This document shows positions 1 to 64,000 of a stretch of 64,000 nucleotides of DNA, piece after piece. The position numbers were made by a program, and so were the translations under genes. Position 1 is the first letter of the stretch. Each line of letters begins with the position of its first letter. The stretch is from NCBI GenBank assembly GCA_945868215.1, contig CAMBLN010000001.1, positions 5,424-69,423 of the forward strand, read 5' to 3'. This DNA is from Opitutus sp. GAS368. GTDB taxonomy: Bacteria; Verrucomicrobiota; Verrucomicrobiia; Opitutales; Opitutaceae. The notes beneath the pieces are model-generated. The model searched no databases. It was not told the DNA's origin and was given only the letters and a program-made list of their open reading frames with translations.

Positions 1-802
1 CTCCGCCTCCAATCTTGAAAAGCTCGCGATTGAAGAGCGCCTTTTCGCCGCCTCCGTCGTAACGCCTGCCGCCCGAGCCAACGACACCTCTGACATCTGG
101 GTTGTGCGCGGCGGCCGCTATCCGCGCCAAGCCTCCCGCTCCTTCCGCTCCGCTACCCTCGACCACATCATGCACGGCATGATGGACGCCCCGCCCCAAG
201 CCGAGGTCGTCGGTGCCGACCTAGGCCTCTACTCCATCACCTTCACCAACGATCTCGATTGGGACTACAAAGCTCTGCAGGACTACCACGACTTCCGCAT
301 CGAAGCCGAACGCCGCGGTTTCCGCCACTTCCTAGAAGTTTTTAACCCCAACGTCGACCCCCACCTCGGCGGAGGCAGCGTTGCCGGTTTCCTTAACGAC
401 CACGTCGTGCGCACTCTTGCCGGTGTCGCCTCCCGCGGACGCCCGCTCTTCCTTAAAATACCTTACAACGGCCCCGCCGCCCTCGAAGAACTCGTCGCTT
501 ACGACCCGCATCTCGTCGTGGGCATCCTCGGCGGATCCGCCGGCACCACCCTGGACGCCTTCCGTCTCATCCACGACGCCCGCCGTCATGGCGCACGCGT
601 CGCCCTCTTCGGCCGCAAAATCAACCTCAGCGAACACCCGCTGACCTTTATACGCTACCTGCGCGCAATAGTTGAAGACACCATCACGCCCGAAGAAGCA
701 GTGCGCGCCTACCATGGCGACCTCGCCAAACTCGGAATAAAACCCGCCCGCGCGCTCGGCGACGATCTGCAGATCAGCGATCAAGCCATGTCTTATCGCT
801 GA
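1..802 (+). CDS. 5'-truncated aldolase-like TIM-barrel protein (class I aldolase/DeoC-LacD-like, uncharacterised)
   Basis: The frame of ORF 104..802 is open back to the window edge. FLKIPY (Schiff-base-like Lys), VGILGG and ALFGRKI motifs are typical of class I aldolase-like barrels. It lies upstream of a sugar isomerase and a kinase. Confidence 0.5.
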   Translation, partial: SASNLEKLAIEERLFAASVVTPAARANDTSDIWVVRGGRYPRQASRSFRSATLDHIMHGMMDAPPQAEVVGADLGLYSITFTNDLDWDYKALQDYHDFRIEAERRGFRHFLEVFNPNVDPHLGGGSVAGFLNDHVVRTLAGVASRGRPLFLKIPYNGPAALEELVAYDPHLVVGILGGSAGTTLDAFRLIHDARRHGARVALFGRKINLSEHPLTFIRYLRAIVEDTITPEEAVRAYHGDLAKLGIKPARALGDDLQISDQAMSYR

Positions 803-827
803 TTTCTAATCCTCTATACCTTCAATA

Positions 828-1403
828 ATGAAACGCTCCGAAATCAACGCCACCCATCGCGCTGCCTCCGCCTGCTTCGCAGCACACCACTGGGCCCTTC
901 CACCCGCCCCAAAGTGGGACATCACCGACTTCGGCCTCGGGGATTTCAGCACCCACGGCCTAACCTTGGTCAACCTCGCGGAAGAACCCGAGTATTGCGA
1001 AAAACTAATGTATGCCCGCCGAGGGCAGACCACGCCCTGCCACACCCACGCCAAGAAAAAAGAAGACATCATCTGTCGCTCCGGCGAGCTTACCCTCGCC
1101 CTTTGGCCCACCCGCCCCGCCTCGCCCGCCAGCCCACCCGGTGGCTTGATTGTCCCCGTCAACGGCACCCTCATGCCCTTGGCCCCGGGTGAAAAACTTG
1201 TCCTCCCATCGGGCTCCCGCGTCACACTCTTACCCGGCGTCTGGCACGCATTTTACCCGACCAGTGAAGAATGCATCATAGGTGAAGTTTCGACCGCCAA
1301 TGACGACCTCGCTGACAACTTTTTTCTCAACCCCGACATCGGCCGTTTCCCCGGCATCGAAGAAGACGAACCCGCCACCCTCCGCCTCATCTCCGAAAGA
1401 TAA
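828..1403 (+). CDS. D-lyxose/D-mannose ketol-isomerase family (cupin)
   Basis: MKRSEIN start, WDITDFGLGDF, YCEKLM, TPCHTHAKKKEDII metal-binding cupin motif, PGVWHAF, IGEVSTANDD. Confidence 0.85.
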   Translation: MKRSEINATHRAASACFAAHHWALPPAPKWDITDFGLGDFSTHGLTLVNLAEEPEYCEKLMYARRGQTTPCHTHAKKKEDIICRSGELTLALWPTRPASPASPPGGLIVPVNGTLMPLAPGEKLVLPSGSRVTLLPGVWHAFYPTSEECIIGEVSTANDDLADNFFLNPDIGRFPGIEEDEPATLRLISER

Positions 1404-1445
1404 TCGTAATCATCTCTTACACGCCCTCCGCCCAGCCACCACCGC

Positions 1446-2561
1446 ATGTCCACTCCTGCCGCCCGATCCGTCCTCGCAGAACGCCTGCGCGCCCATACCG
1501 CCCCGCTACCCTCTGTCGCCATCGGCTTTGACGGATTCATCGACGAAATGATCCGCCTCGTCGGCCGGCGCCACAACCTCGACTCCTACACCGCCGTGCC
1601 CACGATAGCCGCCTTCGGCGAACTCGTAACCCGCGCCGCCGGTCGCAGCAGCCTCAGCGAAATCGTCGTCACCGCCGTTCACGCCGGCGGCTGCGCCGTC
1701 AATATGGGCGACGGACTCGCCGCACTCGGCATCCCCGTGGATTGCTTTGCCACCCTCGGCCAACCCATACATCCCGCCTTCGGCGAAGCCACCGCCCGCT
1801 TCCGCTCCATCCACTCCTGGGGCCGCGAGCCCGGACGCACCCTCGCCTACGAATTTGCAGACGGTAAACTGATGTTCAGCTCCGTCACCCAGCTTGCCGA
1901 ACTCACCCCCGCCCGCGTCGATCAATTCCTCGCCGACGGCGCCTACGCCGCCGCCTGCCGCGCCGCCCCCCTCATCGCCATCACCGACTGGACGCTCTAC
2001 CCTCACATGACCGCCGTCTGGCGCCACCTCCAGACCGAGGTGTATTCAAAACTCCCGCACAAACCATCCTTCCTCATCGACCTTGTCGATCCCTCCACTC
2101 GCTCCCCCGAGGACATCCGCGCCATGCTCGCCACCCTTCCCGGCTTCGAGTCCAGCGGCCCCGTCACCCTCGGTCTCAACGGCAACGAAGCGAACATTCT
2201 CGCCCGCCTCGTCAACCTACCCGAGTCCACCGAAGACCACGCCTCCGCCCTTGGGCTGGCCCGTTCCCTCCGCGCCCGCCTCGGCATCTCCGCCGTCGTC
2301 ATCCACTACATCAAACTCGCCGCCGTCTCGGCCGGCGACGGCGAGGCCACCATATCCGGCCCCTTCTGCGCCGCGCCGAAAAAAAGCACCGGTGCCGGCG
2401 ACCGCTTCAACGCCGGTTACGCCCTCGGCCAACTCCTCGGCCTACCCCCCGTAGAACGCCTGCTCGGTGCCTGCGCCTGCTCGGGCTTCTTCGTCCGTGA
2501 AGCCCGCAGCGCCAGCCTCCACGAACTGGCCGCGTTCCTTGATCACTCCGAATGGTCATGA
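1446..2561 (+). CDS. PfkB/ribokinase-family carbohydrate kinase
   Basis: C-terminal KSTGAGDRFNAG PfkB signature, plus GGCAVNMG and LGLNGNEA. Confidence 0.75.
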   Translation: MSTPAARSVLAERLRAHTAPLPSVAIGFDGFIDEMIRLVGRRHNLDSYTAVPTIAAFGELVTRAAGRSSLSEIVVTAVHAGGCAVNMGDGLAALGIPVDCFATLGQPIHPAFGEATARFRSIHSWGREPGRTLAYEFADGKLMFSSVTQLAELTPARVDQFLADGAYAAACRAAPLIAITDWTLYPHMTAVWRHLQTEVYSKLPHKPSFLIDLVDPSTRSPEDIRAMLATLPGFESSGPVTLGLNGNEANILARLVNLPESTEDHASALGLARSLRARLGISAVVIHYIKLAAVSAGDGEATISGPFCAAPKKSTGAGDRFNAGYALGQLLGLPPVERLLGACACSGFFVREARSASLHELAAFLDHSEWS

Positions 2562-2612
2562 TTCCCGCGCTCACCTCCCGCCTCGGCGAGCACCGCGGTT
2601 CCATCTGAAAGA

Positions 2613-2624
2613 TTTAACGTTGTA
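2613..2624. promoter_or_regulatory. Putative LacI-type operator box TTTAACGTTGTA
   Basis: Matches the palindromic consensus T(G/T)TA(A/T)CG(A/T)TnnA found in several intergenic regions. It ends 35 bp upstream of the ATG at 2660. Confidence 0.45.
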
Positions 2625-2659
2625 GTAAATCGCACTGACGATTATTTTTTCATTACAAG

Positions 2660-4612
2660 ATGATCACTCTACGCCCCATGGTTTTCATGCTGATCGCGCC
2701 GCTATACGCATTAGGCCAGGGTGCAGACCCTGCGCCTCAGCCAACGGCAAAACCCGGAGCCTCCCTATATGCACCTGCCGCGAAAACCGGCAAACCCCGG
2801 CTCTTTACGGTCGGCTCAAGAGGCACCACGCGATTACAGAACGCAATGGCCCTCTCCAACGGCGATTTTTTGCTGGTCGGAGCGACCGATGATATCAGTT
2901 GGACTGCCGGTGCGCCACGCACTTCGCTTTCGCTCCCCCCCGGGGCTTCTCTGCCGGGCGGCAACGGCACAACCACACCTTTTGTGTTACACGTTTCGGA
3001 AGACTTTGAAAACGTGAAACGTATATACACGTTACCCTCCGGATCGCTCGCCGAAGTAACCCGTATTCGCTCCACCGAAATCCCCGGCCAGCCCACGGGA
3101 GTGCTGGTCATCAGCGGGCGGTTCGCCGGACTGGGCGGTCCAAAAGATGCCTACTGGATCGCCCGCCTGAATGGCAACGGAGTCGACAAACCGATTTCCG
3201 GGATCGCGTGGTTGCAGGTCGTGAAGGCCCCCGGGGACGCGGCGAATGAAAAAAAGCCGGAGCAGCCCGGCGACTACGCCATGCGTCAACCGTGGGATGT
3301 GCGCAACGACGGACAGGTTATCTACGCCGAAGGAGAGCCGTTCGCAACCACTTGGGCGGCGTTGCGCGTGCTCTCTGCGGACGGAAAACCCGGAGTGATG
3401 CCCGCATGGATCAACGAGGGCACCGGCCCCATGCTCCCGCTCAAAGCCGGCCGCAAGGGCAGCCTGCGCTCCAAGACCCCGGAGGAATTTGAAGTGCGCC
3501 AAGCGGACGAAAACGGCAACCCGGGCCGCAAGGGCAGGTATCCAGACGACTACTACTTCTCCGCTCATGATTCCGACAAGGGCCCCGGCTACACCGGCTA
3601 CCGCCTCGGTCAAAATCACACCCAGCGGGTAAGTTCCCTCGCCATTGACCGCCGCGACAACGCGCTGTTTTTCGGCACTTCGACGCAGACCCGCCTGCCT
3701 GGCGGTCTGCCCGACTTCGAGCCCGCGATCATCGCCCTGAACGCGGACGGTTCCCTGCGTTGGTGGGCCCGGGGCTACGCGGAGACACAGGACGGCAACA
3801 ACTCGCCGCCCGACCAATACGTGGACTGCGTTTCCGTGGACTACGCTTTCGACCGTCTCCTCGTGGCGGCGCGTTGCCACGGCAACAACACGGTCAACTT
3901 CTGGCGCGGAGACGTCATAGCGCGTAATCCGGGGCGTCCCGGCTTCAAGCACTCCTTCACCGGGCGCTTCAGCAACATCCACATCTCGTGGCTCGGGCGC
4001 TACGCGTTGTCCGACGGAGCCATTCACAACGCGACCTACGTGGCCGAGATGGCCCAAGGCATGCCCCAAGGCTCGCTAATCACGGAAGGCCTGCTCGAGG
4101 GATGGCCGTCGCCCAACGACTGGATCGACCTCACGACCACGAAGGTTCACGAGCTGAGCACGGATCCGTTCGGCAGGGCCGTCCTCCTGGGATTTGGCCG
4201 CCGCCCCTACACCACCAAGGGTGCGCTGCTGGAAAACGTAAAGCCGGTGGAGGGCGTCTCGCGCTGGACCCATTTCGCGCGGGTGTATTCGCCAGATGTC
4301 GCGGCCCTGAACTATTCGACCATCCTACGCGGAAAGTGGGATCAGGCGACCGGCAAGAGCGCGGGCGACGAGCAGCAATTTGGCGCGCCGGTGCCGCTCG
4401 CGGACGGCTTTCTTATCACTGGCGCGCAGACGCGGGGTGAAGGGGGCTTCTCGCCCATGCCCTTCACCGGCGCTCCGGCCTGGGGCTCGACCGAGCCCGG
4501 CGCGGGCGCCGTGAGCGTGGGCGTCGTGGCGGTGATTCCCGTGCCGCCGCCTCCCCCTCCTCCCAAGCCGCTGGACTTCACGCCCGAGGACGCGCCGAAG
4601 CGCCGCCGCTGA
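2660..4612 (+). CDS. Secreted protein of unknown function, probable beta-propeller (paralog of 26696..28696)
   Basis: 650-aa ORF with an N-terminal signal-like segment, beta-rich repeats, long blocks nearly identical to 26696..28696 and a poly-Pro/basic tail. Confidence 0.75.
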   Translation: MITLRPMVFMLIAPLYALGQGADPAPQPTAKPGASLYAPAAKTGKPRLFTVGSRGTTRLQNAMALSNGDFLLVGATDDISWTAGAPRTSLSLPPGASLPGGNGTTTPFVLHVSEDFENVKRIYTLPSGSLAEVTRIRSTEIPGQPTGVLVISGRFAGLGGPKDAYWIARLNGNGVDKPISGIAWLQVVKAPGDAANEKKPEQPGDYAMRQPWDVRNDGQVIYAEGEPFATTWAALRVLSADGKPGVMPAWINEGTGPMLPLKAGRKGSLRSKTPEEFEVRQADENGNPGRKGRYPDDYYFSAHDSDKGPGYTGYRLGQNHTQRVSSLAIDRRDNALFFGTSTQTRLPGGLPDFEPAIIALNADGSLRWWARGYAETQDGNNSPPDQYVDCVSVDYAFDRLLVAARCHGNNTVNFWRGDVIARNPGRPGFKHSFTGRFSNIHISWLGRYALSDGAIHNATYVAEMAQGMPQGSLITEGLLEGWPSPNDWIDLTTTKVHELSTDPFGRAVLLGFGRRPYTTKGALLENVKPVEGVSRWTHFARVYSPDVAALNYSTILRGKWDQATGKSAGDEQQFGAPVPLADGFLITGAQTRGEGGFSPMPFTGAPAWGSTEPGAGAVSVGVVAVIPVPPPPPPPKPLDFTPEDAPKRRR

Positions 4613-4627
4613 GAAAAGTCTGACGGG

Positions 4628-5404
4628 CTACGACGAGGGATCCGCCGGAGCCGGGGGCAGGAGGATCAACGAGACGCCCATCGCGCCGCCGGGCGCGAGC
4701 AGGGCGTGGCGGCGGCGATTGGGATTGATGACGATCGAGCTGCGATCCACCAGCCGCCACTGCCCCGCGTCCTCGACCGCAAAGCTCAGCCGCACGCTGG
4801 CGGGCTTGCCGGTGGGCGTGGAGACCGGCACGAAACGCTGCTCGCGCGCGCCCAGCGTGAACTGCTCCCGACCGAGTTCGAGCGCCACGGGTTTCGACAT
4901 CAGGCTAAGGATCCCCATGCGCCCGGGCGGCAACGCCTTTTCGCTTTGGTCGAAAACCCGATAGCCCGTGATGCGATCACCGTTGAAACTGAGAACAATC
5001 AAGACATTCGGCGAGTCGGGCAGATTCGCCTTCATCACCGGTTTCCAGATTTGCGGAAGCGTGTGCGGGGCCGGATCCGGGAGCCCGGGATTTTTGCTGC
5101 GCCAGGCGGCCAGCGCGACGGGGTCGGTCTCGGCCTGCGTGAACACCAGCTCGTTCGATTGAACACGCTGGTAGGGTCCGACGCGCGCCAGATCGCTCAG
5201 TGCCACCAGGCGGCGATCCTTGGGGCCAAGCTCGACGCCGAGTTCCTTGCTAGGCTCGCCTCCACCCATCAGTTGGACACAGATGTTTTGGCGCGGCGCC
5301 TTCGACTCCGGGTCCGGAGCGGCGGCGAGGCGGGCGGCGCAGGGGAGGAGAAGCAAAAAGAGCAGGCCCAACGGCCGGGCGAGCGGGCAAAGGAGCGATT
5401 TCAT
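4628..5404 (-). CDS. Exported hypothetical protein downstream of the pilin-like gene
   Basis: ATG at 5404 (MKSLLCPLARPLGLLFLLLLPCAARLAA) gives a signal peptide and avoids overlap with the upstream gene; 258 aa. Confidence 0.65.
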   Translation of the reverse strand: MKSLLCPLARPLGLLFLLLLPCAARLAAAPDPESKAPRQNICVQLMGGGEPSKELGVELGPKDRRLVALSDLARVGPYQRVQSNELVFTQAETDPVALAAWRSKNPGLPDPAPHTLPQIWKPVMKANLPDSPNVLIVLSFNGDRITGYRVFDQSEKALPPGRMGILSLMSKPVALELGREQFTLGAREQRFVPVSTPTGKPASVRLSFAVEDAGQWRLVDRSSIVINPNRRRHALLAPGGAMGVSLILLPPAPADPSS

Positions 5405-5436
5405 GGGAGAGCGGACCGGGCGTGGAAACGGGTGAA

Positions 5437-8400
5437 TCAAACGTCGGAGGGCGAAAGCCACCGGAAGGACACGACCTTGTAGCGACGGCCGAAGACGAGG
5501 TTGTCGGTGCGATGGGACGTGGCGGGGTTCCAAGTATTGGCCGCCGCGGAGGTGTCGCTCGGGCGCCACTTTTCGGCGGAGTCGGTCTCGTCGACAAACT
5601 CGGGGACGCGCTGCACCACGGCCTCAAGCCAGGCACGGGCCTGGGTCTCACCCGTGATCGGATTGCGAACATCCCCGTAAGTGCGGATACGGAAAGTGTC
5701 AGACCTCGCAGAGAGAACGGGGCCGAGCGCCTGCAGGATGTCGGCCTGGGTAAGGTAGCCGGGCATGCCGAACGCGCGGGTGCGAAGGGCGAGCGGCGCG
5801 TCCGCGATGATGAAGAGGGATCCGGTGGTCCCGATGCCGTTCGCGGCGCCCGTCACCTCGCGATGAGCGCCGGCGGCCATGCGGGAAAAATTCACGCTGT
5901 AGGGAGCGCGTCCGTAACCCACCGGATTGCTACTCGAGGTGTTGGTATTGAGGATGATCTCGCGCATGAGGTTGTCATTGATGCCCGCGTAAGTCGCGAC
6001 GTTCCCGGTGACGGGATCGTAGGAGCGGACTCGGTCGATCGCGCTCTGGAGCGGCCCCAGATAACGTTGCAGTCCCTGACGCCGCGTAACGGCGTCGGCA
6101 CTTTCGGCGTCGCCACCAGCCTGGGGCTTGCGGTTGACGAAACCGGCCAGGCTCAGGGCCGGACCGCGGGCGCGGATCTCATCGACAATTTGATCCGCGA
6201 GTGCCGCGATTTGAGTGTCGGTGAGAGCACGGAAGCGGTCGCTTTCTTGTATGCGGTGGCTAGGCAGGCCCGTATTGGGGATGTTGGTTTGAAACGGATC
6301 GCCGACGGCGCCGTTCACGCGCAACACAGGGGTTTGGCCGGGAACGGTGTTGAAACCGGGCACAGCGGCGTTGCGCATGCTGGAGAGCATGGCGATCCAC
6401 GCCTCACGCGAGGTGGAGTTTATGTTGAAAGCACCGACCACCGTCTGATTCGCGGCGGCCGTGTCGAACGCCCGGAGCGCGGCGGTCGCAGCGGGGTCGC
6501 CCGAAGCGATCAGGTTATTCCGGTCATAAAGAGCGAGCCGCGGGTTGCGCGAGACCGAAGAGGTGGCAGACGAAGGGTCGACGCCCGAGAAGTAGTAACG
6601 ATCCCACAAGGCGCGATTGGCGAGGAGGCTCAGGTCAAAGTGGGCGCGCAGCCATCGCGACTCGCTGCGAAGATTGGTCGAGGTGATCGTATTCCAGTTG
6701 TTAGGAAAGCCGTCGACGTCGGCCGCGTTCACAAGCGGATCGGCGAGTGAGTTGCCCACCGCCTGCGCGGGCATGTGGCTCGCGGCGTAGCCAGTGGGCA
6801 CGGCGGCGGCGAGGTTAGCCGGCGGATCATGAAGGATGCCGGTCGTGGGATGAAGATCGGCGTGCTGGAGCGCGCCGACCGACAAAGTGGTGTTGGCGGT
6901 CCGGGGAAGGTGCCGGACGATCAGTCGGTGCGAGCCCTCCACATTGCCCACGGGATTGGACGGATCGACGATCCGACCGGTCGACGAACCGACGTAGGCA
7001 CGGCTCAGGTCAGGATCCCAGGTCGGAATGCGAAATTTCGTGGGGTGGTGCGTGATGAAGTTATCGCCGTGGTAATCCAAGATACCCGGGTAAGCGAAGA
7101 GCGGGTTGGCCGCGTAGCCGCCGCCCGAGGTGTTGGTGCCGGTGGAGGACTCGACCATGCTGCGCCCGAGGCGGGAGGAGAACGGATTAAGCGAACCGAG
7201 CCAGCGCATGGCCCTGGCGGAAGCGGCGGCACCGCCGGAACCCGCCTGGTAGGGCCGCACATCGACGTGGGGCAGCGCGGACTCCATGCGAAAAACGAAA
7301 TTCAGGGCCGTGGCGGGGGGGATGGCGTTGCCGACCTGGATCTCGTCGATCTCGGCTCCGTCCCAGTCGGTGTCCCACTCGACAAACCGAGTGGAGTGCG
7401 GGCCGGTGTTGTTGTTCACGAGCAGGGCGCCGGGCGGCACCCAGGAGGCGGAGCCGTTGTCCGGAAGCGGATTCACGCCCGGGAAGGGTTCCGCATACGC
7501 GGTGTAATCCACGAAGCGCGTGTAGTGCGGGCTGCGGTCGTTGTCCAAGGCGGCGTGCCCGGAGGAACTGATGTCGGAGACGGTCTGGAGCAGATTCTCC
7601 GGAATCTGCGGCACGCCCGCGGGACCGTTACGAAAAGTGCCGCCAAGCCCCAGTGAAAAGCGCTGATTCGTGCATAGCTCCACAGGCCAGGTGCCGAGCA
7701 CGTAGCGAATTTGATTGCCGGGTGGTATGCCGGCGCTGAAGCGCTCGGTGAACGCCGACACGCGCCAGCCTGGAGTCATGATGTTTTGCCGCGGATCCTC
7801 CTGCAGCGGGGCCGTGGAGGACGGAGTGAAGACGACCGCCTCGCCGGGAGGGATGTCGCCGGCGCGGATGACAAAGCGGAGGCCCTTGCGTTGCCCCATG
7901 CGCTCGGAGACGAACTTGGCGCCGGTCAGGGTGCGACGGTTTGTCCACGCCTCCGCCGACTGGGGATTGGCCGGATTGGTGATGGCCGGGTAACCCGGGA
8001 AAACGTAGCGGTCGTCCCGGCCGCCGGGCGAGTGCACCGCGACGAAGGAAGGCCAGCTGGGCACTCCGCTGCTCACGTAGGGCGCGCCGATGTTCCAAGT
8101 CGTAGGAACCTGGGAGGCAGCAGTGCCGCTGAACTGAGTATAGTCGGCCTCATAATAGAACCCGTAGTCGGCCGCCGAGAGTGTGACATCGTAAGGATTC
8201 CAAAGCACGACCGCCGGCATATAGGCCGCACGAAGGCCGGGGCTGGAGGCGCCGCTGTTTTCCGCAAAGGCCACGATGAAAATCTGAAAGCGCGTGACTA
8301 CGGGGTGAATCGCCATGCGGCTGTCGGTGCCGGTGCGCGGCGCGACGCGCGCGCCGTCGCTTGCCACAAGATCCTTGGTCTGCACATAGGAACGGATCTT

Positions 8401-9723
8401 GCCCCAGTTGGGCCAGGCCGCGGGACCGGAGGCGGCGCTGGTGGTGGCGGGACCGGTGACGCTCCACGCCGGTGTGCGGAGGGCGGTGAGGTTCGCGGTC
8501 GTGAGCTGATTAAACGGGCGGCCGGCGCCGGCGGCGTTGTCGGTGCCGGTGGAGGGATTGGCACCCGGCGTCGTGAACAGTTGCTCCGAGTCCTTGATTT
8601 CGTCGGGCTGCGTGGAGCCGAGCAACCCGGCGGCCAAGTCCTTCTTGAGTCCGCCCGTGGACACATTCGTGAGCACGCCCGCGCTGAACGACGTGGCATC
8701 GTGGAAGCGGGCCTTTGCAGCAGTGGCAGTCACCCCGGGCAAAAGGTTGAACTGACCGTCTGCCACCACGCGAGAAAGCACGGTCAAAGGATTTTCAGGG
8801 GCGATTCCGCCGAAACCCGTCAACACCTCCGTGCCCGTGCGGGCGGCGACCAGCGTGCGCAGGCGGGCGTTGTCGCCGGTAGTGATGGCTTTGTTCGGAT
8901 CGTCGAGGTTCACGCGCGCCTTCACGCCTTCGTCTCCCACCCACCATGCGTAACGGCCAACCAAGGTGTTGCCCGGTGCGGCACCGAGGCCCGGGATCTG
9001 GCTCGTAGGCACGCCGATGTCCATAAGCGGCGCCACCACGTAATTGGCCTGCGGCGCGGCCGCATCGACGCTGTTGGCCGCCGACCCCGGACCCACCAGC
9101 ATGACTGCCGCACGCGCTGCACCTCCAGAGGGAGTGATCGTAAGCGGGTCGTTAATCGTTGCCGCCGCGCTCAATCCGCCAACCGCGCTGCCCGGCCCAA
9201 AATGAATAGATCCCACGCCGGTCGCGGGCGGAGCCGCCGTGACCTGCCCGAAACTCTCGCCGATCGTCGACACGCTGAACGCAACGTTTTCATTCCCGCT
9301 GACCAACCAGTTGAGCACGGCGGGCGTCTCGCCAGTGTGCGCTGCCTTGCGCGCGTCCAGAGGATTGATCGGGTTCGCGCTGTTTCCGATCACACCCGTC
9401 CACGCATAGGTGCCATCGGTCGCCGTCGGCAGGCCGTTGTCCAGAGTGGCCGCGTCACTATCCCCGACCGTGCCTATGTCGGCGGTCACTGTCACGCGTT
9501 GATCCGCCCCCGTAGTTCTCTGCAACTCCCCGATCGCCAAGTTCAACGCCATCATCGCCGTGTGCCTGGCCCGCGCTAATTTATCCGCATTACCCGCAAT
9601 CTCCGTCTCCACCCGTGTCAACGCAGCCAAACTCACCAGCAACAACACCAGAAACGCGAGAAGCAGCACGGTCACCATCAAAGCGAAACCACGCCGGCGT
9701 GAAGATGAAGGCAATGAAAGCAT
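5437..9723 (-). CDS. Verru_Chthon cassette protein A-like / PilX-GspK-type large minor pilin
   Basis: Prepilin-like N-terminus RRRG|FALMVTVLLLAFL...ARARHTAMMALNLAIGELQ...GADQRVT. Conserved C-terminus GMPGYLTQADILQALGPVLSARSDTFRIRTYG...AWLEAVVQRVPEFVD...GRRYKVVSFRWLSP. Confidence 0.85.
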   Translation of the reverse strand: MLSLPSSSRRRGFALMVTVLLLAFLVLLLVSLAALTRVETEIAGNADKLARARHTAMMALNLAIGELQRTTGADQRVTVTADIGTVGDSDAATLDNGLPTATDGTYAWTGVIGNSANPINPLDARKAAHTGETPAVLNWLVSGNENVAFSVSTIGESFGQVTAAPPATGVGSIHFGPGSAVGGLSAAATINDPLTITPSGGAARAAVMLVGPGSAANSVDAAAPQANYVVAPLMDIGVPTSQIPGLGAAPGNTLVGRYAWWVGDEGVKARVNLDDPNKAITTGDNARLRTLVAARTGTEVLTGFGGIAPENPLTVLSRVVADGQFNLLPGVTATAAKARFHDATSFSAGVLTNVSTGGLKKDLAAGLLGSTQPDEIKDSEQLFTTPGANPSTGTDNAAGAGRPFNQLTTANLTALRTPAWSVTGPATTSAASGPAAWPNWGKIRSYVQTKDLVASDGARVAPRTGTDSRMAIHPVVTRFQIFIVAFAENSGASSPGLRAAYMPAVVLWNPYDVTLSAADYGFYYEADYTQFSGTAASQVPTTWNIGAPYVSSGVPSWPSFVAVHSPGGRDDRYVFPGYPAITNPANPQSAEAWTNRRTLTGAKFVSERMGQRKGLRFVIRAGDIPPGEAVVFTPSSTAPLQEDPRQNIMTPGWRVSAFTERFSAGIPPGNQIRYVLGTWPVELCTNQRFSLGLGGTFRNGPAGVPQIPENLLQTVSDISSSGHAALDNDRSPHYTRFVDYTAYAEPFPGVNPLPDNGSASWVPPGALLVNNNTGPHSTRFVEWDTDWDGAEIDEIQVGNAIPPATALNFVFRMESALPHVDVRPYQAGSGGAAASARAMRWLGSLNPFSSRLGRSMVESSTGTNTSGGGYAANPLFAYPGILDYHGDNFITHHPTKFRIPTWDPDLSRAYVGSSTGRIVDPSNPVGNVEGSHRLIVRHLPRTANTTLSVGALQHADLHPTTGILHDPPANLAAAVPTGYAASHMPAQAVGNSLADPLVNAADVDGFPNNWNTITSTNLRSESRWLRAHFDLSLLANRALWDRYYFSGVDPSSATSSVSRNPRLALYDRNNLIASGDPAATAALRAFDTAAANQTVVGAFNINSTSREAWIAMLSSMRNAAVPGFNTVPGQTPVLRVNGAVGDPFQTNIPNTGLPSHRIQESDRFRALTDTQIAALADQIVDEIRARGPALSLAGFVNRKPQAGGDAESADAVTRRQGLQRYLGPLQSAIDRVRSYDPVTGNVATYAGINDNLMREIILNTNTSSSNPVGYGRAPYSVNFSRMAAGAHREVTGAANGIGTTGSLFIIADAPLALRTRAFGMPGYLTQADILQALGPVLSARSDTFRIRTYGDVRNPITGETQARAWLEAVVQRVPEFVDETDSAEKWRPSDTSAAANTWNPATSHRTDNLVFGRRYKVVSFRWLSPSDV

Positions 9724-9779
9724 ACTGGTCGCAAAATTACTGATGGGGGCAAAAGTGAGAGGAAAGGGGTATCGTCAAC

Positions 9780-9791
9780 TTTAACGTTAAA
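9780..9791. promoter_or_regulatory. Perfect palindrome TTTAACGTTAAA (putative operator)
   Basis: 12-bp perfect palindrome in the AT-rich intergenic region upstream of the pilin-like gene; matches the recurring consensus. Confidence 0.5.
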
Positions 9792-9850
9792 CAAAAGGTG
9801 TGAACCGTAAATGTCGAGAGGTATAAGCAACAAGTATCAAAGTGGCTTGT

Positions 9851-11956
9851 TCAGGGTTGATGGGAGTTAAACATCCCACGCAAAACCGGGGGCGGCATTG
9901 AACAATTATCATTTAAATTGCTGCCAACCAATAATTCACCGCCTTCCACTAATTCTGCATGGCGCAGCCAGGCGCGGCCGAGGGGTTGTCCGTTCCAAAG
10001 AATGCCCCTCACGCTTTTATCGCGCCGGATGATCAAGCGCCTATTTTCCATGCCCACCTGCCAATTTACCACATCCACCAATGGCGGGATCACCAAGTAA
10101 ACATCCGTCCCCGTGACCGGGTAGATACCAGCTATGGCACCGATCGCAAAACTGCTCTGGCTCCCCATGTCTTCATTGTCCGAAAGCCCTGCGCGTCCCG
10201 GACGAAAATGCGCCTTGAGGCACGCGCGCACGTGCTCGGCGCTGCGCTCCGGTTGTCCCACCCAGTGGTAAAGCCAGGGCACGTGCAGGATAATCTCTTT
10301 CCACAGGAAAAAGCCCCGCGCCAGCACCGTGTCGAGGTGGCGCGCAAACGCCTCCGGTCCGCCGTGGCGCGCGATCAAGCCCGGGATGTCGTGCAACACC
10401 GTGAGCGCCCAGTCATGCGCCGTGCCTTCGTAATACCACGGGTCCGCCCAGAAATCGCGCCGCGCCGGCTCCCACGGATCGGCCGGTCCCGCCCACGCAC
10501 CATCTTCGCGGGCACGCGGCGCGAACACCTTCAAGTCGTCGCGCCACAGTTCCCACAACCGCGCGGACCGCGCGCGGGCTTCCGCCGCCACCGCTGGCTC
10601 TTCGAGCCGGTCGGCCAGGCGTGCGAGGCAATCGTCCTGAAACGCGTATTCAATCGTTCGTGACACACATTGGGGTATGTCGGCGGGCAGGTGACCGAGC
10701 GTGAAATAATCCGGATAACGCCCGAAGTAAAACGGATCCGGCGAAGGCGTCGCCCGCTCCTTCAACATGCGGGCCAGCGCGCGTCGCGCGTCGACGCCGG
10801 GCAGCTTTTTGAGCGCCGCTTCGAGGAACAATACGTCGCCCGAGGAGCCTCCCTGCACCTGCGCGCTTCGACCCATGACCCACGCGTCGGGCGACCAACC
10901 GGTGTGGTCGCCGATTTCCAGCAGCGCATTGACGAGATCCGCCTGCAACTGCGGACGCCACAGCGCTAAAAAACCATTGGCGTTCCGCACGCTGTCCCAG
11001 AGGCAGTAGAGGTTGTTAAACTGCCGCCCGCGGTTGGGAAACCACGGGCACTCGTCCATCCCGAGGTCGTCAGGCATGGCGAAGAGCCGGTAAAGCATCG
11101 TGTAGTAAAGCGAGCGCAGCGCCGGGTCCGAGGTCTCGATATCGAACGTTTCCAGCAACGCCTCCCACTCCCCCGCCCCTTCTTCCACAAGTGCGTCGAA
11201 GGCGCGCCCGGCCAGCTCGCGCTCGCGGTGCGCGCGGGCCTGGGCGACGCTCACGTAGGAAATGCCCACTTCAAGTTCCACCGTCGCGCCCGCCGGAAAC
11301 GCGGCCACGGCGAAGCAACCGGGGCCGTCAGCCCGGTCGGGATTGATCTGCACGCCGTTTTGCGCCCAGCGACGCAGCGGCTGCGAGCGCAACGCGGCCG
11401 AAAAATAAACCGTGTAAGGCTCATCGTGGCCCCACCCGCCGCGCAGCACGCCGTGACCTTCGCACACCCGGTCATCGCTCCACGCAATGCGCGCCTCGAC
11501 GCACTGCCCGGCGATGGCCGCGCAGGGATCGATCACGATATGCGGCGTCTCCAAGCCAAAGAACCCGGGATCTCCCGCGAAGCGGTAGCGATGGAGCGCA
11601 CCGTGCCTCGAGGTCGCCAGCTCGGCCGTGATGTCGCCCGGAGAAAGCTCCGCGAGGTAATGCCCCGGCCGCGCCTCTTCGCGGCGGATTTCAAACGCCA
11701 CGGGATTCAGGCGCGGGCGCTTCGCGCACGGCACGACGCCGATGTTGCCGTAGCGCCCCGCCCCACCCGTGCCGCTCACGTGCGTGTGGCTGAAACGCAG
11801 CAAACGCTCGCCGCCCGCGTAACCGGTGGGGTTCGGATTGGTCGTGTCCGGACCGGCGCGCACCGCCGAGAGCGGGCGATAAGGACCAGGCAAACAGGAA
11901 CCGAAACCATCGACGCCATGCAGGCAATCGACCGCATCACTACGAAGAGAAGACAT
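9851..11956 (-). CDS. GH92 alpha-mannosidase family glycoside hydrolase
   Basis: FSHTHVSGTGG, YYTMLYRLF, LWDSVRN, VSRTIEYAFQDDCLA, YYEGTAHDW, GLSDNEDMGSQS. No signal peptide. Confidence 0.85.
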   Translation of the reverse strand: MSSLRSDAVDCLHGVDGFGSCLPGPYRPLSAVRAGPDTTNPNPTGYAGGERLLRFSHTHVSGTGGAGRYGNIGVVPCAKRPRLNPVAFEIRREEARPGHYLAELSPGDITAELATSRHGALHRYRFAGDPGFFGLETPHIVIDPCAAIAGQCVEARIAWSDDRVCEGHGVLRGGWGHDEPYTVYFSAALRSQPLRRWAQNGVQINPDRADGPGCFAVAAFPAGATVELEVGISYVSVAQARAHRERELAGRAFDALVEEGAGEWEALLETFDIETSDPALRSLYYTMLYRLFAMPDDLGMDECPWFPNRGRQFNNLYCLWDSVRNANGFLALWRPQLQADLVNALLEIGDHTGWSPDAWVMGRSAQVQGGSSGDVLFLEAALKKLPGVDARRALARMLKERATPSPDPFYFGRYPDYFTLGHLPADIPQCVSRTIEYAFQDDCLARLADRLEEPAVAAEARARSARLWELWRDDLKVFAPRAREDGAWAGPADPWEPARRDFWADPWYYEGTAHDWALTVLHDIPGLIARHGGPEAFARHLDTVLARGFFLWKEIILHVPWLYHWVGQPERSAEHVRACLKAHFRPGRAGLSDNEDMGSQSSFAIGAIAGIYPVTGTDVYLVIPPLVDVVNWQVGMENRRLIIRRDKSVRGILWNGQPLGRAWLRHAELVEGGELLVGSNLNDNCSMPPPVLRGMFNSHQP

Positions 11957-11968
11957 AGGTTTTAAAAA

Positions 11969-14900
11969 TTAACGGGAAACGCGCAACCGCAGGAAACGAC
12001 GCGGTGCCTGCGCGGACACCGGCGTGCCGTCGCGCACGACCACCGTGTTGCCGGAGTCCGAAACCACGACCACGCCGGCCGAACTCCAGCCCGCCAGATC
12101 GCCGCCCGCCTCGACTGCGTAGGTGAGGCCAACCGTGTCGGCACGGCGCGTGTAGGTGAGCGTCAAATACGTTTGATTCGCGACCGTCGTCAGGCTCGTG
12201 ACCGGAGCGATGCCGCTGTTGGCAACCCCAGGGTCACCACCGGCCAGCGCGTATTCCAACAAATTGGGCAGTCCGTCGCGGTCCGGGTCGTCCGCATCGG
12301 CGGTGGCTGAACCGACGCCGGTCTGGCCGGCAATCCAGGCCGTGAACCCGGTGGGCAAAGAGATGCCCAGCGAGAAATCCGAAAAGGTGCGTGCGCCTCC
12401 GTCATTCGCGGTGAGCCGCAACACATAGGTGCCCGTCGCAGAGAAACTGACCGACGAGGTCGGCGAGGTCGCGTCGGCGAAGATCACGCCGCTCGGCCCC
12501 GATACCACGCTCCACGCAGTGGCGAGCGCGGAGCCGGTCGGCAGACCGTCGTCGGTCGCATCGCCAGCCAGCACGCCGGTGCCGGAGCCGGCGGGAATCG
12601 GATCGCGCAGCGAGGTGATCACGTCCGGCGCACGGTTGATCGCCGCGACCGACATCAGTGCAGGCAGGTCGGCCTCACCGATCAAGCGACTGAAGACGCG
12701 CACATCGTCGATCACGCCGACCCACGCCGCGTTGTTGTTGTTGCCCACGCGCAAAACGCTTGTCGCCACCTGCGTGCCGACCGGGGCGGTGATGCGCGTG
12801 ACGGTAACGGCACGCCCGTTGAAAAACACGAGCGGATTGTTGTTCACGTTCGACTGATCGTAGGAGACCGCGACATGGAACCATTCAGCACCGGGCAGAT
12901 CGACCTGCGCCTCCCACAAGCCGTCGGTTGAACGATCGGAGAAGATACGCAGGCGCTTGGAGTTCGCGGCTTGGTAAACGCGGAAACGAGCAGTGGAGCC
13001 ATCGCGCCACGCGAACAGGTGGCGGTCGTTGGTCGCGCCGGGTGAACCGACCAGACGAGCCCACGCCGCGAAGGTGGCCTGCGCCGGCATGGAGAACGAC
13101 GTGAGGTCGCCGTAATTCGCATTGGTTCCGGCGAGGTCGAGCGCACCGCCGTCGTAGCCACTCGCCCCGATGCCGGCACCGGCGAGAGCCAGTGCGCGAT
13201 CGTTGCCCGAGCTGTCGGCGGCTGATGTGATGCCAGTAATCTCGTCGAGTTTCCAATGTGCATAGAGCGCGTTCGCCGTATCGGTCGTCGCCGCAGTCTC
13301 GACGTAAACCACCACGTCGATCGACGCGCTCGCCGTGCCATCCGATACCGTGAGCCTCAGATGGTGACGGCCGGCCGCGGCAAACGTAACCGAGGTCGCT
13401 ACCGCGGTGGCGTCCGTAAAATTCGCCGCACCCGGACCGGAGACGAGCGTCCATTGCGCGGTCAGTGTTCCGCCCGACGGCAGGCCGTCATCGGCCACCG
13501 CCACGGTGAGGTGCAGCGCGTCCGTGCGGTCCGGGAGTTCCACGACGCGATTGGCCGGCTCGACCACCGTGAGTTGCGGCGCGCGGTTGAGCACAATCGT
13601 GAAAGATTGCGCCGTCGCTTCGAGTCCATCGCTGACCTGTAACACCACCGGATGCGCGGAGATTGTGGTGTCGGGTGCGACCCCGGCGAGCGTGGCGGTG
13701 CCGTTGCCATTATTGGTGAGCGTGAGCCAGGACGGCAGCGTGGACGCGGAGAAACTTAACCGGTGTCCGTCGGCGTCGCTTCCGGCGACCATGTAGCCGT
13801 AAGTCTGCCCCGCCACCGCCGTCGTTATCGGCGTGCTGGTGAAGGTCGGCACGGTGTTGACACCGCCCGCCGGCAACACGGTCAACGCGAAGTTTTGCGG
13901 AACAGCCGTGGTGCCATCAGTGACCTGCAGCGCGACATCATAGGTGCCTGACGCGGGAGGCGTGCCGGTGAGCGTCGCGATGCCGTTGGCCCCGGCGCTC
14001 AACGTCAGCCAAGCCGGCTTGGTCGGCGCGGTGATCGTCAATGTGTCGTTGTCGGCATCGGTCGCGACGACGCCATAGGTGTAGGCGGTCCCGGCGGTGC
14101 CGAGGAGCGGAGGCGTGCTGGCAAAGCTGGGTGCACTGGGGGCATTCGCAGCGGTGAGCTCGCTTAGGTTGGTGGTCGAGAAATCGCCCGGCAATCCCGT
14201 CGTGACTCGCGAGAGGCCGGTAACGACCGGATAACCGGTGGCGCAGTTCAGCCAGGTGATCGTGATGACGCCGTTGTCGAACAGTTCGACCTGCGCGTTA
14301 TAGCGCTGGTTGGCGTTGAAGGCGACGACGAGGTTATTGTAGGTGACGACCGTGCGCGCGGTGGCTCCAGTCCCGAGTCGGCCCGCGTAGATGGTCGTGG
14401 TGCCAAGCGTGGCCTTCAGGTCGTAAACAAAGAGCGAGATACGCTTCCGTGTGAAATGCGTCGCCAGCTCACCGCTGAAGCGGGTGTCGCTTGAATCAAA
14501 CGTGATGTAGCCATTGGTGCCGACGTAGATCGTGGAGAAGCTCTCCCCGTAAAAGAGAGCCGGCTGGCTGACCGTATAAAAACTGTCATCCAACGTCGCG
14601 GTGACAAGCTGCGTGCCGGTGTTCGTCGGATTGGGAAAAGCCGTCGCTGTGGAAATCGCCCCGGCGTAGTGATTCACCGAACCGTCGGGCGTAAGCGTGA
14701 GCCGGCGTCCATTCAGATCGAAGGCGGTGTCGACCTGGTCGTAGCTGAAGAGTTGGGTGAAATATACGGGCACATCGTCGTCACTGATGATGAGCGTGGC
14801 CGCGGAGGCCCCGCCTAAGACATAGCCCGACTGGGCCGTCACGGTGGCGATGACGGTCTCGGAGCCCTCCTGCGCGGTGTCGTTGACCGGTGTGACGGTG

Positions 14901-17900
14901 AGGAACGCCTGCGCCTCGCCGGCCGGGATCGTGAGCGTGCCCGCTCCGGTGGCCGAGTTATAGCTCAAGCCCGGACCGGTGAGCGTATAATCGCCGGATA
15001 GCGCGGCCGCGCCTGAAAGCTGGAACGCGACCGTCTGTGCTGCGGCGTAGGAGCCGAGGCCGGTGCGAGTGAATTGAAAGCGGCCCGCGACCGGGCCGGT
15101 CTCGGTCGGAAGACCGCTGGAAAGGACGGAAATCACCGGTTGGTCGTTGTCGGTGATGGCGACCGTGATGTTGCCCACCGTGACGCCGGCGTAGTTGCCG
15201 GACTCCGACACCGTGTGCGCGAGCACGCCGGTGTGCGCGCCTTCGCCGGCCGTGTCGTCCACGGCGCGGAGCGTGACGGTCTGCGGCGTAGCCCAATTAA
15301 CCGGCGTGAAGGTCAAGGTTGTCTTGTCGGTGGCAAGTTGAGTTCCGGACGCGAGGGTCACCGTGACATCCGCGGTCGGCGCAAGGGAAAGCGCGACCGT
15401 GTAGGTGACCGCAGCGCCGCCTTCGGCCACAGTCCAGCCGGCAGCGGGCGCGAGCAGACGAACACGCGGGATGGTGGGCGTGGCGCGGACGATCTGCACG
15501 GCATTGAGTCCGGTGACCTGGGCGGTGGCCGGATTCTGGCGCTCCGCGCTCACCGTGAACGAGCCCGCGGTGAGATTGCGGAACACCACGTAGTTGCCCA
15601 GCAGCGCATCGTTTCCGGCGGTGGCCGTCGTGGCCGTGGCCTCACGGTAGCCGACCCAGGTGTCGTAGTTGGGATAATCACCGATTGAGTCCGCGCTCGA
15701 CAGCGAGTTTTTGCCGTAGATCGAGGGCACGGTGGAGCCGTCGTCCGGCACGCACTGAAACTGGATGGGGGTGATGTCTTTGACGTTGTTGTTGCGCAGA
15801 TCGAAGTAGACGTAGACGTCGTATTGCTCGTAGGGAATATTGGATACAATCGCATTGGGGCGCCGGGCCTCGTCATTGCGAATCTCCAGCAAGCCACGGA
15901 AGAGGCGACCCGGCCCGGTGGTCGTATCCGCATTGGTGGAGCCGTCACCGTAGTTGTTATTGACGGTGCCCTGCCAGGTGACGGCAACGGCCGTAGTCGC
16001 GCCCGTCCCGTCGAGCAGGCCGGACAGCGAGGCGTTAAGCGTGGTCGCGTTGTTCCAGTTGGACTGCGGGTAAACCGCGCCGGCGACATCGCTCACATAC
16101 ATTGTCGCACCGTTGGCGGCCTCGGGGTTGAAGTTGATGCCGATGCTCGGCTGCGGAGCGGGGCTGACGACCGCGACATTGACCAGCGCCGTGGCGGTGG
16201 TCCGCCCGACATTATCGTAGGCGAGCGCTTGAAGCTGGCGGGCACCCACCGAGACCTTCGGCCAGACGACCGAGTAAGGCGCCGTGGCGTCCTGTCCGAT
16301 GTAGCTGCCGTCGGCAAAAAACACCACGCGGGCAATACCATCCGTATCGGTGGCCGTCGCTTCGACGAGGACGTCGGAATTGACCAGGAATTGGCTGCCA
16401 TCCAGAGGCTGCACCAACTCGACCACCGGAGCGGCATTCACCGCCGGGTCCACCCGGGTAAAGCTTTCAGCCGGGATAAGCGTCCGATCCGTCGTGAGCG
16501 TGCTCCACGCGAGTTCGAGTTTTTCGGAGCCGTCCTTGTGGAAGAACTCCACGCGGAAAGCGTGCTTGCCGGTCTGCAACCAAAGCGATCCTACCGACTC
16601 GACTTCGACGGTCTTGATGGCGCTGTTGTCGATCACGACCTGCCCTCCGATGAGCAAACGAGCGCCATCTTCGCAGTTGAGATGAAACCGGTAGATCCCG
16701 TCGGTAGGCGCTTGAATAAAGCCCTCGAAGACGAAAGCGAAGTTGTCGTTACGATCCCGCGGTGCGATGCTCACGGTGGACACGGTGCCTTCGCGCTTGG
16801 GGAGAAGCGTGTTAAAATCGGGCAAGGAGGTGAACACGCTTTCGTAATAACGATAGCTCACGCCGGCCAGCGTGCCGGCAGGTGTGTCGGCGGCGCGTTG
16901 CGTCTGGGCACCCACGTTGACCCAGGCCTTGGCTCGCGTGGTGTTGCCCTTCATGTCGCTAATCGTGCACGTCACCAAGTAGAGTCCGGCCGTCGGCCAG
17001 GTCGGTGACTGCGTGGCGGAGTTGGTCAGCGAGTAACGCCCATCGCCGAAATCCCAATCGTAAGCGAGCGCGTCGCCGTCCGCATCCGTCGCGTTGACCG
17101 TCATCGCGACCGAGCCGCCTACGGAGACGGTGTAAACCGATTCGGTGAATGCGGCAACCGGGGCGTTGGCGGACGTGCCGCCGTAGTTGACCACCACATC
17201 CATCCATTCGTGCGTGACCGAACCCGAGGATGTGGAGCCACGGGCGATAGGCGTCACGTGGAAACCGCCGTAGAGCTGGGCGCCGTTGACGTTTGGCCCT
17301 TCGCTATAAGTGCGTCCGATCTTGATCGAGCTGTCGTCGTCGTCGCCGACGGTGCGGGAATACGGGGTGGTGTCTATGCGGTGGCTGCCCGACCCCAGCC
17401 CGGAGTGAACCGTGATCGCGTTACGGTTCCAGTCGGTGCGAGAGATACCGCCATCGGTGCCTGGGAGGTGCCCAAAACCCAGAAACACCCGTTTGGGATC
17501 CGTGAAGCTCGACATCGGGAGCAGGAGTGCGCGCACCTTCGCGGTGGCGTTGCGCGAATCGGCATCAATGTAGTCGTAAAGTCGATACGTCCCGCTTGAG
17601 GTCACGTCCAGAACCTCGCCGCGCGAGCGCTCGATAAAGCCGAGCTCCTCGCGAAAGAGCGTATTGAAGCCCGACTGCCCGTTATTGCCCCCCATCAGGT
17701 CCCAGCCGTCCTGGTATTCGGCGCTATCGCCAGTGGAGGAGCGCCCAGGCGCGCCTTGGGGGACAACCCAGGCATTGGCGTGAACCACGCCCCAGTTGTG
17801 GCCCCACTCATGCTCGGCCACGCCCCCGGAGAGGCTGCCGCCGGTCCACGAAAAACGCCCGCCCACGTAGGCGAGACCCGTGGAGCCGATAAGTTTTGTA

Positions 17901-18417
17901 TTAGACATGACCACCTGCCGGTCGAAATTGCTGTAATCGCGCACACCGCCCGCCGCGTAATCCCCTCCGAGTGCACGGGCCGCCGCCAGGAGTCCACCTG
18001 CAGTGTCCCGAAGCTGTTCAGGTATTGGGCGCTCGTTTTTGGCAGACGCATCACGGGCGTCACCACCAGGCGCTCGATATCGAGGCCGTTGCGGCGCTTG
18101 GGACCGAACCACGTCTGACGATAACTGCTGTTGTAATAGTTCTGCGAGGCGGTGTTGAGCTGGGTGTTAAACGTCGAATACGTCGGGGCGTTGCTCCACG
18201 CCGCGCCGTCACTCGGCTCGACCAGAAACACGATCACAGTCTTCGGCCCCTTCTCGTGGCTAAAGGTCCCTGTATATTCGTTGTAAAGCTCGGTCGGCGG
18301 CGCGGACGAGGTCGGAGGACTCGCCGGGTCAAAAGTCAGCGGCGTCTGCGCGCGCAGAACGGACAAAGCGGACAACCACACAACGGCGACGATAAGAAGG
18401 AACAAGCGACGTTTCAC
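11969..18417 (-). pseudogene. Frameshifted ~2149-aa secreted multidomain zinc metalloprotease (M11/gametolysin-like HEWGH; PKD, PA14, Ig/Big, Calx-beta-like, He_PIG Ig repeats, LamG; Verrucomicrobia-type C-terminal domain)
   Basis: ORF 17695..18417 carries the signal peptide (MKRRLFLLIVAVVWLSALSVLRA) and ORF 11969..18112 carries HEWGHNWG (17798-17812) and the rest. Inserting one base near 17990 joins them as ...TLQVDS-LAAARALGG.... The tail reads DGLPNLLEYALAGGDP...RRFLRLRV. The lesion could be a sequencing error. Confidence 0.75.
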
Positions 18418-19286
18418 GGAGTGGCGAGAGTTTTGAGCTGAAGCGAAAGGGCTGTGGCGTCCGCGACCGACATCGTGCGTCCGCGGTAAAAAACATCGAA
18501 CCCCGCGCCCGAGACGGCGGGTTGCACGACCACGTCGTCTTCGTGCAAGGCGATCAGGCCATCGAGGGCGACGCCGTAAAGGGACGCGTTTTCCTCCGTC
18601 AAACGACGGCCGCGCGCGCCATAGATCGACGCGGCGAACACTTCATCCCCAAGGATGACATCGTGATCGATGCGGCAATCGGCGGAGTGGCCGTCCCCGA
18701 GTTCGGCCCCGTGGTTGCAGGTGGCGCGGACGCCGTAGAAACCTTCCGCGGCGACCACGCGCTCCAGCCGCGACGACCACTCGGCGGGCAACAACGCGCG
18801 TTGCGCAGACGACGGACTCAACAACAAGGCCGCCTCCGGATCACGGTGCGCCAGCTCGGGCCACGCGGCGCGACGCGCCTCGAGCAACCCCTTGCCTTCG
18901 TCCAGCAACGCCGCGCGGGCATCGAGCCGGGCCTGCCCGTAGCGGTTCATCCAGTCGGCAAACGCCATGAAGACCGCCGGCACTTCGCGGCGGAACGCCA
19001 CCGTTTCGACGGTCGACGCCTCTGGTGGCAGGGGGCGCCGGTCCACGCCCAAGGTGGTGCGCACGTGCAAGACACTGCGCTCCAGCAAAGCCATCGCCGG
19101 AGCAGATACGGTGACGCCGGCCGTGGAACCGGGTCCAGTTACGTTCGTTTGGGCCGGCACGGTCGTGCCCCCTGAGGACGGCGTCGAGCTCTCAAACCAC
19201 TCCCACGTCCGCCCAAGCATGAGCATCAAAACGCCCACGAATAACAATACACCGACCACCACCAGACTACGGGTCTTCACAGTCAC
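18414..19286 (-). CDS. Membrane-anchored protein resembling the N-terminal pro-region of Verrucomicrobial metalloproteases
   Basis: N-terminal TM helix; AFADW...EGKGLLEARRAAWPELAHRDPEAALLL...LPAEWSSRLERVV motif. Its TGA overlaps the GTG of the protease gene (GTGA coupling). Confidence 0.65.
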   Translation of the reverse strand: MTVKTRSLVVVGVLLFVGVLMLMLGRTWEWFESSTPSSGGTTVPAQTNVTGPGSTAGVTVSAPAMALLERSVLHVRTTLGVDRRPLPPEASTVETVAFRREVPAVFMAFADWMNRYGQARLDARAALLDEGKGLLEARRAAWPELAHRDPEAALLLSPSSAQRALLPAEWSSRLERVVAAEGFYGVRATCNHGAELGDGHSADCRIDHDVILGDEVFAASIYGARGRRLTEENASLYGVALDGLIALHEDDVVVQPAVSGAGFDVFYRGRTMSVADATALSLQLKTLATP

Positions 19287-19408
19287 TCCCGTTTTTGTGG
19301 CTTAGAACGCACCTCGGTGTCGGCGAGGGCACGCGAAACGGACACCGCGAAGAGTGCTTGGGGCAAAGAATGTCTGCAAAGCTACACCATCCGGCACGGC
19401 TCGTCTAG

Positions 19409-19420
19409 TAAAACGTTACA
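19409..19420. promoter_or_regulatory. Putative operator TAAAACGTTACA
   Basis: Lies in the divergent intergenic region between the protease operon and the GH10 gene; the reverse complement TGTAACGTTTTA matches the consensus. Confidence 0.45.
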
Positions 19421-19554
19421 TTACCAAAAACCCAATCACATACCGGGGGCTTTGCGAATAAACGGAGCTTGCTCCAGTGGCAAAGGCACCGATCCGGTGG
19501 ATTAGGCGTGCGTTCAATCCTCCAATTACTACAAGGTTTTATCCGATTTACCCT

Positions 19555-20970
19555 ATGAATTCTCCCACCGGTGAAGAATGGAAACAGATGGACGCCGTCG
19601 CCCGCGGCTACGACCCGACCGGCTTTGGCCCGGTTTTGGACGAGGCACGCACCCGCATCCGCCGCATCCGCTGCCAAGACGCCGATTTGCACTTGGTTGA
19701 TTCAAGCGGCCACCCGATTCCGGGACTGACAATCGAACTGGAACAGACGCGCTCCGCCTTCCAGTGGGGCGAACAGCTCTGGGGGCTCGATACGCTTTTC
19801 CGTCACGGCTTCGCCGACACCGACCGGGTGCGCCACCTCACCCGGCGTTTTACCGACTGTCTCAACTCCGCCAACTGCCTCAGCTACTGGACCGAGGCTC
19901 CGCGCAACGACGGTCCCAAACACATGGAGTTTCAGGGCGAGGATCACCTTGACGGACTTCAGGCACAAGTGGACTGGGCCTTGCAAAATGGCCTCACGCC
20001 CAAGGGTCACCCGATTTTTTGGTCCCTCGCCAAAGCCTACCCCGAGTGGCTGAAGCGCTACCCGATGGACACGCAGTGGAAGTTCATCGAGGTGCGCGTG
20101 CGCAACCTCGTCGCGCGCTTCAAAGGCAAAATAAAACTCTGGGACGTGATCAACGAACCCATGTGGGAAGCCGCGCCGAAAAACCTCCCGCACCGCCACT
20201 GGCCGCACCTCGAAACGCTCGACGACATCTGTGACTACATCGTCCCCGTCCTCCGCTGGGCGCGCGAAGAGGACCCGTCGGCCCAATTTATCGTCAACGA
20301 CTACGGCATGGAGCTCGACCCCGCCGACTGGGTCATCCGTCACAAAGACGGCCACCCCGTCACCGCCAAGAGCCAGCGCGACCGTTTCGTCGCGCTCTTT
20401 CGCCGCCTGCGCGAGATCGGCGCCGCCCCCGACGGCCTGGGCATGCAGGCCCACACCGGCACATGGATGACCCCCGCCGAGCAACACTCCATCCTCGACG
20501 AGTTCGCCGAATCCGGCACGCGCCTGCACTACACCGAATTCTGGGCCGAGGACAAACACCTGCACGGCGCGAAGCTCGCCCCCGATTTGATCGACCGCCT
20601 GAAGGCCGAATACGTGGCCAACATCATGACCGTCGCCTTCGCCCACCCCGCCGTGGATTCGTTCTACTTCTGGGGCGAAATCAGCAAGAGCTTCGGCTTT
20701 AAAACCGATCACAACAGCGGCGGCATTCCCACCTCGAGCCACACCCCCACCGTCGTTTACGAGCGCGTGCGCAAGCTCCTCCGCGAGGAGTGGATGACCC
20801 GCGAAACGCTGCGCAGCGACGCCGACGGGCGCGTGCGCTTCCGGGGCTTCCTCGGCGATTATCAACTTCGTTACCGCATCGCCGCCGACATGCCCGCAGC
20901 GACCACGTTCACGCTTTCGGCCGACACCTCCGGGCAGCGTCGTCTCGTGCTCCACCGTCCGCGCGCGTAA
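19555..20970 (+). CDS. GH10 family glycoside hydrolase (xylanase-like fold), cytoplasmic
   Basis: KGHP, WDVINEP (acid/base), VNDYG, GLGMQAH, HYTEF (nucleophile). Probable start is the ATG at 19555. No signal peptide. Confidence 0.8.
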   Translation: MNSPTGEEWKQMDAVARGYDPTGFGPVLDEARTRIRRIRCQDADLHLVDSSGHPIPGLTIELEQTRSAFQWGEQLWGLDTLFRHGFADTDRVRHLTRRFTDCLNSANCLSYWTEAPRNDGPKHMEFQGEDHLDGLQAQVDWALQNGLTPKGHPIFWSLAKAYPEWLKRYPMDTQWKFIEVRVRNLVARFKGKIKLWDVINEPMWEAAPKNLPHRHWPHLETLDDICDYIVPVLRWAREEDPSAQFIVNDYGMELDPADWVIRHKDGHPVTAKSQRDRFVALFRRLREIGAAPDGLGMQAHTGTWMTPAEQHSILDEFAESGTRLHYTEFWAEDKHLHGAKLAPDLIDRLKAEYVANIMTVAFAHPAVDSFYFWGEISKSFGFKTDHNSGGIPTSSHTPTVVYERVRKLLREEWMTRETLRSDADGRVRFRGFLGDYQLRYRIAADMPAATTFTLSADTSGQRRLVLHRPRA

Positions 20971-20980
20971 TCACCGCCGC

Positions 20981-22078
20981 ATGTCCTTCGCCCTGCCCTC
21001 CGTCCACGGCGAACCATCCTGGTCGCTCGAATGCGACCGCGTCCGCCTACACGTCACCGCGCGCGGCGGCCACATCGCACCCGTCGAGTTTCTTCTTCCC
21101 GACAAGCGGCGCTTTGCCCCTTACTCGCTGGCTCCGTGGACGCCCGCCGCGCACCCCGACGCACCGCCCATCCTGCAAATCCTGCGCGGCGACTTTTTCT
21201 GTTTTCCGTTCGGAGCCGACGACACGTTCCCCTCCATCCACGGCGCCCCCGCCAACGCGCCGTGGTCCCGCGTCTCCGCCGAGGCGGGTCGCCTCGACCT
21301 TGCACTCGATCTAGACCGGCCGGCGGGCGGACGCGTTGAGAAAACCCTCACGCTGCGTGCCGGCCACTCCGCGCTTTACCAGGAACACCGTATCTCCGGC
21401 GTGTCGGGAAATTTCAACTACGGCCATCATCCCGTTTTGCACATTCCCGAAGGCGAAACCGCCGAGTTGCGCACCAGCCCGCTGCGTTTTGCCGGCGTTT
21501 ACGATTATCCGCCGTCCGAAGAACGCCACGCGCTCGCCGCCGGCGCACGCTTCACCTCGCTCGACGACGCGCCGCTCGCCGCCGGAGGCGTCACCTCGCT
21601 GAAACGTTATCCGACCCGCCCCGGCCACGAGGACATTGTCATGCTGACGCCCGCCACCACCGTGAGCGGACTCGCCTGGACCGCGCTCACGTTCTCCCGC
21701 TGCTTATGGGTTTCGCTGCGCAACGTCGCCGATTTTCCCTCGACACTCCTCTGGATGTCCGACGGCGGACGCGACGCGCTTCCGTGGAACGGTTGCCATA
21801 CCCGGCGCATCGGCGTCGAAGACGTGTGCTCGCACTTCTGCGATGGCGCGCTCGTCAGCCGCGAAGACCGACTGCGGGCCGAAGGTGTTCGAACGAGTCG
21901 CGAGTTCCGCGCCGACAACCCGGTTTCTTTGCGCCATATCCAATTCGTCGCGCCGGTCCCGCCCGATTTCGGCGGACTCGCCGACGTGGAATATCACGCC
22001 GACGCGCAAGCCGTCACCTTGCACGGTGAAAACGGTGCACGCATCCTCACACCGCTGGACTGGAACTTTCTCACCTGA
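20981..22078 (+). CDS. Galactose mutarotase/aldose-1-epimerase-like beta-sandwich protein
   Basis: LRGDFFCFPFG, IHGAPAN and NYGHHPVL His motifs; co-oriented 10 bp after the GH10 gene. Confidence 0.55.
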   Translation: MSFALPSVHGEPSWSLECDRVRLHVTARGGHIAPVEFLLPDKRRFAPYSLAPWTPAAHPDAPPILQILRGDFFCFPFGADDTFPSIHGAPANAPWSRVSAEAGRLDLALDLDRPAGGRVEKTLTLRAGHSALYQEHRISGVSGNFNYGHHPVLHIPEGETAELRTSPLRFAGVYDYPPSEERHALAAGARFTSLDDAPLAAGGVTSLKRYPTRPGHEDIVMLTPATTVSGLAWTALTFSRCLWVSLRNVADFPSTLLWMSDGGRDALPWNGCHTRRIGVEDVCSHFCDGALVSREDRLRAEGVRTSREFRADNPVSLRHIQFVAPVPPDFGGLADVEYHADAQAVTLHGENGARILTPLDWNFLT

Positions 22079-22151
22079 GCTCGCTTCGTCTTGCTCATCC
22101 GCAACCCGCGCCGTCTTGGAAACAACCGCGCTCGGGGGGCGACCAAGCCGT

Positions 22152-23087
22152 CTAGTTTAACGCGCGCCACGTTTCGCCGACCCGAGCCTCGGCCTCGGAG
22201 AAACGGCGCCTCCATGCGGCATAAGCATCCGCATCAACAGGCAGGCCGGCGAGCCGGCGGGCATTCTCCGCATTGCGCCGCAGTTTATCGGGATCCGAGG
22301 CTCCGATGATCGCGGCATGCACACCCGCCGACTGAAACACGAACCGCAGCGCGGATTCATCCCATCCCAAACCGTCCGGCGCGATCGCGGCCGAACAGCC
22401 CATCGCTCGCAAGCGGCGCACGTAGGGCGCATCGTGCGCATCACGCCACGTGTCCTCGGGACGCCCCAGATGCCGCCATGCGGCGTTGGCGAGCGAACGC
22501 TTGGTCATAACGGCAATGCCCCGGGCTTCAGCGATGGGCAAAAGGGCGAGCACGTTGGCCTGATCCGCGACGCTGAGACTCAACTCCAACACATCAAGGT
22601 CGGGCGTGGAGAAAGCCAGCTTCGCGCCCTCATTGTCGCCCGAGTAACCGATGGAACACACTTTGCCCGCCGTGCGGGCCGCACGCAGCACGTCGAAAGC
22701 ACGCTCCAGACGTGACGGATCGGGGTCGTAAGAATGGAGCAGCATTGCGTCGATATGGTCGGTTCGCAGACGTCTCAAGGCGGCGTCGATGTCGGCCGCC
22801 CCGATGTCAAGGGACCGCCAGCTCCCGTCGGCCAGGACTTCATGATGGCCGCACTTGGTCACGAGCGTCACCTCGCTGCGACAGCCGGCCAGCGCACGCC
22901 CGAGATGTTCCTCGGCGCGTCCATAGCATTGCGCCGCGTCGAAGAGCGTGACGCCTTCCTCGAGAGCGGTCGCCACCAGGCGGTCCGCGTCGGCATCCGT
23001 CGCTCCCGCAAGACTCGCTCCACCGAAGGCGAGGCGCGATACGACCAGCCCCGTGCGACCGAACGGTATGGAAGGGAGACCGCTCAT
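22152..23087 (-). CDS. Aldo/keto reductase
   Basis: Start MSGLPSIPFGRTGLVVSRLAFGG (ATGA overlap with the fucosidase stop); FDAAQCYG, VTKCG, LRRLRTDHIDAMLLH, IGYSG. Confidence 0.85.
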   Translation of the reverse strand: MSGLPSIPFGRTGLVVSRLAFGGASLAGATDADADRLVATALEEGVTLFDAAQCYGRAEEHLGRALAGCRSEVTLVTKCGHHEVLADGSWRSLDIGAADIDAALRRLRTDHIDAMLLHSYDPDPSRLERAFDVLRAARTAGKVCSIGYSGDNEGAKLAFSTPDLDVLELSLSVADQANVLALLPIAEARGIAVMTKRSLANAAWRHLGRPEDTWRDAHDAPYVRRLRAMGCSAAIAPDGLGWDESALRFVFQSAGVHAAIIGASDPDKLRRNAENARRLAGLPVDADAYAAWRRRFSEAEARVGETWRALN

Positions 23088-24331
23088 GATACAAGTTCCA
23101 GCCGCGCCACACGCACCACACGTTGCTCTCCGTAGGGGTGCGCGGTGGCGTCGAATGTCAAAACACCGCGCGCCACATCCTGCGTGAAAACGAGTTCTTC
23201 GCCGTTGTCGGTCCAGGTCACGCGCGCGATGCGGGGCAACGCGCCTTGAATCGTGCGCAACCCGCGACCCGGCTCGCCATGGTGCAGGTGGACGTTGTCG
23301 GTGATTTCCAAATCGTGCGCGAAGTAGTGATACGCACCGCCGCCCTGCAGCACGAAATCTTCGCGGCGACAGAGCACCGGGGCCGGGCGCCCGTCGTAGA
23401 TGCTTTGGCCGCAGGTCTCGATCCAACGTCCGACCAGCGCGAGCGAAGCCGCCTCATACGCGGGCAATGCCCCCCCCGGCGTGGGGCCGACGTTCATCAA
23501 GAGGTTTGCTCCGTAGCGACGGCACTCGGCGAGAATACGAATCACCTCGGCCGGACTCTTCATTGAGAAATCCCGGTTCGACGCGCCCCAATGGCTGTTG
23601 AACGTCTCGCAGCGTTCGCGCGCGAGGTAACGTCCCGCGCCGGCGGCGACGGTCTTGGGTGCGCCTTGCTCAAAGGTCGCGATGTCCACCATCGGATGCG
23701 CCACGCGCCCGAGCGCCCCGGTGCTGGAGTTGTTCACGATGATTGCGTCGGGCTGATGTTTGCGCACGACGGCGTAGAGCGCGTCCTCCTTCCAGTCGCG
23801 ATCCTTGCGCCACCAGTTGCCGTCGAACCAGAAGCCGTCCACGCGCCCGTAGCGGGTCGCCAGAATCTCGATCGAGTCGTTGAGATATTTCAGGTAGTCG
23901 TCCCAACGGCCCGGCGCATCGAAGTCGGCGTGCCACCAATCGATGGTCGTGTGATAAAAAAACTTCCCCATGCCCTCGGCGTCGCACGCATCGGAAAACT
24001 CGCGCACCAGGTCGCGTTTCGCCGGGCTGTGAGGCGCGTCGAAGGTGTTTAACCCACACGTGTCGAAGAGCGAAAAGCCTTCGTGGTGCCGGGTCGTAAG
24101 ACACACGTAACGCATGCCCGCGGCCTTCGCTTGGCGCACCAGCGCGCACGCATCGAAATCACGCGCATCGAAGCGGTCGAACAGCTTCAGGTAATCGGCG
24201 CGCGCCGGCTTGCGGTGCTGCCAATACCACTCGCCACGCTCGGCGCAGGAGTAGAGTCCCCAGTGAAGAAAAAGGCCGTAGGCGAGCGATTCAAAGCGTT
24301 GGAGGCGCGCGGGGATTTCAGGAGCGTTCAT
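23084..24331 (-). CDS. GH29 alpha-L-fucosidase
   Basis: GLFLHWG, LTTRHHEGF, FWFDG (nucleophile Asp), LLMNVGP. Confidence 0.88.
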   Translation of the reverse strand: MNAPEIPARLQRFESLAYGLFLHWGLYSCAERGEWYWQHRKPARADYLKLFDRFDARDFDACALVRQAKAAGMRYVCLTTRHHEGFSLFDTCGLNTFDAPHSPAKRDLVREFSDACDAEGMGKFFYHTTIDWWHADFDAPGRWDDYLKYLNDSIEILATRYGRVDGFWFDGNWWRKDRDWKEDALYAVVRKHQPDAIIVNNSSTGALGRVAHPMVDIATFEQGAPKTVAAGAGRYLARERCETFNSHWGASNRDFSMKSPAEVIRILAECRRYGANLLMNVGPTPGGALPAYEAASLALVGRWIETCGQSIYDGRPAPVLCRREDFVLQGGGAYHYFAHDLEITDNVHLHHGEPGRGLRTIQGALPRIARVTWTDNGEELVFTQDVARGVLTFDATAHPYGEQRVVRVARLELVS

Positions 24332-24354
24332 GAGATGTCGTCGGGCGGTGGTGT

Positions 24355-26460
24355 TCAGCGCAACCAGAGGATCGCGGTGACGCCGCGCGGGTAATATTTA
24401 CTCCCGCAGGCCACGCCGGAAAGCATCTGGTCGCTCCACGCGAAAAACGCGTTGCGCGGATCAAGCAACCACGCGCGATGCGCGGCGTCGGCGCGGGCGT
24501 CTTCGGTCGGCGAAACCACGCCGAGGACTTGTTCGGCGACGGCTTGGCACAAGTAGATTTTCGAAAGCCACGAGTTGTTGCTGGTTGAGCTGAGTTTCCA
24601 GCCGCCGTCGGCGAAACGGCACAGGCCGCGCGCCGGGTCGAGCACGTGTTCGAGGTGGCGTTTCAACGTCGCCAGCAGCGGCGCATACGGGGAGGCCGGC
24701 GAGAATACGCCTCTGAGTCCGAGCGCCCAAGGAAACACCAAACCTTCGACCGCCGGGATGATCGCGCTGTCCACACCTTCGAACAACACGGCCGGCAACG
24801 TCGCGCGGCCTTCGCCGGCGGCGACGATCGTCGCCGCAGCACGGCGGGCTTGCGCGCCGGCTTCGGCGGCGGACGAGGCAACTCCTCGTTGCGACCAGAA
24901 GTCTTCGAGCGCAAGCGCGGCGGCCCAGGATTTGACCGCAAGGTAGAGGTTGTTGCGCGCCTGTCCGAGCGAAGCATCGAGGCTGTCGTAGGTGGTTATC
25001 TCACTGCCGCCATCGCAGCGCGAGCTATCGAAGCCCATGACGCCGTTGCGCCGCGCCGGATCGGGATGGTCGCGCACGAGCAAGCTCGCCTGACATTCGC
25101 CGAGCGTGGGCGCAACCGCGTCGGCCCAAGCGGTGTCTCCGGTGTGGCGCGCGTAGAGCGTCGCGCAGAGGACAAAATTGACGAGTTGCTCGTGCGTCAT
25201 GTGCGAGAAACACCCGTGAAGCCCGTCGAGTTCGTAGGCGGAGCGGCCGGCGGGACTGAAGCCGTTGGCGATGCCCATGTCGTGGGTGAAACTCACGCCG
25301 CCGGGGTGGCGTTGTTTTGTGACCGGATCGACCACCTCGTCGACGTAGCGGTAGCGGCGCATAAACCAGTCGAGTTGGTTGCGCACGACCCACGGGTTAA
25401 GGCGAAGCTCGAAAAAGAGGTGGTCCACCGTGAGGTCGAACGTATTCATCATTCGATACTCGCCCTCGTTGACGACCCAGAAGGGCCGCCCGTCTTCGGT
25501 CATCAAGAGTTCCGTGCTGCCGTAGTAACTGCGCACGGCGTGCGCGAGTTGGAAGCGGCGGTCCGGCGAAAGCGCGTCGATTCCCGCGAGCGCGGACGGA
25601 GTCGCCGAAGCCGCGATGACCGTGTCGGCTTGCGCGAGCGCGGCGCTCCCGACCGCGTCGATGTCGGCAAACCAGCGCGTGTAGGCGTAGCGTGTCGGCA
25701 CGCCGGTCGTGGCGATGCCACCACGATAAAACGCCAGCGCGAACCGCACCGTGCGGCGCTCGCCGGGCGCAGCCTCGATGACGATGCCCGTAGTGGCGCC
25801 GAGCGCGAACCGGTCGTTGTTCGGGTGAGCCGGGGCGAGCAGTTTCGCGGGTGTGAAACCCTGTGCGGGTTTAACGCCAGGTTCGTCGGGCGCGAAAATC
25901 GCGGTGACTCCGCCTTGCCCGGCGGCGACGAAACCAGGCCCCGACCACGTGCGCATCCAAGTGTAGGGATCTTTGCCCGAGTAGCCGAAGAATCCGCGAC
26001 GCGGACGCGTGCCGGCACGGTTATCGATGGTGAGCTCGGCCCACACCGCAGGGATCAACGCAGCGCGCAACTCCGCTTCCGACGCCGTCTCCGGGTCGGG
26101 GATAGCCACGACCTGCGTGTGCACGGTGAAAACCAGGTCCCCCGCCTGCCACGCGTCACGAGTGGCCGTAAAGTCGCGGGATACCTCCTCGCGCCCGAAC
26201 GAGCGGAACGCCGGCAGGCCCTCGTCGCCCGGCGCGACGGCGGACTCGACTTCGTAACGCGCCGCATCGTCGGTGCCCGCACCGAAAAACGGCAGCGCGT
26301 GAAACCCACCGCCCGCCGCGTCTTCGATCGCGATAAACACGTCCTCTTCGGCCGGGCCGCCGCGCTCGAGGCCAAAACCTCCGCGGGCCCCGGGCATGCC
26401 GAGGGTAAACGACGCAAAAGCGCCAAGAGGGGAATGATGGGCGTTGAACCAGATGGACAT
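24355..26460 (-). CDS. GH52 beta-xylosidase
   Basis: N-terminus FNAHHSPLGAFASFTLG, WVVNEGEYRMMNTFDLTVD, SFTHDMG, HMTHEQLVN, EITTYDSLD, KYYPRGVT. Probable start is the ATG at 26460. Confidence 0.9.
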   Translation of the reverse strand: MSIWFNAHHSPLGAFASFTLGMPGARGGFGLERGGPAEEDVFIAIEDAAGGGFHALPFFGAGTDDAARYEVESAVAPGDEGLPAFRSFGREEVSRDFTATRDAWQAGDLVFTVHTQVVAIPDPETASEAELRAALIPAVWAELTIDNRAGTRPRRGFFGYSGKDPYTWMRTWSGPGFVAAGQGGVTAIFAPDEPGVKPAQGFTPAKLLAPAHPNNDRFALGATTGIVIEAAPGERRTVRFALAFYRGGIATTGVPTRYAYTRWFADIDAVGSAALAQADTVIAASATPSALAGIDALSPDRRFQLAHAVRSYYGSTELLMTEDGRPFWVVNEGEYRMMNTFDLTVDHLFFELRLNPWVVRNQLDWFMRRYRYVDEVVDPVTKQRHPGGVSFTHDMGIANGFSPAGRSAYELDGLHGCFSHMTHEQLVNFVLCATLYARHTGDTAWADAVAPTLGECQASLLVRDHPDPARRNGVMGFDSSRCDGGSEITTYDSLDASLGQARNNLYLAVKSWAAALALEDFWSQRGVASSAAEAGAQARRAAATIVAAGEGRATLPAVLFEGVDSAIIPAVEGLVFPWALGLRGVFSPASPYAPLLATLKRHLEHVLDPARGLCRFADGGWKLSSTSNNSWLSKIYLCQAVAEQVLGVVSPTEDARADAAHRAWLLDPRNAFFAWSDQMLSGVACGSKYYPRGVTAILWLR

Positions 26461-26540
26461 GGGTAAAAAACGGAATCTTAGGGAGCAGACGCGCGGCACC
26501 TATCAAGGGTCCGCCAATGTCGCGAGGGACGCGCATTGCA

Positions 26541-26653
26541 TTTAACGTAACACCCTTTGTCGAGCCGGTAATCCACGTGCCCGCACCGAGTGAATACCAA
26601 CGAAAAGTCCCGGTCGATGAATGTGGGCTTGCTCCATTTAATGTAACGATACA
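26541..26653. promoter_or_regulatory. Two putative operator boxes (TTTAACGTAACA 26541-26552; TGTAACGATACA 26642-26653) in a divergent promoter region
   Basis: Two consensus matches between the GH52 gene (-) and the unknown secreted protein (+). Confidence 0.5.
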
Positions 26654-26695
26654 CCCTCTCCACCGACAGCCTGCCTGCTACAACCCTTTCCCCGC

Positions 26696-28696
26696 TTGAT
26701 CATGCTTTTCTTTCCGCAGACCACGCTTCGCCGCGTATTTTCCCCGTTCCCCGTTCTTGTTTACCTGCTCGTTTCCCTGGTGGCGAAAGGCCAGGCCGCT
26801 CCGCCTGAGGCCGGCAAAAGCGGCGGTGCTCTGCAAGCAGGCCCGCGAGTTGAACGCAACCGGTTCTTCTTTGCCGGCAGTTCCGGGGCAACGTCATTCA
26901 AGGGACTGCACCGCCTCGACAATGGCGAGATCCTCATCTGCGGCGGCACCGACGACCTTGGCTGGACCGGTGACGCCCCGCGCACCGTGTGGGCGTTGCC
27001 CGCCGACACGGCGAAGGGGGCGGGCGGCACGCGTATCGGGTTCGTATTGCGGATGTCTCCGGACCTCACGCGCATTGTCGGCGTTTATCACTTCCCAAAA
27101 GGCGCAATGGAGGAGATCACGCGCATCCGCTCGACCGAAGTCCCCGGCGCCGCCACTGGCGACTTATATCTGAGCGGACGCTTTTCCGGGCTTTCCGGGG
27201 CTGAGGACGCGTATTGGATCGGCCGCGTTGCCGGCAACATGGTGCGCACGCCCGCGAGCGGTTTGGCCTGGTTGTTTACGGTTTCCACCCCGGGCACGCG
27301 CGGCCGCGATAAACCCCAGCCTGCCGATTACGCCGTCCGCCAGCCGTGGGATGTCCGTTCCGACGGTCGGGTGATATTCACCGAAGGCACGCCAACCTGG
27401 CATAAGTGGGCCGCCCTGCGCATCCTCAACGCCGATGGCCGCCCCGGTGCCCTGCCCGGCTGGATTACCGAAGGACCGAACAACAACTTCCTCGCACTTA
27501 AACCCGGTCGAGCCGGCAGCCTGCGCTCCACCACGGCGGAGGATTTTAATCACCGGCAGGACGACGAGAACGACAACCCGGGGCGCAAGGGGCGCTATCC
27601 CGATGATTATTACTTCTCCAGCCACGACTCCAACAAAGGCCCTGGCTACACCGGTTATCGCGCGACCAGCAATACCCAGCGCGTGAGCCAGCTCTCCATC
27701 GACCGGCGCGACAACTCCCTTTACTTCGGTTATTCCACCCAGACTAAACTGCCCAACGGCCTGCCCGACTTCGAGCCTGCCTTGGTGGGCTTGAATGCCG
27801 AGGGGCGGCTCCTCTGGTGGGCGCGCGGTTACCGCGAGATCGAGCGCACCGCCGAGAACAAAGACACCCACCCCGACGCCCTCAATTCACCGCCCGACCA
27901 ATACGTGGATCACGTCGCCGTCGATTATAAGAACGACCGCGTATTCGCCGTCTTCAGGTCGCACGGGGGCAACGTAATCAACTTCTGGAACGGCAATAAA
28001 ATCGTGCGCAACCAGCCTCACGAAGGCTTCCAGAACACCCTTCAAAACACGGGCAACGTGCACGTCAGCTGGCTCGGTTGCTACGGCCTGCGCGATGGCA
28101 AGATCTACCACAGCTCCTGGATCGCCGAGCTGTCCGAAGGCGCCGGCAACCTCGGCCCGCCCTTCCTTTCCGGAAACCTGCAAGGCTGGCCCCGCCCGAA
28201 CAAGGGCTGGACCCGCCAAAACACCACCCAGGTGCAGTCCCTGGCCGTGGACGACCAAGGTCGCCCCGCCATTCTCGCGATCGGTCGTCGCCCTTACACG
28301 ACCCGCTACGCACTGATTGAAAACGTAAAACCCGGCGAAGGTAAGTCCGCCTGGGCGCCCTTCCTCCGCGTCTACGCCGACAACCTCCGCTCCCTCGATT
28401 ACTCCACCCTGCTCCGCGGTCCGTGGGACGCCACCACCGGCACCGACACGGACGACAAGTTCCGCCCGCACGCCGTGCTTCCGCTCAATGGCGGTCTGGT
28501 GGTCGTCGGCGAACACCTGCTGGGTGCATCCGGCGCGATCTCCGCCCCGCCTCCGCTCGCCCCCGCCGCCTGGGGCGCCTCCCAACCACCCGGCAAGGCC
28601 GCCAGCGGCTTCGTGGCCTTGGCTATGATGGATGACGAAGAGGCCGACGGCCCCGCCCCCGCCGACATGGGCGCCCGGCCTCGCTCGCTTTACTAA
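26696..28696 (+). CDS. Secreted protein of unknown function, probable beta-propeller (paralog of 2660..4612)
   Basis: 666 aa with a signal-like N-terminus. Shares blocks such as NPGRKGRYPDDYYFS.HDS.KGPGYTGYR, LPDFEPA and NSPPDQYVD with 2660..4612. Confidence 0.75.
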   Translation: MIMLFFPQTTLRRVFSPFPVLVYLLVSLVAKGQAAPPEAGKSGGALQAGPRVERNRFFFAGSSGATSFKGLHRLDNGEILICGGTDDLGWTGDAPRTVWALPADTAKGAGGTRIGFVLRMSPDLTRIVGVYHFPKGAMEEITRIRSTEVPGAATGDLYLSGRFSGLSGAEDAYWIGRVAGNMVRTPASGLAWLFTVSTPGTRGRDKPQPADYAVRQPWDVRSDGRVIFTEGTPTWHKWAALRILNADGRPGALPGWITEGPNNNFLALKPGRAGSLRSTTAEDFNHRQDDENDNPGRKGRYPDDYYFSSHDSNKGPGYTGYRATSNTQRVSQLSIDRRDNSLYFGYSTQTKLPNGLPDFEPALVGLNAEGRLLWWARGYREIERTAENKDTHPDALNSPPDQYVDHVAVDYKNDRVFAVFRSHGGNVINFWNGNKIVRNQPHEGFQNTLQNTGNVHVSWLGCYGLRDGKIYHSSWIAELSEGAGNLGPPFLSGNLQGWPRPNKGWTRQNTTQVQSLAVDDQGRPAILAIGRRPYTTRYALIENVKPGEGKSAWAPFLRVYADNLRSLDYSTLLRGPWDATTGTDTDDKFRPHAVLPLNGGLVVVGEHLLGASGAISAPPPLAPAAWGASQPPGKAASGFVALAMMDDEEADGPAPADMGARPRSLY

Positions 28697-28724
28697 ACAA
28701 AGAACGTTTTCACCACTTTGTCAC

Positions 28725-28765
28725 TTGAACGTTACACTCATTTAGTTGCTTACTTTATCGTTTTA
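28725..28765. promoter_or_regulatory. Two putative operator boxes (TTGAACGTTACA 28725-28736; TTTATCGTTTTA 28754-28765)
   Basis: Consensus-like boxes directly upstream of the GH130 start. The second 12-mer is identical to 48977-48988. Confidence 0.45.
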
Positions 28766-29724
28766 TGGAGCCCGCTAGTATTCCCGCCTACGCGCGTATC
28801 GATTGCGATGTTTTCCGGCGACACCCCGACAACCCTATTTTAACCGGGCGGAGTTTCCCGACGCGCATGCGGGCGGTTTACAACTCGTCCGCCATCAAGA
28901 CCGGCCCCGGCCGTTACGTGATGATTTGCCGCGTCAACCAGCTCAACCACATGACGCTGCTCTGGCCGGCCGACAGCACCGACGGGATTCACTTCACGCC
29001 GCGCGCCGAGCCTTACGCCATGCCGACCGATCCGCTTTGGCGCTCCGTCGCGCGTTCCGTTTACTACGATCCGCGCATCACGTTTATCGACGGCGAATAC
29101 AAGGTGTTCATCGCGTGCGAGGGCGACCAGGGCTGCCGCGTCGCGCTCTTCCGCTCGCCGGACCTCCAAGCCCTCGAATTCGTCAATTACATCAACGTTC
29201 CCAGCAACCGGAACATGGTGCTCTTCCCCGAGAAGACCGCCGATGGTCGCTACCTGCGGCTCGAACGGCCCAACAACGAATCAGGCAAGGGCAACATCTG
29301 GCTCTCCCACAGTCCCGACCTCATTCACTGGGGCGATTCGCACGAGGTCCTCAAGACCACGCAGCTCTGGAACTTCGCCTACTCCGGATTGGGCGCCTCC
29401 ACCGTCCCGTTGCGCACCGACGAGGGTTGGCTGATGATTTTCCACGCCGTGATGAACAACTGCACGACGCGCGAATACAGCGTCGGCGCCGCCCTGCTCG
29501 ATCTGGAGCAGCCGTGGATCGTTCGCCACCTGACCAAGCACCCCATCCTCTTCCCCGAGGCACCCTACGAGATGCAGGGCTGCGTGGAGCACGTCTGCTT
29601 CCCATGTGCCAAAATCCTCGAAGAAGACGGCACCCTCAAACTCTACTACGGTGGCGCTGACACCGTTCAATGCGTCGCCGAAGCCCGGCTCAGCGATATC
29701 CTCCACGCCTGCAAGCACTGGTAA
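28765..29724 (+). CDS. GH130 beta-mannoside phosphorylase/glycosidase family
   Basis: AVYNSSA, YDPRIT, NRNMVLFPEK, RLERP, LMIFHAV, CFPCA, LYYGGADT. Confidence 0.85.
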   Translation: MEPASIPAYARIDCDVFRRHPDNPILTGRSFPTRMRAVYNSSAIKTGPGRYVMICRVNQLNHMTLLWPADSTDGIHFTPRAEPYAMPTDPLWRSVARSVYYDPRITFIDGEYKVFIACEGDQGCRVALFRSPDLQALEFVNYINVPSNRNMVLFPEKTADGRYLRLERPNNESGKGNIWLSHSPDLIHWGDSHEVLKTTQLWNFAYSGLGASTVPLRTDEGWLMIFHAVMNNCTTREYSVGAALLDLEQPWIVRHLTKHPILFPEAPYEMQGCVEHVCFPCAKILEEDGTLKLYYGGADTVQCVAEARLSDILHACKHW

Positions 29725-31038
29725 ATGCCCTCCATGTCCTCCTCGATTGTTCCCCCGCTAACCCGGTCCGCCACCGACTCCAAACTCACGCCCGCCCCGG
29801 CGTCGCTTCCCCTGACCGCCGAGCCCGCCGGTCATTGGTTCGACTCCGCCGCTTGCGGCATGTTTTTCCATTGGGGGCCCTACAGCGTCGCCGCCCGCGG
29901 CGAGTGGGTCATGAACCGCGAGTGCATACCGGCAGCCGAATACCAGGAACGCTACATCAACCCGTGGAAAGCCGAGTCCTTTGACGCCGACGAATGGATG
30001 AATCTGGCCGTGCGCATGGGGGCCGACTACATCGTTTTCACGACCCGACACCACGACGGCTTCGCCCTCTGGAGAAGTGCGGTCAACCCGCACAACTCCA
30101 CCCGCCTTGGCCCTCGCCGGGACATCGTCGCCGAGGTCGTCGCCGCCGCCCGCCGGGCCGGCCTTCGCATCGGGTTCTACTACTCCATCGCCAACTGGAT
30201 TCATCCGGATTACCCGGAGCCATTTGCCCGCGACTGGCCGCTCGACAAAGACTGGACCAGCCCCGCCCACCGCGAGCGGTTTCAAGCCTACGTCACGGCC
30301 GAGCTGCGCGAACTCCTCACCGGCTACGGCCGGGTGGATTACCTGTGGTTCGACGGACACGAACCGGCCTCCATTCGCAACCCCCGTTGGAACGCCCTCG
30401 CGCGCGAACTCCAGCCCGGCATTCTCATCAACAACCGCAACGGCCCCGATGGCGATGTAGTGATCTGCGAACAAAGCCTCCGCAACACACCCCCCATCGG
30501 GCGCTGGGAGGCGTGTTTCACGCTCAACCAAAACTGGGGCTATCACGCCCAAGACCTCTCCTACAAACACGAGTCCGAACTCCTCGCCTTGCTCATCAAG
30601 GTCAACGGCGGGGGCGGCAAGCTGCTCTTCAATATCGGCCCTCGCGGCGACGGCTCCGTGCCCGAAGAGAGTATTCACGTTATCACTACGTGCGGAGAAT
30701 GGATACGCAACCATCGCGCGCTGCTCCTCGACTCGGACAACCAATCCTTCAGCTGGAATAACTCGGCCCTCGCTTCCCGTAGAGACCGCTCGGTGATCCT
30801 GTATTTCATGCACGGCTTGCCCGCCGAATTCTGCTGGTCGGAAACCCGCACCCGCCTGCGCAGTGCCCGCCACCTGCCTTCCGGGCGCCTCGTTGACTTC
30901 TCCCAGCAAGGCGAACGCATCCACTTGTATCGCCTTAGAGAACAAGCCGCAACCGGCCTGTTTCCCGCGGTGGAATTGCTGTTCGACGAGACCCCGCTCC
31001 CGATCCAGGAGCAGAAGACGTTCTGGATTCCAGGCTAA
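29725..31038 (+). CDS. GH29 alpha-L-fucosidase (second copy)
   Basis: GMFFHWG, FTTRHHDGF, YLWFDG, LINNR, WEACFTLNQNWGY, LLFNIGP. Confidence 0.88.
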   Translation: MPSMSSSIVPPLTRSATDSKLTPAPASLPLTAEPAGHWFDSAACGMFFHWGPYSVAARGEWVMNRECIPAAEYQERYINPWKAESFDADEWMNLAVRMGADYIVFTTRHHDGFALWRSAVNPHNSTRLGPRRDIVAEVVAAARRAGLRIGFYYSIANWIHPDYPEPFARDWPLDKDWTSPAHRERFQAYVTAELRELLTGYGRVDYLWFDGHEPASIRNPRWNALARELQPGILINNRNGPDGDVVICEQSLRNTPPIGRWEACFTLNQNWGYHAQDLSYKHESELLALLIKVNGGGGKLLFNIGPRGDGSVPEESIHVITTCGEWIRNHRALLLDSDNQSFSWNNSALASRRDRSVILYFMHGLPAEFCWSETRTRLRSARHLPSGRLVDFSQQGERIHLYRLREQAATGLFPAVELLFDETPLPIQEQKTFWIPG

Positions 31039-31040
31039 CG

Positions 31041-31140
31041 CCGAGCCTCCGCCGCGCCGAGGCTTGGTCTACGCCTGACCGCCGGTCAGGCAGTTGGTCA
31101 GGCTCCGATCCAAACCGACCGACCAGCGTTCGGTCCTACA
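31041..31140 (-). repeat. Cluster of three hairpins, two with REP-like GTAG leaders, between convergent genes
   Basis: CCGAGCCTC-N9-GAGGCTTGG-T-CTAC (31041-31072), GCCTGACC-GCC-GGTCAGGC (31073-31091) and GACCGA-N7-TCGGTC-CTAC (31117-31139). On the minus strand, the first and third read GTAG + hairpin. Confidence 0.45.
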
Positions 31141-31169
31141 GGGATAAGCGCCTCGAATCACCGCGCGCC

Positions 31170-32183
31170 TCACGGAGAAGCCAAGCTGTCGCGCAGCAGC
31201 AGCCGCCCCGGCAGAACCGCATGCTGGATCGGTGCCGGATCGGGATTTTCCAAGGTGTCGATCAGGATCTCCGCCGCTTTAGCGCCGATGCGCGCCAGGG
31301 GCTGACGCACCGTGGTCAACCGCGGCTGGCACCACTCGCCCACCGCAAAGCCGTCGAAGCCAGTGATTGATATGTCCTGAGGCACTCGCACCCCGAACGT
31401 CGCCGCATGGCGGATCAATGACACCGCGATAAGATCGTTCACACATACAAGAATGCTCGGACGCTGCTCCGGCGCCAGAGCCACCACCTGCTTCCACACA
31501 TCCAGAGCCATCTTGCCCTCCATGTCCGAACGCAGAATCAACGGAGTCCACGTGTTGCCGACTTGATTGGTCACATGCACGGAAAACGCACGTTCTCGCT
31601 CGCTCAGCGAACCTTGATTCCAGCTTGCAGTCACCAAAGCAAAACGCCGGTGACCCAGTCCCCAAGCATGGTCAATCATCTCGCCAAGCGCTTCGTAATC
31701 ATCCACATCCACGGAAGAAGCATTATTCGCGCGGGTTTCGCATCCAACCAACACAATCGGCAACCGGGTATGCCCGAAACCGTTCAGGAGCACATTGTCC
31801 GGTGAAAGCACCACCGTAGCCAATCCATCGATCGAGGCATCATCCAACACCGAAAATACTTCGTCCGAAGTGGGATCGGCCTGCACCGTAATTTTCACCT
31901 GATACCGGCGACGACTTGCCTCCGAAAGAAAACCTTGAAGCACTCCAACAAAGTAATGGTTCTCCGGGTGGGAAAAATTAAATCGTTCCTCGATTAGAAT
32001 GCCAAGAGTCTGGCTACTCTGACGCACCAAGCTGCGTGCCAAATTGTTTCGGCGATAACCCAGCTCACGAGCCGCCTGCTTCACCCTCTCGCCGGTTTCA
32101 GCAGAATAAGTCGTCTCCTTCCCAAGTAAAACATTTGAAACCGTCGTGATCGACACGCCAACTGCGGCAGCTATGTCTTTCAC
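31170..32183 (-). CDS. LacI-family transcriptional regulator
   Basis: KDIAAAVGVSITTVSNVL HTH, LGYRRNNLARSL hinge, LGHRRFA, DISITGFDG, LTTVRQP. Confidence 0.92.
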   Translation of the reverse strand: MKDIAAAVGVSITTVSNVLLGKETTYSAETGERVKQAARELGYRRNNLARSLVRQSSQTLGILIEERFNFSHPENHYFVGVLQGFLSEASRRRYQVKITVQADPTSDEVFSVLDDASIDGLATVVLSPDNVLLNGFGHTRLPIVLVGCETRANNASSVDVDDYEALGEMIDHAWGLGHRRFALVTASWNQGSLSERERAFSVHVTNQVGNTWTPLILRSDMEGKMALDVWKQVVALAPEQRPSILVCVNDLIAVSLIRHAATFGVRVPQDISITGFDGFAVGEWCQPRLTTVRQPLARIGAKAAEILIDTLENPDPAPIQHAVLPGRLLLRDSLASP

Positions 32184-32332
32184 CGTGATAGACCTAATTG
32201 ATTTTTACGAGGCGTTAGTTCGCTTTCGCTGGATTTGGGTTTAATCGACATTTTATTTTAGTAAAAATACGTCACGAAAACACTGGAATTTTAATTGTAA
32301 ATAACGTTCGCCACTAGAGCGAAAAGATTCAC

Positions 32333-32360
32333 TTGACGTATAAAACCCCGGACTTACTTT
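32333..32360 (+). promoter_or_regulatory. Putative sigma70-type promoter TTGACG-N16-TACTTT for the TPR/ExbBD operon
   Basis: -35 at 32333-32338 and -10 (TAnnnT) at 32355-32360, ending 8 bp before the ATG at 32369. Confidence 0.4.
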
Positions 32361-32368
32361 TACGCTAA

Positions 32369-35254
32369 ATGTCTTACCCCGCTCCAGCTATTCCGCGCCA
32401 TGCTGCGAGCGCTTGGTTCAGCTTGGTCCTGCTTGTCTCACTGTCCGGCTTGCCTGCCATCCCGTTGGAGGCCCAACCGCAAATATCGATTGAATCTCAA
32501 TTGGTGGAGATCGAGACCTATTTCAAGAAGGGCCAGGCGTCCCAAGCGGCCGGCATCCTGGATCGCATCCTCGCCCGACTGGACGCGGGCGAAGCCATGC
32601 CAGCCGGGTTATCCGCAGCACAGATTCGCCTCGCTGCGGCCACGGCCCACTTTCAGTCGCGTAACTACGCCCGGGCCGCCGAGATCGCCGCCACCGTGCC
32701 CAATTCCCCCGGTGCGACTCCTCAGATCATCGGCGAGGCCGCCATGATCCAAGGTCTCGGCCTCGCGCTGGAGAAGAAGTTTGACGAAGCCCTGCCCGCC
32801 TTCAAAGCAGCCGCAGCCTATGGCCCGCAGCGCGACCGTGCCTTGCTCTACGCGGCCCGCGCAGCCTATCAGGCCGGCAAGCCCGACGAGGCTATAGCCG
32901 GCTACAATCGACTGCTCGAAAGCGGCCTCCGCGATCGAGACTGGGGTGACGCAGCCCTCGCATTGATCTCACTCCACCTCGAGCGCGGAAACCTTGCGGA
33001 AGCCAAGCGCGGGCTCGCCTTGATGCGCGGCAAGCTCGACCTCGTGGACAACCTCGCCGGGCTCAACATCCTGTATCTCCAGCTGGGCGATTCGCTCTTC
33101 GCCGCCAAAGACTACGACGCCGCACTCGCAGCCTACCGCACCATATACCCGCGCGAACGCCTGTTGAACGAACAGAAGGCCATCAACGCCCAACTCGACG
33201 CACAGATCGCGCGCATCACATCCCTGCCCCGTCCCTCAACCACTGATCAAGACCTGCTGCTTCGCCTCACCAATCGCCGCGAACAAGCCGGGGCCGCTCT
33301 CGAAAGAATCACCGCGATGGCCGACTACGACAACATCGTGCGTTACCGGCTGGGCCTGTGTTTTCAGGAGAGGGGCGGCACGTGGCAGGCCGCGTTGATT
33401 TACGAGGACCTGCTCACCCGTCACCCCGATCCCGCCGCATATTACAACTTGGTTCGTGCCTACGCCGACGCAGGACGCTTCACGCGAGTGCGCACCGCCG
33501 CCGAACGCTTTCAAAAAGCGTTCCCCGCACACGAACTCGTGCCAAAAGCCATGTTTTTGGCCGCACTCGCCGCCGGCCGCACCCGCGATGTCGATGCCCA
33601 GCTGCGTTTCCTCGACCAGGCCGTCGAGGCCGCGTCCACTCCGGATTTGCGCGAAACCATCCTGCTGATGCGCGCCAACGCCTTGTTCACGCTCGCCCGC
33701 TACGACGACGCCGGACGCGCCTGCGCCAATTACCTCAAAGAGTTTCCCAAAGGACGCTTTGCCGAAGAAAACACCTACCTTGAGGCCATGGCCGATCTCA
33801 ACCTCGGACGCGCCTCGCGCGCAGAGGAAAAACTCAAGGCCTACCTCGCCGCTTATCCTAAAGGTAAGTTCGACGCCGACGCCCGCTACCGCCTCGCAAC
33901 CACCGCCTATGCCCGGCAGGACTACCAGCTCGCCATCAAAATCACCATCAATTGGCTCCTTGATTTCCCCACGGACCACCACCAGCGCGGTGAGATTTTA
34001 TCACTCCAAGGCGACGCCTTTTCCGGTGCCAACCAAATCGACGACGCGGTCGCAAGCTACACCGCCGCCCTGCAAATCAAACTGCCCGACGAACTCCTCG
34101 GCTACGTTCTCGACGAGCTCACGCGCCTGCATCAGACACGCCGCGACTACGACACCGCCGTCGCGATCTGGACGGATTTTGCCCGCGAAAATCCCGACCA
34201 CCCCTACGTCATAAACGCCGCCTACTGGATCGGACGCCTGCGCGCCCGCCAAGGCAAGAACAGTGAAGCCATCGACGCTCAAGCAGGCATCCTCCGCCGC
34301 TACGTGACCGAGCCGCAGTTCGACAATGTCGAGCGGCTGCTGATCGAGTTCGCCAGTCACCTTGCCCAGCCTGCGCGCACGAAAAAGAAGGAAGATACCA
34401 CCCCGCCGGTTTCGATTCTGGAACTCTACGAACGCGTCGAGACGCTCCTGATCAACAACCGCACCGGCAAGTCGCCCACCAGCGTCGCCCGCGTGCTTTT
34501 CACGCAAGCCGAAATCGCCATTTTGCGCAACGAGCCCGACCGCGCCGGCGAACTCTACAGGCGCATCGCCACCGAATTCACCCCCGATACCCTGCCCCCC
34601 GGCATCCTGGGCAAGGTCGGCGATTACCTGTTCCGCGTCGGCCAGCCCGAGGCCGCCCGGCCGTTTTTCCAACGCATCGTCGATGCCCACGCCCGCAGCG
34701 TATTCGCCGATTTCGGTTACCAAGGTCTTGGCCAGGTGGCCTTGCGTGCCGGTCGTCCCCAGGAAGCCTTGGACTTTTTTACCGTCGCCGTGGACAAGAC
34801 TGGAGCGCGTTTCAAATTGCGGGAGATCACCCTCGGTCGCGGTTACGCCCTGCTCGCGCTCGGTCGCCTCGACGAAGCTCGGCAGACCTTTGAATCCGTC
34901 GCCGCCAATCGAGCTTGGCGCGGCGAGTCCACCGCCGAAAGTCTTGTCGCACTCGGCGACACTGCCCGCAAATCCTCGGCGCCCGACGCTTTCGCCAAAG
35001 CCCAGGCCTACTATCAACGCGTCTACATCGGCTATAAACGCTTCCTGCCCTGGGTGGCGGCCGCCTACACGCGCGGTGCCGAATCCTTCCTCGCCACAGG
35101 ACAACGCGACGAGGCCATCACCACGCTTCAGCGCATGATGACCGACGACCGCCTCTCCTCCCTTCCCGCCTTCGCCCAAGCCCGCGACAGGTTGCGCGAA
35201 CTCATCGCCCAGCGCGACGGCGGACTCCCCTCGACTCCCCGGTTCGATTCCTAA
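32369..35254 (+). CDS. Large periplasmic tetratricopeptide-repeat protein
   Basis: 961 aa with a signal peptide and serial TPR-like helical repeats (e.g. YLKEFPKGRFAEE..YLEA, YLAAYPKGKFDADARYRLA). Confidence 0.85.
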   Translation: MSYPAPAIPRHAASAWFSLVLLVSLSGLPAIPLEAQPQISIESQLVEIETYFKKGQASQAAGILDRILARLDAGEAMPAGLSAAQIRLAAATAHFQSRNYARAAEIAATVPNSPGATPQIIGEAAMIQGLGLALEKKFDEALPAFKAAAAYGPQRDRALLYAARAAYQAGKPDEAIAGYNRLLESGLRDRDWGDAALALISLHLERGNLAEAKRGLALMRGKLDLVDNLAGLNILYLQLGDSLFAAKDYDAALAAYRTIYPRERLLNEQKAINAQLDAQIARITSLPRPSTTDQDLLLRLTNRREQAGAALERITAMADYDNIVRYRLGLCFQERGGTWQAALIYEDLLTRHPDPAAYYNLVRAYADAGRFTRVRTAAERFQKAFPAHELVPKAMFLAALAAGRTRDVDAQLRFLDQAVEAASTPDLRETILLMRANALFTLARYDDAGRACANYLKEFPKGRFAEENTYLEAMADLNLGRASRAEEKLKAYLAAYPKGKFDADARYRLATTAYARQDYQLAIKITINWLLDFPTDHHQRGEILSLQGDAFSGANQIDDAVASYTAALQIKLPDELLGYVLDELTRLHQTRRDYDTAVAIWTDFARENPDHPYVINAAYWIGRLRARQGKNSEAIDAQAGILRRYVTEPQFDNVERLLIEFASHLAQPARTKKKEDTTPPVSILELYERVETLLINNRTGKSPTSVARVLFTQAEIAILRNEPDRAGELYRRIATEFTPDTLPPGILGKVGDYLFRVGQPEAARPFFQRIVDAHARSVFADFGYQGLGQVALRAGRPQEALDFFTVAVDKTGARFKLREITLGRGYALLALGRLDEARQTFESVAANRAWRGESTAESLVALGDTARKSSAPDAFAKAQAYYQRVYIGYKRFLPWVAAAYTRGAESFLATGQRDEAITTLQRMMTDDRLSSLPAFAQARDRLRELIAQRDGGLPSTPRFDS

Positions 35255-35258
35255 TCCC

Positions 35259-36083
35259 ATGTCGCCCCGCACCCGATTCCTTCCGGCCCTTCTCGTGTTA
35301 GCCCTCGCCTGCGTCACCAACCACGCCCGCGCCCAACGCTATCTGCTCAAAGACAACTCCGTCATCCCCGCCAACGCGGCCACGTTGCGCGACGGCCAAC
35401 TCATTGCCACGGCCAACTTCGCCGGCGGCGGCGTTTTCGAACGTCGCATCGCACTCGGCGACATCGCCCGCCTCGACTTCCCGATTCCTGACGGGCTCGC
35501 CGAAGCGGAGGCTGCCTTGCTCGCCGGCAACCACGCCGAGAGCCTACGCTTGGTCACACCCATATATCAACGCTTTGCCCCCTTCGCCGCCATTCCAGGC
35601 AGCTACTTTGTGCAAGCCGCCCGGCTGCGTTTGCAGGCGCAAATGGCATCAGGCGACGAAGCCAACGCCACCGCCACAGCCAATGAACTCATCCGGCTCG
35701 ACCTCTCCCCCGAAATCAAAGGTATCGCTCACATGGCTCTCGCCGAAATCGTGGCCCGCAAAGGCCAGCCCGACGTCGCCGCGCTGATGATTGAGGAGAT
35801 CGTAAAAGACGCTCCCCCCGTCGTCCAGGCCCGTGCGTGGTTGTTGCGCGGCGAACTCGCCACGCGCCGCGCCGCCCACGAAGAGGCCGCAGAGGCCTTC
35901 CTCCGCGTGCAGGCGTTCTATGGCGATCAAGAATCTCTGATGCCCGCCGCTCTGCTCGGCGCCGGACGCGCCCTCCGCGCTTACGGAGACAAAGCCATGT
36001 CCGAGCGCATACTTGGTGATTTGCTTGACAACTACACCGGCACCGCCGAGGCCGCCGCCGCCAAAAAAGAACTCGGTTTCTGA
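35259..36083 (+). CDS. Exported TPR-containing protein
   Basis: Signal peptide, short beta N-domain, TPR helices (AEAFLRVQAFY...AALLGAGRAL). Confidence 0.75.
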   Translation: MSPRTRFLPALLVLALACVTNHARAQRYLLKDNSVIPANAATLRDGQLIATANFAGGGVFERRIALGDIARLDFPIPDGLAEAEAALLAGNHAESLRLVTPIYQRFAPFAAIPGSYFVQAARLRLQAQMASGDEANATATANELIRLDLSPEIKGIAHMALAEIVARKGQPDVAALMIEEIVKDAPPVVQARAWLLRGELATRRAAHEEAAEAFLRVQAFYGDQESLMPAALLGAGRALRAYGDKAMSERILGDLLDNYTGTAEAAAAKKELGF

Positions 36084-36105
36084 CTTCCACACTTATCCAC
36101 TCACC

Positions 36106-36903
36106 ATGAAAACGCCCCGTCTCTTCCTCTCCCTCTTCGTCGCTCTGGCCGCTCCCGCCGGCCTGCTTGCCCAAAGCCCCGCCGTCGTCGACGCCGGCCC
36201 CCAGGTGATCCGCAAATCCCTCCTCGGCGAATTGTCCGTCCCCGCCATCTGGCCGCTATGGCTATGCTCCGCCCTGATCATCTACCTCGTGGTTGATCTT
36301 ACCCTGAAAACCGGCCTGCGCGCCTTCATCACCCCTGAGGCGGTGAAGACGTTGCGCGATCGTTTCCGAGCCGGGGACTACCGTGGAGCCTATGCCTGGT
36401 GTGTGCAAAACCCCGCCCCCCTCACCAACATCATCGGTGCAGGCCTCAAGCACGCCGGCGGCGGCAAACAGGCATCCGAGGAAGCGATGGCCGCGCAGAT
36501 CGTCGGCGAAAACTCCCGCTTTCAAAACCGCATCGCTTACCTGTCCGTGATCGGCGTGATCGCCCCGATGATCGGCCTCACCGGCACGGTGATCGGCATG
36601 ATCCAAGCCTTCGCCGCCATGGGCCAGGCCGGTGCGGCCGACCCGTCCAAACTCTCCGGCGCCATCGGCCACGTGCTGCACGCCACCGCCGCGGGTCTCG
36701 CCGTCGCCATCCCGGCTTTCGTCGCCTATTACCTCCTCCGCAACCGCGTCAGCCACGCCATCCACGAGATCAGCGGCGAGGTCAACGAATTGTATCGCCG
36801 CTTCCCCTACAACCGTCTCGACGGTTTGGACTTCGAGGGTGCCGAGGCCTGCGCCGCCGCCCCCGATTGGGAAACCGCCCCCGTCCCCGAGAACCAGGGC
36901 TGA
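36106..36903 (+). CDS. exbB: MotA/TolQ/ExbB proton channel protein
   Basis: LSVIGVIAPMIGLTGTVIGMIQAF...LHATAAGLAVAIPA. Probable start is the ATG at 36106. Confidence 0.92.
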   Translation: MKTPRLFLSLFVALAAPAGLLAQSPAVVDAGPQVIRKSLLGELSVPAIWPLWLCSALIIYLVVDLTLKTGLRAFITPEAVKTLRDRFRAGDYRGAYAWCVQNPAPLTNIIGAGLKHAGGGKQASEEAMAAQIVGENSRFQNRIAYLSVIGVIAPMIGLTGTVIGMIQAFAAMGQAGAADPSKLSGAIGHVLHATAAGLAVAIPAFVAYYLLRNRVSHAIHEISGEVNELYRRFPYNRLDGLDFEGAEACAAAPDWETAPVPENQG

Positions 36904-36952
36904 TCCGTTCACGATCAGTCGCCCCTGAAAACCTTCAACCTCCCTCACGCAC

Positions 36953-37375
36953 ATGGCCAGCACTGGTGGCGCCGACGGCGAGCCCGAATTCCAAATAGCC
37001 CCGATGATCGACGTGCTGCTCGTGCTGCTCATTTTCTTCATGAGCATAGCGACCACTGCGGTCACCCGCTACGATCCGTCGATCAACCTGCCCACCGCCC
37101 CCGATGCAGGCAAAAAAGACGATTCCGAGGGCGAACTCGTTTTCAACATCTCCTGGAACGAAAATAACGAAACCGCCGTAACGACTTTCGAAGAAGCCTC
37201 CGTCAGGCCCGGCGACACCATCCCCACCTTGATGCGGCACCACAAGGCCAACCCCAAAGCCCGCGTGCTCATCCGCGCCGACGGCGAAACCCCCGTCGCA
37301 CACGTCAACGAGGTCATCGAGGCGGCCGCGCAGGCCGGAATCGTCGACGTGATCTTCGCCGCCGTGTCCAAGTGA
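36953..37375 (+). CDS. exbD: ExbD/TolR biopolymer transport protein
   Basis: QIAPMIDVLLVLLIFFM, VLIRADGET. Confidence 0.92.
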   Translation: MASTGGADGEPEFQIAPMIDVLLVLLIFFMSIATTAVTRYDPSINLPTAPDAGKKDDSEGELVFNISWNENNETAVTTFEEASVRPGDTIPTLMRHHKANPKARVLIRADGETPVAHVNEVIEAAAQAGIVDVIFAAVSK

Positions 37376-37394
37376 CCCGCCCCGCGCCTTTTCC

Positions 37395-37838
37395 ATGAAA
37401 CTCCCCGTCCAGTCGAACAACCCCGACGTCGGCTTCCAGATAGCCCCGATGATCGACGTCGTGTTCGTCATCCTCGTGTTCTTCATGTCGCTCGCCGCGC
37501 AGATCCGCATCGAACAAATCCTGCAGACGCGCCTTCCCGGTGTCGCCGTTGCCAGCAACGCCACCGACTTCGTTGACGAGCAGATCATCCGCATCGACGA
37601 AGTCGGCGAAATCACCCTCAACGACGAGGCGTTCGACCCGTCCGCCGACCGCGAACTCCCCATGCTCAAAGGCACACTCATGGCCCTCAAGCAGTCCAGC
37701 GACGCCGCCAAATCCAAACTTATGGTCACGGTCATCGCCCACCCCTCCTCCGCCTATTCCCGCACCATCGATGCGCTCAACGCACTGGCCGTCGCCGGTA
37801 TCACGGACGTGACCTTCACCGCCGCGACCGAACCTTAA
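37395..37838 (+). CDS. exbD: ExbD/TolR biopolymer transport protein (second copy)
   Basis: QIAPMIDVVFVILVFFM and a C-terminal ExbD domain. Confidence 0.9.
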   Translation: MKLPVQSNNPDVGFQIAPMIDVVFVILVFFMSLAAQIRIEQILQTRLPGVAVASNATDFVDEQIIRIDEVGEITLNDEAFDPSADRELPMLKGTLMALKQSSDAAKSKLMVTVIAHPSSAYSRTIDALNALAVAGITDVTFTAATEP

Positions 37839-37850
37839 GGTCCCCCGCCC

Positions 37851-39452
37851 ATGTCCGAACCCGTTCCCCCCTCTTCCCCCGACGCACCCGCATCGAAACG
37901 TTCCCTTTACCTGACGATCACCCGAAGCCTGCCGCTCCTCATCACGGTCATCGTTCACGTCATCATTCTGCTGATTGCCGGCGTATTTATCGTGCAGGAA
38001 CAGATCATCGGCAAAAAAAAGGTTCTCCAAGCCGCGCCTCCGCCGGATTCATCCGCGCAGAAACAGGTCGAGCACCGGCTTCAAGTCGCCCGTCGTGGCG
38101 GCGCTTCCGGGGCCTCCGGTTCGCCCATCGAGGTTGACCGCATTTTCTCCACCAACTCCGATGCGCTGCAAATGCCCGCGCTTCCCGATCTCCCTTCGGT
38201 TGGCGGCCCCGGTGGCTGGGGCGGTTTCGGTGGCAACGGTGCCGGTGTCGGTCTCGGCGCGGGTGCCGGCATGGCGACTTCCCTCGGTGCAGGCGCCGGT
38301 CTCGGCGGACGCGGCTTCATGTCGATGTCGTTCCTCGGCATCACCGATCAGAACGTCCAGAACGTCGTCTTCATCATCGACGCGAGCGCAAGGATGATGG
38401 ACCTCCGCAAGAGCGGTTTCCGCGCCTTCGAAATCATCCGCGATCAAATCGGTTCGCTCATCGGCCGCCTCCCGCCCGCCGCCAAGTTCAACGTCATCCT
38501 CTACGGCAACTCCTGGAACGCCCACTCCGACGTGAATCCCTTCCGCACCGAACTCGTCGCTGCCACCACCGAAAACAAAGAGGCCTTCTTCGCGTGGATG
38601 AAACCGGTGAACCTCAACTACGAAAAGATCGGGCCGGCGTCCGCGGCCACGTTCACTCCGTGGAAACCCAAACCGCTTCCCGACGGTTACGGTTTTGATC
38701 GCACGATAGGCCGCATGAACCGACTCGCCTCGCTCATTCAGGCAGGAATCGAGCAACAACCCGACACCATTTTCCTCATCACCGGCGATGTGGATGGCCG
38801 CGCAGGCTGGCGCGCGCCGCCTTCCGCCGAATTGATCCGCCGCCACCGCGCCCAATGGGACGAACGCGGAGATGACCGCCGCAAAGGAATGATCGAATAC
38901 GAGAAGGCCGTGGCGGAGCTCGCCCGCCGGGGAGTCACCCCCGAATCGATGGAACGCGCCCGCTCCGCTGCGAGCAAAAAAGCCGTCGCCGATCTCGCCG
39001 AAGCCAACCGGAAACTCGTCGCCGCCGGCAAACAGCCCGTGGTCAACATCGGCGGTCTGCGTGACATCCAAGGCCGCCAGTCCGAGCTGAAAAAAGCCGG
39101 CGTCAACATCTCCATCGATGGTCGCGGTTGGCTCGTGGACAACGAGGGCAAGCCCATCAATCTGCCCAACAAACCCGACATCACCTACAAAGCCCCCAAC
39201 AAGGAGGACTTCGGCTGGTCCGAGGTTCATCTCCACATCAACCGGCTCCAGCGCGCGTTCACCCCGAAGAAGGTCGCCGTCACCACCATGCTCTTCGTCG
39301 GTCCCGATGATAGCGAAGAAAAGGTGGAACAATGGAGCGAACCCTTGCGCGAGATCTCCAAACGCAACGACGGCAAGTTCCAGGTCATCACCACCAAACG
39401 CCTCGAAGAGATCATCAAAGCCCAGAACGCCGCGCCCGGCGGCAAATCCTAA
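37851..39452 (+). CDS. Membrane-anchored protein with a TonB/TolA-like anchor, Gly/Pro linker and vWA-like domain
   Basis: TM segment [14 protein letters not shown] (T/SxxxH as in TonB anchors), a Gly-rich linker, then [12 protein letters not shown]...FNVILY...[10 protein letters not shown] vWA-like strands. Confidence 0.7.
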
Positions 39453-39472
39453 AACCCAACGTCCTCGTTTCC

Positions 39473-40603
39473 ATGGCCACGGTCTCCCTTGAAAATCTCA
39501 CCAAAGTTTACGCCGAAAACAAGGGTTCCGGCGTGAAGGTTGTCCATGGCATCGACCTGGAAATCCGCGACCGCGAATTCATGGTCTTCGTCGGCCCCTC
39601 CGGCTGCGGCAAATCGACCACGCTGCGCATGATCGCGGGCCTCGAGGAAATCTCCGGCGGCACCATCTCCATCGACGGCAAAGTCGTGAACAACGTCCTG
39701 CCCAAGGACCGCGACATCGCCATGGTCTTCCAAAACTACGCGCTCTACCCGCACATGTCGGTTTACGACAACATGGCCTTTGGCCTGAAGCTGCGCAAAT
39801 TCCCCAAGGCCGAGATCGACCGTCGCGTGCGCGAAGCCTCCGCCTTGCTCGGTCTCGACGATTATCTCGCCCGCAAACCCAAGGCGCTCTCCGGCGGTCA
39901 ACGCCAGCGCGTCGCCGTCGGCCGCGCCATCGTCCGCCAGCCCAAGGTGTTCCTCTTCGACGAACCGCTTTCCAATCTCGACGCCAAAATGCGTGTCTCC
40001 ACCCGCACCGAGATTTCCAAGCTCCACGACCGTCTCGACGCGACCATGATCTACGTCACCCACGACCAGGTGGAGGCCATGACCATGGGCGACCGCATCT
40101 GCGTCATGAAGGACGGACACATCCTCCAGGTCGCCACCCCGCTCGAACTCTACAACCGCCCGGCCAATGTCTTCGTCGGCGGCTTCATCGGCAGCCCGCC
40201 CATGAATTTCTTTCGCGGCACGCTGCGCTCCGAGGGCGGTCGTATCCAGTTCACGGAGACCAACGCACCGGGCGCTCCCGTCGTGCTCACGCTCGACGAA
40301 CGTCTCGCCCGCGCCGGCGCCGCCCACGTGGGCCGGCCGGTCGTCTTCGGCATAAGACCCGAAAACGTAAGCGACTCCCGCACGCTCGCCAGTCCCGAAC
40401 CCTCCGTCTCCGCGCGCGTGCGCGTCGACGTCGTCGAGCCGATGGGGGCCGAGACCCATCTCTTCCTCGACACCGGCGCCACCGCCTTCATCACCCGCGT
40501 AGACCCCACGCGCTCCTACGCCGTCGGCGAAATGTTGTCCGTCACGTTCGACTTGGCCAGCGCCCATCTCTTCGACGGCGAGACCGAGGCCGTTTTGAAC
40601 TGA
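39473..40603 (+). CDS. Carbohydrate ABC transporter ATP-binding subunit (MalK/MsmX/UgpC family)
   Basis: GPSGCGKST Walker A, LSGGQRQR signature, [12 protein letters not shown]-terminal TOBE/regulatory domain. Start ATG at 39473. Confidence 0.95.
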
Positions 40604-40624
40604 ACCGCGCGCGCACCGCCGCCC

Positions 40625-42478
40625 ATGCCCGCCTCCCTCGTCTGGCTTCACTCCGACCGCCGCGCGGTCCTCTCGTCCGCCGTCGATGCGAACACCCCCG
40701 CGTGGCGCGCCCATTTGCTCGCCGCCGTCGCGCGCGAGACCGACCCGGCCGGCTCTTCCGAGATGAGCCGCCACGGCGACGGGGCGGTGCAACTTGCCTT
40801 GCGCGGCCTCACCCGGGGCGACGCCGCGCTCGCCGCCTCGGCCGTCAATCTTTGGCTTGGCGGACTCGACGGCATCGAGAAAAACAACGATCTCGGCAAA
40901 GCCCACCTGGCCCTCGACGCCGCCATCCTCTACGACGCCGCGTCCGCACTCTGGCCGGCGGAGACCCTCGCCGCCTGGCAACGCGGTGTGCTGCGGCTCA
41001 TCTCGGCGTTTTTCACCATCAGCCCGGGCAACCCCCACCACATCGTCAACAACTGGTGGGCCGTCACTCACTCCGGGCTTTACTGCGCCGTCGTCGCGCT
41101 GCGCGACTCGGGCATCGATGCCGCCGTCCCCGCCACCGGCCGCACGCTCGCACAGATCGAGTCATGGGCCTGGGGTCGCCTCGATGCGTTCCTCGGCCAC
41201 TTCGGCGAGACGGGCGCCTACCACGAGGGTCTGGGTTATCAGGACTACACGTGCTGCTACCTGCTCGCCGCCGCCCGTCTGCATGAAAACCGCGTCGGCA
41301 CCGCCCTCGCCAACCGCTTCCCCGGCCTCGCCCGCATGGCCGCGCTGATTTTCTCCACCGGCATCGAGGGCCCCGCCCGCAACGACTCCACCGGCGTGCG
41401 CGCCGGCTGGGGCCGCCAGCTCAGCTGGAACGACGCCGGTCTCGGCTGGCCCGACAGCGCCACGCCGCTGCTCGCCCTCGGCTGGGCGGAACCCGCTTTT
41501 CAACCCGCCCTTCGCGACCGCTGGGACCGGCTCTCCGGGCACCTGCGGCCCGACGGACACTCCTCATCTCGTTTCGGAGCGTTGTTTTTCCAACTCGCCC
41601 TTTATCCGGAATTGTCCGCGCCCTCCGCCACCGCCGCCCCGCTGCCGCTTTCCGTGTGCGACCGGCGGCAGGGTTTCTGGTTCACGCGCGATGCCTACGC
41701 CGGCCCCGCCGATGTCGTGCTAGGTGCCTACGCGCGCTGCACCCACCCCGGCGGACACTCCCAGCACGACGCCGGCTCGTTCCGCTTCTCGGCCCTAGGA
41801 TGGGACTGGGTTCTCGGCGGCGGCCAGGCCCGGCCCGAGGCCGGGTGGCAAAGCGTGGTGACCTCCTCCGGCGAGCAGTCCAAAAAAGCCCCGACCGGCT
41901 CCGTCCTGTGGGCGGGCGAACGTGTATTCGGAATGGAACTACGCAGCGTCCACCAAGGCTACGGGGAACGCTACCTCGCGTTTCATCCCGCGGGCCCCGC
42001 CGCCGTCGCCTTGCTCGACTTGATCGACGACCACCGCGACGACCGCGAATGGCGCTGGAACCTCACGTTCTCACCGGAACTCACCTGCACGTTCACCCCC
42101 GGCGGTTTCGTCCTGCTCGCCCCCGACGGCGCCCGGCTCATCGCATCTTTTCTCGGCGATCAACCGGTCTCGTTCGAGCTCGCCCATTCTCCGTCAAGCC
42201 GGCGCACGTTCGCCAATGGCAACATCGTCGACTACTCTTCGCGGCCGTGCGTCGTGGCCCGTTGTCCTCTCCGCAGCTCGCTCGCTCTCTACGTGGTGCT
42301 CACCGTGCACGCCCCCGGTGCCGACCTGCCACCGGCCACGTTGATTCCGGGCCAGGGTCTCTCAGTCGCGTGGGGCGACCAGGTCTGGTCGCAGCCTTTT
42401 GGAGACGCCTTACCCGCCACCGCCACGCCTGCTCTCCTGCGGTGCCAAAGCCCGTATCCCGCCCCCCTTTCCCAGTGA
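40625..42478 (+). CDS. Heparinase II/III-like (alpha/alpha-toroid + beta-sandwich) polysaccharide lyase-like protein
   Basis: NNWWAV, YHEGLGYQDY and GGHSQHDAGSF motifs. No signal peptide. Confidence 0.6.
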   Translation: MPASLVWLHSDRRAVLSSAVDANTPAWRAHLLAAVARETDPAGSSEMSRHGDGAVQLALRGLTRGDAALAASAVNLWLGGLDGIEKNNDLGKAHLALDAAILYDAASALWPAETLAAWQRGVLRLISAFFTISPGNPHHIVNNWWAVTHSGLYCAVVALRDSGIDAAVPATGRTLAQIESWAWGRLDAFLGHFGETGAYHEGLGYQDYTCCYLLAAARLHENRVGTALANRFPGLARMAALIFSTGIEGPARNDSTGVRAGWGRQLSWNDAGLGWPDSATPLLALGWAEPAFQPALRDRWDRLSGHLRPDGHSSSRFGALFFQLALYPELSAPSATAAPLPLSVCDRRQGFWFTRDAYAGPADVVLGAYARCTHPGGHSQHDAGSFRFSALGWDWVLGGGQARPEAGWQSVVTSSGEQSKKAPTGSVLWAGERVFGMELRSVHQGYGERYLAFHPAGPAAVALLDLIDDHRDDREWRWNLTFSPELTCTFTPGGFVLLAPDGARLIASFLGDQPVSFELAHSPSSRRTFANGNIVDYSSRPCVVARCPLRSSLALYVVLTVHAPGADLPPATLIPGQGLSVAWGDQVWSQPFGDALPATATPALLRCQSPYPAPLSQ

Positions 42479-45219
42479 GTATTGTCCAAAACTTCTTCTC
42501 GTCACAAATCCTTCGCGTATCGCTGGCCATTGCCGCCACCTTGTGTGCGCTCCCGCCCACGCAGGGCGAACCCGTCGCGGCTCCCGACGCACCCGCCGTC
42601 ATACGCGTAACCGGATACACGCCTTGGGCCTGGAGTCCTCCTAGCCGCGCGCGCCGCGCCGCATTCCAACACTTCATGTCCGAAGTCGTCGATCCGGCGA
42701 CCGGTCGACCTTGGGGCGAGCTCATCCGCATCGAGGCCGACAACCCCCTCAGCTTCCCCGGTTTCAGCCTCAAGATCCTCAACTTCGCCGCCGGCACCGG
42801 CGAGGAGGTCGTCGCCACCAGCACCGGCATCACCCAGTTTTACCAATACCGCGACCAACGCTTCCTCCTTCCCCTCAACCCCTTCATCTGGGAAATCAAC
42901 CGCGACGCCAAAGGTCGCCCCCTCCGCCTCCCCGACGGCTCGTGGGATTACGTTGCCGGTCCCGACGACGGCCGCGTCCTCCTCTGGCCCGATTGGAAAA
43001 ACCTGGCCCCCGCCTACCGCGAAATGGTCCAGTGGCGCGGCGACCTCTACGGCCTCCCCATCAGCAGCTCCGCCAACGGCCTGCTCTTCCGCCGCGATGC
43101 CTTCACTTCCGCCGGGCTCGACCCCGACCACCCGCCCGCCACGTGGGACGAATTTCTCGACGCCTGCCTGCGCATCTCCGCCCTCTCCACACCCGAATTC
43201 CCCGTCTTCGGTATACAACTCAACGCCAGCGTCATAGAAAGCTACCTGCTCGGCCTCGGCGGCAACCTCGCCCGTTCCGAGACCACGCCCGACGGCTCCA
43301 CCCGCTGGCTCTCCAGCGTCGCCTCGTCCGAAATGATCCGCACCGTCGAGTTCATCCGCCGTCTCACCCTCACGCGCTGGATCATCGACGACCAAGGCCG
43401 CCCCTTTGTCGTCCACCTACCCGACGCCCCTGCCGACTTGGTTCACCCTACCCTCGGCGAAGGCCGCTGGGAGGGCGCGCCCTACGCCGCCGGCTCCCGC
43501 TTCACCTTCCCCGGCCGCACCTACGCCGCCAACGAAATCCGCACCGGCATGGCCTTCAACCAACTGGGCGGCCAAGCCACCGAGGGAAACGTCAAATGGT
43601 ATAACCTCTTCACCGAACAAAAACCCCGCATCGGCATGTCGCTCAACACCCCCGAGCGCTTCGGCGATTTCCTCGCGGCCTTCGACCCCGATCTACTCGA
43701 CTTCGCCCCCGCTCCCGCCGGCCCCGCCGGTCGGGGAGTCTTCGCCCAGGGCGACATCGCCGGCCTCAACTACCGCCTCGCCGACGACCCCGCCACCGCC
43801 CGCCTCGCCTGGAACGTGCTCAGCTACCTCGCCAGCTCCGACTACAAAACCCAGATAGTCCACAGCTACGCCCGCGAAGGCGAAGGCATCGCCGAGACCA
43901 TCGCCCCCCGCCTCCTCGTCGCCAACGGCTACGATACCATCGCCGAACGCGTTTCCCCCTCCCTGCGCGAATACTGGGCCGGCCTCGACGACGCCGTCCG
44001 TCCCGTCATCCCCGCCAAAAACTTCCAGGCCATCACCCAGCAATACCTCAACCCCCTCTTCCGCGAGGCCTCCCTCAACCCCGCCTTCGACTACCGCAAC
44101 GCCCTCGCCGCCGCCCAGGAACAAATCCAGGCACGCCTCGATTTCGCCGCCGGCGACTACTCACGCGTAAAACACCGCGGCCTCGTCGTCGTCGCCATGG
44201 TCGTGATCATCGCCGGCGTCCTCATCGCCACCCTCTACGCCATCCGCTCCATGCTCCATAAAGCGGCCGCGTCCACCGGTGTCACCACCCTCGGCCCCAA
44301 CCCCCGCTACCAAGTCATGGCGTGGGCCCTCCTTTCTCCCGCCCTGCTTCTCATCTGCGTCTTCTCCTACTACCCCATCTTCAAGGCCCTCCCCGTCGCC
44401 TTCCAGGATTACAGCGTCACCGGCACCACCACCTGGGTCGGCACCGCCAATTTCGTCGAGATCTTCACCAACCCCGCCGCCTGGACCGCCCTCCTCAAGA
44501 CCGCCTACTACATGACCCTCAGCATCGGCTTCGGCTTTTTCGCCCCCGTCGTGCTCGCCATCCTGATGAACGAGATCCGCGCGTTCCGCTACTTCCTGCG
44601 CACCGTCTATTATCTGCCCGCGGTCATCGCCGGCATCGTCATGCTCCTGCTCTGGCAGCGCTTCTTCGAGCCCACCCCCAACGGCCTGGTCAACCAGATC
44701 TGGTTCGGCTGTATCCATATCTGGAATACAATCGCCCCCGCCTCTCTGGAGATCGCCCGTCAACCCGTGGACTGGCTCCGCCATCCGGTCTGGGGCATTC
44801 CCGCCGTCGTATTTGTCGGCGTCTGGGGCGGCATGGGGCCCGGCATGCTCATCTACCTCGCCGCCCTCAAGAGCATTCCCGAGGATCTCTACGAGGCCGC
44901 CGAACTCGACGGCGCCGGCTGGGGAGCCCGCTTCTATCACATCACCCTCTCCTACCTTCGCCCGTTGCTCGTCATCAACCTCATCGGTGCCGTCATCGGC
45001 GCCTTCCAGGCCTCCGGCAACATCCTCGCCCTCGCCGGCAACTTCCCCGCCACCTACACCTTCGCCGTCCACCTCTGGTTCGAGACCTTCGGCCTCGGCA
45101 ACTTCGGCGTCGGCACCGCCCTCTCCTGGGTCATGGCCGCCATCCTCATGGGCTTCACCCTCTGGCAGCTCCGCATCCTCCGCAACGTCGAGTTCCGCCG
45201 CTCCCAAGCCGACGACTGA
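42475..45219 (+). CDS. Fusion of extracellular solute-binding protein and sugar ABC permease (MalF-like)
   Basis: GTG at 42475 overlaps the upstream TGA. Signal peptide, SBP_bac_1-like motifs (LYGLPISSSANGLLFRRDAF...PPATWDEF), then a permease with the EAA loop SIPEDLYEAAELDGAG. 914 aa. Confidence 0.85.
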   Translation: MSIVQNFFSSQILRVSLAIAATLCALPPTQGEPVAAPDAPAVIRVTGYTPWAWSPPSRARRAAFQHFMSEVVDPATGRPWGELIRIEADNPLSFPGFSLKILNFAAGTGEEVVATSTGITQFYQYRDQRFLLPLNPFIWEINRDAKGRPLRLPDGSWDYVAGPDDGRVLLWPDWKNLAPAYREMVQWRGDLYGLPISSSANGLLFRRDAFTSAGLDPDHPPATWDEFLDACLRISALSTPEFPVFGIQLNASVIESYLLGLGGNLARSETTPDGSTRWLSSVASSEMIRTVEFIRRLTLTRWIIDDQGRPFVVHLPDAPADLVHPTLGEGRWEGAPYAAGSRFTFPGRTYAANEIRTGMAFNQLGGQATEGNVKWYNLFTEQKPRIGMSLNTPERFGDFLAAFDPDLLDFAPAPAGPAGRGVFAQGDIAGLNYRLADDPATARLAWNVLSYLASSDYKTQIVHSYAREGEGIAETIAPRLLVANGYDTIAERVSPSLREYWAGLDDAVRPVIPAKNFQAITQQYLNPLFREASLNPAFDYRNALAAAQEQIQARLDFAAGDYSRVKHRGLVVVAMVVIIAGVLIATLYAIRSMLHKAAASTGVTTLGPNPRYQVMAWALLSPALLLICVFSYYPIFKALPVAFQDYSVTGTTTWVGTANFVEIFTNPAAWTALLKTAYYMTLSIGFGFFAPVVLAILMNEIRAFRYFLRTVYYLPAVIAGIVMLLLWQRFFEPTPNGLVNQIWFGCIHIWNTIAPASLEIARQPVDWLRHPVWGIPAVVFVGVWGGMGPGMLIYLAALKSIPEDLYEAAELDGAGWGARFYHITLSYLRPLLVINLIGAVIGAFQASGNILALAGNFPATYTFAVHLWFETFGLGNFGVGTALSWVMAAILMGFTLWQLRILRNVEFRRSQADD

Positions 45220-45277
45220 CCCCGTCTTCGCGCCCTTCGTCTCTTCGCTTTAAAACCATACTCAGCCCTCTCTTTCC

Positions 45278-47164
45278 GTGGCCATCATCTCCATCATCGA
45301 CCGCACAAACCCCAAAGGGCGCCTCGCCATGCTCGCCATCTACGCCGTGCTCTTCCTCGGCGCGATCAGCATGCTCTACCCGTTCCTGCTCATGCTCCGC
45401 ATGACCACGTCCGACCCCATCGACCAAACCTCCGTCTCCATCCTGCCGCGCTACCTCTGGGAGGAAAACATCTCCGCCCGTAAATACCTCCTCAAACAAT
45501 ATCGTCTCGTCCCGGCCCGGCAGCTCCCCGCCATCTACGGTGCCCGCGACTGGAGCAACCTAAACCAGGTCGAAGACTTTTACGACCGCCACCTCGCCCC
45601 CTTCGACGCCCTGCCGGCCGAGAAACTCGCCACCCGCATCGCCGACTACGAAGCCTTCAAGGCCCAGGCCGACCTGCTCCAGCTCTACCCCCTCGCCACC
45701 TACCGCCCCGACCAGTCCTTCGAGGATTTCTTCATCGTCAACTGGCTCGCCCGCCGCGAGGGCGTCTCCCCCAAGACCTACCAGTTCTACGAACCTATCC
45801 ACGCCGACTTCGCCCGCCGCGACTGGGTCCCCCCCTTCGATAAATCCTGGACCCAATGGCAGGACTGGCTCGCCCAGCTCCCGCCCTCCCAACGCCTCGC
45901 CGCCAGCGCCCACGCCCAATGGCAGGCCTACCTCGCCGAGAAATACCGCGGACAACTCCCCGCCCTTAACGCCGCCCACGCCACCGCGTATTCAGATTTC
46001 AACCACGGCCCTTGGTTCTCCCCCGAACCCCCCGCCCAAGCCTCCCCCGGCCTCCTCGCCGACTGGACCGACTTCGTCACTTCCCGCTACCCGCTCGTCT
46101 GGCAGAGCCTCCGTCCCTCCGCAGCCGAGACCGCCTCCGCCGACTGGCGCGACTACCTCGCCCAAAGCGTCGCCATCACCACCGCCGACGAATGGACCCG
46201 CCGCACCGGCCTCCCCGCCGACCAAGGCTACACCAACCTTCCTCTCGCCATGCCGCCCGACCAGGCCGCCGCCCGCTGGTGGAGCGCCTTCGTCGCCACC
46301 CGCATACCCGCCTCTGACCGCGTTATCACCTCACCCGAAGCCGACTTCACCGCCTTCCTCCGCACCCGCCACCCCGACCTCGCCTCCCTCAACGCCGCCT
46401 GGGGCACCGACTTCGCCACGTGGGACTCCATCCGCTTCCCCCAGGCCGAAGCCGACTACGCCGTCATCAAAACCCACGCCAACGGCATCCTCTGGGACAT
46501 CTCCCTCGGCAACTACCGCACCGTGTTCAAAGCCCTCGTCCTCGAAGGCCGCGCCTTCAGCAACACCGCGATCATCCTCGCCCTCTCCATCCTCACGTCC
46601 CTCACCGTCAACCCCATCGCCGCCTACGCCCTCTCCCGCTTTCGCGTCAAAGGCACCCAGAAGATCCTCATCTTCCTCCTCGCCACCCTCGCCCTCCCCG
46701 GCGAGGTCGCGATGGTCCCCGGCTTCCTCCTCGTCCGCGACCTCCATCTCATCGACACCTACTGGGCGCTTGTCCTGCCCACCGCCGCCAACGCCTTCAG
46801 CATCTTCCTGCTCAAAGGCTTTTTCGACTCGCTTCCCCAGGAACTCTACGAAGCCGCCCTCATCGACGGCGCCGGCGAGTTCACGCTTTTCACCCGCATC
46901 ACCATCCCGCTGTCGATGCCCATCCTCGCCGTCACGCTCCTCGGCACCGTGACCCACGCTTATAACATCTTCATGCCCGCCGTCATGTATCTGGGCGACA
47001 CCAACATGTGGCCCATCGCCACCAGTATCTATAGAATCGGGCAAACCTCCTCCGCCGGCGTGGGCATGGCTGCGCTCGTGGTCTCCTCGATTTTCCCGCT
47101 CCTCGTTTTCGTTTTCTGCCAACGCATCATCATGCGCGGCATCATTCTCCCCAGCATGAAATGA
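45278..47164 (+). CDS. Sugar ABC permease (MalG-like) with a large extracytoplasmic insert
   Basis: First TM segment ...MLYPFLLML, an insert of about 370 aa, then AAYALSRF and SLPQELYEAALIDGAG EAA loop. Confidence 0.88.
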   Translation: MAIISIIDRTNPKGRLAMLAIYAVLFLGAISMLYPFLLMLRMTTSDPIDQTSVSILPRYLWEENISARKYLLKQYRLVPARQLPAIYGARDWSNLNQVEDFYDRHLAPFDALPAEKLATRIADYEAFKAQADLLQLYPLATYRPDQSFEDFFIVNWLARREGVSPKTYQFYEPIHADFARRDWVPPFDKSWTQWQDWLAQLPPSQRLAASAHAQWQAYLAEKYRGQLPALNAAHATAYSDFNHGPWFSPEPPAQASPGLLADWTDFVTSRYPLVWQSLRPSAAETASADWRDYLAQSVAITTADEWTRRTGLPADQGYTNLPLAMPPDQAAARWWSAFVATRIPASDRVITSPEADFTAFLRTRHPDLASLNAAWGTDFATWDSIRFPQAEADYAVIKTHANGILWDISLGNYRTVFKALVLEGRAFSNTAIILALSILTSLTVNPIAAYALSRFRVKGTQKILIFLLATLALPGEVAMVPGFLLVRDLHLIDTYWALVLPTAANAFSIFLLKGFFDSLPQELYEAALIDGAGEFTLFTRITIPLSMPILAVTLLGTVTHAYNIFMPAVMYLGDTNMWPIATSIYRIGQTSSAGVGMAALVVSSIFPLLVFVFCQRIIMRGIILPSMK

Positions 47165-48000
47165 CCATGCGCTTCCTTCGATCAGTCACGTTGTTCGTTT
47201 TAACCGCGTCCGCCGCCTTTGCCGATTCCCTCGCCGGCAGCTCGGACTCGCGTTCAGAAAAAATTCCCTTCGACCCGGCGGCGTGGACCCTCGTCTGGTC
47301 CGACGAATTCGACAAACCCGGCACGCCCAACCTCGCCGTATGGATCGGCGAACGCGGCTACCGCCGCAACAAGGAGGCGCAATACTACACCGGTGAACGC
47401 CCCGAAAACATCCGCATCGAAAACGGACATCTCGTGATCGAAGCGTTGCGCGACAACTGGGAAGGCAAGCCCATCACCTCCGCCAGCCTGACCACCCGAG
47501 GCAAACACACCTTCCTCTACGGCCGCATCGCCGTGCGCGCCAAGATCCCCACCGGCAGGGGCGCCTGGCCCGCCATCTGGACCATGGGCCAAAACGTGAA
47601 CGAGGTGAACTGGCCCGCCTGTGGCGAGATCGACATCATGGAAAACGTCGGCTTCGACCCGCGAAAAATCCACGCCAACATCCATTGCGCGACCTACAAC
47701 CACAAGAAACGCACCGGCAAGGGACGCGCCATCACGGTCGATGCCCCGTGGTCGGAGTTTCATGAATACGCGGTCGAATGGTATGAGGACCGGCTGGAGT
47801 TCTTCTTCGACGACACACGTTATTTTGTTTTCCGCAAAGAGTCCGATGACCCCGCCGTGTGGCCGTTTGCCCAACCGCATTACCTGCTCCTCAACCTCGC
47901 CATCGGCGGCACCTGGGGCGGCCAGAAAGGCATCGACGACTCCATCTTCCCCCTCCGTTTCGAAATCGACTACGTGCGCCACTACCAGCGCAAAAAATGA
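47161..48000 (+). CDS. GH16 glycoside hydrolase (laminarinase/beta-glucanase-like), secreted
   Basis: Signal peptide, LVWSDEF, WPAIW, WPACGEIDIME catalytic motif, DYVRHYQ. Confidence 0.9.
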   Translation: MTMRFLRSVTLFVLTASAAFADSLAGSSDSRSEKIPFDPAAWTLVWSDEFDKPGTPNLAVWIGERGYRRNKEAQYYTGERPENIRIENGHLVIEALRDNWEGKPITSASLTTRGKHTFLYGRIAVRAKIPTGRGAWPAIWTMGQNVNEVNWPACGEIDIMENVGFDPRKIHANIHCATYNHKKRTGKGRAITVDAPWSEFHEYAVEWYEDRLEFFFDDTRYFVFRKESDDPAVWPFAQPHYLLLNLAIGGTWGGQKGIDDSIFPLRFEIDYVRHYQRKK

Positions 48001-48827
48001 CTTCATCAGGCCGCCGGCCATCGCGGTTAATCCTGTTATTCGTAGCGTTGATCACCGCTGCGTCCGCCTGCGCGCAGGACCGCGTGGTGGTGATGAGTTA
48101 TAACATCCTCCGCCCCGAGTGGGCGAAACCCGCCGACCCCGCGTGGGGCGAACGGGTGGGCGGCATCGCGAAACTACTCGGGACGCATAAGCCGGATATC
48201 GTGGGCTTGCAGGAAGAGAACGATTCGATGGTGGCCGACCTGCTGGATCGGCTCCCCGACTACGCCTACCTTTATCCGGTTCCGGAGAAAGGCGGACGGC
48301 TGCTCTTTCGTTACCGCACGTGGACTCCGCTGGCGGTTCGCCAGGAAAACGGACCCGGCGGCCGCGTCCTCACCGAAGCCTTGTTGCGCGGGCCCGGCGG
48401 ACGGCGCCTCTATGTTTACAACGCACATTTTTCCCCGTTTGAGGAAAAGGCCCGACTTGAAGCCGCTGCCCTGCTCGCGCGGATGATTGCGACCCGCGCG
48501 GAGACATCCGTGCCTGTGGTGGTGACGGGCGATCTCAACTCGGTTCCCGCTTCGCCCCCGCTGCGCTTCCTGACCCAGGACGATAACGGGCCGCGGCTCA
48601 CCGACCCCTTCGCGGCGCTCGGCCTCCCCTCACCCCGCACGGCGGATGCCTACACTGCGCATCGGCCGGGCGCGGGAATCAGACTGGACTTCGTGTTGTT
48701 TGCCGGAGCCCTGCGTCCCCTCGGCGCGAACGCCATCGAGGACAAGCCCGACGGGGTTTACCCGTCCGATCATCTTCCGGTGTGCGCCGTCTTTTCCTGG
48801 GAGCCTCCTCCCCGCCAAAAACCGTAA
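47997..48827 (+). CDS. Exported endonuclease/exonuclease/phosphatase (EEP) family protein
   Basis: ATG at 47997 (ATGA overlap), signal peptide, MSYNI, DIVGLQE, YNAHF, GDLNS, RLDFV, SDHLPV. Confidence 0.88.
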   Translation: MTSSGRRPSRLILLFVALITAASACAQDRVVVMSYNILRPEWAKPADPAWGERVGGIAKLLGTHKPDIVGLQEENDSMVADLLDRLPDYAYLYPVPEKGGRLLFRYRTWTPLAVRQENGPGGRVLTEALLRGPGGRRLYVYNAHFSPFEEKARLEAAALLARMIATRAETSVPVVVTGDLNSVPASPPLRFLTQDDNGPRLTDPFAALGLPSPRTADAYTAHRPGAGIRLDFVLFAGALRPLGANAIEDKPDGVYPSDHLPVCAVFSWEPPPRQKP

Positions 48828-48844
48828 TCAGGGGCGGCGAATAA

Positions 48845-48988
48845 TGTATCGTTAAAGTGTTTTATCGCTGCCGCACCGGCCAAAATCAACAGCCCAAACC
48901 CCTGCAAATAATAACTTAAGCCACTAACCAATAACGGTCATCAAGCTCATGGCATCACGGAAATCGCTCGATTCAATTTATCGTTTTA
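48845..48988. promoter_or_regulatory. Two putative operator boxes (TGTATCGTTAAA 48845-48856; TTTATCGTTTTA 48977-48988)
   Basis: Consensus matches in the AT-rich region upstream of the GH28/GH42 operon. Confidence 0.45.
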
Positions 48989-49019
48989 CTTAAAAATACG
49001 ATTACTCAAGATCCCGCCC

Positions 49020-50522
49020 GTGTCCGATCACCCCATTACCGATCACGGAGCCGTTGCCGACGCCCAAACCCTTAATCACGACGCGATCAACAGATTGATC
49101 GCCTCCGTCTCCGCCGCCGGCGGCGGGCGGGTCGTGGTGCCATGCGGCGTGTTTCTCGCCGGCACCATCGAACTCAAATCCAACGTCACTCTCCACCTCG
49201 AGGAGGGAGCGGTGCTGCTCGGCTCGCCCAATCTGGCCGATTACCAGAGCCGCGTCTGGGGACATCACGACGACATCTCGCCGTGGCACTTCATCCTTGC
49301 CGAGGATCAGCACCATATCGCCCTCACCGGCCGCGGCACCATTCGCGGCAACGGTCCCGCGTTTTGGGAGCCCACCCGGCGCGACGAATGGAGTTTCTTC
49401 ATCGCGCGCAAACGCGAGCGCCCCAGCCCCATGATCGAGATCGTGCGCTGCCGCCACGTCCTCATCGACGGCATCCGCATCGAGGAGTCGCCCGGTTGGA
49501 CGCTCCACGGCCACGACTGCGATCACTTGCGCATCGAGGGCATCACCATTCGCAATACCAACTTCGGGCCCAACGTGGACGGCATCGACCTCACCGGTTG
49601 TCACGATGCCATCATTCACGGTTGCGACATCGACACCGGTGACGACGCCATCGCGCTCAAAAGCAGCGAATACTCCCGCTCCGTCGAGCGCATCGCCATC
49701 AGCGACTGCATCCTCCGCACCTCCTGCGTCGGCGTCCGCATTGGCTACGAATCGCGCGAGGACTTCCGCGACATCGTCATCACCAACCTCGTCATTCCCC
49801 GCTGCACGCGCGTCTTCGACCTGCGCGCCGTCGAGGGCTGCACCATCGAGCGTGTTCGTATTACGAACATTGTCGCCTCCACCGACGGCGGCTGGCCCGC
49901 CACCCGCGCCATCGAACTCGTCCAACTGGACCGGCCTAACGTTTACAAAGACCTGCTCCCGCCCGAGCACCCCGACTACGGCAAGGACAAGCCGCTCACC
50001 CGCCCCAGCATCATCCGCGACGTGTCGTTCACCGGGCTCGACATCACCACCGACGGCCGCATCCACCTCATCGGCAAACCCGGCCAACCCATCGAGGGCG
50101 TGCGCTTCTCCGACCTCCGCCTGCGCTACCCCGTGCTCGACGACTTCCGGCCCTTCAGGAACGCCCAGAGCACCGGCTTCATTCCCGGCGACTACGCCGA
50201 GACCCGCTCCGCCAACGCCGCCTTCGTCCTCCACCACGTCCGCGACCTCGAGATCGAGGGCCTCCGCCTCCGCTGGCCCACTTACCCCGTCACCACGAGT
50301 TGGCGCATGTTCGAGAGCACCAACGCCCGCCTCTCGACCTACTGGCACGGCAACGTGGAAAAAATCCGCGCCGGCGAACTCCGCGCCCCCTATCACCTCG
50401 TCTGGGCCCGCGACGCCGAGGCCCGCGTATCCGGTCGCCAACTACACGCGAGCGAGCCCGGCCTCCCCGCCATCGACGCCGACCCCGGCAGCCGCGTAAC
50501 CCTCCAGGACAACTTCGCATGA
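49020..50522 (+). CDS. GH28-like parallel beta-helix glycoside hydrolase #1
   Basis: INRLIASVSAAGGGRVVVP, GTIELKSNVTLHLEEGAVLLGS, NVDGID, GDDAIALKS. Confidence 0.82.
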   Translation: MSDHPITDHGAVADAQTLNHDAINRLIASVSAAGGGRVVVPCGVFLAGTIELKSNVTLHLEEGAVLLGSPNLADYQSRVWGHHDDISPWHFILAEDQHHIALTGRGTIRGNGPAFWEPTRRDEWSFFIARKRERPSPMIEIVRCRHVLIDGIRIEESPGWTLHGHDCDHLRIEGITIRNTNFGPNVDGIDLTGCHDAIIHGCDIDTGDDAIALKSSEYSRSVERIAISDCILRTSCVGVRIGYESREDFRDIVITNLVIPRCTRVFDLRAVEGCTIERVRITNIVASTDGGWPATRAIELVQLDRPNVYKDLLPPEHPDYGKDKPLTRPSIIRDVSFTGLDITTDGRIHLIGKPGQPIEGVRFSDLRLRYPVLDDFRPFRNAQSTGFIPGDYAETRSANAAFVLHHVRDLEIEGLRLRWPTYPVTTSWRMFESTNARLSTYWHGNVEKIRAGELRAPYHLVWARDAEARVSGRQLHASEPGLPAIDADPGSRVTLQDNFA

Positions 50523-51922
50523 GCGACCACAACGTCCTCGATTACCAGGCCGTCGCCGACGGCCTCGCCGACGACGCCCCCGCCCTACAGCGCGCCATCG
50601 ACGCCGCCCACGCCGCCGGCGGCGGTCGCGTGGTCGTCCCCGCCGGCTCCCGCGTCCGCGCCGGCTCCTTCGAGCTCCGCTCCCGCGTGGAACTCCACGT
50701 CGCGCGCGGCGCCGTCCTCGTCTCCGCCACCACCCTCGAGGCCTTCCCTCGCCGCGTCTTCGATTCCGGCGACGAAGCCGATAAGCGCCTCTGGATCGGC
50801 GCGTCGCACGCCGAGGACATCACCCTCTCCGGCACCGGAGTGATCGACGGCCAGTGCCACGCCTTCGCCCTCGGCCAAAACGAACACATCTACACCCCCA
50901 CCCTCAAGTGGCGTCCCGCCCTCACTTGCTTCGAGGACGTCCGCCGCCTCGTCGTCCGCGACCTCACCTTCCGCAACGCCGCCAACTGGACCCTCCACTT
51001 CACCGGCTGCCAGGACGTCTCCGTCCACGACGTCAAAATCTTCAACGACCTCCGCTTCCCCAACGCCGACGGCATCGACCCCGACCACTGCCAGCGCGTC
51101 AACATCGCCCGCTGCCATATCGTCTCCGCCGACGACTGCATCGTCCTCAAAAACACCGCCCAGTTCACCCGCTACGGCCCCTGCGAGGACATCGACGTCT
51201 CCGACTGCCGTCTCGAATCCGTCTCCGCCGCCTTCAAGATCGGCTCCGAATCCCACGGCGATTTCCGCCGCATCCGTGTCCGCGATTGCGTTATCGAACG
51301 CTCCCACCGCGGCCTCGCCTTCCAACTCCGCGACGGCGGCTCCGTCGAGGACGTCGAGTTCCGCAACATCACCGTCAACACCCGCCGCTTCGCCCCCGTC
51401 TTCTGGGGCGCCGGCGAAGCCCTCTACGTCACCGCCCTCGCCCGCCTCCCCGGCGGCCCCGTTAGCGAGCTCCACAACATCCGCTTCCACGACATCCGCT
51501 GCTCCGGCGAAAACGGCGTCGTCATCTACTCCCAGGTTCCGGGCCGCATCCACGACGTCCTCCTCGAACGCGTGCACGTGGAAATCCTCCGCACCACCCC
51601 CTGGCCGTCCGGCCTCCTTGACCTTCGCCCCTGCCCGCCCGGATACCTGCCCCCCGGCGCTTCCCCCGCCGATGTATCCACTCCTTGGGGACAGCCCGCC
51701 CTGCGCCCGCCCTCCATGTTTTCAGTCGAGGGCGCCACGCACGTCGAGCTCCGCGAGGTGACGGCCACGGCCTCCACCCGCGACGATTTTTCCTGGGCCT
51801 GGCTGACCGCCGACCACCCCACCCGCGGTCAAGTGCTCGACTCCTCAACCGGCCAGATCCCCCCTCGCCCCTCGCCCTTTTCGGCATCCTTGGATCCCGC
51901 CTCTCTTACTCCGTCCTCGTGA
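50519..51922 (+). CDS. GH28-like glycoside hydrolase #2
   Basis: ATG at 50519 (ATGA overlap); LQRAIDAAHAAGGGRVVVP, NADGID, ADDCIVLKN, AFKIGSES. Confidence 0.82.
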   Translation: MSDHNVLDYQAVADGLADDAPALQRAIDAAHAAGGGRVVVPAGSRVRAGSFELRSRVELHVARGAVLVSATTLEAFPRRVFDSGDEADKRLWIGASHAEDITLSGTGVIDGQCHAFALGQNEHIYTPTLKWRPALTCFEDVRRLVVRDLTFRNAANWTLHFTGCQDVSVHDVKIFNDLRFPNADGIDPDHCQRVNIARCHIVSADDCIVLKNTAQFTRYGPCEDIDVSDCRLESVSAAFKIGSESHGDFRRIRVRDCVIERSHRGLAFQLRDGGSVEDVEFRNITVNTRRFAPVFWGAGEALYVTALARLPGGPVSELHNIRFHDIRCSGENGVVIYSQVPGRIHDVLLERVHVEILRTTPWPSGLLDLRPCPPGYLPPGASPADVSTPWGQPALRPPSMFSVEGATHVELREVTATASTRDDFSWAWLTADHPTRGQVLDSSTGQIPPRPSPFSASLDPASLTPSS

Positions 51923-54000
51923 ACCCCTCCGCCCCCCGCCTCGGCGCCCAGGTCTTCATCAACCGCACCGACACCCCCGGCCAGGTCGCCGCCCACTTCG
52001 CGACCCTCGCCGCCTCCGGCCTCCGCCTCGCCCGGCTCTTCGTCTTCTGGGATCACGTCAACCCGTCCCGTGACACGTGGATCTGGCACAACTACGACGC
52101 CGCCTTCGACGCCGCCGCCCGCCATGGCATCGGCGTCGTGCCCACCCTGTTCGCCCAATGCCCCCCCGGCTGGCTCCGCCTCACCCAAGGCAACCAATCC
52201 GTCGGCCCGCTCGAAAACCCCGCCCTCCGCGCCGCCTCTCTCGACTACGTCCGCCGCACCGTCTCCCGCTGGGCCGCCCACCCCGCCCTCGACTCCTGGA
52301 TCACATGGAACGAGGCCTCGCTCACCCTCCCGCGCGACAACTCCACCCTCCCGCTCTTTCAGGCGTGGCTGCGCACCCGTTACGCGGACGACATCAGCCG
52401 CTACAACCGCCAATACTACCGCCAGTTCGCCTCCTTCGCCGAGATCGACTTCGAGCCACTCAACCAGCTCTCCCCCATCCCCTCGCGCACCGAGACCGCC
52501 GACTGGATCGACTTCTCCGCCGACTACCTCGTCGCCAAGCTCCGCGAACTCAACGACGCGATCCGCGCCCTCGACGCGCACCACCCCGTCCACCTCAACC
52601 CCCACAACCTCCTCGAAGCCAAAACACTCCGCGCCGGCCAATCCATCTGGCGCGAAGCCGCCGCCTTCGACTTTCTCGGCTGCTCCCTCCACCCCGTCTG
52701 GCACTGCACGCGTTACCCCGCCCAACGCCGCCTCGACGCCGTCGCCCTCACCAACGACCTCATGCGCGCCGCCACCCCCGGGCCCGAACAACATTACTGG
52801 GTCTCCGAACTCCAGGGCGGCCCCGCCCTCCTCAGCGGCTTCGAACCCGGCACCCCCACCCCGCTCGATCTCCACGCCTGGCTCTGGGAATCACTCGGGG
52901 CCGGCGCCCGCGCCATCGTGTTCTGGTCCCTCAACGTCCGCACCGACGGCGGCGAGGGCGGCGAATGGGCCCTGCTTGACTGCCTCGGCCGCCCTTCCCG
53001 CCGCCTCCAAGCCGCGTCTCGCGTCGCCGCCTCCATCAATCGCCACGCCGCCCTGCTCGGCCCCGCCCGCCCGCCTTCCACCCCGATCAAAATCCTCCAC
53101 TCCGAAGCCACCTGGCGGCTCGGCCTCCTGGAAGGCTCCGACGAAACCCCCAACCTCCCGCGCAACCGCGAAGCCGCCGCCGACGCCCTCGGCGCCGCCC
53201 ACGCGCTCCTCGCCCCGCTCGGCCACGAAATCGGCTTCCTCGACGAGCCCGCCGTCCTCCGCCGCGCCTGGTTCGCCGATACCCGCCTCCTCGTCCTCCC
53301 CGGCTGCTACGTCCTTGAAGAGGGCACCCTCGCCGTCCTCCGCGACTTCGTCGCCCAGGGCGGCATCGTCGTCGCCGACGATCTCTGCGGCTGGAAAGAC
53401 CCCGCCGCTTGGGTGCGCCTCGGCCCCGCCGCCGAGCCCCACGCCGCCCTCTTCGGCGCCGACCTCGCCGACTACGAAGCCCACTCCGCCCCGCTCTCCC
53501 TCTCCCCGGAATCTTCCGCGCCCCTCGTCGGCTGGCTCGTTCGTGCCGACCTTGAACCCCGCCCCGACACCGGCACCACCGTCCTCGCCCGCTGGCCCGA
53601 CGGCCCCGCCGCCATCACCGCCCACGAACACCCGTCCGGCGGCTGCGCCTTGCGCCTCGGCACCCGCTTCTTCCAACCCGCCTTCACCGACCCCGTCGCC
53701 GCCAAAAACAACGGCACCTGGCTTCGCACTTGGCTCCGCTCCCGCCTCCCCGCCGCAAGCTTCACCCTTGCCGGCGCACCACCCGGCATCCGCCTCCGCC
53801 AACTCACCCACCCCGAGGGCACCCTCCTCATCGTCTACGACCCATCCGCCCGCGCCTCCACCTTTACCCTGTCCGCCCCGATGCCGGGGCTCTGGCGGCT
53901 GTCCTCCAGCTTACCGCCCTTCGCCACCGGCCAGTCCTGCCACGTCGAACTTTCCCCCCAAGAACCCGCCCTCGTTCTCTTTACCCCCCTCAACCCTTGA
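51919..54000 (+). CDS. GH42-like beta-galactosidase (clan GH-A) with trimerisation domain
   Basis: GTG at 51919 (GTGA overlap); WITWNE acid/base, FQAWLRTRY..., WVSELQGG nucleophile, LLVLPG trimerisation domain. Confidence 0.75.
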   Translation: MNPSAPRLGAQVFINRTDTPGQVAAHFATLAASGLRLARLFVFWDHVNPSRDTWIWHNYDAAFDAAARHGIGVVPTLFAQCPPGWLRLTQGNQSVGPLENPALRAASLDYVRRTVSRWAAHPALDSWITWNEASLTLPRDNSTLPLFQAWLRTRYADDISRYNRQYYRQFASFAEIDFEPLNQLSPIPSRTETADWIDFSADYLVAKLRELNDAIRALDAHHPVHLNPHNLLEAKTLRAGQSIWREAAAFDFLGCSLHPVWHCTRYPAQRRLDAVALTNDLMRAATPGPEQHYWVSELQGGPALLSGFEPGTPTPLDLHAWLWESLGAGARAIVFWSLNVRTDGGEGGEWALLDCLGRPSRRLQAASRVAASINRHAALLGPARPPSTPIKILHSEATWRLGLLEGSDETPNLPRNREAAADALGAAHALLAPLGHEIGFLDEPAVLRRAWFADTRLLVLPGCYVLEEGTLAVLRDFVAQGGIVVADDLCGWKDPAAWVRLGPAAEPHAALFGADLADYEAHSAPLSLSPESSAPLVGWLVRADLEPRPDTGTTVLARWPDGPAAITAHEHPSGGCALRLGTRFFQPAFTDPVAAKNNGTWLRTWLRSRLPAASFTLAGAPPGIRLRQLTHPEGTLLIVYDPSARASTFTLSAPMPGLWRLSSSLPPFATGQSCHVELSPQEPALVLFTPLNP

Positions 54001-54005
54001 TCGCC

Positions 54006-54470
54006 ATGTTACCTCGCCTCCTCCTCGCCCTTCTCCCCTTCGCCTTCCTCGCCCCCTGCATCGGCGCCTCCGCTTCGGTCGCCCCACCCGTCCATCCGCG
54101 TCTTTTCTTCGACGCCTCCGCCGTCCCCGCCGTCCGCGAACGCGCCGCCACCGACGGTTCCGCCCTGCTCGCCACAACCGAGGGCTTCGCGCTTGCCGTC
54201 GACTTCTCGGGCGCCTCGGGTGCCGACGCCCTGATCGTCACCCGCGGCGGCGGCGCACCGAGACCGTTCGCCGCGAACACCGCACCACGCGCCCGCCTCG
54301 TCGAGCTTGGCGACTATCGCGTCCTCAGCCTCTCCGCTGCCGGCAACCACCCGGTTGCCACGCTGGACGGCGACACCGTCGTGGTCGGCGCACAGCGCCT
54401 CCGCCTTTCCCCCGATACCGAGCCGTCCGCCTCCGTCTTTGAAGCGGTCAACCCACTCATTTCTCCGTGA
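54006..54470 (+). pseudogene. Short exported ORF, probable internally deleted remnant of a heparinase II/III-like (DUF4962-type) gene
   Basis: Signal peptide followed by HPRLFFDASAVPAVRERAA (typical start of such proteins), joined directly to a beta-rich segment resembling a C-terminal region; only 154 aa. Confidence 0.4.
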
Positions 54471-55897
54471 ACACCAGCCACAACATCCTCGCCCACGGCG
54501 CCGCCGCCGACCTTGCGATCAACTCCGCGCCCGCCCTCCAGCGCGCCATCGATGCCGCCCACGCCGCCGGCGGCGGCACCGTCATCGTGCCCGCCGGCCT
54601 CGCCTTTATGTGCGGCTCCCTCCTGCTCCGCTCCCGCGTGCGGCTGCACTTGGAGCCGGGCTCGCGGCTCGTCGCCTCGCCCGACATCGCCGACTACGTC
54701 AACTACGACCACCTGCCGCTCTTCCGTGACTCCGACTTCTGCCGCTTCTGGCTCTTCGCCCACGATGCCGACGAGGTGACCATCGACGGCTCCGGCACCC
54801 TCGACGGCAACTCCCCCGCCTTCGTCACCGAGCGCCTGCCCACCCACACCAAAGCCCGCAACCCGCGCGCCCAGTCCGTCGTTTTCCTCGGATGCCGCGA
54901 CATCGTCGTCCGCGGTATCCGCATCATCAATACGCCTTCCTGGGCTCTTCGCCCCGCCGGCTGCGACCGCGTCCTCATCGAGGGCATCACCATCCTCAAC
55001 GACCTCGGACTGGTGAATTCCGACGGCATCGACATCGATTGCTGCCGCTCCGTGCGGATCGCGAACTGCCACGTCGAGGCCGGCGACGACGCCGTCAGCA
55101 TAAAGGGCCGGCGCGAGATCGCCGCCGCCGGCTACGGAGCCTGCGAAGACATCGTCGTCACCGGTTGCGTGCTCGAATCGCACTGCGTCGCCTTCCGCCT
55201 CGGGCTGGAATCCCACGTCGATTTCCGCCGCATCGTGTTTTCCAATTCCACCATCCGCCGTTCGCACCGCGGCATCGGCGTCGACTGCCGCGACGCCTCC
55301 ACCTGCGAGGACGTGCTGTTCTCCAACCTCGTCATCGAGACCATCCACAGCCCGCGGGTGTGGTGGCACGAGGGCGAGGCCATCTGGATCTGCCAGGTCC
55401 CCTATGTCGGCAAAACCGCCGGCGACGCCCCCGCGCCCGTCGCCCGCCTCCGCAACCTCGTCTTCCGCGACATCCTCATCCGCGCCGAACAGGGCATCTA
55501 CATCCAGGGCGCCGACGGACAACACCCGCCCTCCGACCTCCTCTTCGCCAACGTCCGCGTCCACCTCCACAAACACACCGCGCACCCCTGCGGCTTCTTC
55601 GACCCGCGCCCCAACGCCCCCGGCTTCGCCCCCGCCGGCCACCAGGGCGAGGAAGAGCCCACGCCCTGGGGCACGCTCTTCCGCCACGGCCTGCCCGCCA
55701 TCTACCTCGACCGGACGCATGACGTCACCTTCCGCGATTGCCGCGTCACGTGGGAACCGGGGCTGCCTGCGGCCTACACCCACGCCCTTGAAGCCCACGC
55801 CAGCCCCGGCCTCGTCCTGGAAAATTTCCACGGCGCCGCCGCCCAAGCCGCTTTGCCGGCCCTGTCCCTGCACGGCCCGGCGCCCCTCATCCGCTGA
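54467..55897 (+). CDS. GH28-like glycoside hydrolase #3
   Basis: GTGA overlap; LQRAIDAAHAAGGGTVIVP, NSDGID, GDDAVSIKG, AFRLGLES. Confidence 0.82.
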   Translation: MNTSHNILAHGAAADLAINSAPALQRAIDAAHAAGGGTVIVPAGLAFMCGSLLLRSRVRLHLEPGSRLVASPDIADYVNYDHLPLFRDSDFCRFWLFAHDADEVTIDGSGTLDGNSPAFVTERLPTHTKARNPRAQSVVFLGCRDIVVRGIRIINTPSWALRPAGCDRVLIEGITILNDLGLVNSDGIDIDCCRSVRIANCHVEAGDDAVSIKGRREIAAAGYGACEDIVVTGCVLESHCVAFRLGLESHVDFRRIVFSNSTIRRSHRGIGVDCRDASTCEDVLFSNLVIETIHSPRVWWHEGEAIWICQVPYVGKTAGDAPAPVARLRNLVFRDILIRAEQGIYIQGADGQHPPSDLLFANVRVHLHKHTAHPCGFFDPRPNAPGFAPAGHQGEEEPTPWGTLFRHGLPAIYLDRTHDVTFRDCRVTWEPGLPAAYTHALEAHASPGLVLENFHGAAAQAALPALSLHGPAPLIR

Positions 55898-55914
55898 CTC
55901 GTCACAGGCTTTAC

Positions 55915-56571
55915 ATGCACCCGCTTCCTCCAGGTTCCCGACTTCTTTTCCTTGGCGACAGCATCACCGACTGCGGCCGCGACCGCGCCAAGGACGGCTC
56001 GCCAAACCCGGCCGATCTCGGCCTGGGCCTCGGCTCCGGCTATGCCCTGCTGCTCGCCGCCCGCTTCCTCGCCGCTCAGGCCGGAGACGGACTCGATATC
56101 CGCAACCTCGGCATCTCCGGCAACCGCGTCGTCGATATCGCCGCCCGCGCCCAGGAGCACATCTGGAACCTGCGCCCCACCCACCTTTCCATTCTCGTCG
56201 GCGTGAACGACACGTGGCACCACTTCATGCGCGGCGCCGGCGTAGACCTCCCCCGTTACGAGCGCGCCTACCGCCAGCTTCTCGCCGACACCTATGAACG
56301 GCTCCCCGGCGTCCGCTTCATCCTTTGCGAGCCCTTCCTGCTCCCCTGCGGTGTCGCCGCCTCCGGTTGGCGGGAGGAAATCGATCAACGCCGCGCCGTT
56401 GTCGTCCGCCTCGCGCAGGAATTCTCCGCGGTGCTCGTCCCCTTCCAGTCGGCCTTTGATGAAGCCCGCCTCCGCGCCCCGGCCGAATACTGGGCGCCCG
56501 ACGGCGTGCACCCCTCCCCCGCCGGCCACCGCCTCATGGCCGACACCTGGCTCGCCGCCGTTCGAGCTTAA
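55915..56571 (+). CDS. SGNH/GDSL-family esterase (possible carbohydrate deacetylase)
   Basis: FLGDSITD, GISGNR, GVND and DGVHP blocks. Confidence 0.9.
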   Translation: MHPLPPGSRLLFLGDSITDCGRDRAKDGSPNPADLGLGLGSGYALLLAARFLAAQAGDGLDIRNLGISGNRVVDIAARAQEHIWNLRPTHLSILVGVNDTWHHFMRGAGVDLPRYERAYRQLLADTYERLPGVRFILCEPFLLPCGVAASGWREEIDQRRAVVVRLAQEFSAVLVPFQSAFDEARLRAPAEYWAPDGVHPSPAGHRLMADTWLAAVRA

Positions 56572-56833
56572 CCCGTGCGAGGTCGGCGATGTCGCCCGAT
56601 CGCCGCCATTTGTATTAATTTTCTCGATACGTCTTGGCCTTGCTCGCCTCCCTGCGCCGCTACCTCCCCGTTGCATGTGGCCGCGCCGCCGCCTGTCGCG
56701 ACAATTCAGCGGTCTATTCAAATCACTTTCGCGCAGGTCGCTCACCAATGGTCACGAAAAGCGTAAATAATTACGTAAAATTATACACGACGTGTATTTC
56801 ACCTTTTAGTTAACAAACAAATCCAACACTTAC

Positions 56834-56845
56834 TTGATCGTTAAA
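56834..56845. promoter_or_regulatory. Putative operator box TTGATCGTTAAA
   Basis: The reverse complement TTTAACGATCAA matches the consensus; upstream of the cytochrome/CBM gene. Confidence 0.4.
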
Positions 56846-56931
56846 GTATCGCGGCTAAACCTTTATAAGTCCAACCCCCTCGCGACTGGTTCAGCTGCGG
56901 AACACCACCCCAACCACCGATCCCGGCCCTC

Positions 56932-59696
56932 ATGGATCACCCACGCAGCCACGCAGCCTCGCGCCTCGCGCCTCCCGCAACCTCAGCGCCGCCCTTCTCG
57001 GGGCGTTTCTCGCCCTCGGACCCGTCACCTACGCCGAACTCGTTCTGAGCACAGGCTTCAACGCCTTCACCACCTCCGCAGTCGACAGCATCAAGGTCAA
57101 CGGCGCCTTCGACTCTGGCGTCGCCCTGACCGGCGCCGGAAGCAACAACGCCTCACCCGCGGGCTTCTGGATCGTGCCCGACGCCGCGTCAGTAGACCTC
57201 GCCGGTCGCGCCCGCCTCGAGTTTCCCGCGGTTCTCACCGGCGGGGCGGCGTTTGCCTACGGCGACGCTTCCTTCGCCAACAGCCAGCTGAAGAAGGGCA
57301 CCATTTTCACCACCCGTGGCGATTTCACCCACGCCCTCGGAACCGTCACGGCGGTGATGCGCTACGGGACCGCAACGTCTCCAAATCGCGGATACGTTCA
57401 GATCGGCAACGCCTCGCTCCACGACGCCCGCTTCAACATTCCCTTTGAGATCAAGGCCGGCGCCTCACCCCGCTCCAACTGGTCCCTCTCCTTCCGCTAC
57501 GGCACCGGCGGCACCACCGCCCACACCTGGCACACCAACACCGCCGCCCAAAACGGCTCCGCCACCGCCGCCATTTATGCCGTCGACCCGGCCACCGGCG
57601 TCGTCGCCACCAGCCCGGCCGTGAGCTTCACCTCGGTGAATCTCGCCGGCGCCGGCCCCACCGCCGCGCTCTCCGCCCTCGATGCCGGGGCCGCCCTCGG
57701 CCCGGGCTCCTACGTTCTCAGCGTCCGGCTCTCCGGCAAGACCCTGAATCAGCGCTATACCTTCGACGACCTCGCCGTCTCGGCCGACTCCGGCCCAGTG
57801 GAGGTCATCCTCGACAACGCCGCCGCAACCGGCCTGACGCTCACCGGCTCTTGGACCACCGCCACCACCCCCTCGGGCTACTACGGCTCCGATTACCTCC
57901 ACGATGGCCTCGCCGGCAAAGGCGCAAAGTCCGTGACCTACGCCCCCGCCCTCCAAGCGGGCGTTTACGCCGTCAGCATCCGCTACCCCGCCGCCACCAA
58001 CCACGACGCCAACGTCCCCGTCGACATCGCCCACGCCCAGGGCACCGACTACGTCACTATCGACCAGACCACCGGCGGCGGCGACTGGATCCTGCTCGGC
58101 AATTACCGCTTCGATGCCGGCTCCACTGGCTCCGTCACCATCGGCACCGCCGGCACCACCGCCCTCGTCGTCGCCGACGCGGTGAAGTTCGCCCCCATCG
58201 GCGAACCCTCCGACGTCGAGGTCCTGGCCGACGGCCTCATCGACTGGCGCACCCCCGACGGCGACGGCATCTCCTGCGCCCAGTGCCACGGCCCCGCCGG
58301 CTACGACGTCGCCGTGTTCTCCTTCAACCAGACAGACCTCCGCCGCGCCACCGCACCCCACCTCGACGACGCCGCCGCCGACCGCATCTTCAAGATGATC
58401 GAGCTGCATCGCCGCAACTACCCGCCCGCCGATGGCCTCAAGGACGTCGCCACCTTCCGCCCCTTCCAGCCCACCGGCGTCGTCCTCGGCGGCGCCACCG
58501 CCACGCAGGAGGCCCGCGATGCCGCCTTCGGCAACCACGTCGCGAGCAACTTCCTCTACGGCTCCGGCCGCATCGACACTCTCGCCGAGGCCCAGGCCGC
58601 CCGCGACCAGCTCGTCGCCCTCGACATCGACTCCGTTCCCATCGGCATCTCCTTCAACCGCTGGTCCGAATCCGTCTCCCGCCAGGGCGCGCAGGACGGC
58701 GGCAAGATCTCCGAATGGCTCCCCGGCATCGGCCTCCAGGTCGTTGGCGCCAACGCCGCCGCCTTCGAGGCCCTCGAGGACGCCTACGTCGCCAACCCCA
58801 CCGACGCCAACTTCTGGGCCGTCTTCCACAAAATCGACGCCTGGACCACCCCCGACCCCCACAACGTCGGCCCCGTCCTCGACAGCCAGTGGGTTCGCAT
58901 GGCCAAGAGCCAGCTCAAGTCCAACCTCATCTTCCAACACGACGAGCTCTTGAAATCCCAGGGCATCACCGACTGGGTCACCGGCCGCACCACCGTGCGC
59001 CCCTTCCAGGACCAGGAAGGCAAGGGCAGCACCCTCTCCTTCATCTGGGACGTTGCCGACGCTGCCCGTATCGCGAAGAACACCCCCTTCGCCAACCTGC
59101 CGATGCGCCACCAGGGCTCGATGTTCATCGACTCCGCCAACACGGTTCCCTCCCAGATCAACCGCCTCCGCAATACTTGGTTCTACCTCGGCTGGACCGT
59201 TGATCACAGCCTCTTCTTCACCGGCCCCAGCAACCCGAGCCGCTCCGGCGAATACTTCATCGAGCAGCTCTGGACGGAGAACCTTCGCGCCCACCAGGTC
59301 TTCTTCAACACCGTGCACAACGTGAAGCGCGGTTTCCTGCCCGGCGGCTGGGCCACCGGCAACATGGGCGGCCCGGTCCAATACTACAGCTCCCAGAAAC
59401 CCTACTACCTCTCCTACAACAAGTATAAGAAGGGCACCGACGCCCCAGGCTATCCCGGCTCCGCCGCCACCTACAAGGCACAGCTCGCCAACAGCGTTCG
59501 CATGATGGCCCTGCTCCACGACCAGGACATCAAGGACAAGGGCAAGGTCTACGGCCCGGGCGGCAAGCCCGTCATCCTCACCCACGTCGAGACCATGCGC
59601 CAGGCGCTCGACTGGGCCGACCTCGCCAACAAGACCCAGAACGACGCCATCCTCGACGCCCTCATCGCCACGGTAAACGCGTATCCGATTCCCTGA
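56932..59696 (+). CDS. Secreted multidomain protein: beta-rich N-domain, Golvesin/xanthan-lyase-type CBM-like domain, c-type heme motif CAQCH, unknown helical domain. The 5' end is frameshifted relative to ATG 56932.
   Basis: The frame of ORF 57174..59696 is open back to 56859 and encodes a signal peptide (NLSAALLGAFLALGPVTYA) but has no ATG/GTG/TTG. Removing one 8-bp repeat unit puts ATG 56932 in frame (918 aa). CxxCH at 58275-58289. Confidence 0.7.
56941..56970 (+). repeat. Adjacent short tandem repeats (CCACGCAG)x2 (CCTCGCG)x2 in the 5' end of a gene
   Basis: Directly visible: 56941-56948/56949-56956 and 56957-56963/56964-56970. Confidence 0.85.
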
Positions 59697-59733
59697 CACA
59701 CCCTGATCGCCCCCACCACCACCGCCCCCGCCG

Positions 59734-59762
59734 CGCCCCGCGCGCGGGGGCGTTTTGCTTTT
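59734..59762 (+). terminator. Possible intrinsic terminator
   Basis: CGCCCC-N7-GGGGCG stem (59734-59752) followed by TTTTGCTTTT, downstream of the stop at 59696. Confidence 0.45.
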
Positions 59763-59791
59763 CGCCCCTCATTCCTCCACCCCTTTCCGCC

Positions 59792-60226
59792 ATGCGCCCC
59801 GCCCTCCTCCTTCTCGCCGCCACCCTCGCCCTTCCCGCCTCCGCCTCCCCGGCCGCCGACGCGCCGCCCGCCACCTCCACAGCCCCCGCTCCGCGCCTCG
59901 CCTCCCTCACCATCGACGCCGCCCTGGGTCTCGCCCGCGCCCACCTCGCGGACGCCGAACCCGCCGAGGCCGCCCGCGAGATCGTCGGCGCCCATTTCAT
60001 CCCTCCCCACGGCCGCGCCGGCTCCGGCTTCTGGCTCGTCGATCTCGCCCCCTACCCCTCCGACCGCCCCAGCCCGGCCGCCGCCTTCACCAGCCTACTC
60101 ATCGCCATGGACGGCACCATCGAGCGCCGCGGCGCCCGCCGCCCCCTCTCCCCCGACGAACAAAAAGCCCGCGACGAAAAAGCCGCCAACCTCCAGCGCC
60201 TCATGCGCTCCTCAACCGCGCCGTGA
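59792..60226 (+). CDS. Small exported hypothetical protein
   Basis: 144 aa with signal peptide MRPALLLLAATLALPASA; codon usage matches the neighbouring genes. Confidence 0.65.
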   Translation: MRPALLLLAATLALPASASPAADAPPATSTAPAPRLASLTIDAALGLARAHLADAEPAEAAREIVGAHFIPPHGRAGSGFWLVDLAPYPSDRPSPAAAFTSLLIAMDGTIERRGARRPLSPDEQKARDEKAANLQRLMRSSTAP

Positions 60227-60263
60227 GGGGCCGTTTCAACTGGCACGCAGCCGTCGTTCCGAT

Positions 60264-60284
60264 GTAGGCAGTCCGCTTGCGGAC
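60264..60284 (+). repeat. REP-like GTAG + hairpin (GTCCG-CTTG-CGGAC)
   Basis: GTAG at 60264-60267 followed by a perfect hairpin with a CUUG tetraloop, between convergent genes. Confidence 0.35.
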
Positions 60285-60377
60285 GGTCCGTCCGGACATC
60301 GAACCGTGAAAGCGCCCGCAAACGTGGTGCCCGCTCGGCGACGACTACGCTCAAAATCCTCTCAACTCTGAAAAGGT

Positions 60378-61715
60378 TCACCCGTCGGCATCGGCCCGCC
60401 CCGCAAGCGCGAACGGCTCCGCCCCGCCGAGGTGGAGCCGCTCGACATCCCGCGCCCACAAATCCTCAAAACCCTCCGCGCCCGGCCCCGCCGCCGCCCG
60501 GTCTACCCGGCAATCCCGCAACACCAGCCCGCGCACATGCTGCGCCACGAACGCCGCCCGCGCCGCCCGCGCCTCCGGCGTCCGCGGCGAAAACTGGTTT
60601 CCCTTCCGCGCCCCGTCCGGCTGCCCGCAGTCAAACGTGTCCCGCAGGAAAAACATCACGCCTCTCAGCGTGATGTTCTCCACCGGGTGCCCCGGCTCGC
60701 CCGTGATCAGCACCCGGCCGTTCGAGTGACAGATGAAATTGTCCACCGTCACGTTCCTTATCCGCCCCGGCCGCGACTCCTCCGTCGCCCGCGCGCTGTC
60801 GATGTGGATCGGCTGGTTGTGGTCCGCGTTCGCGAAGGCGTGCCCCACGATGTTGCTCACCGCGATGTTCTCCAACGTGCCGCCGTTGCGGCAGTAGAGC
60901 GCGAAGATCGCCACGCTCTCCCGCACCACGCAGTTCGAGAACACCACGTCCCGCATGTCGTGGAACGACTCCAGCGCCCCCAGCTTCAGCGCCCGGCACC
61001 GCGTCGTGATCGAGCAGTTCGTCACCGTCACCCGCTCGCAGCTCCGCGAATCGGGCGTCGTCTTCAGCACCACCGCGTCGTCGCCCGCCTGTATCAGACA
61101 ATCCGATACGCGCACGTCCCGGCATCCGTCGATGTCGATCCCGTCCGTGTTCGGCCCGCCCAGGTCGTTCAGGATCGAGACGCCGCGCACCACCACGTCG
61201 TCGCAACGCTTCAGATGCAGCGTCCAGCCAGGCGAGTTCGCGATCTCCACGCCCTCGATTTGCAGGCGCCGGCAGTCCTTGAACTCCAGCATCGGGCTCG
61301 GGCGCTTCGCCAGCTCCCGATACCAGCCCCACGCGTTGGGCTACTTTTCCCAGAACGCCGGACCGCTCCCGTCGATCCGCCCGCCCCCGCTGATCCGCAG
61401 GTTCCCGCACCCGTGCGCGACAAGGAGATGATAGGGCTGGAGATCCTTCTGTAACCCCGCGCCCAGGTCCTCGTAGTCCTCGATCCGCGGCGAGCCGAGC
61501 AACACCGCCCCCGGAGCGAGCTCGAGATGCAGGTTCGAGCGCAGGTGCAGCGTGCCGACAAGAAATACTCCGGGCGGCACGACGACGTGGCCGCCGCCGC
61601 CAGGGGCCGCCGCCGCGTCGATCGCGGCCTGCAGGGCGCGCGTGTCCGGCGTGCGGCCGTCTCCGACGGCGTTCTCGACAAAGACACGTCGCGGGGATGA
61701 AGCGGAAATGTTCAT
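60378..61715 (-). pseudogene. GH28-like glycoside hydrolase #4 interrupted by an in-frame TAG
   Basis: ORFs 61341..61928 and 60378..61292 share a frame and read ...GPAFWEK*PNAWGWYRELAKRPSPMLEF...; the TAG is at 61341-61343. Motifs NTDGID and GDDAVVLKT. Start ATG at 61715. Confidence 0.8.
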
Positions 61716-61800
61716 ATGAAAAAGCCGCACCCGATTACCGGATGCGGCTGCTTGTGCGGGCTTGATTGGTCGGGAGAACGTCAGGCGCCCCGCGCCGCCA

Positions 61801-64000
61801 TCAGGCGCGACGACGGCGACGGAGAGCGGAGAGCGCCAGCGCGCCGACTCCCGCGAACGCGGCGAAGGCCGAGGACTCCGGGATGGTGGCCAGAGTGAGA
61901 TAACCGAACGCGTCGATTCCGGCGGCACCGCCGTTGATGCTGATCTTCCCGAGCTGCGCCGAGGTGAGGCCGAATTCGTTCGACCCGAAACGAAGGCTCA
62001 CGCCGTCCACGAAAGATCCGGAGACCGAGAGCAGGGAGGAACCCCAGTCGATGCTGGCGCTGTCCGCGAACACCAGCGCGCCGCCGACCCCGAGCGTCAG
62101 GAAGCTGTTGGCGGTCAGGGAGAGCGTGCCGACCGTGTCGGTGAATCCGCCCACCGCAAACGTGCCGCCGCCGAGCACGATGTTGGACGAGTTCGAGAGG
62201 ACGTTGCTTGCGCCGAGAGCCAGAGTGCCGGCCGTGATGCGGGTGATGCCGTTGTAAGTGTTGACACCGGTGAGTTCGAGGACACCCGCGCCGGTTTTAT
62301 TGATACCGATACCGGACTTGCCGCTGGAGATGATCCCGCTGATCACGCCGCGGTCGGCCGTCGAGCCGGTGTTGTCCAGCACCCGAATCTCGCGCTCGCC
62401 GGTATAGGTCGAGGAAACAGCGGCCAGATTGAGCGCGTTTCGAAAGGTCACCTTGTGGGCGGAGATCGTCGAGTTGAGGATCAAGGGAGCGTTGTCGGCC
62501 AGGAAATTGGCCGTGCCGCCGTTGCCGGTCGGAGCGGCGATGGTGACGGTGGGGGCGGTGGAGTAGCCCGTGCCGCCAGCGGTGATGTTAAAGCCGGTCA
62601 CCACGCCGTCGGTAATCGTCGCCGTGCCCGCGGCGCCCGAGCCACCACCCCCGGTAAAGCCAAGATTCACGGTTCCGCTGTAACCGGTGCCGCCAAAGTA
62701 GATCGTGCTCAATCCGGTGACGCTGATGCCGTTTACCGTCGCGGTTGGAATCTGCGCGGCGGTGGAACCACCCCACGTCATCATCGCTCCCGCGTTGCCG
62801 ATGTTGGCGTCGATGTCGGCGCCGTAGGCGGCAAAACCGCCGCCGGCCGCACCGAAACGGATTTGGTTACTTCCCGTGCCCAAACCCATGGTGATGTTGT
62901 CCGGGGCCGCGATCGCGCCCCCGTTCAACGCGGTATTGCCACCACGAACGTTCACCTCGCCGGTGGGAGCGAAGGCGAACACGCCGCCGTTGGCGAAGAT
63001 GGTTCCCACGATGTTATTGGCGGCGTTATTGTAAATAAGCGCACCGGCACCGGTTTTGCCCAACTGGCGGGAGTCGTTCGAAAACCCGGCCAATGAACCC
63101 GTCACCGTGAGGGAATCTGCATCCACCTGAATAGTTCCAGGCGTGCGGTTGCTGCCACCGAGATTGGCGATGTTCCCCGCCCAAGTGTTGTTGCCGCTCT
63201 CGCTCCGCAATCCCGGCGTGGTGCTGTAACCGATCACAATGTTTTCGGCGTAGCTCAGGCCGCCGCGAACCACCAAGGATCCTCCGGTGGAAATGGTCGT
63301 GGATCCGGCGGTGGTGCCCAACGCATTGGCGTTATCCGCATACAGGGTAACACCGGCTCCAACCGTAACCGCTCCGCGATAGTCGTTATTACCGCTCAAG
63401 CGAACCTCCGGGGAACCCGCCGAGGCGGTAAAGTTCCAACCGGCACCTGTCGCCAATCCCGCATCCGTGACATTTGCCTGGATATCGAGATCAAGGCCGG
63501 TGGCATTGTCTGCAAGGCTCACACCGCGTAACGATCCCGCCAAACCCAAGTTCACGTTACCCGTGATCGTGGACACCACGGTGCCGTTCACAATGGCGGA
63601 ACCGGAATTGTTGCCGCCAAAAGTCCACGTGTTGGATCCGGTTTGGACCGTTCCGCCCGAGAGCGTGATCTTGCTGTTACCCCCCCCCGACCAGGCAAAG
63701 GCGGCATCGAAACCATTGAGATCCAGAAGCCCCCCTACACCGACCGTGAAAATAGTGGCCGCATTCGTCTGCGACCCACCCAGCCACCTGACCACCGAGC
63801 CATCGCCGACCGACGTGCTTCCAATCAAAGCGTTTACACCTCCGGTTTTGCCGAGATCCAGATCCGCACCGTTTTGCAGCGTGATGGTTGACGAATGGGT
63901 GTTCGCGGAACTGCCGCTCAAGACCAGCTTGCCCGGTCCGTCTACAATGAATCCATTCGCCCCACCCAACACTCCGCTCAGCTCCAGCGTGTTGCCCGTG
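61801..64000 (-). CDS. 5'-truncated PEP-CTERM surface protein with autotransporter-associated beta-strand repeats
   Basis: Repeats such as INKTGAGVLELTGVNTYNGITRITAGTL; C-terminal IPESSAFAAFAGVGALALSALRRRRRA sorting signal. The frame is open to the window edge. Confidence 0.88.
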   Translation of the reverse strand, partial: TGNTLELSGVLGGANGFIVDGPGKLVLSGSSANTHSSTITLQNGADLDLGKTGGVNALIGSTSVGDGSVVRWLGGSQTNAATIFTVGVGGLLDLNGFDAAFAWSGGGNSKITLSGGTVQTGSNTWTFGGNNSGSAIVNGTVVSTITGNVNLGLAGSLRGVSLADNATGLDLDIQANVTDAGLATGAGWNFTASAGSPEVRLSGNNDYRGAVTVGAGVTLYADNANALGTTAGSTTISTGGSLVVRGGLSYAENIVIGYSTTPGLRSESGNNTWAGNIANLGGSNRTPGTIQVDADSLTVTGSLAGFSNDSRQLGKTGAGALIYNNAANNIVGTIFANGGVFAFAPTGEVNVRGGNTALNGGAIAAPDNITMGLGTGSNQIRFGAAGGGFAAYGADIDANIGNAGAMMTWGGSTAAQIPTATVNGISVTGLSTIYFGGTGYSGTVNLGFTGGGGSGAAGTATITDGVVTGFNITAGGTGYSTAPTVTIAAPTGNGGTANFLADNAPLILNSTISAHKVTFRNALNLAAVSSTYTGEREIRVLDNTGSTADRGVISGIISSGKSGIGINKTGAGVLELTGVNTYNGITRITAGTLALGASNVLSNSSNIVLGGGTFAVGGFTDTVGTLSLTANSFLTLGVGGALVFADSASIDWGSSLLSVSGSFVDGVSLRFGSNEFGLTSAQLGKISINGGAAGIDAFGYLTLATIPESSAFAAFAGVGALALSALRRRRRA

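Follow-up and report, generated by a model that had tools for sequence, protein, structure and literature searches.

The window, that is, the whole 64-kb stretch of DNA that we analysed, contains a run of 12 genes in one direction on the + strand (32369-48827, ~16.5 kb; ORF calls and refined coordinates). The intergenic distances are, in gene order, 4, 22, 49, 19, 12, 20, 21, -4, 58, -4 and -4 bp, the three 4-bp overlaps joining the genes of the lyase-fold and fusion proteins, of the second permease and GH16, and of GH16 and EEP. Terminator-like sites showed no excess within the run, with 17 seen and 15.5 expected from shuffled sequence. A gene for a LacI-family regulator (31170-32183, - strand; Pfam LacI 2.8e-13, Peripla_BP_3 1.8e-27) is divergent from the run, and the AT-rich 185-bp spacer between it and TPR1, the first gene, showed no TGnAAnCGnTTnCA-type operator. 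The first-pass annotation of this DNA had described a tight, co-oriented run with short gaps (here -4 to 58 bp) and 4-bp overlaps, divergent from LacI, and both descriptions hold. The source organism is a freshwater Opitutaceae bacterium. Regarding receptors, a Pfam scan of ~37 large ORFs within the window, six of which had no Pfam match whatsoever, gave no Plug or TonB_dep_Rec domain, and the scanned ORFs gave no match to SusC, SusD or Plug, as expected from the earlier statement that no TonB-dependent receptor is encoded in the 64 kb.

The first six genes (32369-39452, unit 1 hereafter) encode two TPR proteins, an ExbB, two ExbDs and a TM-anchored vWA protein that we call X. TPR1 (32369-35254, + strand) has 961 aa, a signal peptide, TPR_16 repeats (3.7e-32) and YfiO/BamD-like and CpoB/YbgF-like repeats. 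It passes the YbgF/CpoB model with 121.8 against 90.1 bits, and its orthologs (39-55% identity) keep the same position across 39 loci; TPR1 and these orthologs matched generic TPR models alone, with no specific Mul1A signal. TPR2 (35259-36083, + strand) is a secreted protein of 274 aa with weak TPR_16 and TPR_21 matches, in which a non-TPR N-terminal domain precedes the TPR repeats. Residues 76-171 of TPR2 match the NCBIfam model NF052542 (Mul1B family) at an E-value of 0.0037, with 16.5 bits for a cut-off of 75 bits. The match is colinear and lies in the non-TPR domain. Among the TPR2 orthologs, 21 of 37 matched the same model at E<0.01 (best 7.9e-6), all of them far under the 75-bit cut-off.

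The motor subunits follow. The ExbB/TolQ-type proton-channel subunit (36106-36903, + strand; 265 aa, signal peptide at the N-terminus; PF01618 7.1e-28) is 54-76% identical across Opitutales, and its best NCBIfam match is TolQ, with 69.6 bits and under the cut-off. Both ExbD/TolR-type subunits, ExbD1 (36953-37375, + strand; 140 aa; PF02472 3.6e-18) and ExbD2 (37395-37838, + strand; 147 aa; PF02472 5.5e-13; orthologs 62-78% identical), present the conserved TM aspartate (PMIDV in ExbD1) and form a heterologous pair with 30% identity between them. ExbB, ExbD1 and ExbD2 all fall short of the NCBIfam equivalog cut-offs, and the TolQ/TolR models score above the ExbB/ExbD models. We found no TolA, TolB or Pal domain in the run or its flanks.

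X (37851-39452, + strand; 533 aa) gave a weak Pfam VWA match, and a vWA fold was detected with AF2 and Foldseek. In the AF2 model, a TM helix (residues 19-52) is followed by a stretch with pLDDT<50 (residues 49-157) and by a C-terminal domain with a pLDDT of about 90, in which a helical hairpin is inserted within the vWA fold. Foldseek matched this head to the vWA domains 3txa (4e-4), 7ba2, CLCA1 and vWF A1, with modest TM-scores that are due to the insertions. T32 and H36, which make up the motor-docking-type motif TxxxH, are invariant in 30 homologs, and so are E74, H75, R76, Q78, A80 and R81 of an EHRLQVARR motif located in the Gly-rich disordered linker. The MIDAS motif DxSxS showed no conservation in the same 30 homologs, and neither Pfam nor NCBIfam gave a TonB_C match in X. 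The TxxxH anchor proposed from the sequence is hence confirmed, as is the TonB-like character of X at the level of topology: a TM helix, a disordered linker and a vWA C-terminal domain, encoded behind ExbB and two ExbDs. The composition of unit 1 (a PMF motor module, the vWA-headed X and two TPR proteins) is established by sequence, fold and synteny.

Unit 2 (39473-48827) begins with a MalK/MsiK-type ABC ATPase (39473-40603, + strand; ABC_tran 9.3e-32, OB_MalK 1.3e-11, TOBE_2 3.3e-9). The junction between X and MalK is not an assembly artefact, and positions 37376-39731 were matched without any difference by an independent contig of run X1. The next gene (40625-42478, + strand) encodes a cytoplasmic protein of 617 aa with no signal peptide, for which AF2 (pLDDT 91.5) gave an (alpha/alpha) toroid plus beta-sandwich, the heparinase II/III-type polysaccharide-lyase fold. 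Foldseek matched it to GAGase II (8khv, 2e-17), heparinase II and PL15/PL17/PL33/PL35 lyases with TM-scores of 0.6-0.7, and among the 44 PDB matches listed at E<=0.001 all are lyases except one dermatan sulfate epimerase. By sequence, its match to PL35 reaches an E-value of only 0.007-0.04. The family is PVC-restricted (57 clusters, all annotated 'hypothetical' and without a Pfam model), with N142, N143, H200, Y205, Y208 and H378 invariant.

The lyase gene overlaps that of a CUT1 fusion protein of UgpA/MalF type (42475-45219, + strand; SBP_bac_1 2.3e-9, BPD_transp_1 1.2e-10, UgpA 7.6e-20), with a solute-binding domain of ~560 aa at the N-terminus of the permease. The same combination of Pfam domains was found in 51 of 51 homolog clusters, mostly from Verrucomicrobiota. 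A second CUT1 permease, of UgpE/MalG type (45278-47164, + strand; BPD_transp_1 5.9e-11 at residues 454-621, UgpE 2.1e-25 at 406-623), has a periplasmic insertion of ~380 aa after TM1 and always comes after the fusion gene in related loci. Unit 2 therefore has all the parts of a CUT1 importer, namely the ATPase of MalK type, both BPD_transp_1 permeases and a family-1 binding domain, here fused to the first permease. The run ends with a secreted GH16 glycoside hydrolase (47161-48000, + strand; PF00722 8.7e-27; signal peptide) and a secreted endonuclease/exonuclease/phosphatase-family protein (EEP; 47997-48827, + strand; PF03372 4.2e-19), beyond which lies a 192-bp gap.

We compared about 90 related loci, and synteny across Opitutales gave a divided answer: the six-gene module is colinear, but ABC genes follow it only in the closest relatives. 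The six-gene order was found in 39 complete Opitutales loci and in 14 cut by a contig end (n=53), and 50 of these 53 show no ABC genes downstream. Such genes follow X in L001 and L007, and also in L004, whose locus starts at X itself. These three loci are the closest relatives of the window, and in them X runs straight into the lyase gene, with MalK missing between. The core module is mostly flanked by housekeeping genes: a 128-aa glyoxalase-family gene adjoins X in 28 related loci (downstream in 27, upstream in L073), 14 of 37 loci have an SBP_bac_5 gene in their flanks, and not one GH family was matched by at least two of the 124 module-flanking proteins. The SBP-permease pair was found in about ten other contexts, GH28/GH10/GH130/GH52 islands with the module absent from the flanks (L078-L081, L085 and others). 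Units 1 and 2 adjoin only in the clade of the window and in one distant lineage (L077), where the SBP-permease pair lies next to a very divergent module (ExbB 36%, TPR 24% identical). This second adjacency is commoner than chance for two unrelated single-copy loci, and it counts against taking the units as separate systems.

A connection to glycans came from paralogs of X that stand alone, outside the module, and retain the TM TxxxH motif. Their 67 neighbours include GH5 (eight), GH2 (three), GH125, GH1, GH92, GH38, GH29 and SASA (two) proteins, together with LacI/AraC regulators, and among the genes directly upstream are those for an MFS_2 sugar transporter, a MalK and a GH27. In L037, the paralog lies directly after a MalK of 73% identity. 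GH5 accounts for 8 of the 67 neighbours and for at most 1 of the 124 proteins flanking the core module (Fisher p about 0.001, a value that overstates independence because the counted loci are partly orthologous). The location of these paralogs in CAZyme and transporter clusters supports a role of the X family in glycan acquisition. The glycan role advanced in the first-pass annotation finds support by this route, while the neighbours of the core module itself are housekeeping genes.

According to these results, the run consists of two systems that can be separated and that are neighbours in this lineage. The reading that we favour, with a probability of roughly 0.55, is that a general motor module and a CUT1 importer act in series along one uptake route and form no dedicated physical machine. 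Since the related loci show two separable systems, the motor is plausibly a general energiser of glycan uptake and no dedicated part of this importer, and a direct hand-off from the module to the ABC importer is not supported. Of the earlier interpretation as a whole, the TonB-like topology of X and the link to glycans remain, whereas the dedicated coupling to the ABC importer lacks support: the module occurs mostly without ABC genes and the SBP-permease pair mostly without the module.

Under this favoured reading, the ExbB/TolQ-like channel and the heterologous ExbD/TolR pair would drive X, which would dock on the motor via its TxxxH helix, with the two periplasmic TPR proteins serving as a scaffold. 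X would then pull a putative partner in the outer envelope, other than a classical TonB-dependent receptor and possibly a secretin- or pseudopilus-type structure, and the pull may admit large glycans to the periplasm, as proposed for the MUL1 complex of Akkermansia. The module would serve the whole cell, and the X paralogs from CAZyme loci could be substrate-specific adaptors on a shared motor. Unit 2 is a CUT1 importer with a tethered binding domain, ordinary in principle, that probably belongs to a GH28/GH10/GH130/GH29 catabolic island and would carry oligosaccharides over the inner membrane to the predicted cytoplasmic exo-lyase-like enzyme. Both units would work on the same uptake route, one after the other.

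One could argue that the 12 genes are a single LacI-controlled operon, in which the window-type module is an island-specific copy that works physically with the ABC importer; as part of that model, a PMF-driven TPR/vWA scaffold would receive fragments from an outer conduit and hand them to the tethered binding domain. The packing is indeed operon-tight (junctions of 20, 21 and -4 bp, with terminators not above chance), and the X proteins of the window clade form a separate branch that keeps its adjacency to the ABC genes in spite of a divergence of X to 66-68% identity. The adjacency in L077 and the L037 paralog beside its MalK point in the same direction. Besides, a window-type X with ABC genes (L007, coverage 34) shares one MAG with an X of the standard type (L015), whose coverage of 31 is practically equal, so the window-type module may be a second, island-dedicated copy, although the two contigs share just a single 127-mer graph node and mixed binning could account for the pair. 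Weighed against the 50 of 53 module loci with no ABC genes downstream, the ten or so SBP-permease contexts with no module within the flanks examined and the junction of the closest relatives, where MalK is missing, this explanation seems unlikely to us.

A wider and equally tentative idea is that one PMF motor, built of ExbB, two ExbDs and two TPR scaffolds, works with interchangeable vWA transducers, each from a different glycan-utilisation locus, that pull a T4P/T2SS-like apparatus with giant GspK-like tips, the window copy being a duplicate wired to its own importer. Bound glycan would be reeled into the periplasm without TonB-dependent barrels, in Opitutaceae and perhaps in Verrucomicrobiota generally. 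If true, bacteria would have, besides porins and TonB-dependent transporters, a third way of taking nutrients through the outer membrane.

We consider it improbable that the module is a Tol-Pal-like or gliding/adhesion envelope system (OM tethering, division, motility) in which X replaces TolA, nutrient uptake plays no part and the location in a CAZyme island is accidental. The subunits do lie nearer to the TolQ/TolR models and TPR1 passes YbgF/CpoB, the module is apparently highly conserved with housekeeping neighbours, and gliding motility was suggested for vWA force transducers by the authors who described them (PMC12204202). However, the YbgF match reflects generic TPR signal in a protein as long as 961 aa, the locus has no TolB, Pal or TolA domain, and many X paralogs sit in CAZyme/transporter clusters. 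The Mul1B-like signal also points the other way, as does the reported mucin-use defect of the Akkermansia mul1A mutant.

Classical TonB systems of other phyla are found together with ExbB-ExbD-ExbD clusters that have TPR partners (Vibrio TonB2 with TtpD), and this counts in favour of a Ton energiser for classical receptors encoded elsewhere, with X as an accessory and not the transducer. In spite of the TonB/Plug genes reported from some Opitutales-related isolates (PMC13274419), that explanation is very improbable, as no TonB_C gene was found in or beside the module among the Pfam-scanned loci, X occupies the TonB position with a TonB-type S/TxxxH helix, and no receptor was found among the scanned ORFs of the 64 kb.

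In order to contextualize the two units, we compared them with known systems. Unit 2 shares with the CUT1 importers MalFGK2 and UgpAEC the MalK-type ATPase with OB/TOBE and the UgpA- and UgpE-type BPD_transp_1 permeases, and differs in the binding protein fused to the UgpA-type permease and in the ~380-aa insertion of the UgpE-type one, a combination limited to about 51 clusters that are mostly from Verrucomicrobiota. GlnPQ and OpuA are ABC importers with fused binding domains. Unit 1 resembles Tol-Pal with CpoB/YbgF in its TolQ/TolR-like subunits and in the match of a TPR protein to the YbgF model, but the locus lacks TolA, TolB and Pal, and its TPR protein has 961 aa. With the Ton system (ExbB5-ExbD2-TonB and its TonB-dependent transporters, SusCD of Bacteroidota PULs among them), unit 1 shares a PMF-driven ExbB/ExbD-type motor and an N-terminally anchored transducer with an S/TxxxH helix; a long flexible linker and paralogous transducers spread over substrate loci are likewise common to both. 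In contrast, X carries a vWA head instead of the TonB C-terminal domain, and the 64 kb contain no Plug/barrel receptor or SusD.

The MUL1 locus of Akkermansia muciniphila (mul1A, Mul1B family) was reportedly described by Davey et al. in 2023. In citing papers, mul1A (Amuc_0544) is a mucin-transport gene (PMC12570417) whose mutant is defective in mucin use, and Amuc_0546, two genes from it, is among the listed 'biopolymer' transporters (PMC11480725). Aquatic Akkermansiaceae lack MUL1 synteny (PMC13174399). Unit 1 resembles MUL1 in its periplasmic TPR proteins, which in MUL1 belong to a complex on which glycan (mucin) use depends, with the 'biopolymer transporter' gene two genes downstream. The Mul1B model weakly matches the non-TPR N-domain of TPR2; TPR2 is nevertheless far under the Mul1B cut-off and TPR1 has no specific Mul1A signal. 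The suggested link to Akkermansia mucin import has some foundation in mul1A, Amuc_0546 and the weak TPR2 match, and possible orthology to MUL1, drawn from a family model and citing papers, should be read as a lead rather than a result.

The closest agreement is with a class from PVC bacteria, the vWA-type motor-driven force transducers (Tichowtungia family), described computationally in section 8 of PMC12204202 (Mol Biol Evol 2025) with neither function nor phenotype given and with glycans and Akkermansia unmentioned. The module matches this class point for point, and the class itself is not new: a gene encoding a TPR protein, a tolQ-like one and two different tolR-like genes precede the transducer, whose TM helix carries an SHLS-type His, whose disordered linker contains a conserved motif and whose head is of vWA type. 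EHRLQVARR would be the 'motor box' of these transducers, and X is predicted to be physically bound to the motor and to transmit force. Compared with that description, the window has two TPR genes, X has TxxxH and not SxxxH (Thr replaces Ser), its vWA domain is without a conserved MIDAS motif, and the window copy abuts an ABC importer. Within the X family, paralogs outside the module lie in CAZyme loci, and what is new here is the location of these TxxxH-bearing proteins in clusters of CAZymes and transporters.

Twelve co-oriented genes were confirmed in the window by ORF listing combined with Pfam and NCBIfam scans, in agreement with the first-pass annotation, which had described a run with small gaps and 4-bp overlaps divergent from a LacI gene. 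The first six (TPR1, TPR2, ExbB, ExbD1, ExbD2 and X; 32369-39452) are referred to here as the module, and the remaining six (MalK, a 617-aa lyase-fold protein, an SBP-permease fusion, a permease, GH16 and EEP; 39473-48827) as the importer. With starts refined for four genes (ExbB 36106, MalK 39473, SBP-permease fusion 42475 and EEP 47997), the intergenic distances along the run are 4, 22, 49, 19, 12, 20, 21, -4, 58, -4 and -4 bp, and the fusion starts with a GTG that overlaps the stop of the preceding gene. A separately assembled contig, from another run, is identical across the junction between X and MalK. Between the LacI-family gene and TPR1 lies an AT-rich spacer of 185 bp from which the LacI operator consensus is absent; a promoter scan found no sigma-70-like promoter, and terminator-like hairpins occur in the run at chance frequency.

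The source population is an uncultured freshwater (lake) Opitutaceae, and the window, with a GC content of 60-71%, contains a CAZyme island with GH92, GH10, two GH29, GH52, GH130, GH16, four GH28, GH42, a PA14 giant protein and a ketohexokinase. As previously stated, no TonB-dependent receptor was seen in these 64 kb: the ~37 large ORFs scanned gave no match to Plug, TonB_dep_Rec or SusD. The island also holds a duplicated family of two secreted ~660-aa proteins (2639-4612 (+) and 26696-28696 (+)), 50% identical to each other and without Pfam match.

Homologs of X, a 533-aa protein encoded at 37851-39452 (+), are found by the hundreds in Opitutaceae and their relatives, nearly all named 'hypothetical', and X matches 1133 clusters with uninformative names at E<=1e-3 in a 50%-identity representative library. 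In an alignment of 30 homologs, T32-x3-H36 is invariant within the single TM helix, as is the EHRLQVARR stretch directly after it; there is a Gly-rich linker, and the C-terminal ~360 residues are well conserved. The AlphaFold2 model of X presents a TM helix (19-52), a disordered region (49-157, pLDDT<50) and a globular domain (pLDDT about 90) whose best fold matches in the PDB are vWA domains, among them pilus tip/minor pilin vWA modules, CLCA1 and vWF A1. The vWA assignment came from this fold search, a PDB sequence search with X having given no match, and the earlier description of a TxxxH-anchored vWA protein holds. A MIDAS metal site was rejected, D177 alone of the DxSxS motif being conserved in the 30 homologs. 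The TM aspartate is conserved in each of the two ExbD proteins, which share only 30% identity. Exactly such a vWA 'force transducer' module, defined computationally, is described in section 8 of PMC12204202 (2025). Since the four sequence-level features that define this class are all present here, the module belongs to it and is not novel as a kind.

With each species represented by a single genome, a scan for X homologs identified 70 Opitutales loci, to which exact-protein look-ups added 6, and we classified the X-bearing loci by tblastn with the twelve window proteins. The full colinear order TPR1-TPR2-ExbB-ExbD1-ExbD2-X is present in 39 loci, another 14 are cut by the contig end with ExbD2-X visible, and 23 carry X without ExbD in the available DNA. 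Beside X, a 128-aa glyoxalase-family gene (70-88% identical) was found in 28 related loci, directly downstream in 27. The module flanks of 37 loci comprised 124 genes, most often of the families glyoxalase (18), SBP_bac_5 (14) and GYF/RDD or assorted housekeeping enzymes, and no GH family was matched twice; in TAV5, an RNase R gene comes after the module. Only in L001, L004 and L007, the loci most closely related to the window (X 66-68% identical), does X precede the lyase/SBP-permease/permease trio, and in these three loci MalK is absent between X and the lyase gene.

Three further observations were made on these loci. The SBP_bac_5 genes, of oligopeptide type and present in 14/37 loci, may be part of the module's ancestral operon; in L005, the only locus where the position was read, the gene (2723-4429) immediately precedes TPR1 and shares its strand. 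In three genomes, a second X paralog stands in tandem after the module's X and before the glyoxalase gene (L034:11661-12985, L041:11745-13277 and L046:11626-13053). Finally, five records titled 'Akkermansia muciniphila' or 'uncultured Akkermansia sp.' (L011, L019, L022, L038 and L044) carry typical Opitutaceae modules with the same synteny and X 42-47% identical, which looks like a taxonomic mislabel.

From the importer's side, 42475-47164 encodes a CUT1 importer with the binding protein fused to a UgpA-type permease, and the UgpE-type permease carries a ~380-aa periplasmic insertion with a weak GH42-like match. The fusion family comprises ~51 clusters, all SBP_bac_1/8 + BPD_transp_1 and mostly from Verrucomicrobiota, and in related loci the fusion is always followed by a permease with a large insertion. 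We followed this pair in L078-L081 and in the informative metagenomic loci (L083, L085, L087-L090, L092-L094 and L096). Its neighbours are GH28, GH10, GH130, GH52, GH29, GH4, ketohexokinase, lyxose isomerase and DeoR/GntR/AraC regulators, and none of the examined flanks of these loci contains ExbB, ExbD, TPR or X. The islands are always of the GH28/GH10/GH130/GH52/GH29 type, ketohexokinase and lyxose isomerase included. The exception to the module-free flanks is L077, where the pair is oriented divergently from GH29-TPR(927 aa)-301 aa-ExbB-ExbD-ExbD-vWA(345 aa), with only 24-36% identity to the window for the module and 55-58% for the permeases. L077:2133-8595 thus holds, in a distant lineage, a second and highly divergent module type between the GH29 gene and the pair.

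Since there are module loci without the importer and importer loci without the module, each system mostly occurs alone. The module order is borne out in 39 loci. In the loci examined, adjacency to the importer does not extend beyond the window, L001, L004, L007 and L077, and a general coupling of the module to an ABC importer, this one or another, is not supported. We therefore favor, with a probability of roughly 55%, that module and importer are separate systems lying side by side. The proposal that the module physically works with this importer appears unlikely to us: the trio's restriction to three close relatives, the missing MalK and the pair's module-free flanks weigh against it, although adjacency of module and pair in two distant lineages exceeds chance for two single loci. 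One could also argue for it from a single MAG that contains both L007 (window-type X and ABC genes, coverage 34) and L015 (standard-type X, coverage 31). Both start at the same ExbD2 position and share exactly 127 identical bases, the assembly k-mer, beyond which they diverge to X genes 45% identical; L001, which comes from another metagenome, breaks off at that ExbD2 base too (three assemblies in all). This pattern fits two modules in one genome sharing a conserved ExbD stretch, but also two organisms binned together. If the former is true, the window-type module would be an island-dedicated duplicate and coupling would gain weight. When metagenome contigs are aligned to the module, its conserved ExbB/ExbD stretches and those of MalK draw contigs of related organisms.

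At the transcriptional level, three metatranscriptomes provided about a dozen short contigs over the region, none of which spans the X/MalK junction. Exact matches were found at 35044-35274, 37234-37422, 38538-38762 and 40184-40439 (two freshwater or sediment samples), and two exact-match contigs bridge the TPR1/TPR2 and ExbD1/ExbD2 junctions. According to these matches, the module and MalK are expressed in situ at a low level.

A link of X to glycans comes from its stand-alone paralogs, most of which form a separate clade in a neighbour-joining tree, and which retain T32 and H36 (P0083, P0088 and P0092). A Pfam census of 67 neighbouring proteins in 16 loci gave GH5 eight times, GH2 three times, GH125, GH1, GH92, GH38 and GH29 once each, SASA esterases and BD-FAE twice each, and LacI and AraC regulators. 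The gene directly upstream of the paralog codes, among other examples, for an MFS_2 sugar transporter in L023, for a Na/alanine symporter in L026, for a GH27 in L028 and for a GH5 in L006; in L037 it is a MalK gene, its product sharing 73% identity with the window MalK. GH5 was seen in 8/67 paralog neighbours versus at most 1/124 in the module-flank control (Fisher p about 0.001, which overstates independence because some loci are mutually orthologous). A PMF-driven TPR/vWA machine tied to glycan acquisition is a reasonable reading, made stronger by this distribution and by the Mul1B signal described below. A Tol-like or motility role of the module is somewhat less probable than a physical partnership with the importer, and that it is a plain Ton energiser is improbable.

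In L017, L047 and L067, a protein of 1240-1310 aa (5420-9232, 5503-9231 and 5277-9215, respectively) is encoded one or two genes upstream of the stand-alone X; its N-terminus (RGFAL[IL][IV]T..., lacking Glu at +5) is similar to that of GspK-type minor pseudopilins. Their window homolog is an unannotated ~1417-aa ORF at 5437-9690 (-), and in L078 a similar giant protein (14334-18551) is placed between canonical prepilin genes, directly after the SBP-permease pair. These GspK-like proteins (1240-1420 aa, N-terminus RRGFALMVTVLLLAFLVLLLV...) have no Pfam match, and 820 kb of core-module loci contain none. Regarding the outer-membrane or pilus conduit suggested in the first-pass annotation, no outer partner was found.

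Within the importer, MalK has OB_MalK and TOBE domains, and the 617-aa protein (40625-42478) has neither signal peptide nor Pfam match. Its family (57 unannotated clusters) is confined to Verrucomicrobiota, Planctomycetota and Lentisphaerota. The AlphaFold2 model (pLDDT 91.5) combines an (alpha/alpha) toroid with a beta-sandwich and matches GAG lyases, heparinase II and PL15/PL17/PL33/PL35 lyases (E down to 2e-17, TM 0.6-0.7), so 'lyase-like' was correct at the fold level; a PDB sequence search gave only a weak PL35 match. Judging from the model, the family, of heparinase II/III-type fold, is a candidate new cytoplasmic polysaccharide-lyase family. In the predicted route, secreted GH16 and EEP would work outside, the tethered binding domain would capture oligosaccharides, probably uronate-containing, for import, and cleavage would then take place in the cytoplasm.

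The SusCD-independent passage of large glycans through the outer membrane of Verrucomicrobiota is recognised as an open question (PMC8857213, PMC13174399). According to the literature, Akkermansia mul1A (Amuc_0544) is a mucin-transport gene (PMC12570417), MUL1 'resembles the Sus system' (PMC13174399) and Amuc_0546 is listed as a 'biopolymer' transporter (PMC11480725). Matches to the NCBIfam model 'Mul1B family putative transporter subunit' were obtained for TPR2, in its N-terminal domain outside the TPR repeats (E 0.0037), and for 21/37 TPR2 orthologs (with a best E of 7.9e-6), each scoring far under the 75-bit cut-off. The previously suggested link to Akkermansia mucin import is thereby partly substantiated. 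A bridge to Mul1 through TPR1 or the distant L077 module was rejected, TPR1 orthologs giving only generic TPR matches and the L077 301-aa protein no Mul1B match. On the strength of the TPR2 matches and the Akkermansia gene roles, the module is plausibly the Opitutaceae counterpart of MUL1, as a lead and not as demonstrated orthology. The window locus and ~90 related loci, read together, link vWA 'force transducers' (computational), MUL1 (genetic) and the CAZyme islands of free-living Opitutaceae, which the literature we found does not connect. We predict that X paralogs beside GH5, MFS or MalK genes are needed for the matching substrate only, and the core motor for all; if this holds, a second major phylum that degrades polysaccharides would have an organising principle resembling that of PULs.

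Follow-up and report, generated by a model that had tools for sequence, protein, structure and literature searches.

A glycosidase-related tandem-repeat domain in the first periplasmic loop of a family of MalG-type sugar ABC permeases

Introduction

Why should the membrane subunit of a sugar transporter carry sequence that resembles part of a glycoside hydrolase? The question is raised by a locus of Opitutus sp. GAS368 (Verrucomicrobiota), contained in a 64,000-nucleotide stretch of genomic DNA that is referred to here as the window. The original prediction for this locus, made without database searches, was a MalG-type permease with an insert of ~370 residues carrying two Trp-rich, GH42-like modules of enzyme origin, which were proposed to act as a glycan-binding or protein-docking element. 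This work presents a computational analysis of the permease, its relatives, and their genomic surroundings. The insert proves to be a domain of tandem repeats that has a wide distribution and almost always occurs together with a partner permease fused to a solute-binding protein (SBP). The repeat domain is undescribed in the literature that we found: no account of this permease or of its repeat-domain architecture was retrieved, and no NCBIfam model covers the permease loop. Coordinates of all features are collected in Table 1.

Table 1. Features of the permease locus, with positions in the window and, for the permease, residue numbers and helices and strands of the AF2 model
Feature	Residues	Window position	Strand	Evidence	AF2 elements
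MalK-type ATPase, same gene run		39332..40603	+	ABC_tran 9.3e-32, OB_MalK, TOBE_2	
Partner: SBP fused to UgpA/MalF-type permease	~899 aa	42520..45219	+	SBP_bac_1 6.6e-10, BPD_transp_1 7.1e-11, one frame	
MalG-type ABC permease gene with repeat domain	628 aa	45278..47164	+	ORF; GTG start	
TM1	17-42	45326..45403	+	AF2; sequence	helix 12-42
Unit 1, degenerate	63-138	45464..45691	+	aligned with copy 1 of relatives P0044, P0116, and others (i-E there down to 1e-9)	helices 63-74, 82-86, 114-130; strand 136-138
Unit 2, degenerate	146-208	45713..45901	+	alignment to relatives; AF2	helices 148-161, 165-168, 189-200; strand 206-208
Unit 3, well preserved	209-278	45902..46111	+	A3 HMM i-E 1.7e-13 (210-278); m4 HMM 9.3e-7	helices 211-222, 227-234, 257-269; strand 276-278
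Unit 4, degenerate	279-350	46112..46327	+	aligned with significant copy 4 of relatives; AF2	helices 280-297, 303-310, 329-342; strand 348-350
Unit 5	351-400	46328..46477	+	Pfam GH42 354-391; m4 HMM 4e-21; A3 HMM i-E 9.8e-12 (355-392)	helix A 353-364, helix B 368-375
P1-loop base helix; ordinary MalG-type sequence back	401-425	46478..46552	+	phmmer SugB from 406; AF2	helix 401-423
Permease core, EAA coupling motif YEAALIDGAGEF...ITIPL	426-628	46553..47161	+	BPD_transp_1, AlgM2, SugB, Foldseek MalG	
Single module copy inside locus GH42 enzyme (gene ~51904..54000)	ORF residues 241-298	52342..52515	+	A3 i-E 3.8e-11	

Results

A MalG-type permease with an expanded first loop

The stop codon of the permease gene overlaps the start of a GH16 gene, and the homologs share its start position in the alignment, beginning M(A/P)IIS. 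Assignment of the protein to the MalG type, as originally proposed, is borne out by several lines of evidence. BPD_transp_1 matches residues 454 to 621 (5.9e-11; 42.9 bits versus a Pfam gathering cutoff of 26.4), the NCBIfam models UgpE (2.1e-25), GlcU (1.4e-21), and MalG (2.5e-16) match with scores below their equivalog cutoffs, and a phmmer search gives AlgM2 as the nearest relative of the core (5.4e-18), followed by SugB (4.5e-13) and MalG (1.2e-10). When queried with the full-length structural model, Foldseek retrieved MalG, AlgM2, and SugB at E values of ~1e-6 with a probability of 1.0 (for MalG, 3rlf_G: E 6.7e-7, probability 1.0, rmsd 3.3 Å over 209 columns); OpuA was one of the weak matches to this model. 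The EAA coupling motif (EAA...G.........I.LP) is present in the translation as YEAALIDGAGEFTLFTRITIPLSMP, and four residues of this region (E525, D530, G531, and P548) are invariant across the aligned permease family.

The layout of the protein is simple: a helix at residues 12 to 42, ~380 hydrophilic residues, and then the BPD_transp_1 core. Three basic residues (R9, K13, and R15) stand ahead of TM1, which places the N terminus in the cytoplasm. Since sequence alignments to AlgM2, SugB, and MalG begin only at about residue 406, the extra ~360 residues occupy the first periplasmic loop, between TM1 and TM2. The insert starts right after TM1 and, with MalG sequence resuming at ~406, measures ~360 to 380 residues, in agreement with the length first estimated. 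The product of the gene is thus the membrane subunit of MalG type in a CUT1-type ABC sugar importer, with its P1 loop expanded after TM1.

The insert consists of five tandem units

The insert is built of five tandem units of ~70 residues, not of two modules. Both of the modules first noticed do exist: the peptide YLAEKYRGQLPALNAAHATAYSDF is in frame at residues 218 to 241 (window positions 45929 to 46000) and the peptide FLRTRHPDLASLNAAWGTDFATWDSI at residues 360 to 385 (46355 to 46432), within units 3 and 5, respectively. Each unit comprises helix A (f..fL...Y), helix B (l..LN.aWGT), a loop (sf.ei.lP...P), helix C (dW..Fv), and a short strand. In the window permease, units 3 and 5 are the only ones significant on their own; units 1, 2, and 4 align with copies that reach significance individually in relatives. 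The LN helix of unit 2 is shortened in the verrucomicrobial clade. Unit 5, which is adjacent to the membrane and lacks the closing strand, is the most conserved unit of the family.

That the module is repeated inside the transporter loop is confirmed by an HMM of the best module (43 columns), which detects as many as five copies in a single protein, at about residues 65, 143, 215, 285, and 350. The repeat period is 63 to 79 residues and is clearest in Armatimonadota-type members. The module is present in the target gene of all 80 related loci, with 3 to 5 detectable copies in 72 of them; across the family, the number of units ranges from 5 to ~9. The loop is rich in Trp, as had been noted, with Trp, Tyr, and Phe each making up 4.7% of its residues, and few loop residues are invariant in alignments of the family.

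The units are related to a segment of TIM-barrel glycosidases

The Pfam GH42 model (PF02449) matches the window permease at 21.2 bits (gathering score, 21), with residues 354 to 391 aligned to profile positions 151 to 193. Among 44 diverse permease homologs, the same model matches 36, the best at 4.7e-20 and in three separate stretches, and the GH14 model also matches 6. Permease stretches at about residues 216, 256, 281, and 354 all map to PF02449 positions ~148 to 217. For the converse comparison, we used a 67-position profile, A3, built solely from repeats in the permeases of other phyla, excluding all enzymes and the window protein. Within the window, A3 detects the permease (5.7e-27) and the GH42 enzyme (i-E 3.8e-11). 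In the PDB, it matches GH42 enzymes 4oif (3.7e-8, residues 169 to 230) and 1kwg (1.1e-7, residues 155 to 202), the GH35-like 7vkx (7.7e-7, residues 189 to 224), the GH14 beta-amylase 3voc (2.1e-6, residues 190 to 223), the GH50 agarase 4bq4 (5.2e-6, residues 520 to 572), and GH167 9whd (1e-4, residues 304 to 355). Profile-profile comparison of A3 by hhalign with four module-bearing glycosidases of the same genome (three GH42, one GH50-like) was likewise significant, with a probability of 97.7% and an E value of 2.3e-12 over 54 columns. The outcome that the original prediction named as refuting it, a nonsignificant match between profiles, thus did not occur. Chance or low-complexity similarity is ruled out by three independent significance tests.

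The enzyme encoded at 51904..54000 is a true GH42, with PF02449 at 7.1e-22 plus GH42M (PF08532, the trimerization domain), and its equivalent of the two permease peptides, FQAWLRTRYADD..., sits at 52357 to 52446, as originally reported. The unit motif of the permease, F..WL...Y....LN.AWGT...f..i..P......DW..F, aligns to PF02449 positions ~148 to 217, to residues 155 to 202 of 1kwg, and to residues 169 to 230 of 4oif. Judged by these alignments, the unit corresponds to the part of GH42/35/50/14/167-type enzymes that comes after barrel strand 4 and extends up to the helix before strand 5. The description of the module as the helical insert of GH42 enzymes is therefore right as to homology with a segment of the GH42 catalytic domain, but that segment is the barrel's own connection behind strand 4, together with the helix that comes next, and no separate insert. 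Nor is the module specific to GH42: the segment is common also to GH35-like (7vkx, 6jow), GH50 (4bq4), GH14 (3voc, 1b90), and GH167 (9whd) enzymes.

While the enzymes carry one copy of this segment within an eight-stranded barrel equipped with catalytic glutamates, the permeases carry five to nine tandem copies and have no barrel, catalytic residues, trimerization domain, or FWSxx stretch. A complete GH42 catalytic (beta/alpha)8 domain (PF02449, 376 positions) was not found in the permease, positions 151 to 193 being the only ones matched; the trimerization domain was absent by Pfam, and the family alignments held no invariant Glu in the loop. In 1kwg, we take the acid/base to be Glu141, at the end of strand 4, and the nucleophile to be Glu312, on strand 7. 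The matched segment, residues 155 to 202, excludes both positions, so the permease units cover no catalytic residue. The repeat domain is noncatalytic.

The assembled domain is a predicted new fold

AF2 modeling of the full-length permease with 106 full-length homologs gave a pLDDT of 90.4 and a pTM of 0.85, with the loop at 90 to 98. As Foldseek searches with this model returned ABC permeases only, an alignment of the loop alone was built and refolded; this independent set of 78 rows, drawn from genomic loci, gave a pLDDT of 92.7 and a pTM of 0.91. A helix-helix-helix-strand pattern recurs four to five times in the loop model. A Foldseek search of the loop model against the PDB gave no match at an E value of ≤1e-3 (best E value, 1.9; TM-scores, ≤0.13), and the matches of nontrivial probability were local ones to GH14, GH50, and GH35 enzymes, the best being to 6jow (54 columns, rmsd 2.3 Å, probability 0.69, E 6.9). 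These are the families found by sequence, which indicates that the unit resembles the enzyme segment locally. Structural support for the relation to the enzymes is weak and local. According to the models, the five assembled units form one compact domain without a solved counterpart, that is, a predicted new fold. Since the four short strands have no other strands with which to pair, they probably form a single small parallel sheet.

The permease is coupled to a partner with a tethered binding protein

Alongside the MalG-type subunit, the locus encodes a second permease, a binding protein fused to it, and a MalK-type ATPase. The length of the fused partner is counted from 42520, the position of its start codon being approximate. 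Residues 595 to 887 align with positions 8 to 288 of the 295-position UgpA model, a membrane part of ~300 residues that leaves no room for a P2-type loop.

A MalF-type gene lies directly upstream of the repeat-domain permease in 69 of 80 loci. The upstream ORF has at least 800 residues, with at least 500 of them before the membrane part, in 65 of these 69 loci; in the remaining four, contig ends cut the partner ORF. In all 69, the alignment to an HMM of the partner (809 positions) runs over its full length or as far as the contig reaches, and the fusions are 800 to 1,000 residues long. The 11 loci without a partner comprise four that have no upstream sequence and seven with unrelated upstream neighbors, which include kinases, gyrase, a CBM4_9 protein, and a sulfatase. 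As the former four are uninformative, the pairing with an SBP-permease fusion stands at 69 of 76. At the other seven, where upstream DNA is ample and the fusion is absent nearby, either the partner gene lies at another place in the genome or the pairing has exceptions. Among the window genes queried across the 80 loci, the SBP-permease fusion is the only conserved neighbor; none of the ATPase, GH16, EEP, GH28, GH42, ExbB, and vWA protein genes or the ORF at 40625 was conserved in this way. The repeat-domain permease is thus genetically coupled to a partner with a tethered binding protein. The idea that the permease is functionally tied to the locus GH42 enzyme was also considered and rejected: the flanks of the 80 loci held one other module-bearing ORF, and blastp with the window GH42 retrieved no neighbor.

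The family spans about ten diderm phyla

A homolog search retrieved 467 relatives of the permease, all of ~600 to 790 residues, and a one-genome-per-species collection holds at least 570 loci of the family. An exhaustive search of 1.84 billion representative proteins with the HMM gave 267 clusters at an E value of ≤1e-30 and 547 at ≤1e-10; in these, the start of the domain falls at residue 41 in nearly every case, and protein lengths of up to 979 residues reflect additional units. The listed loci come from Verrucomicrobiota, Lentisphaerota/Victivallales, Kiritimatiellota, Planctomycetota, and Armatimonadota, as well as Cloacimonadota, Firestonebacteria, Gemmatimonadaceae, Abditibacteriaceae, and one metagenome-assembled genome labeled Chlamydiae. 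Among the matches listed, the family is confined to diderm phyla, about ten in number. Within the phylum of the window organism, 40 of 151 sampled genomes and 25 of 78 genera carry the family, and none of eight other sampled genomes from the organism's own family encodes such a permease. The genome of the window organism has one such permease; four other short matches to the module are single copies in glycosidase ORFs (three GH42, one of them the GH42 enzyme of the window, and one GH50-like).

Discussion

What might a noncatalytic repeat domain contribute to a sugar importer? The explanation that we prefer, while rating its chances as slightly short of even, is that the tethered binding protein docks on the domain as on a cradle, a task otherwise performed by the P2 loop of MalF. 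The role of the P2 loop in docking of the binding protein is established from 2r6g and related structures. In the Opitutus importer, the repeat domain would lie over the periplasmic face of the transporter, a placement relative to the pore that topology suggests, and would give the large binding-protein domain, tethered to the MalF/UgpA-type partner, a wall or cradle to dock on. It would neither bind nor cleave sugar; instead, it would keep the binding protein above the pore. Because the partner has no loop of the MalF-P2 type, the repeat domain would assume the P2 role, and the conserved pairing with the SBP-permease fusion favors docking as well. Also counted in favor were the location of the insert in the loop ahead of MalG TM2 and the conservation of unit 5 beside the membrane, while the seven partner-less loci and the Trp content count against this explanation. 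Binding-protein length is correlated with loop length (rho 0.42, p 0.0013), a value that ignores phylogeny and relies on rough start sites and that was discounted for both reasons.

The main rival to docking, possible although we consider it improbable, is that the array is a carbohydrate-binding surface whose conserved aromatics catch periplasmic oligosaccharides for the binding protein or the pore. The locus encodes a secreted GH16 together with cytoplasmic GH28 and GH42 enzymes, which makes oligosaccharides a likely cargo; repeats are frequent in glycan-binding proteins, and the loop contains 4.7% each of Trp, Tyr, and Phe. The conserved aromatics, however, occupy positions that are conserved in the copy found in the enzymes as well, where the segment belongs to the helical layer of the barrel; this makes them likely core residues. 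The permease units lack the five-residue FWSxx stretch of GH42, invariant loop residues are few across the family, and no CBM family was found by the Pfam scan of 44 members or among the Foldseek matches. Less probable still is a role as a spacer or adaptor to some other partner, such as the periplasmic enzymes of the locus (GH16 and EEP), peptidoglycan, or an uptake component, encoded upstream, that sits in the outer membrane or is linked to ExbBD. Such a role would suit the ExbB and TonB-like/vWA genes upstream in the same gene run, the confinement of the family to diderm phyla, and a unit number of 5 to ~9, as expected of a length-tunable element, but no queried flanking gene other than the SBP-permease fusion is conserved across the 80 loci, and AF2 depicts a compact single domain (pTM 0.91) rather than an extended rod.

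A different kind of objection concerns what the loop is. Rather than a tandem array of fragments, it could be a whole GH42 barrel of ~376 positions that has decayed to a pseudo-enzyme, given that its length of ~380 residues approximates that of the GH42 catalytic domain model and that one member aligns to PF02449 positions 148 to 261. We regard this as extremely improbable: a decayed barrel is excluded by the repeated matching of one profile region (148 to 217) by the stretches at ~216, 256, 281, and 354 and by the four short strands, not eight, of the AF2 model. The detection of up to five copies per protein by a 43-column, one-unit HMM and the lack of any TIM-barrel match in Foldseek (TM-score, ≤0.13) argue against it as well.

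With docking retained as the preferred function, the importer can be set beside known systems. Like Escherichia coli MalFGK2-MalE, it combines a MalG-type core that contains the EAA motif with a second permease and an ATPase of the MalK type, complete with OB and TOBE domains. Here, too, one of the permease loops bears a large insertion on the periplasmic side, next to the docking site of the binding protein. However, the P2 insertion is an Ig-like domain of ~180 residues between TM3 and TM4 of MalF, whereas the present one comprises ~360 residues of helix-rich alpha/beta repeats in the first loop (TM1-TM2) of the MalG-type subunit; moreover, MalE is free, while the binding protein here is covalently fused to the partner subunit. 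OpuA and GlnPQ are likewise type I importers in which the binding protein is joined to a membrane subunit. Those systems are homodimeric, transport amino acids or osmolytes, belong to other subfamilies, and have no accessory domain on the membrane subunit, in contrast to a heterodimeric CUT1 sugar importer that bears the repeat domain on its second subunit. The closest solved sequence relative of the permease core is AlgM2 of AlgM1M2SS-AlgQ2 (4tqu), an alginate importer that takes oligo- or polysaccharide-sized cargo; in that system, the first loop of AlgM2 is short and ordinary, and the binding protein is free.

A broader scenario, which we offer as speculative and rather doubtful, is that a transporter gene captured the strand-4-to-strand-5 connection of a TIM-barrel glycosidase and amplified it five- to ninefold into an autonomous alpha/beta repeat fold. 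Together with the tethered binding protein, this fold would form a self-contained periplasmic vestibule over the pore in sugar ABC importers that make up a class of their own and extend across phyla.

For genome annotation, the finding has a direct consequence. The repeats lift the permeases above the Pfam GH42 gathering score, barely in the window protein but at up to 72.7 bits in relatives, and so lead to misannotation; at least one family member is called "beta-galactosidase" by NCBI. Such misannotated permeases inflate counts of carbohydrate-active enzymes in metagenomes. For protein evolution and design, the domain offers a clean natural case in which a TIM-barrel fragment is reused and multiplied into a different, predicted fold. 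For transport, the loci define an unrecognized architectural class of sugar ABC importers in which one subunit bears the tethered binding protein and the other the repeat domain; the class occurs commonly among PVC bacteria, Armatimonadota, Cloacimonadota, and other polysaccharide degraders without SusCD systems. A dedicated domain model, combined with a structure of the complex, would reveal how heterodimeric importers handle a tethered binding protein.

Genomic context of the repeat permease

The repeat permease, the MalG-type ABC permease with ~70-aa units in its first periplasmic loop, has a conserved partner encoded upstream: an SBP-permease fusion, present in 69 of the 76 informative loci. 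In the fusion encoded in the window, a binding protein of ~590 aa is joined through an additional TM helix to a UgpA/MalF-type permease. Because the Pfam match to SBP_bac_1 is limited to residues 88 to 221 of this product, the binding domain is both large and divergent. In a Kiritimatiellae MAG, the gene immediately upstream of that for the repeat permease is instead a CBM4_9 ORF for which neither permease nor SBP similarity was detected; its product may represent an alternative partner.

The 617-aa ORF that lies between the ATPase gene and the fusion gave no Pfam match at an E value of ≤0.01, and its use as a blastp query retrieved no neighbors across the 80 related loci. In the 840-aa ORF, no recognized domain other than Golvesin_C was found. 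Throughout the glycan-utilization block (window positions 40000 to 60000), plus-strand GC skew is strongly negative (−0.13 to −0.36), despite nearly all genes of the block being on the plus strand.

Coordinates of features in the window and at related loci
Feature	Location	Strand	Match
617-aa ORF	window 40625-42478	+	
SBP-permease fusion	window 42520-45219	+	
840-aa ORF	window 57174-59696	+	Golvesin_C, 2.6e-32 (residues 211-339)
871-aa ORF (Kiritimatiellae MAG)	L034:5384-7996	+	CBM4_9
715-aa ORF, GH50 beta-agarase relative (other contig, same genome)	L084:916-3060	-	6xj9, 3.9e-119

Variation and distribution of the repeat module

Repeat-unit number varies within the repeat-permease family. Longer members (795 to 979 aa; e.g., P0128, P0154, P0186, P0241, and G067:C1:38388-39980) show overlapping domain matches, which imply seven to nine or more units. 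The sole Pfam match of the GH50 relative encoded in the same genome is a partial "GH42" match (residues 485 to 593) that corresponds to the same module as the permease repeats; PF02449 (GH42) therefore cross-hits GH50 through this module.

The repeat permease was not found in the 8 other genomes sampled from the taxonomic family to which the window belongs, including one of the same genus; genome-wide comparison with the phylum sample placed it in 25 of the 78 genera. Such scattered occurrence suggests that the repeat permease was acquired horizontally or has often been lost.
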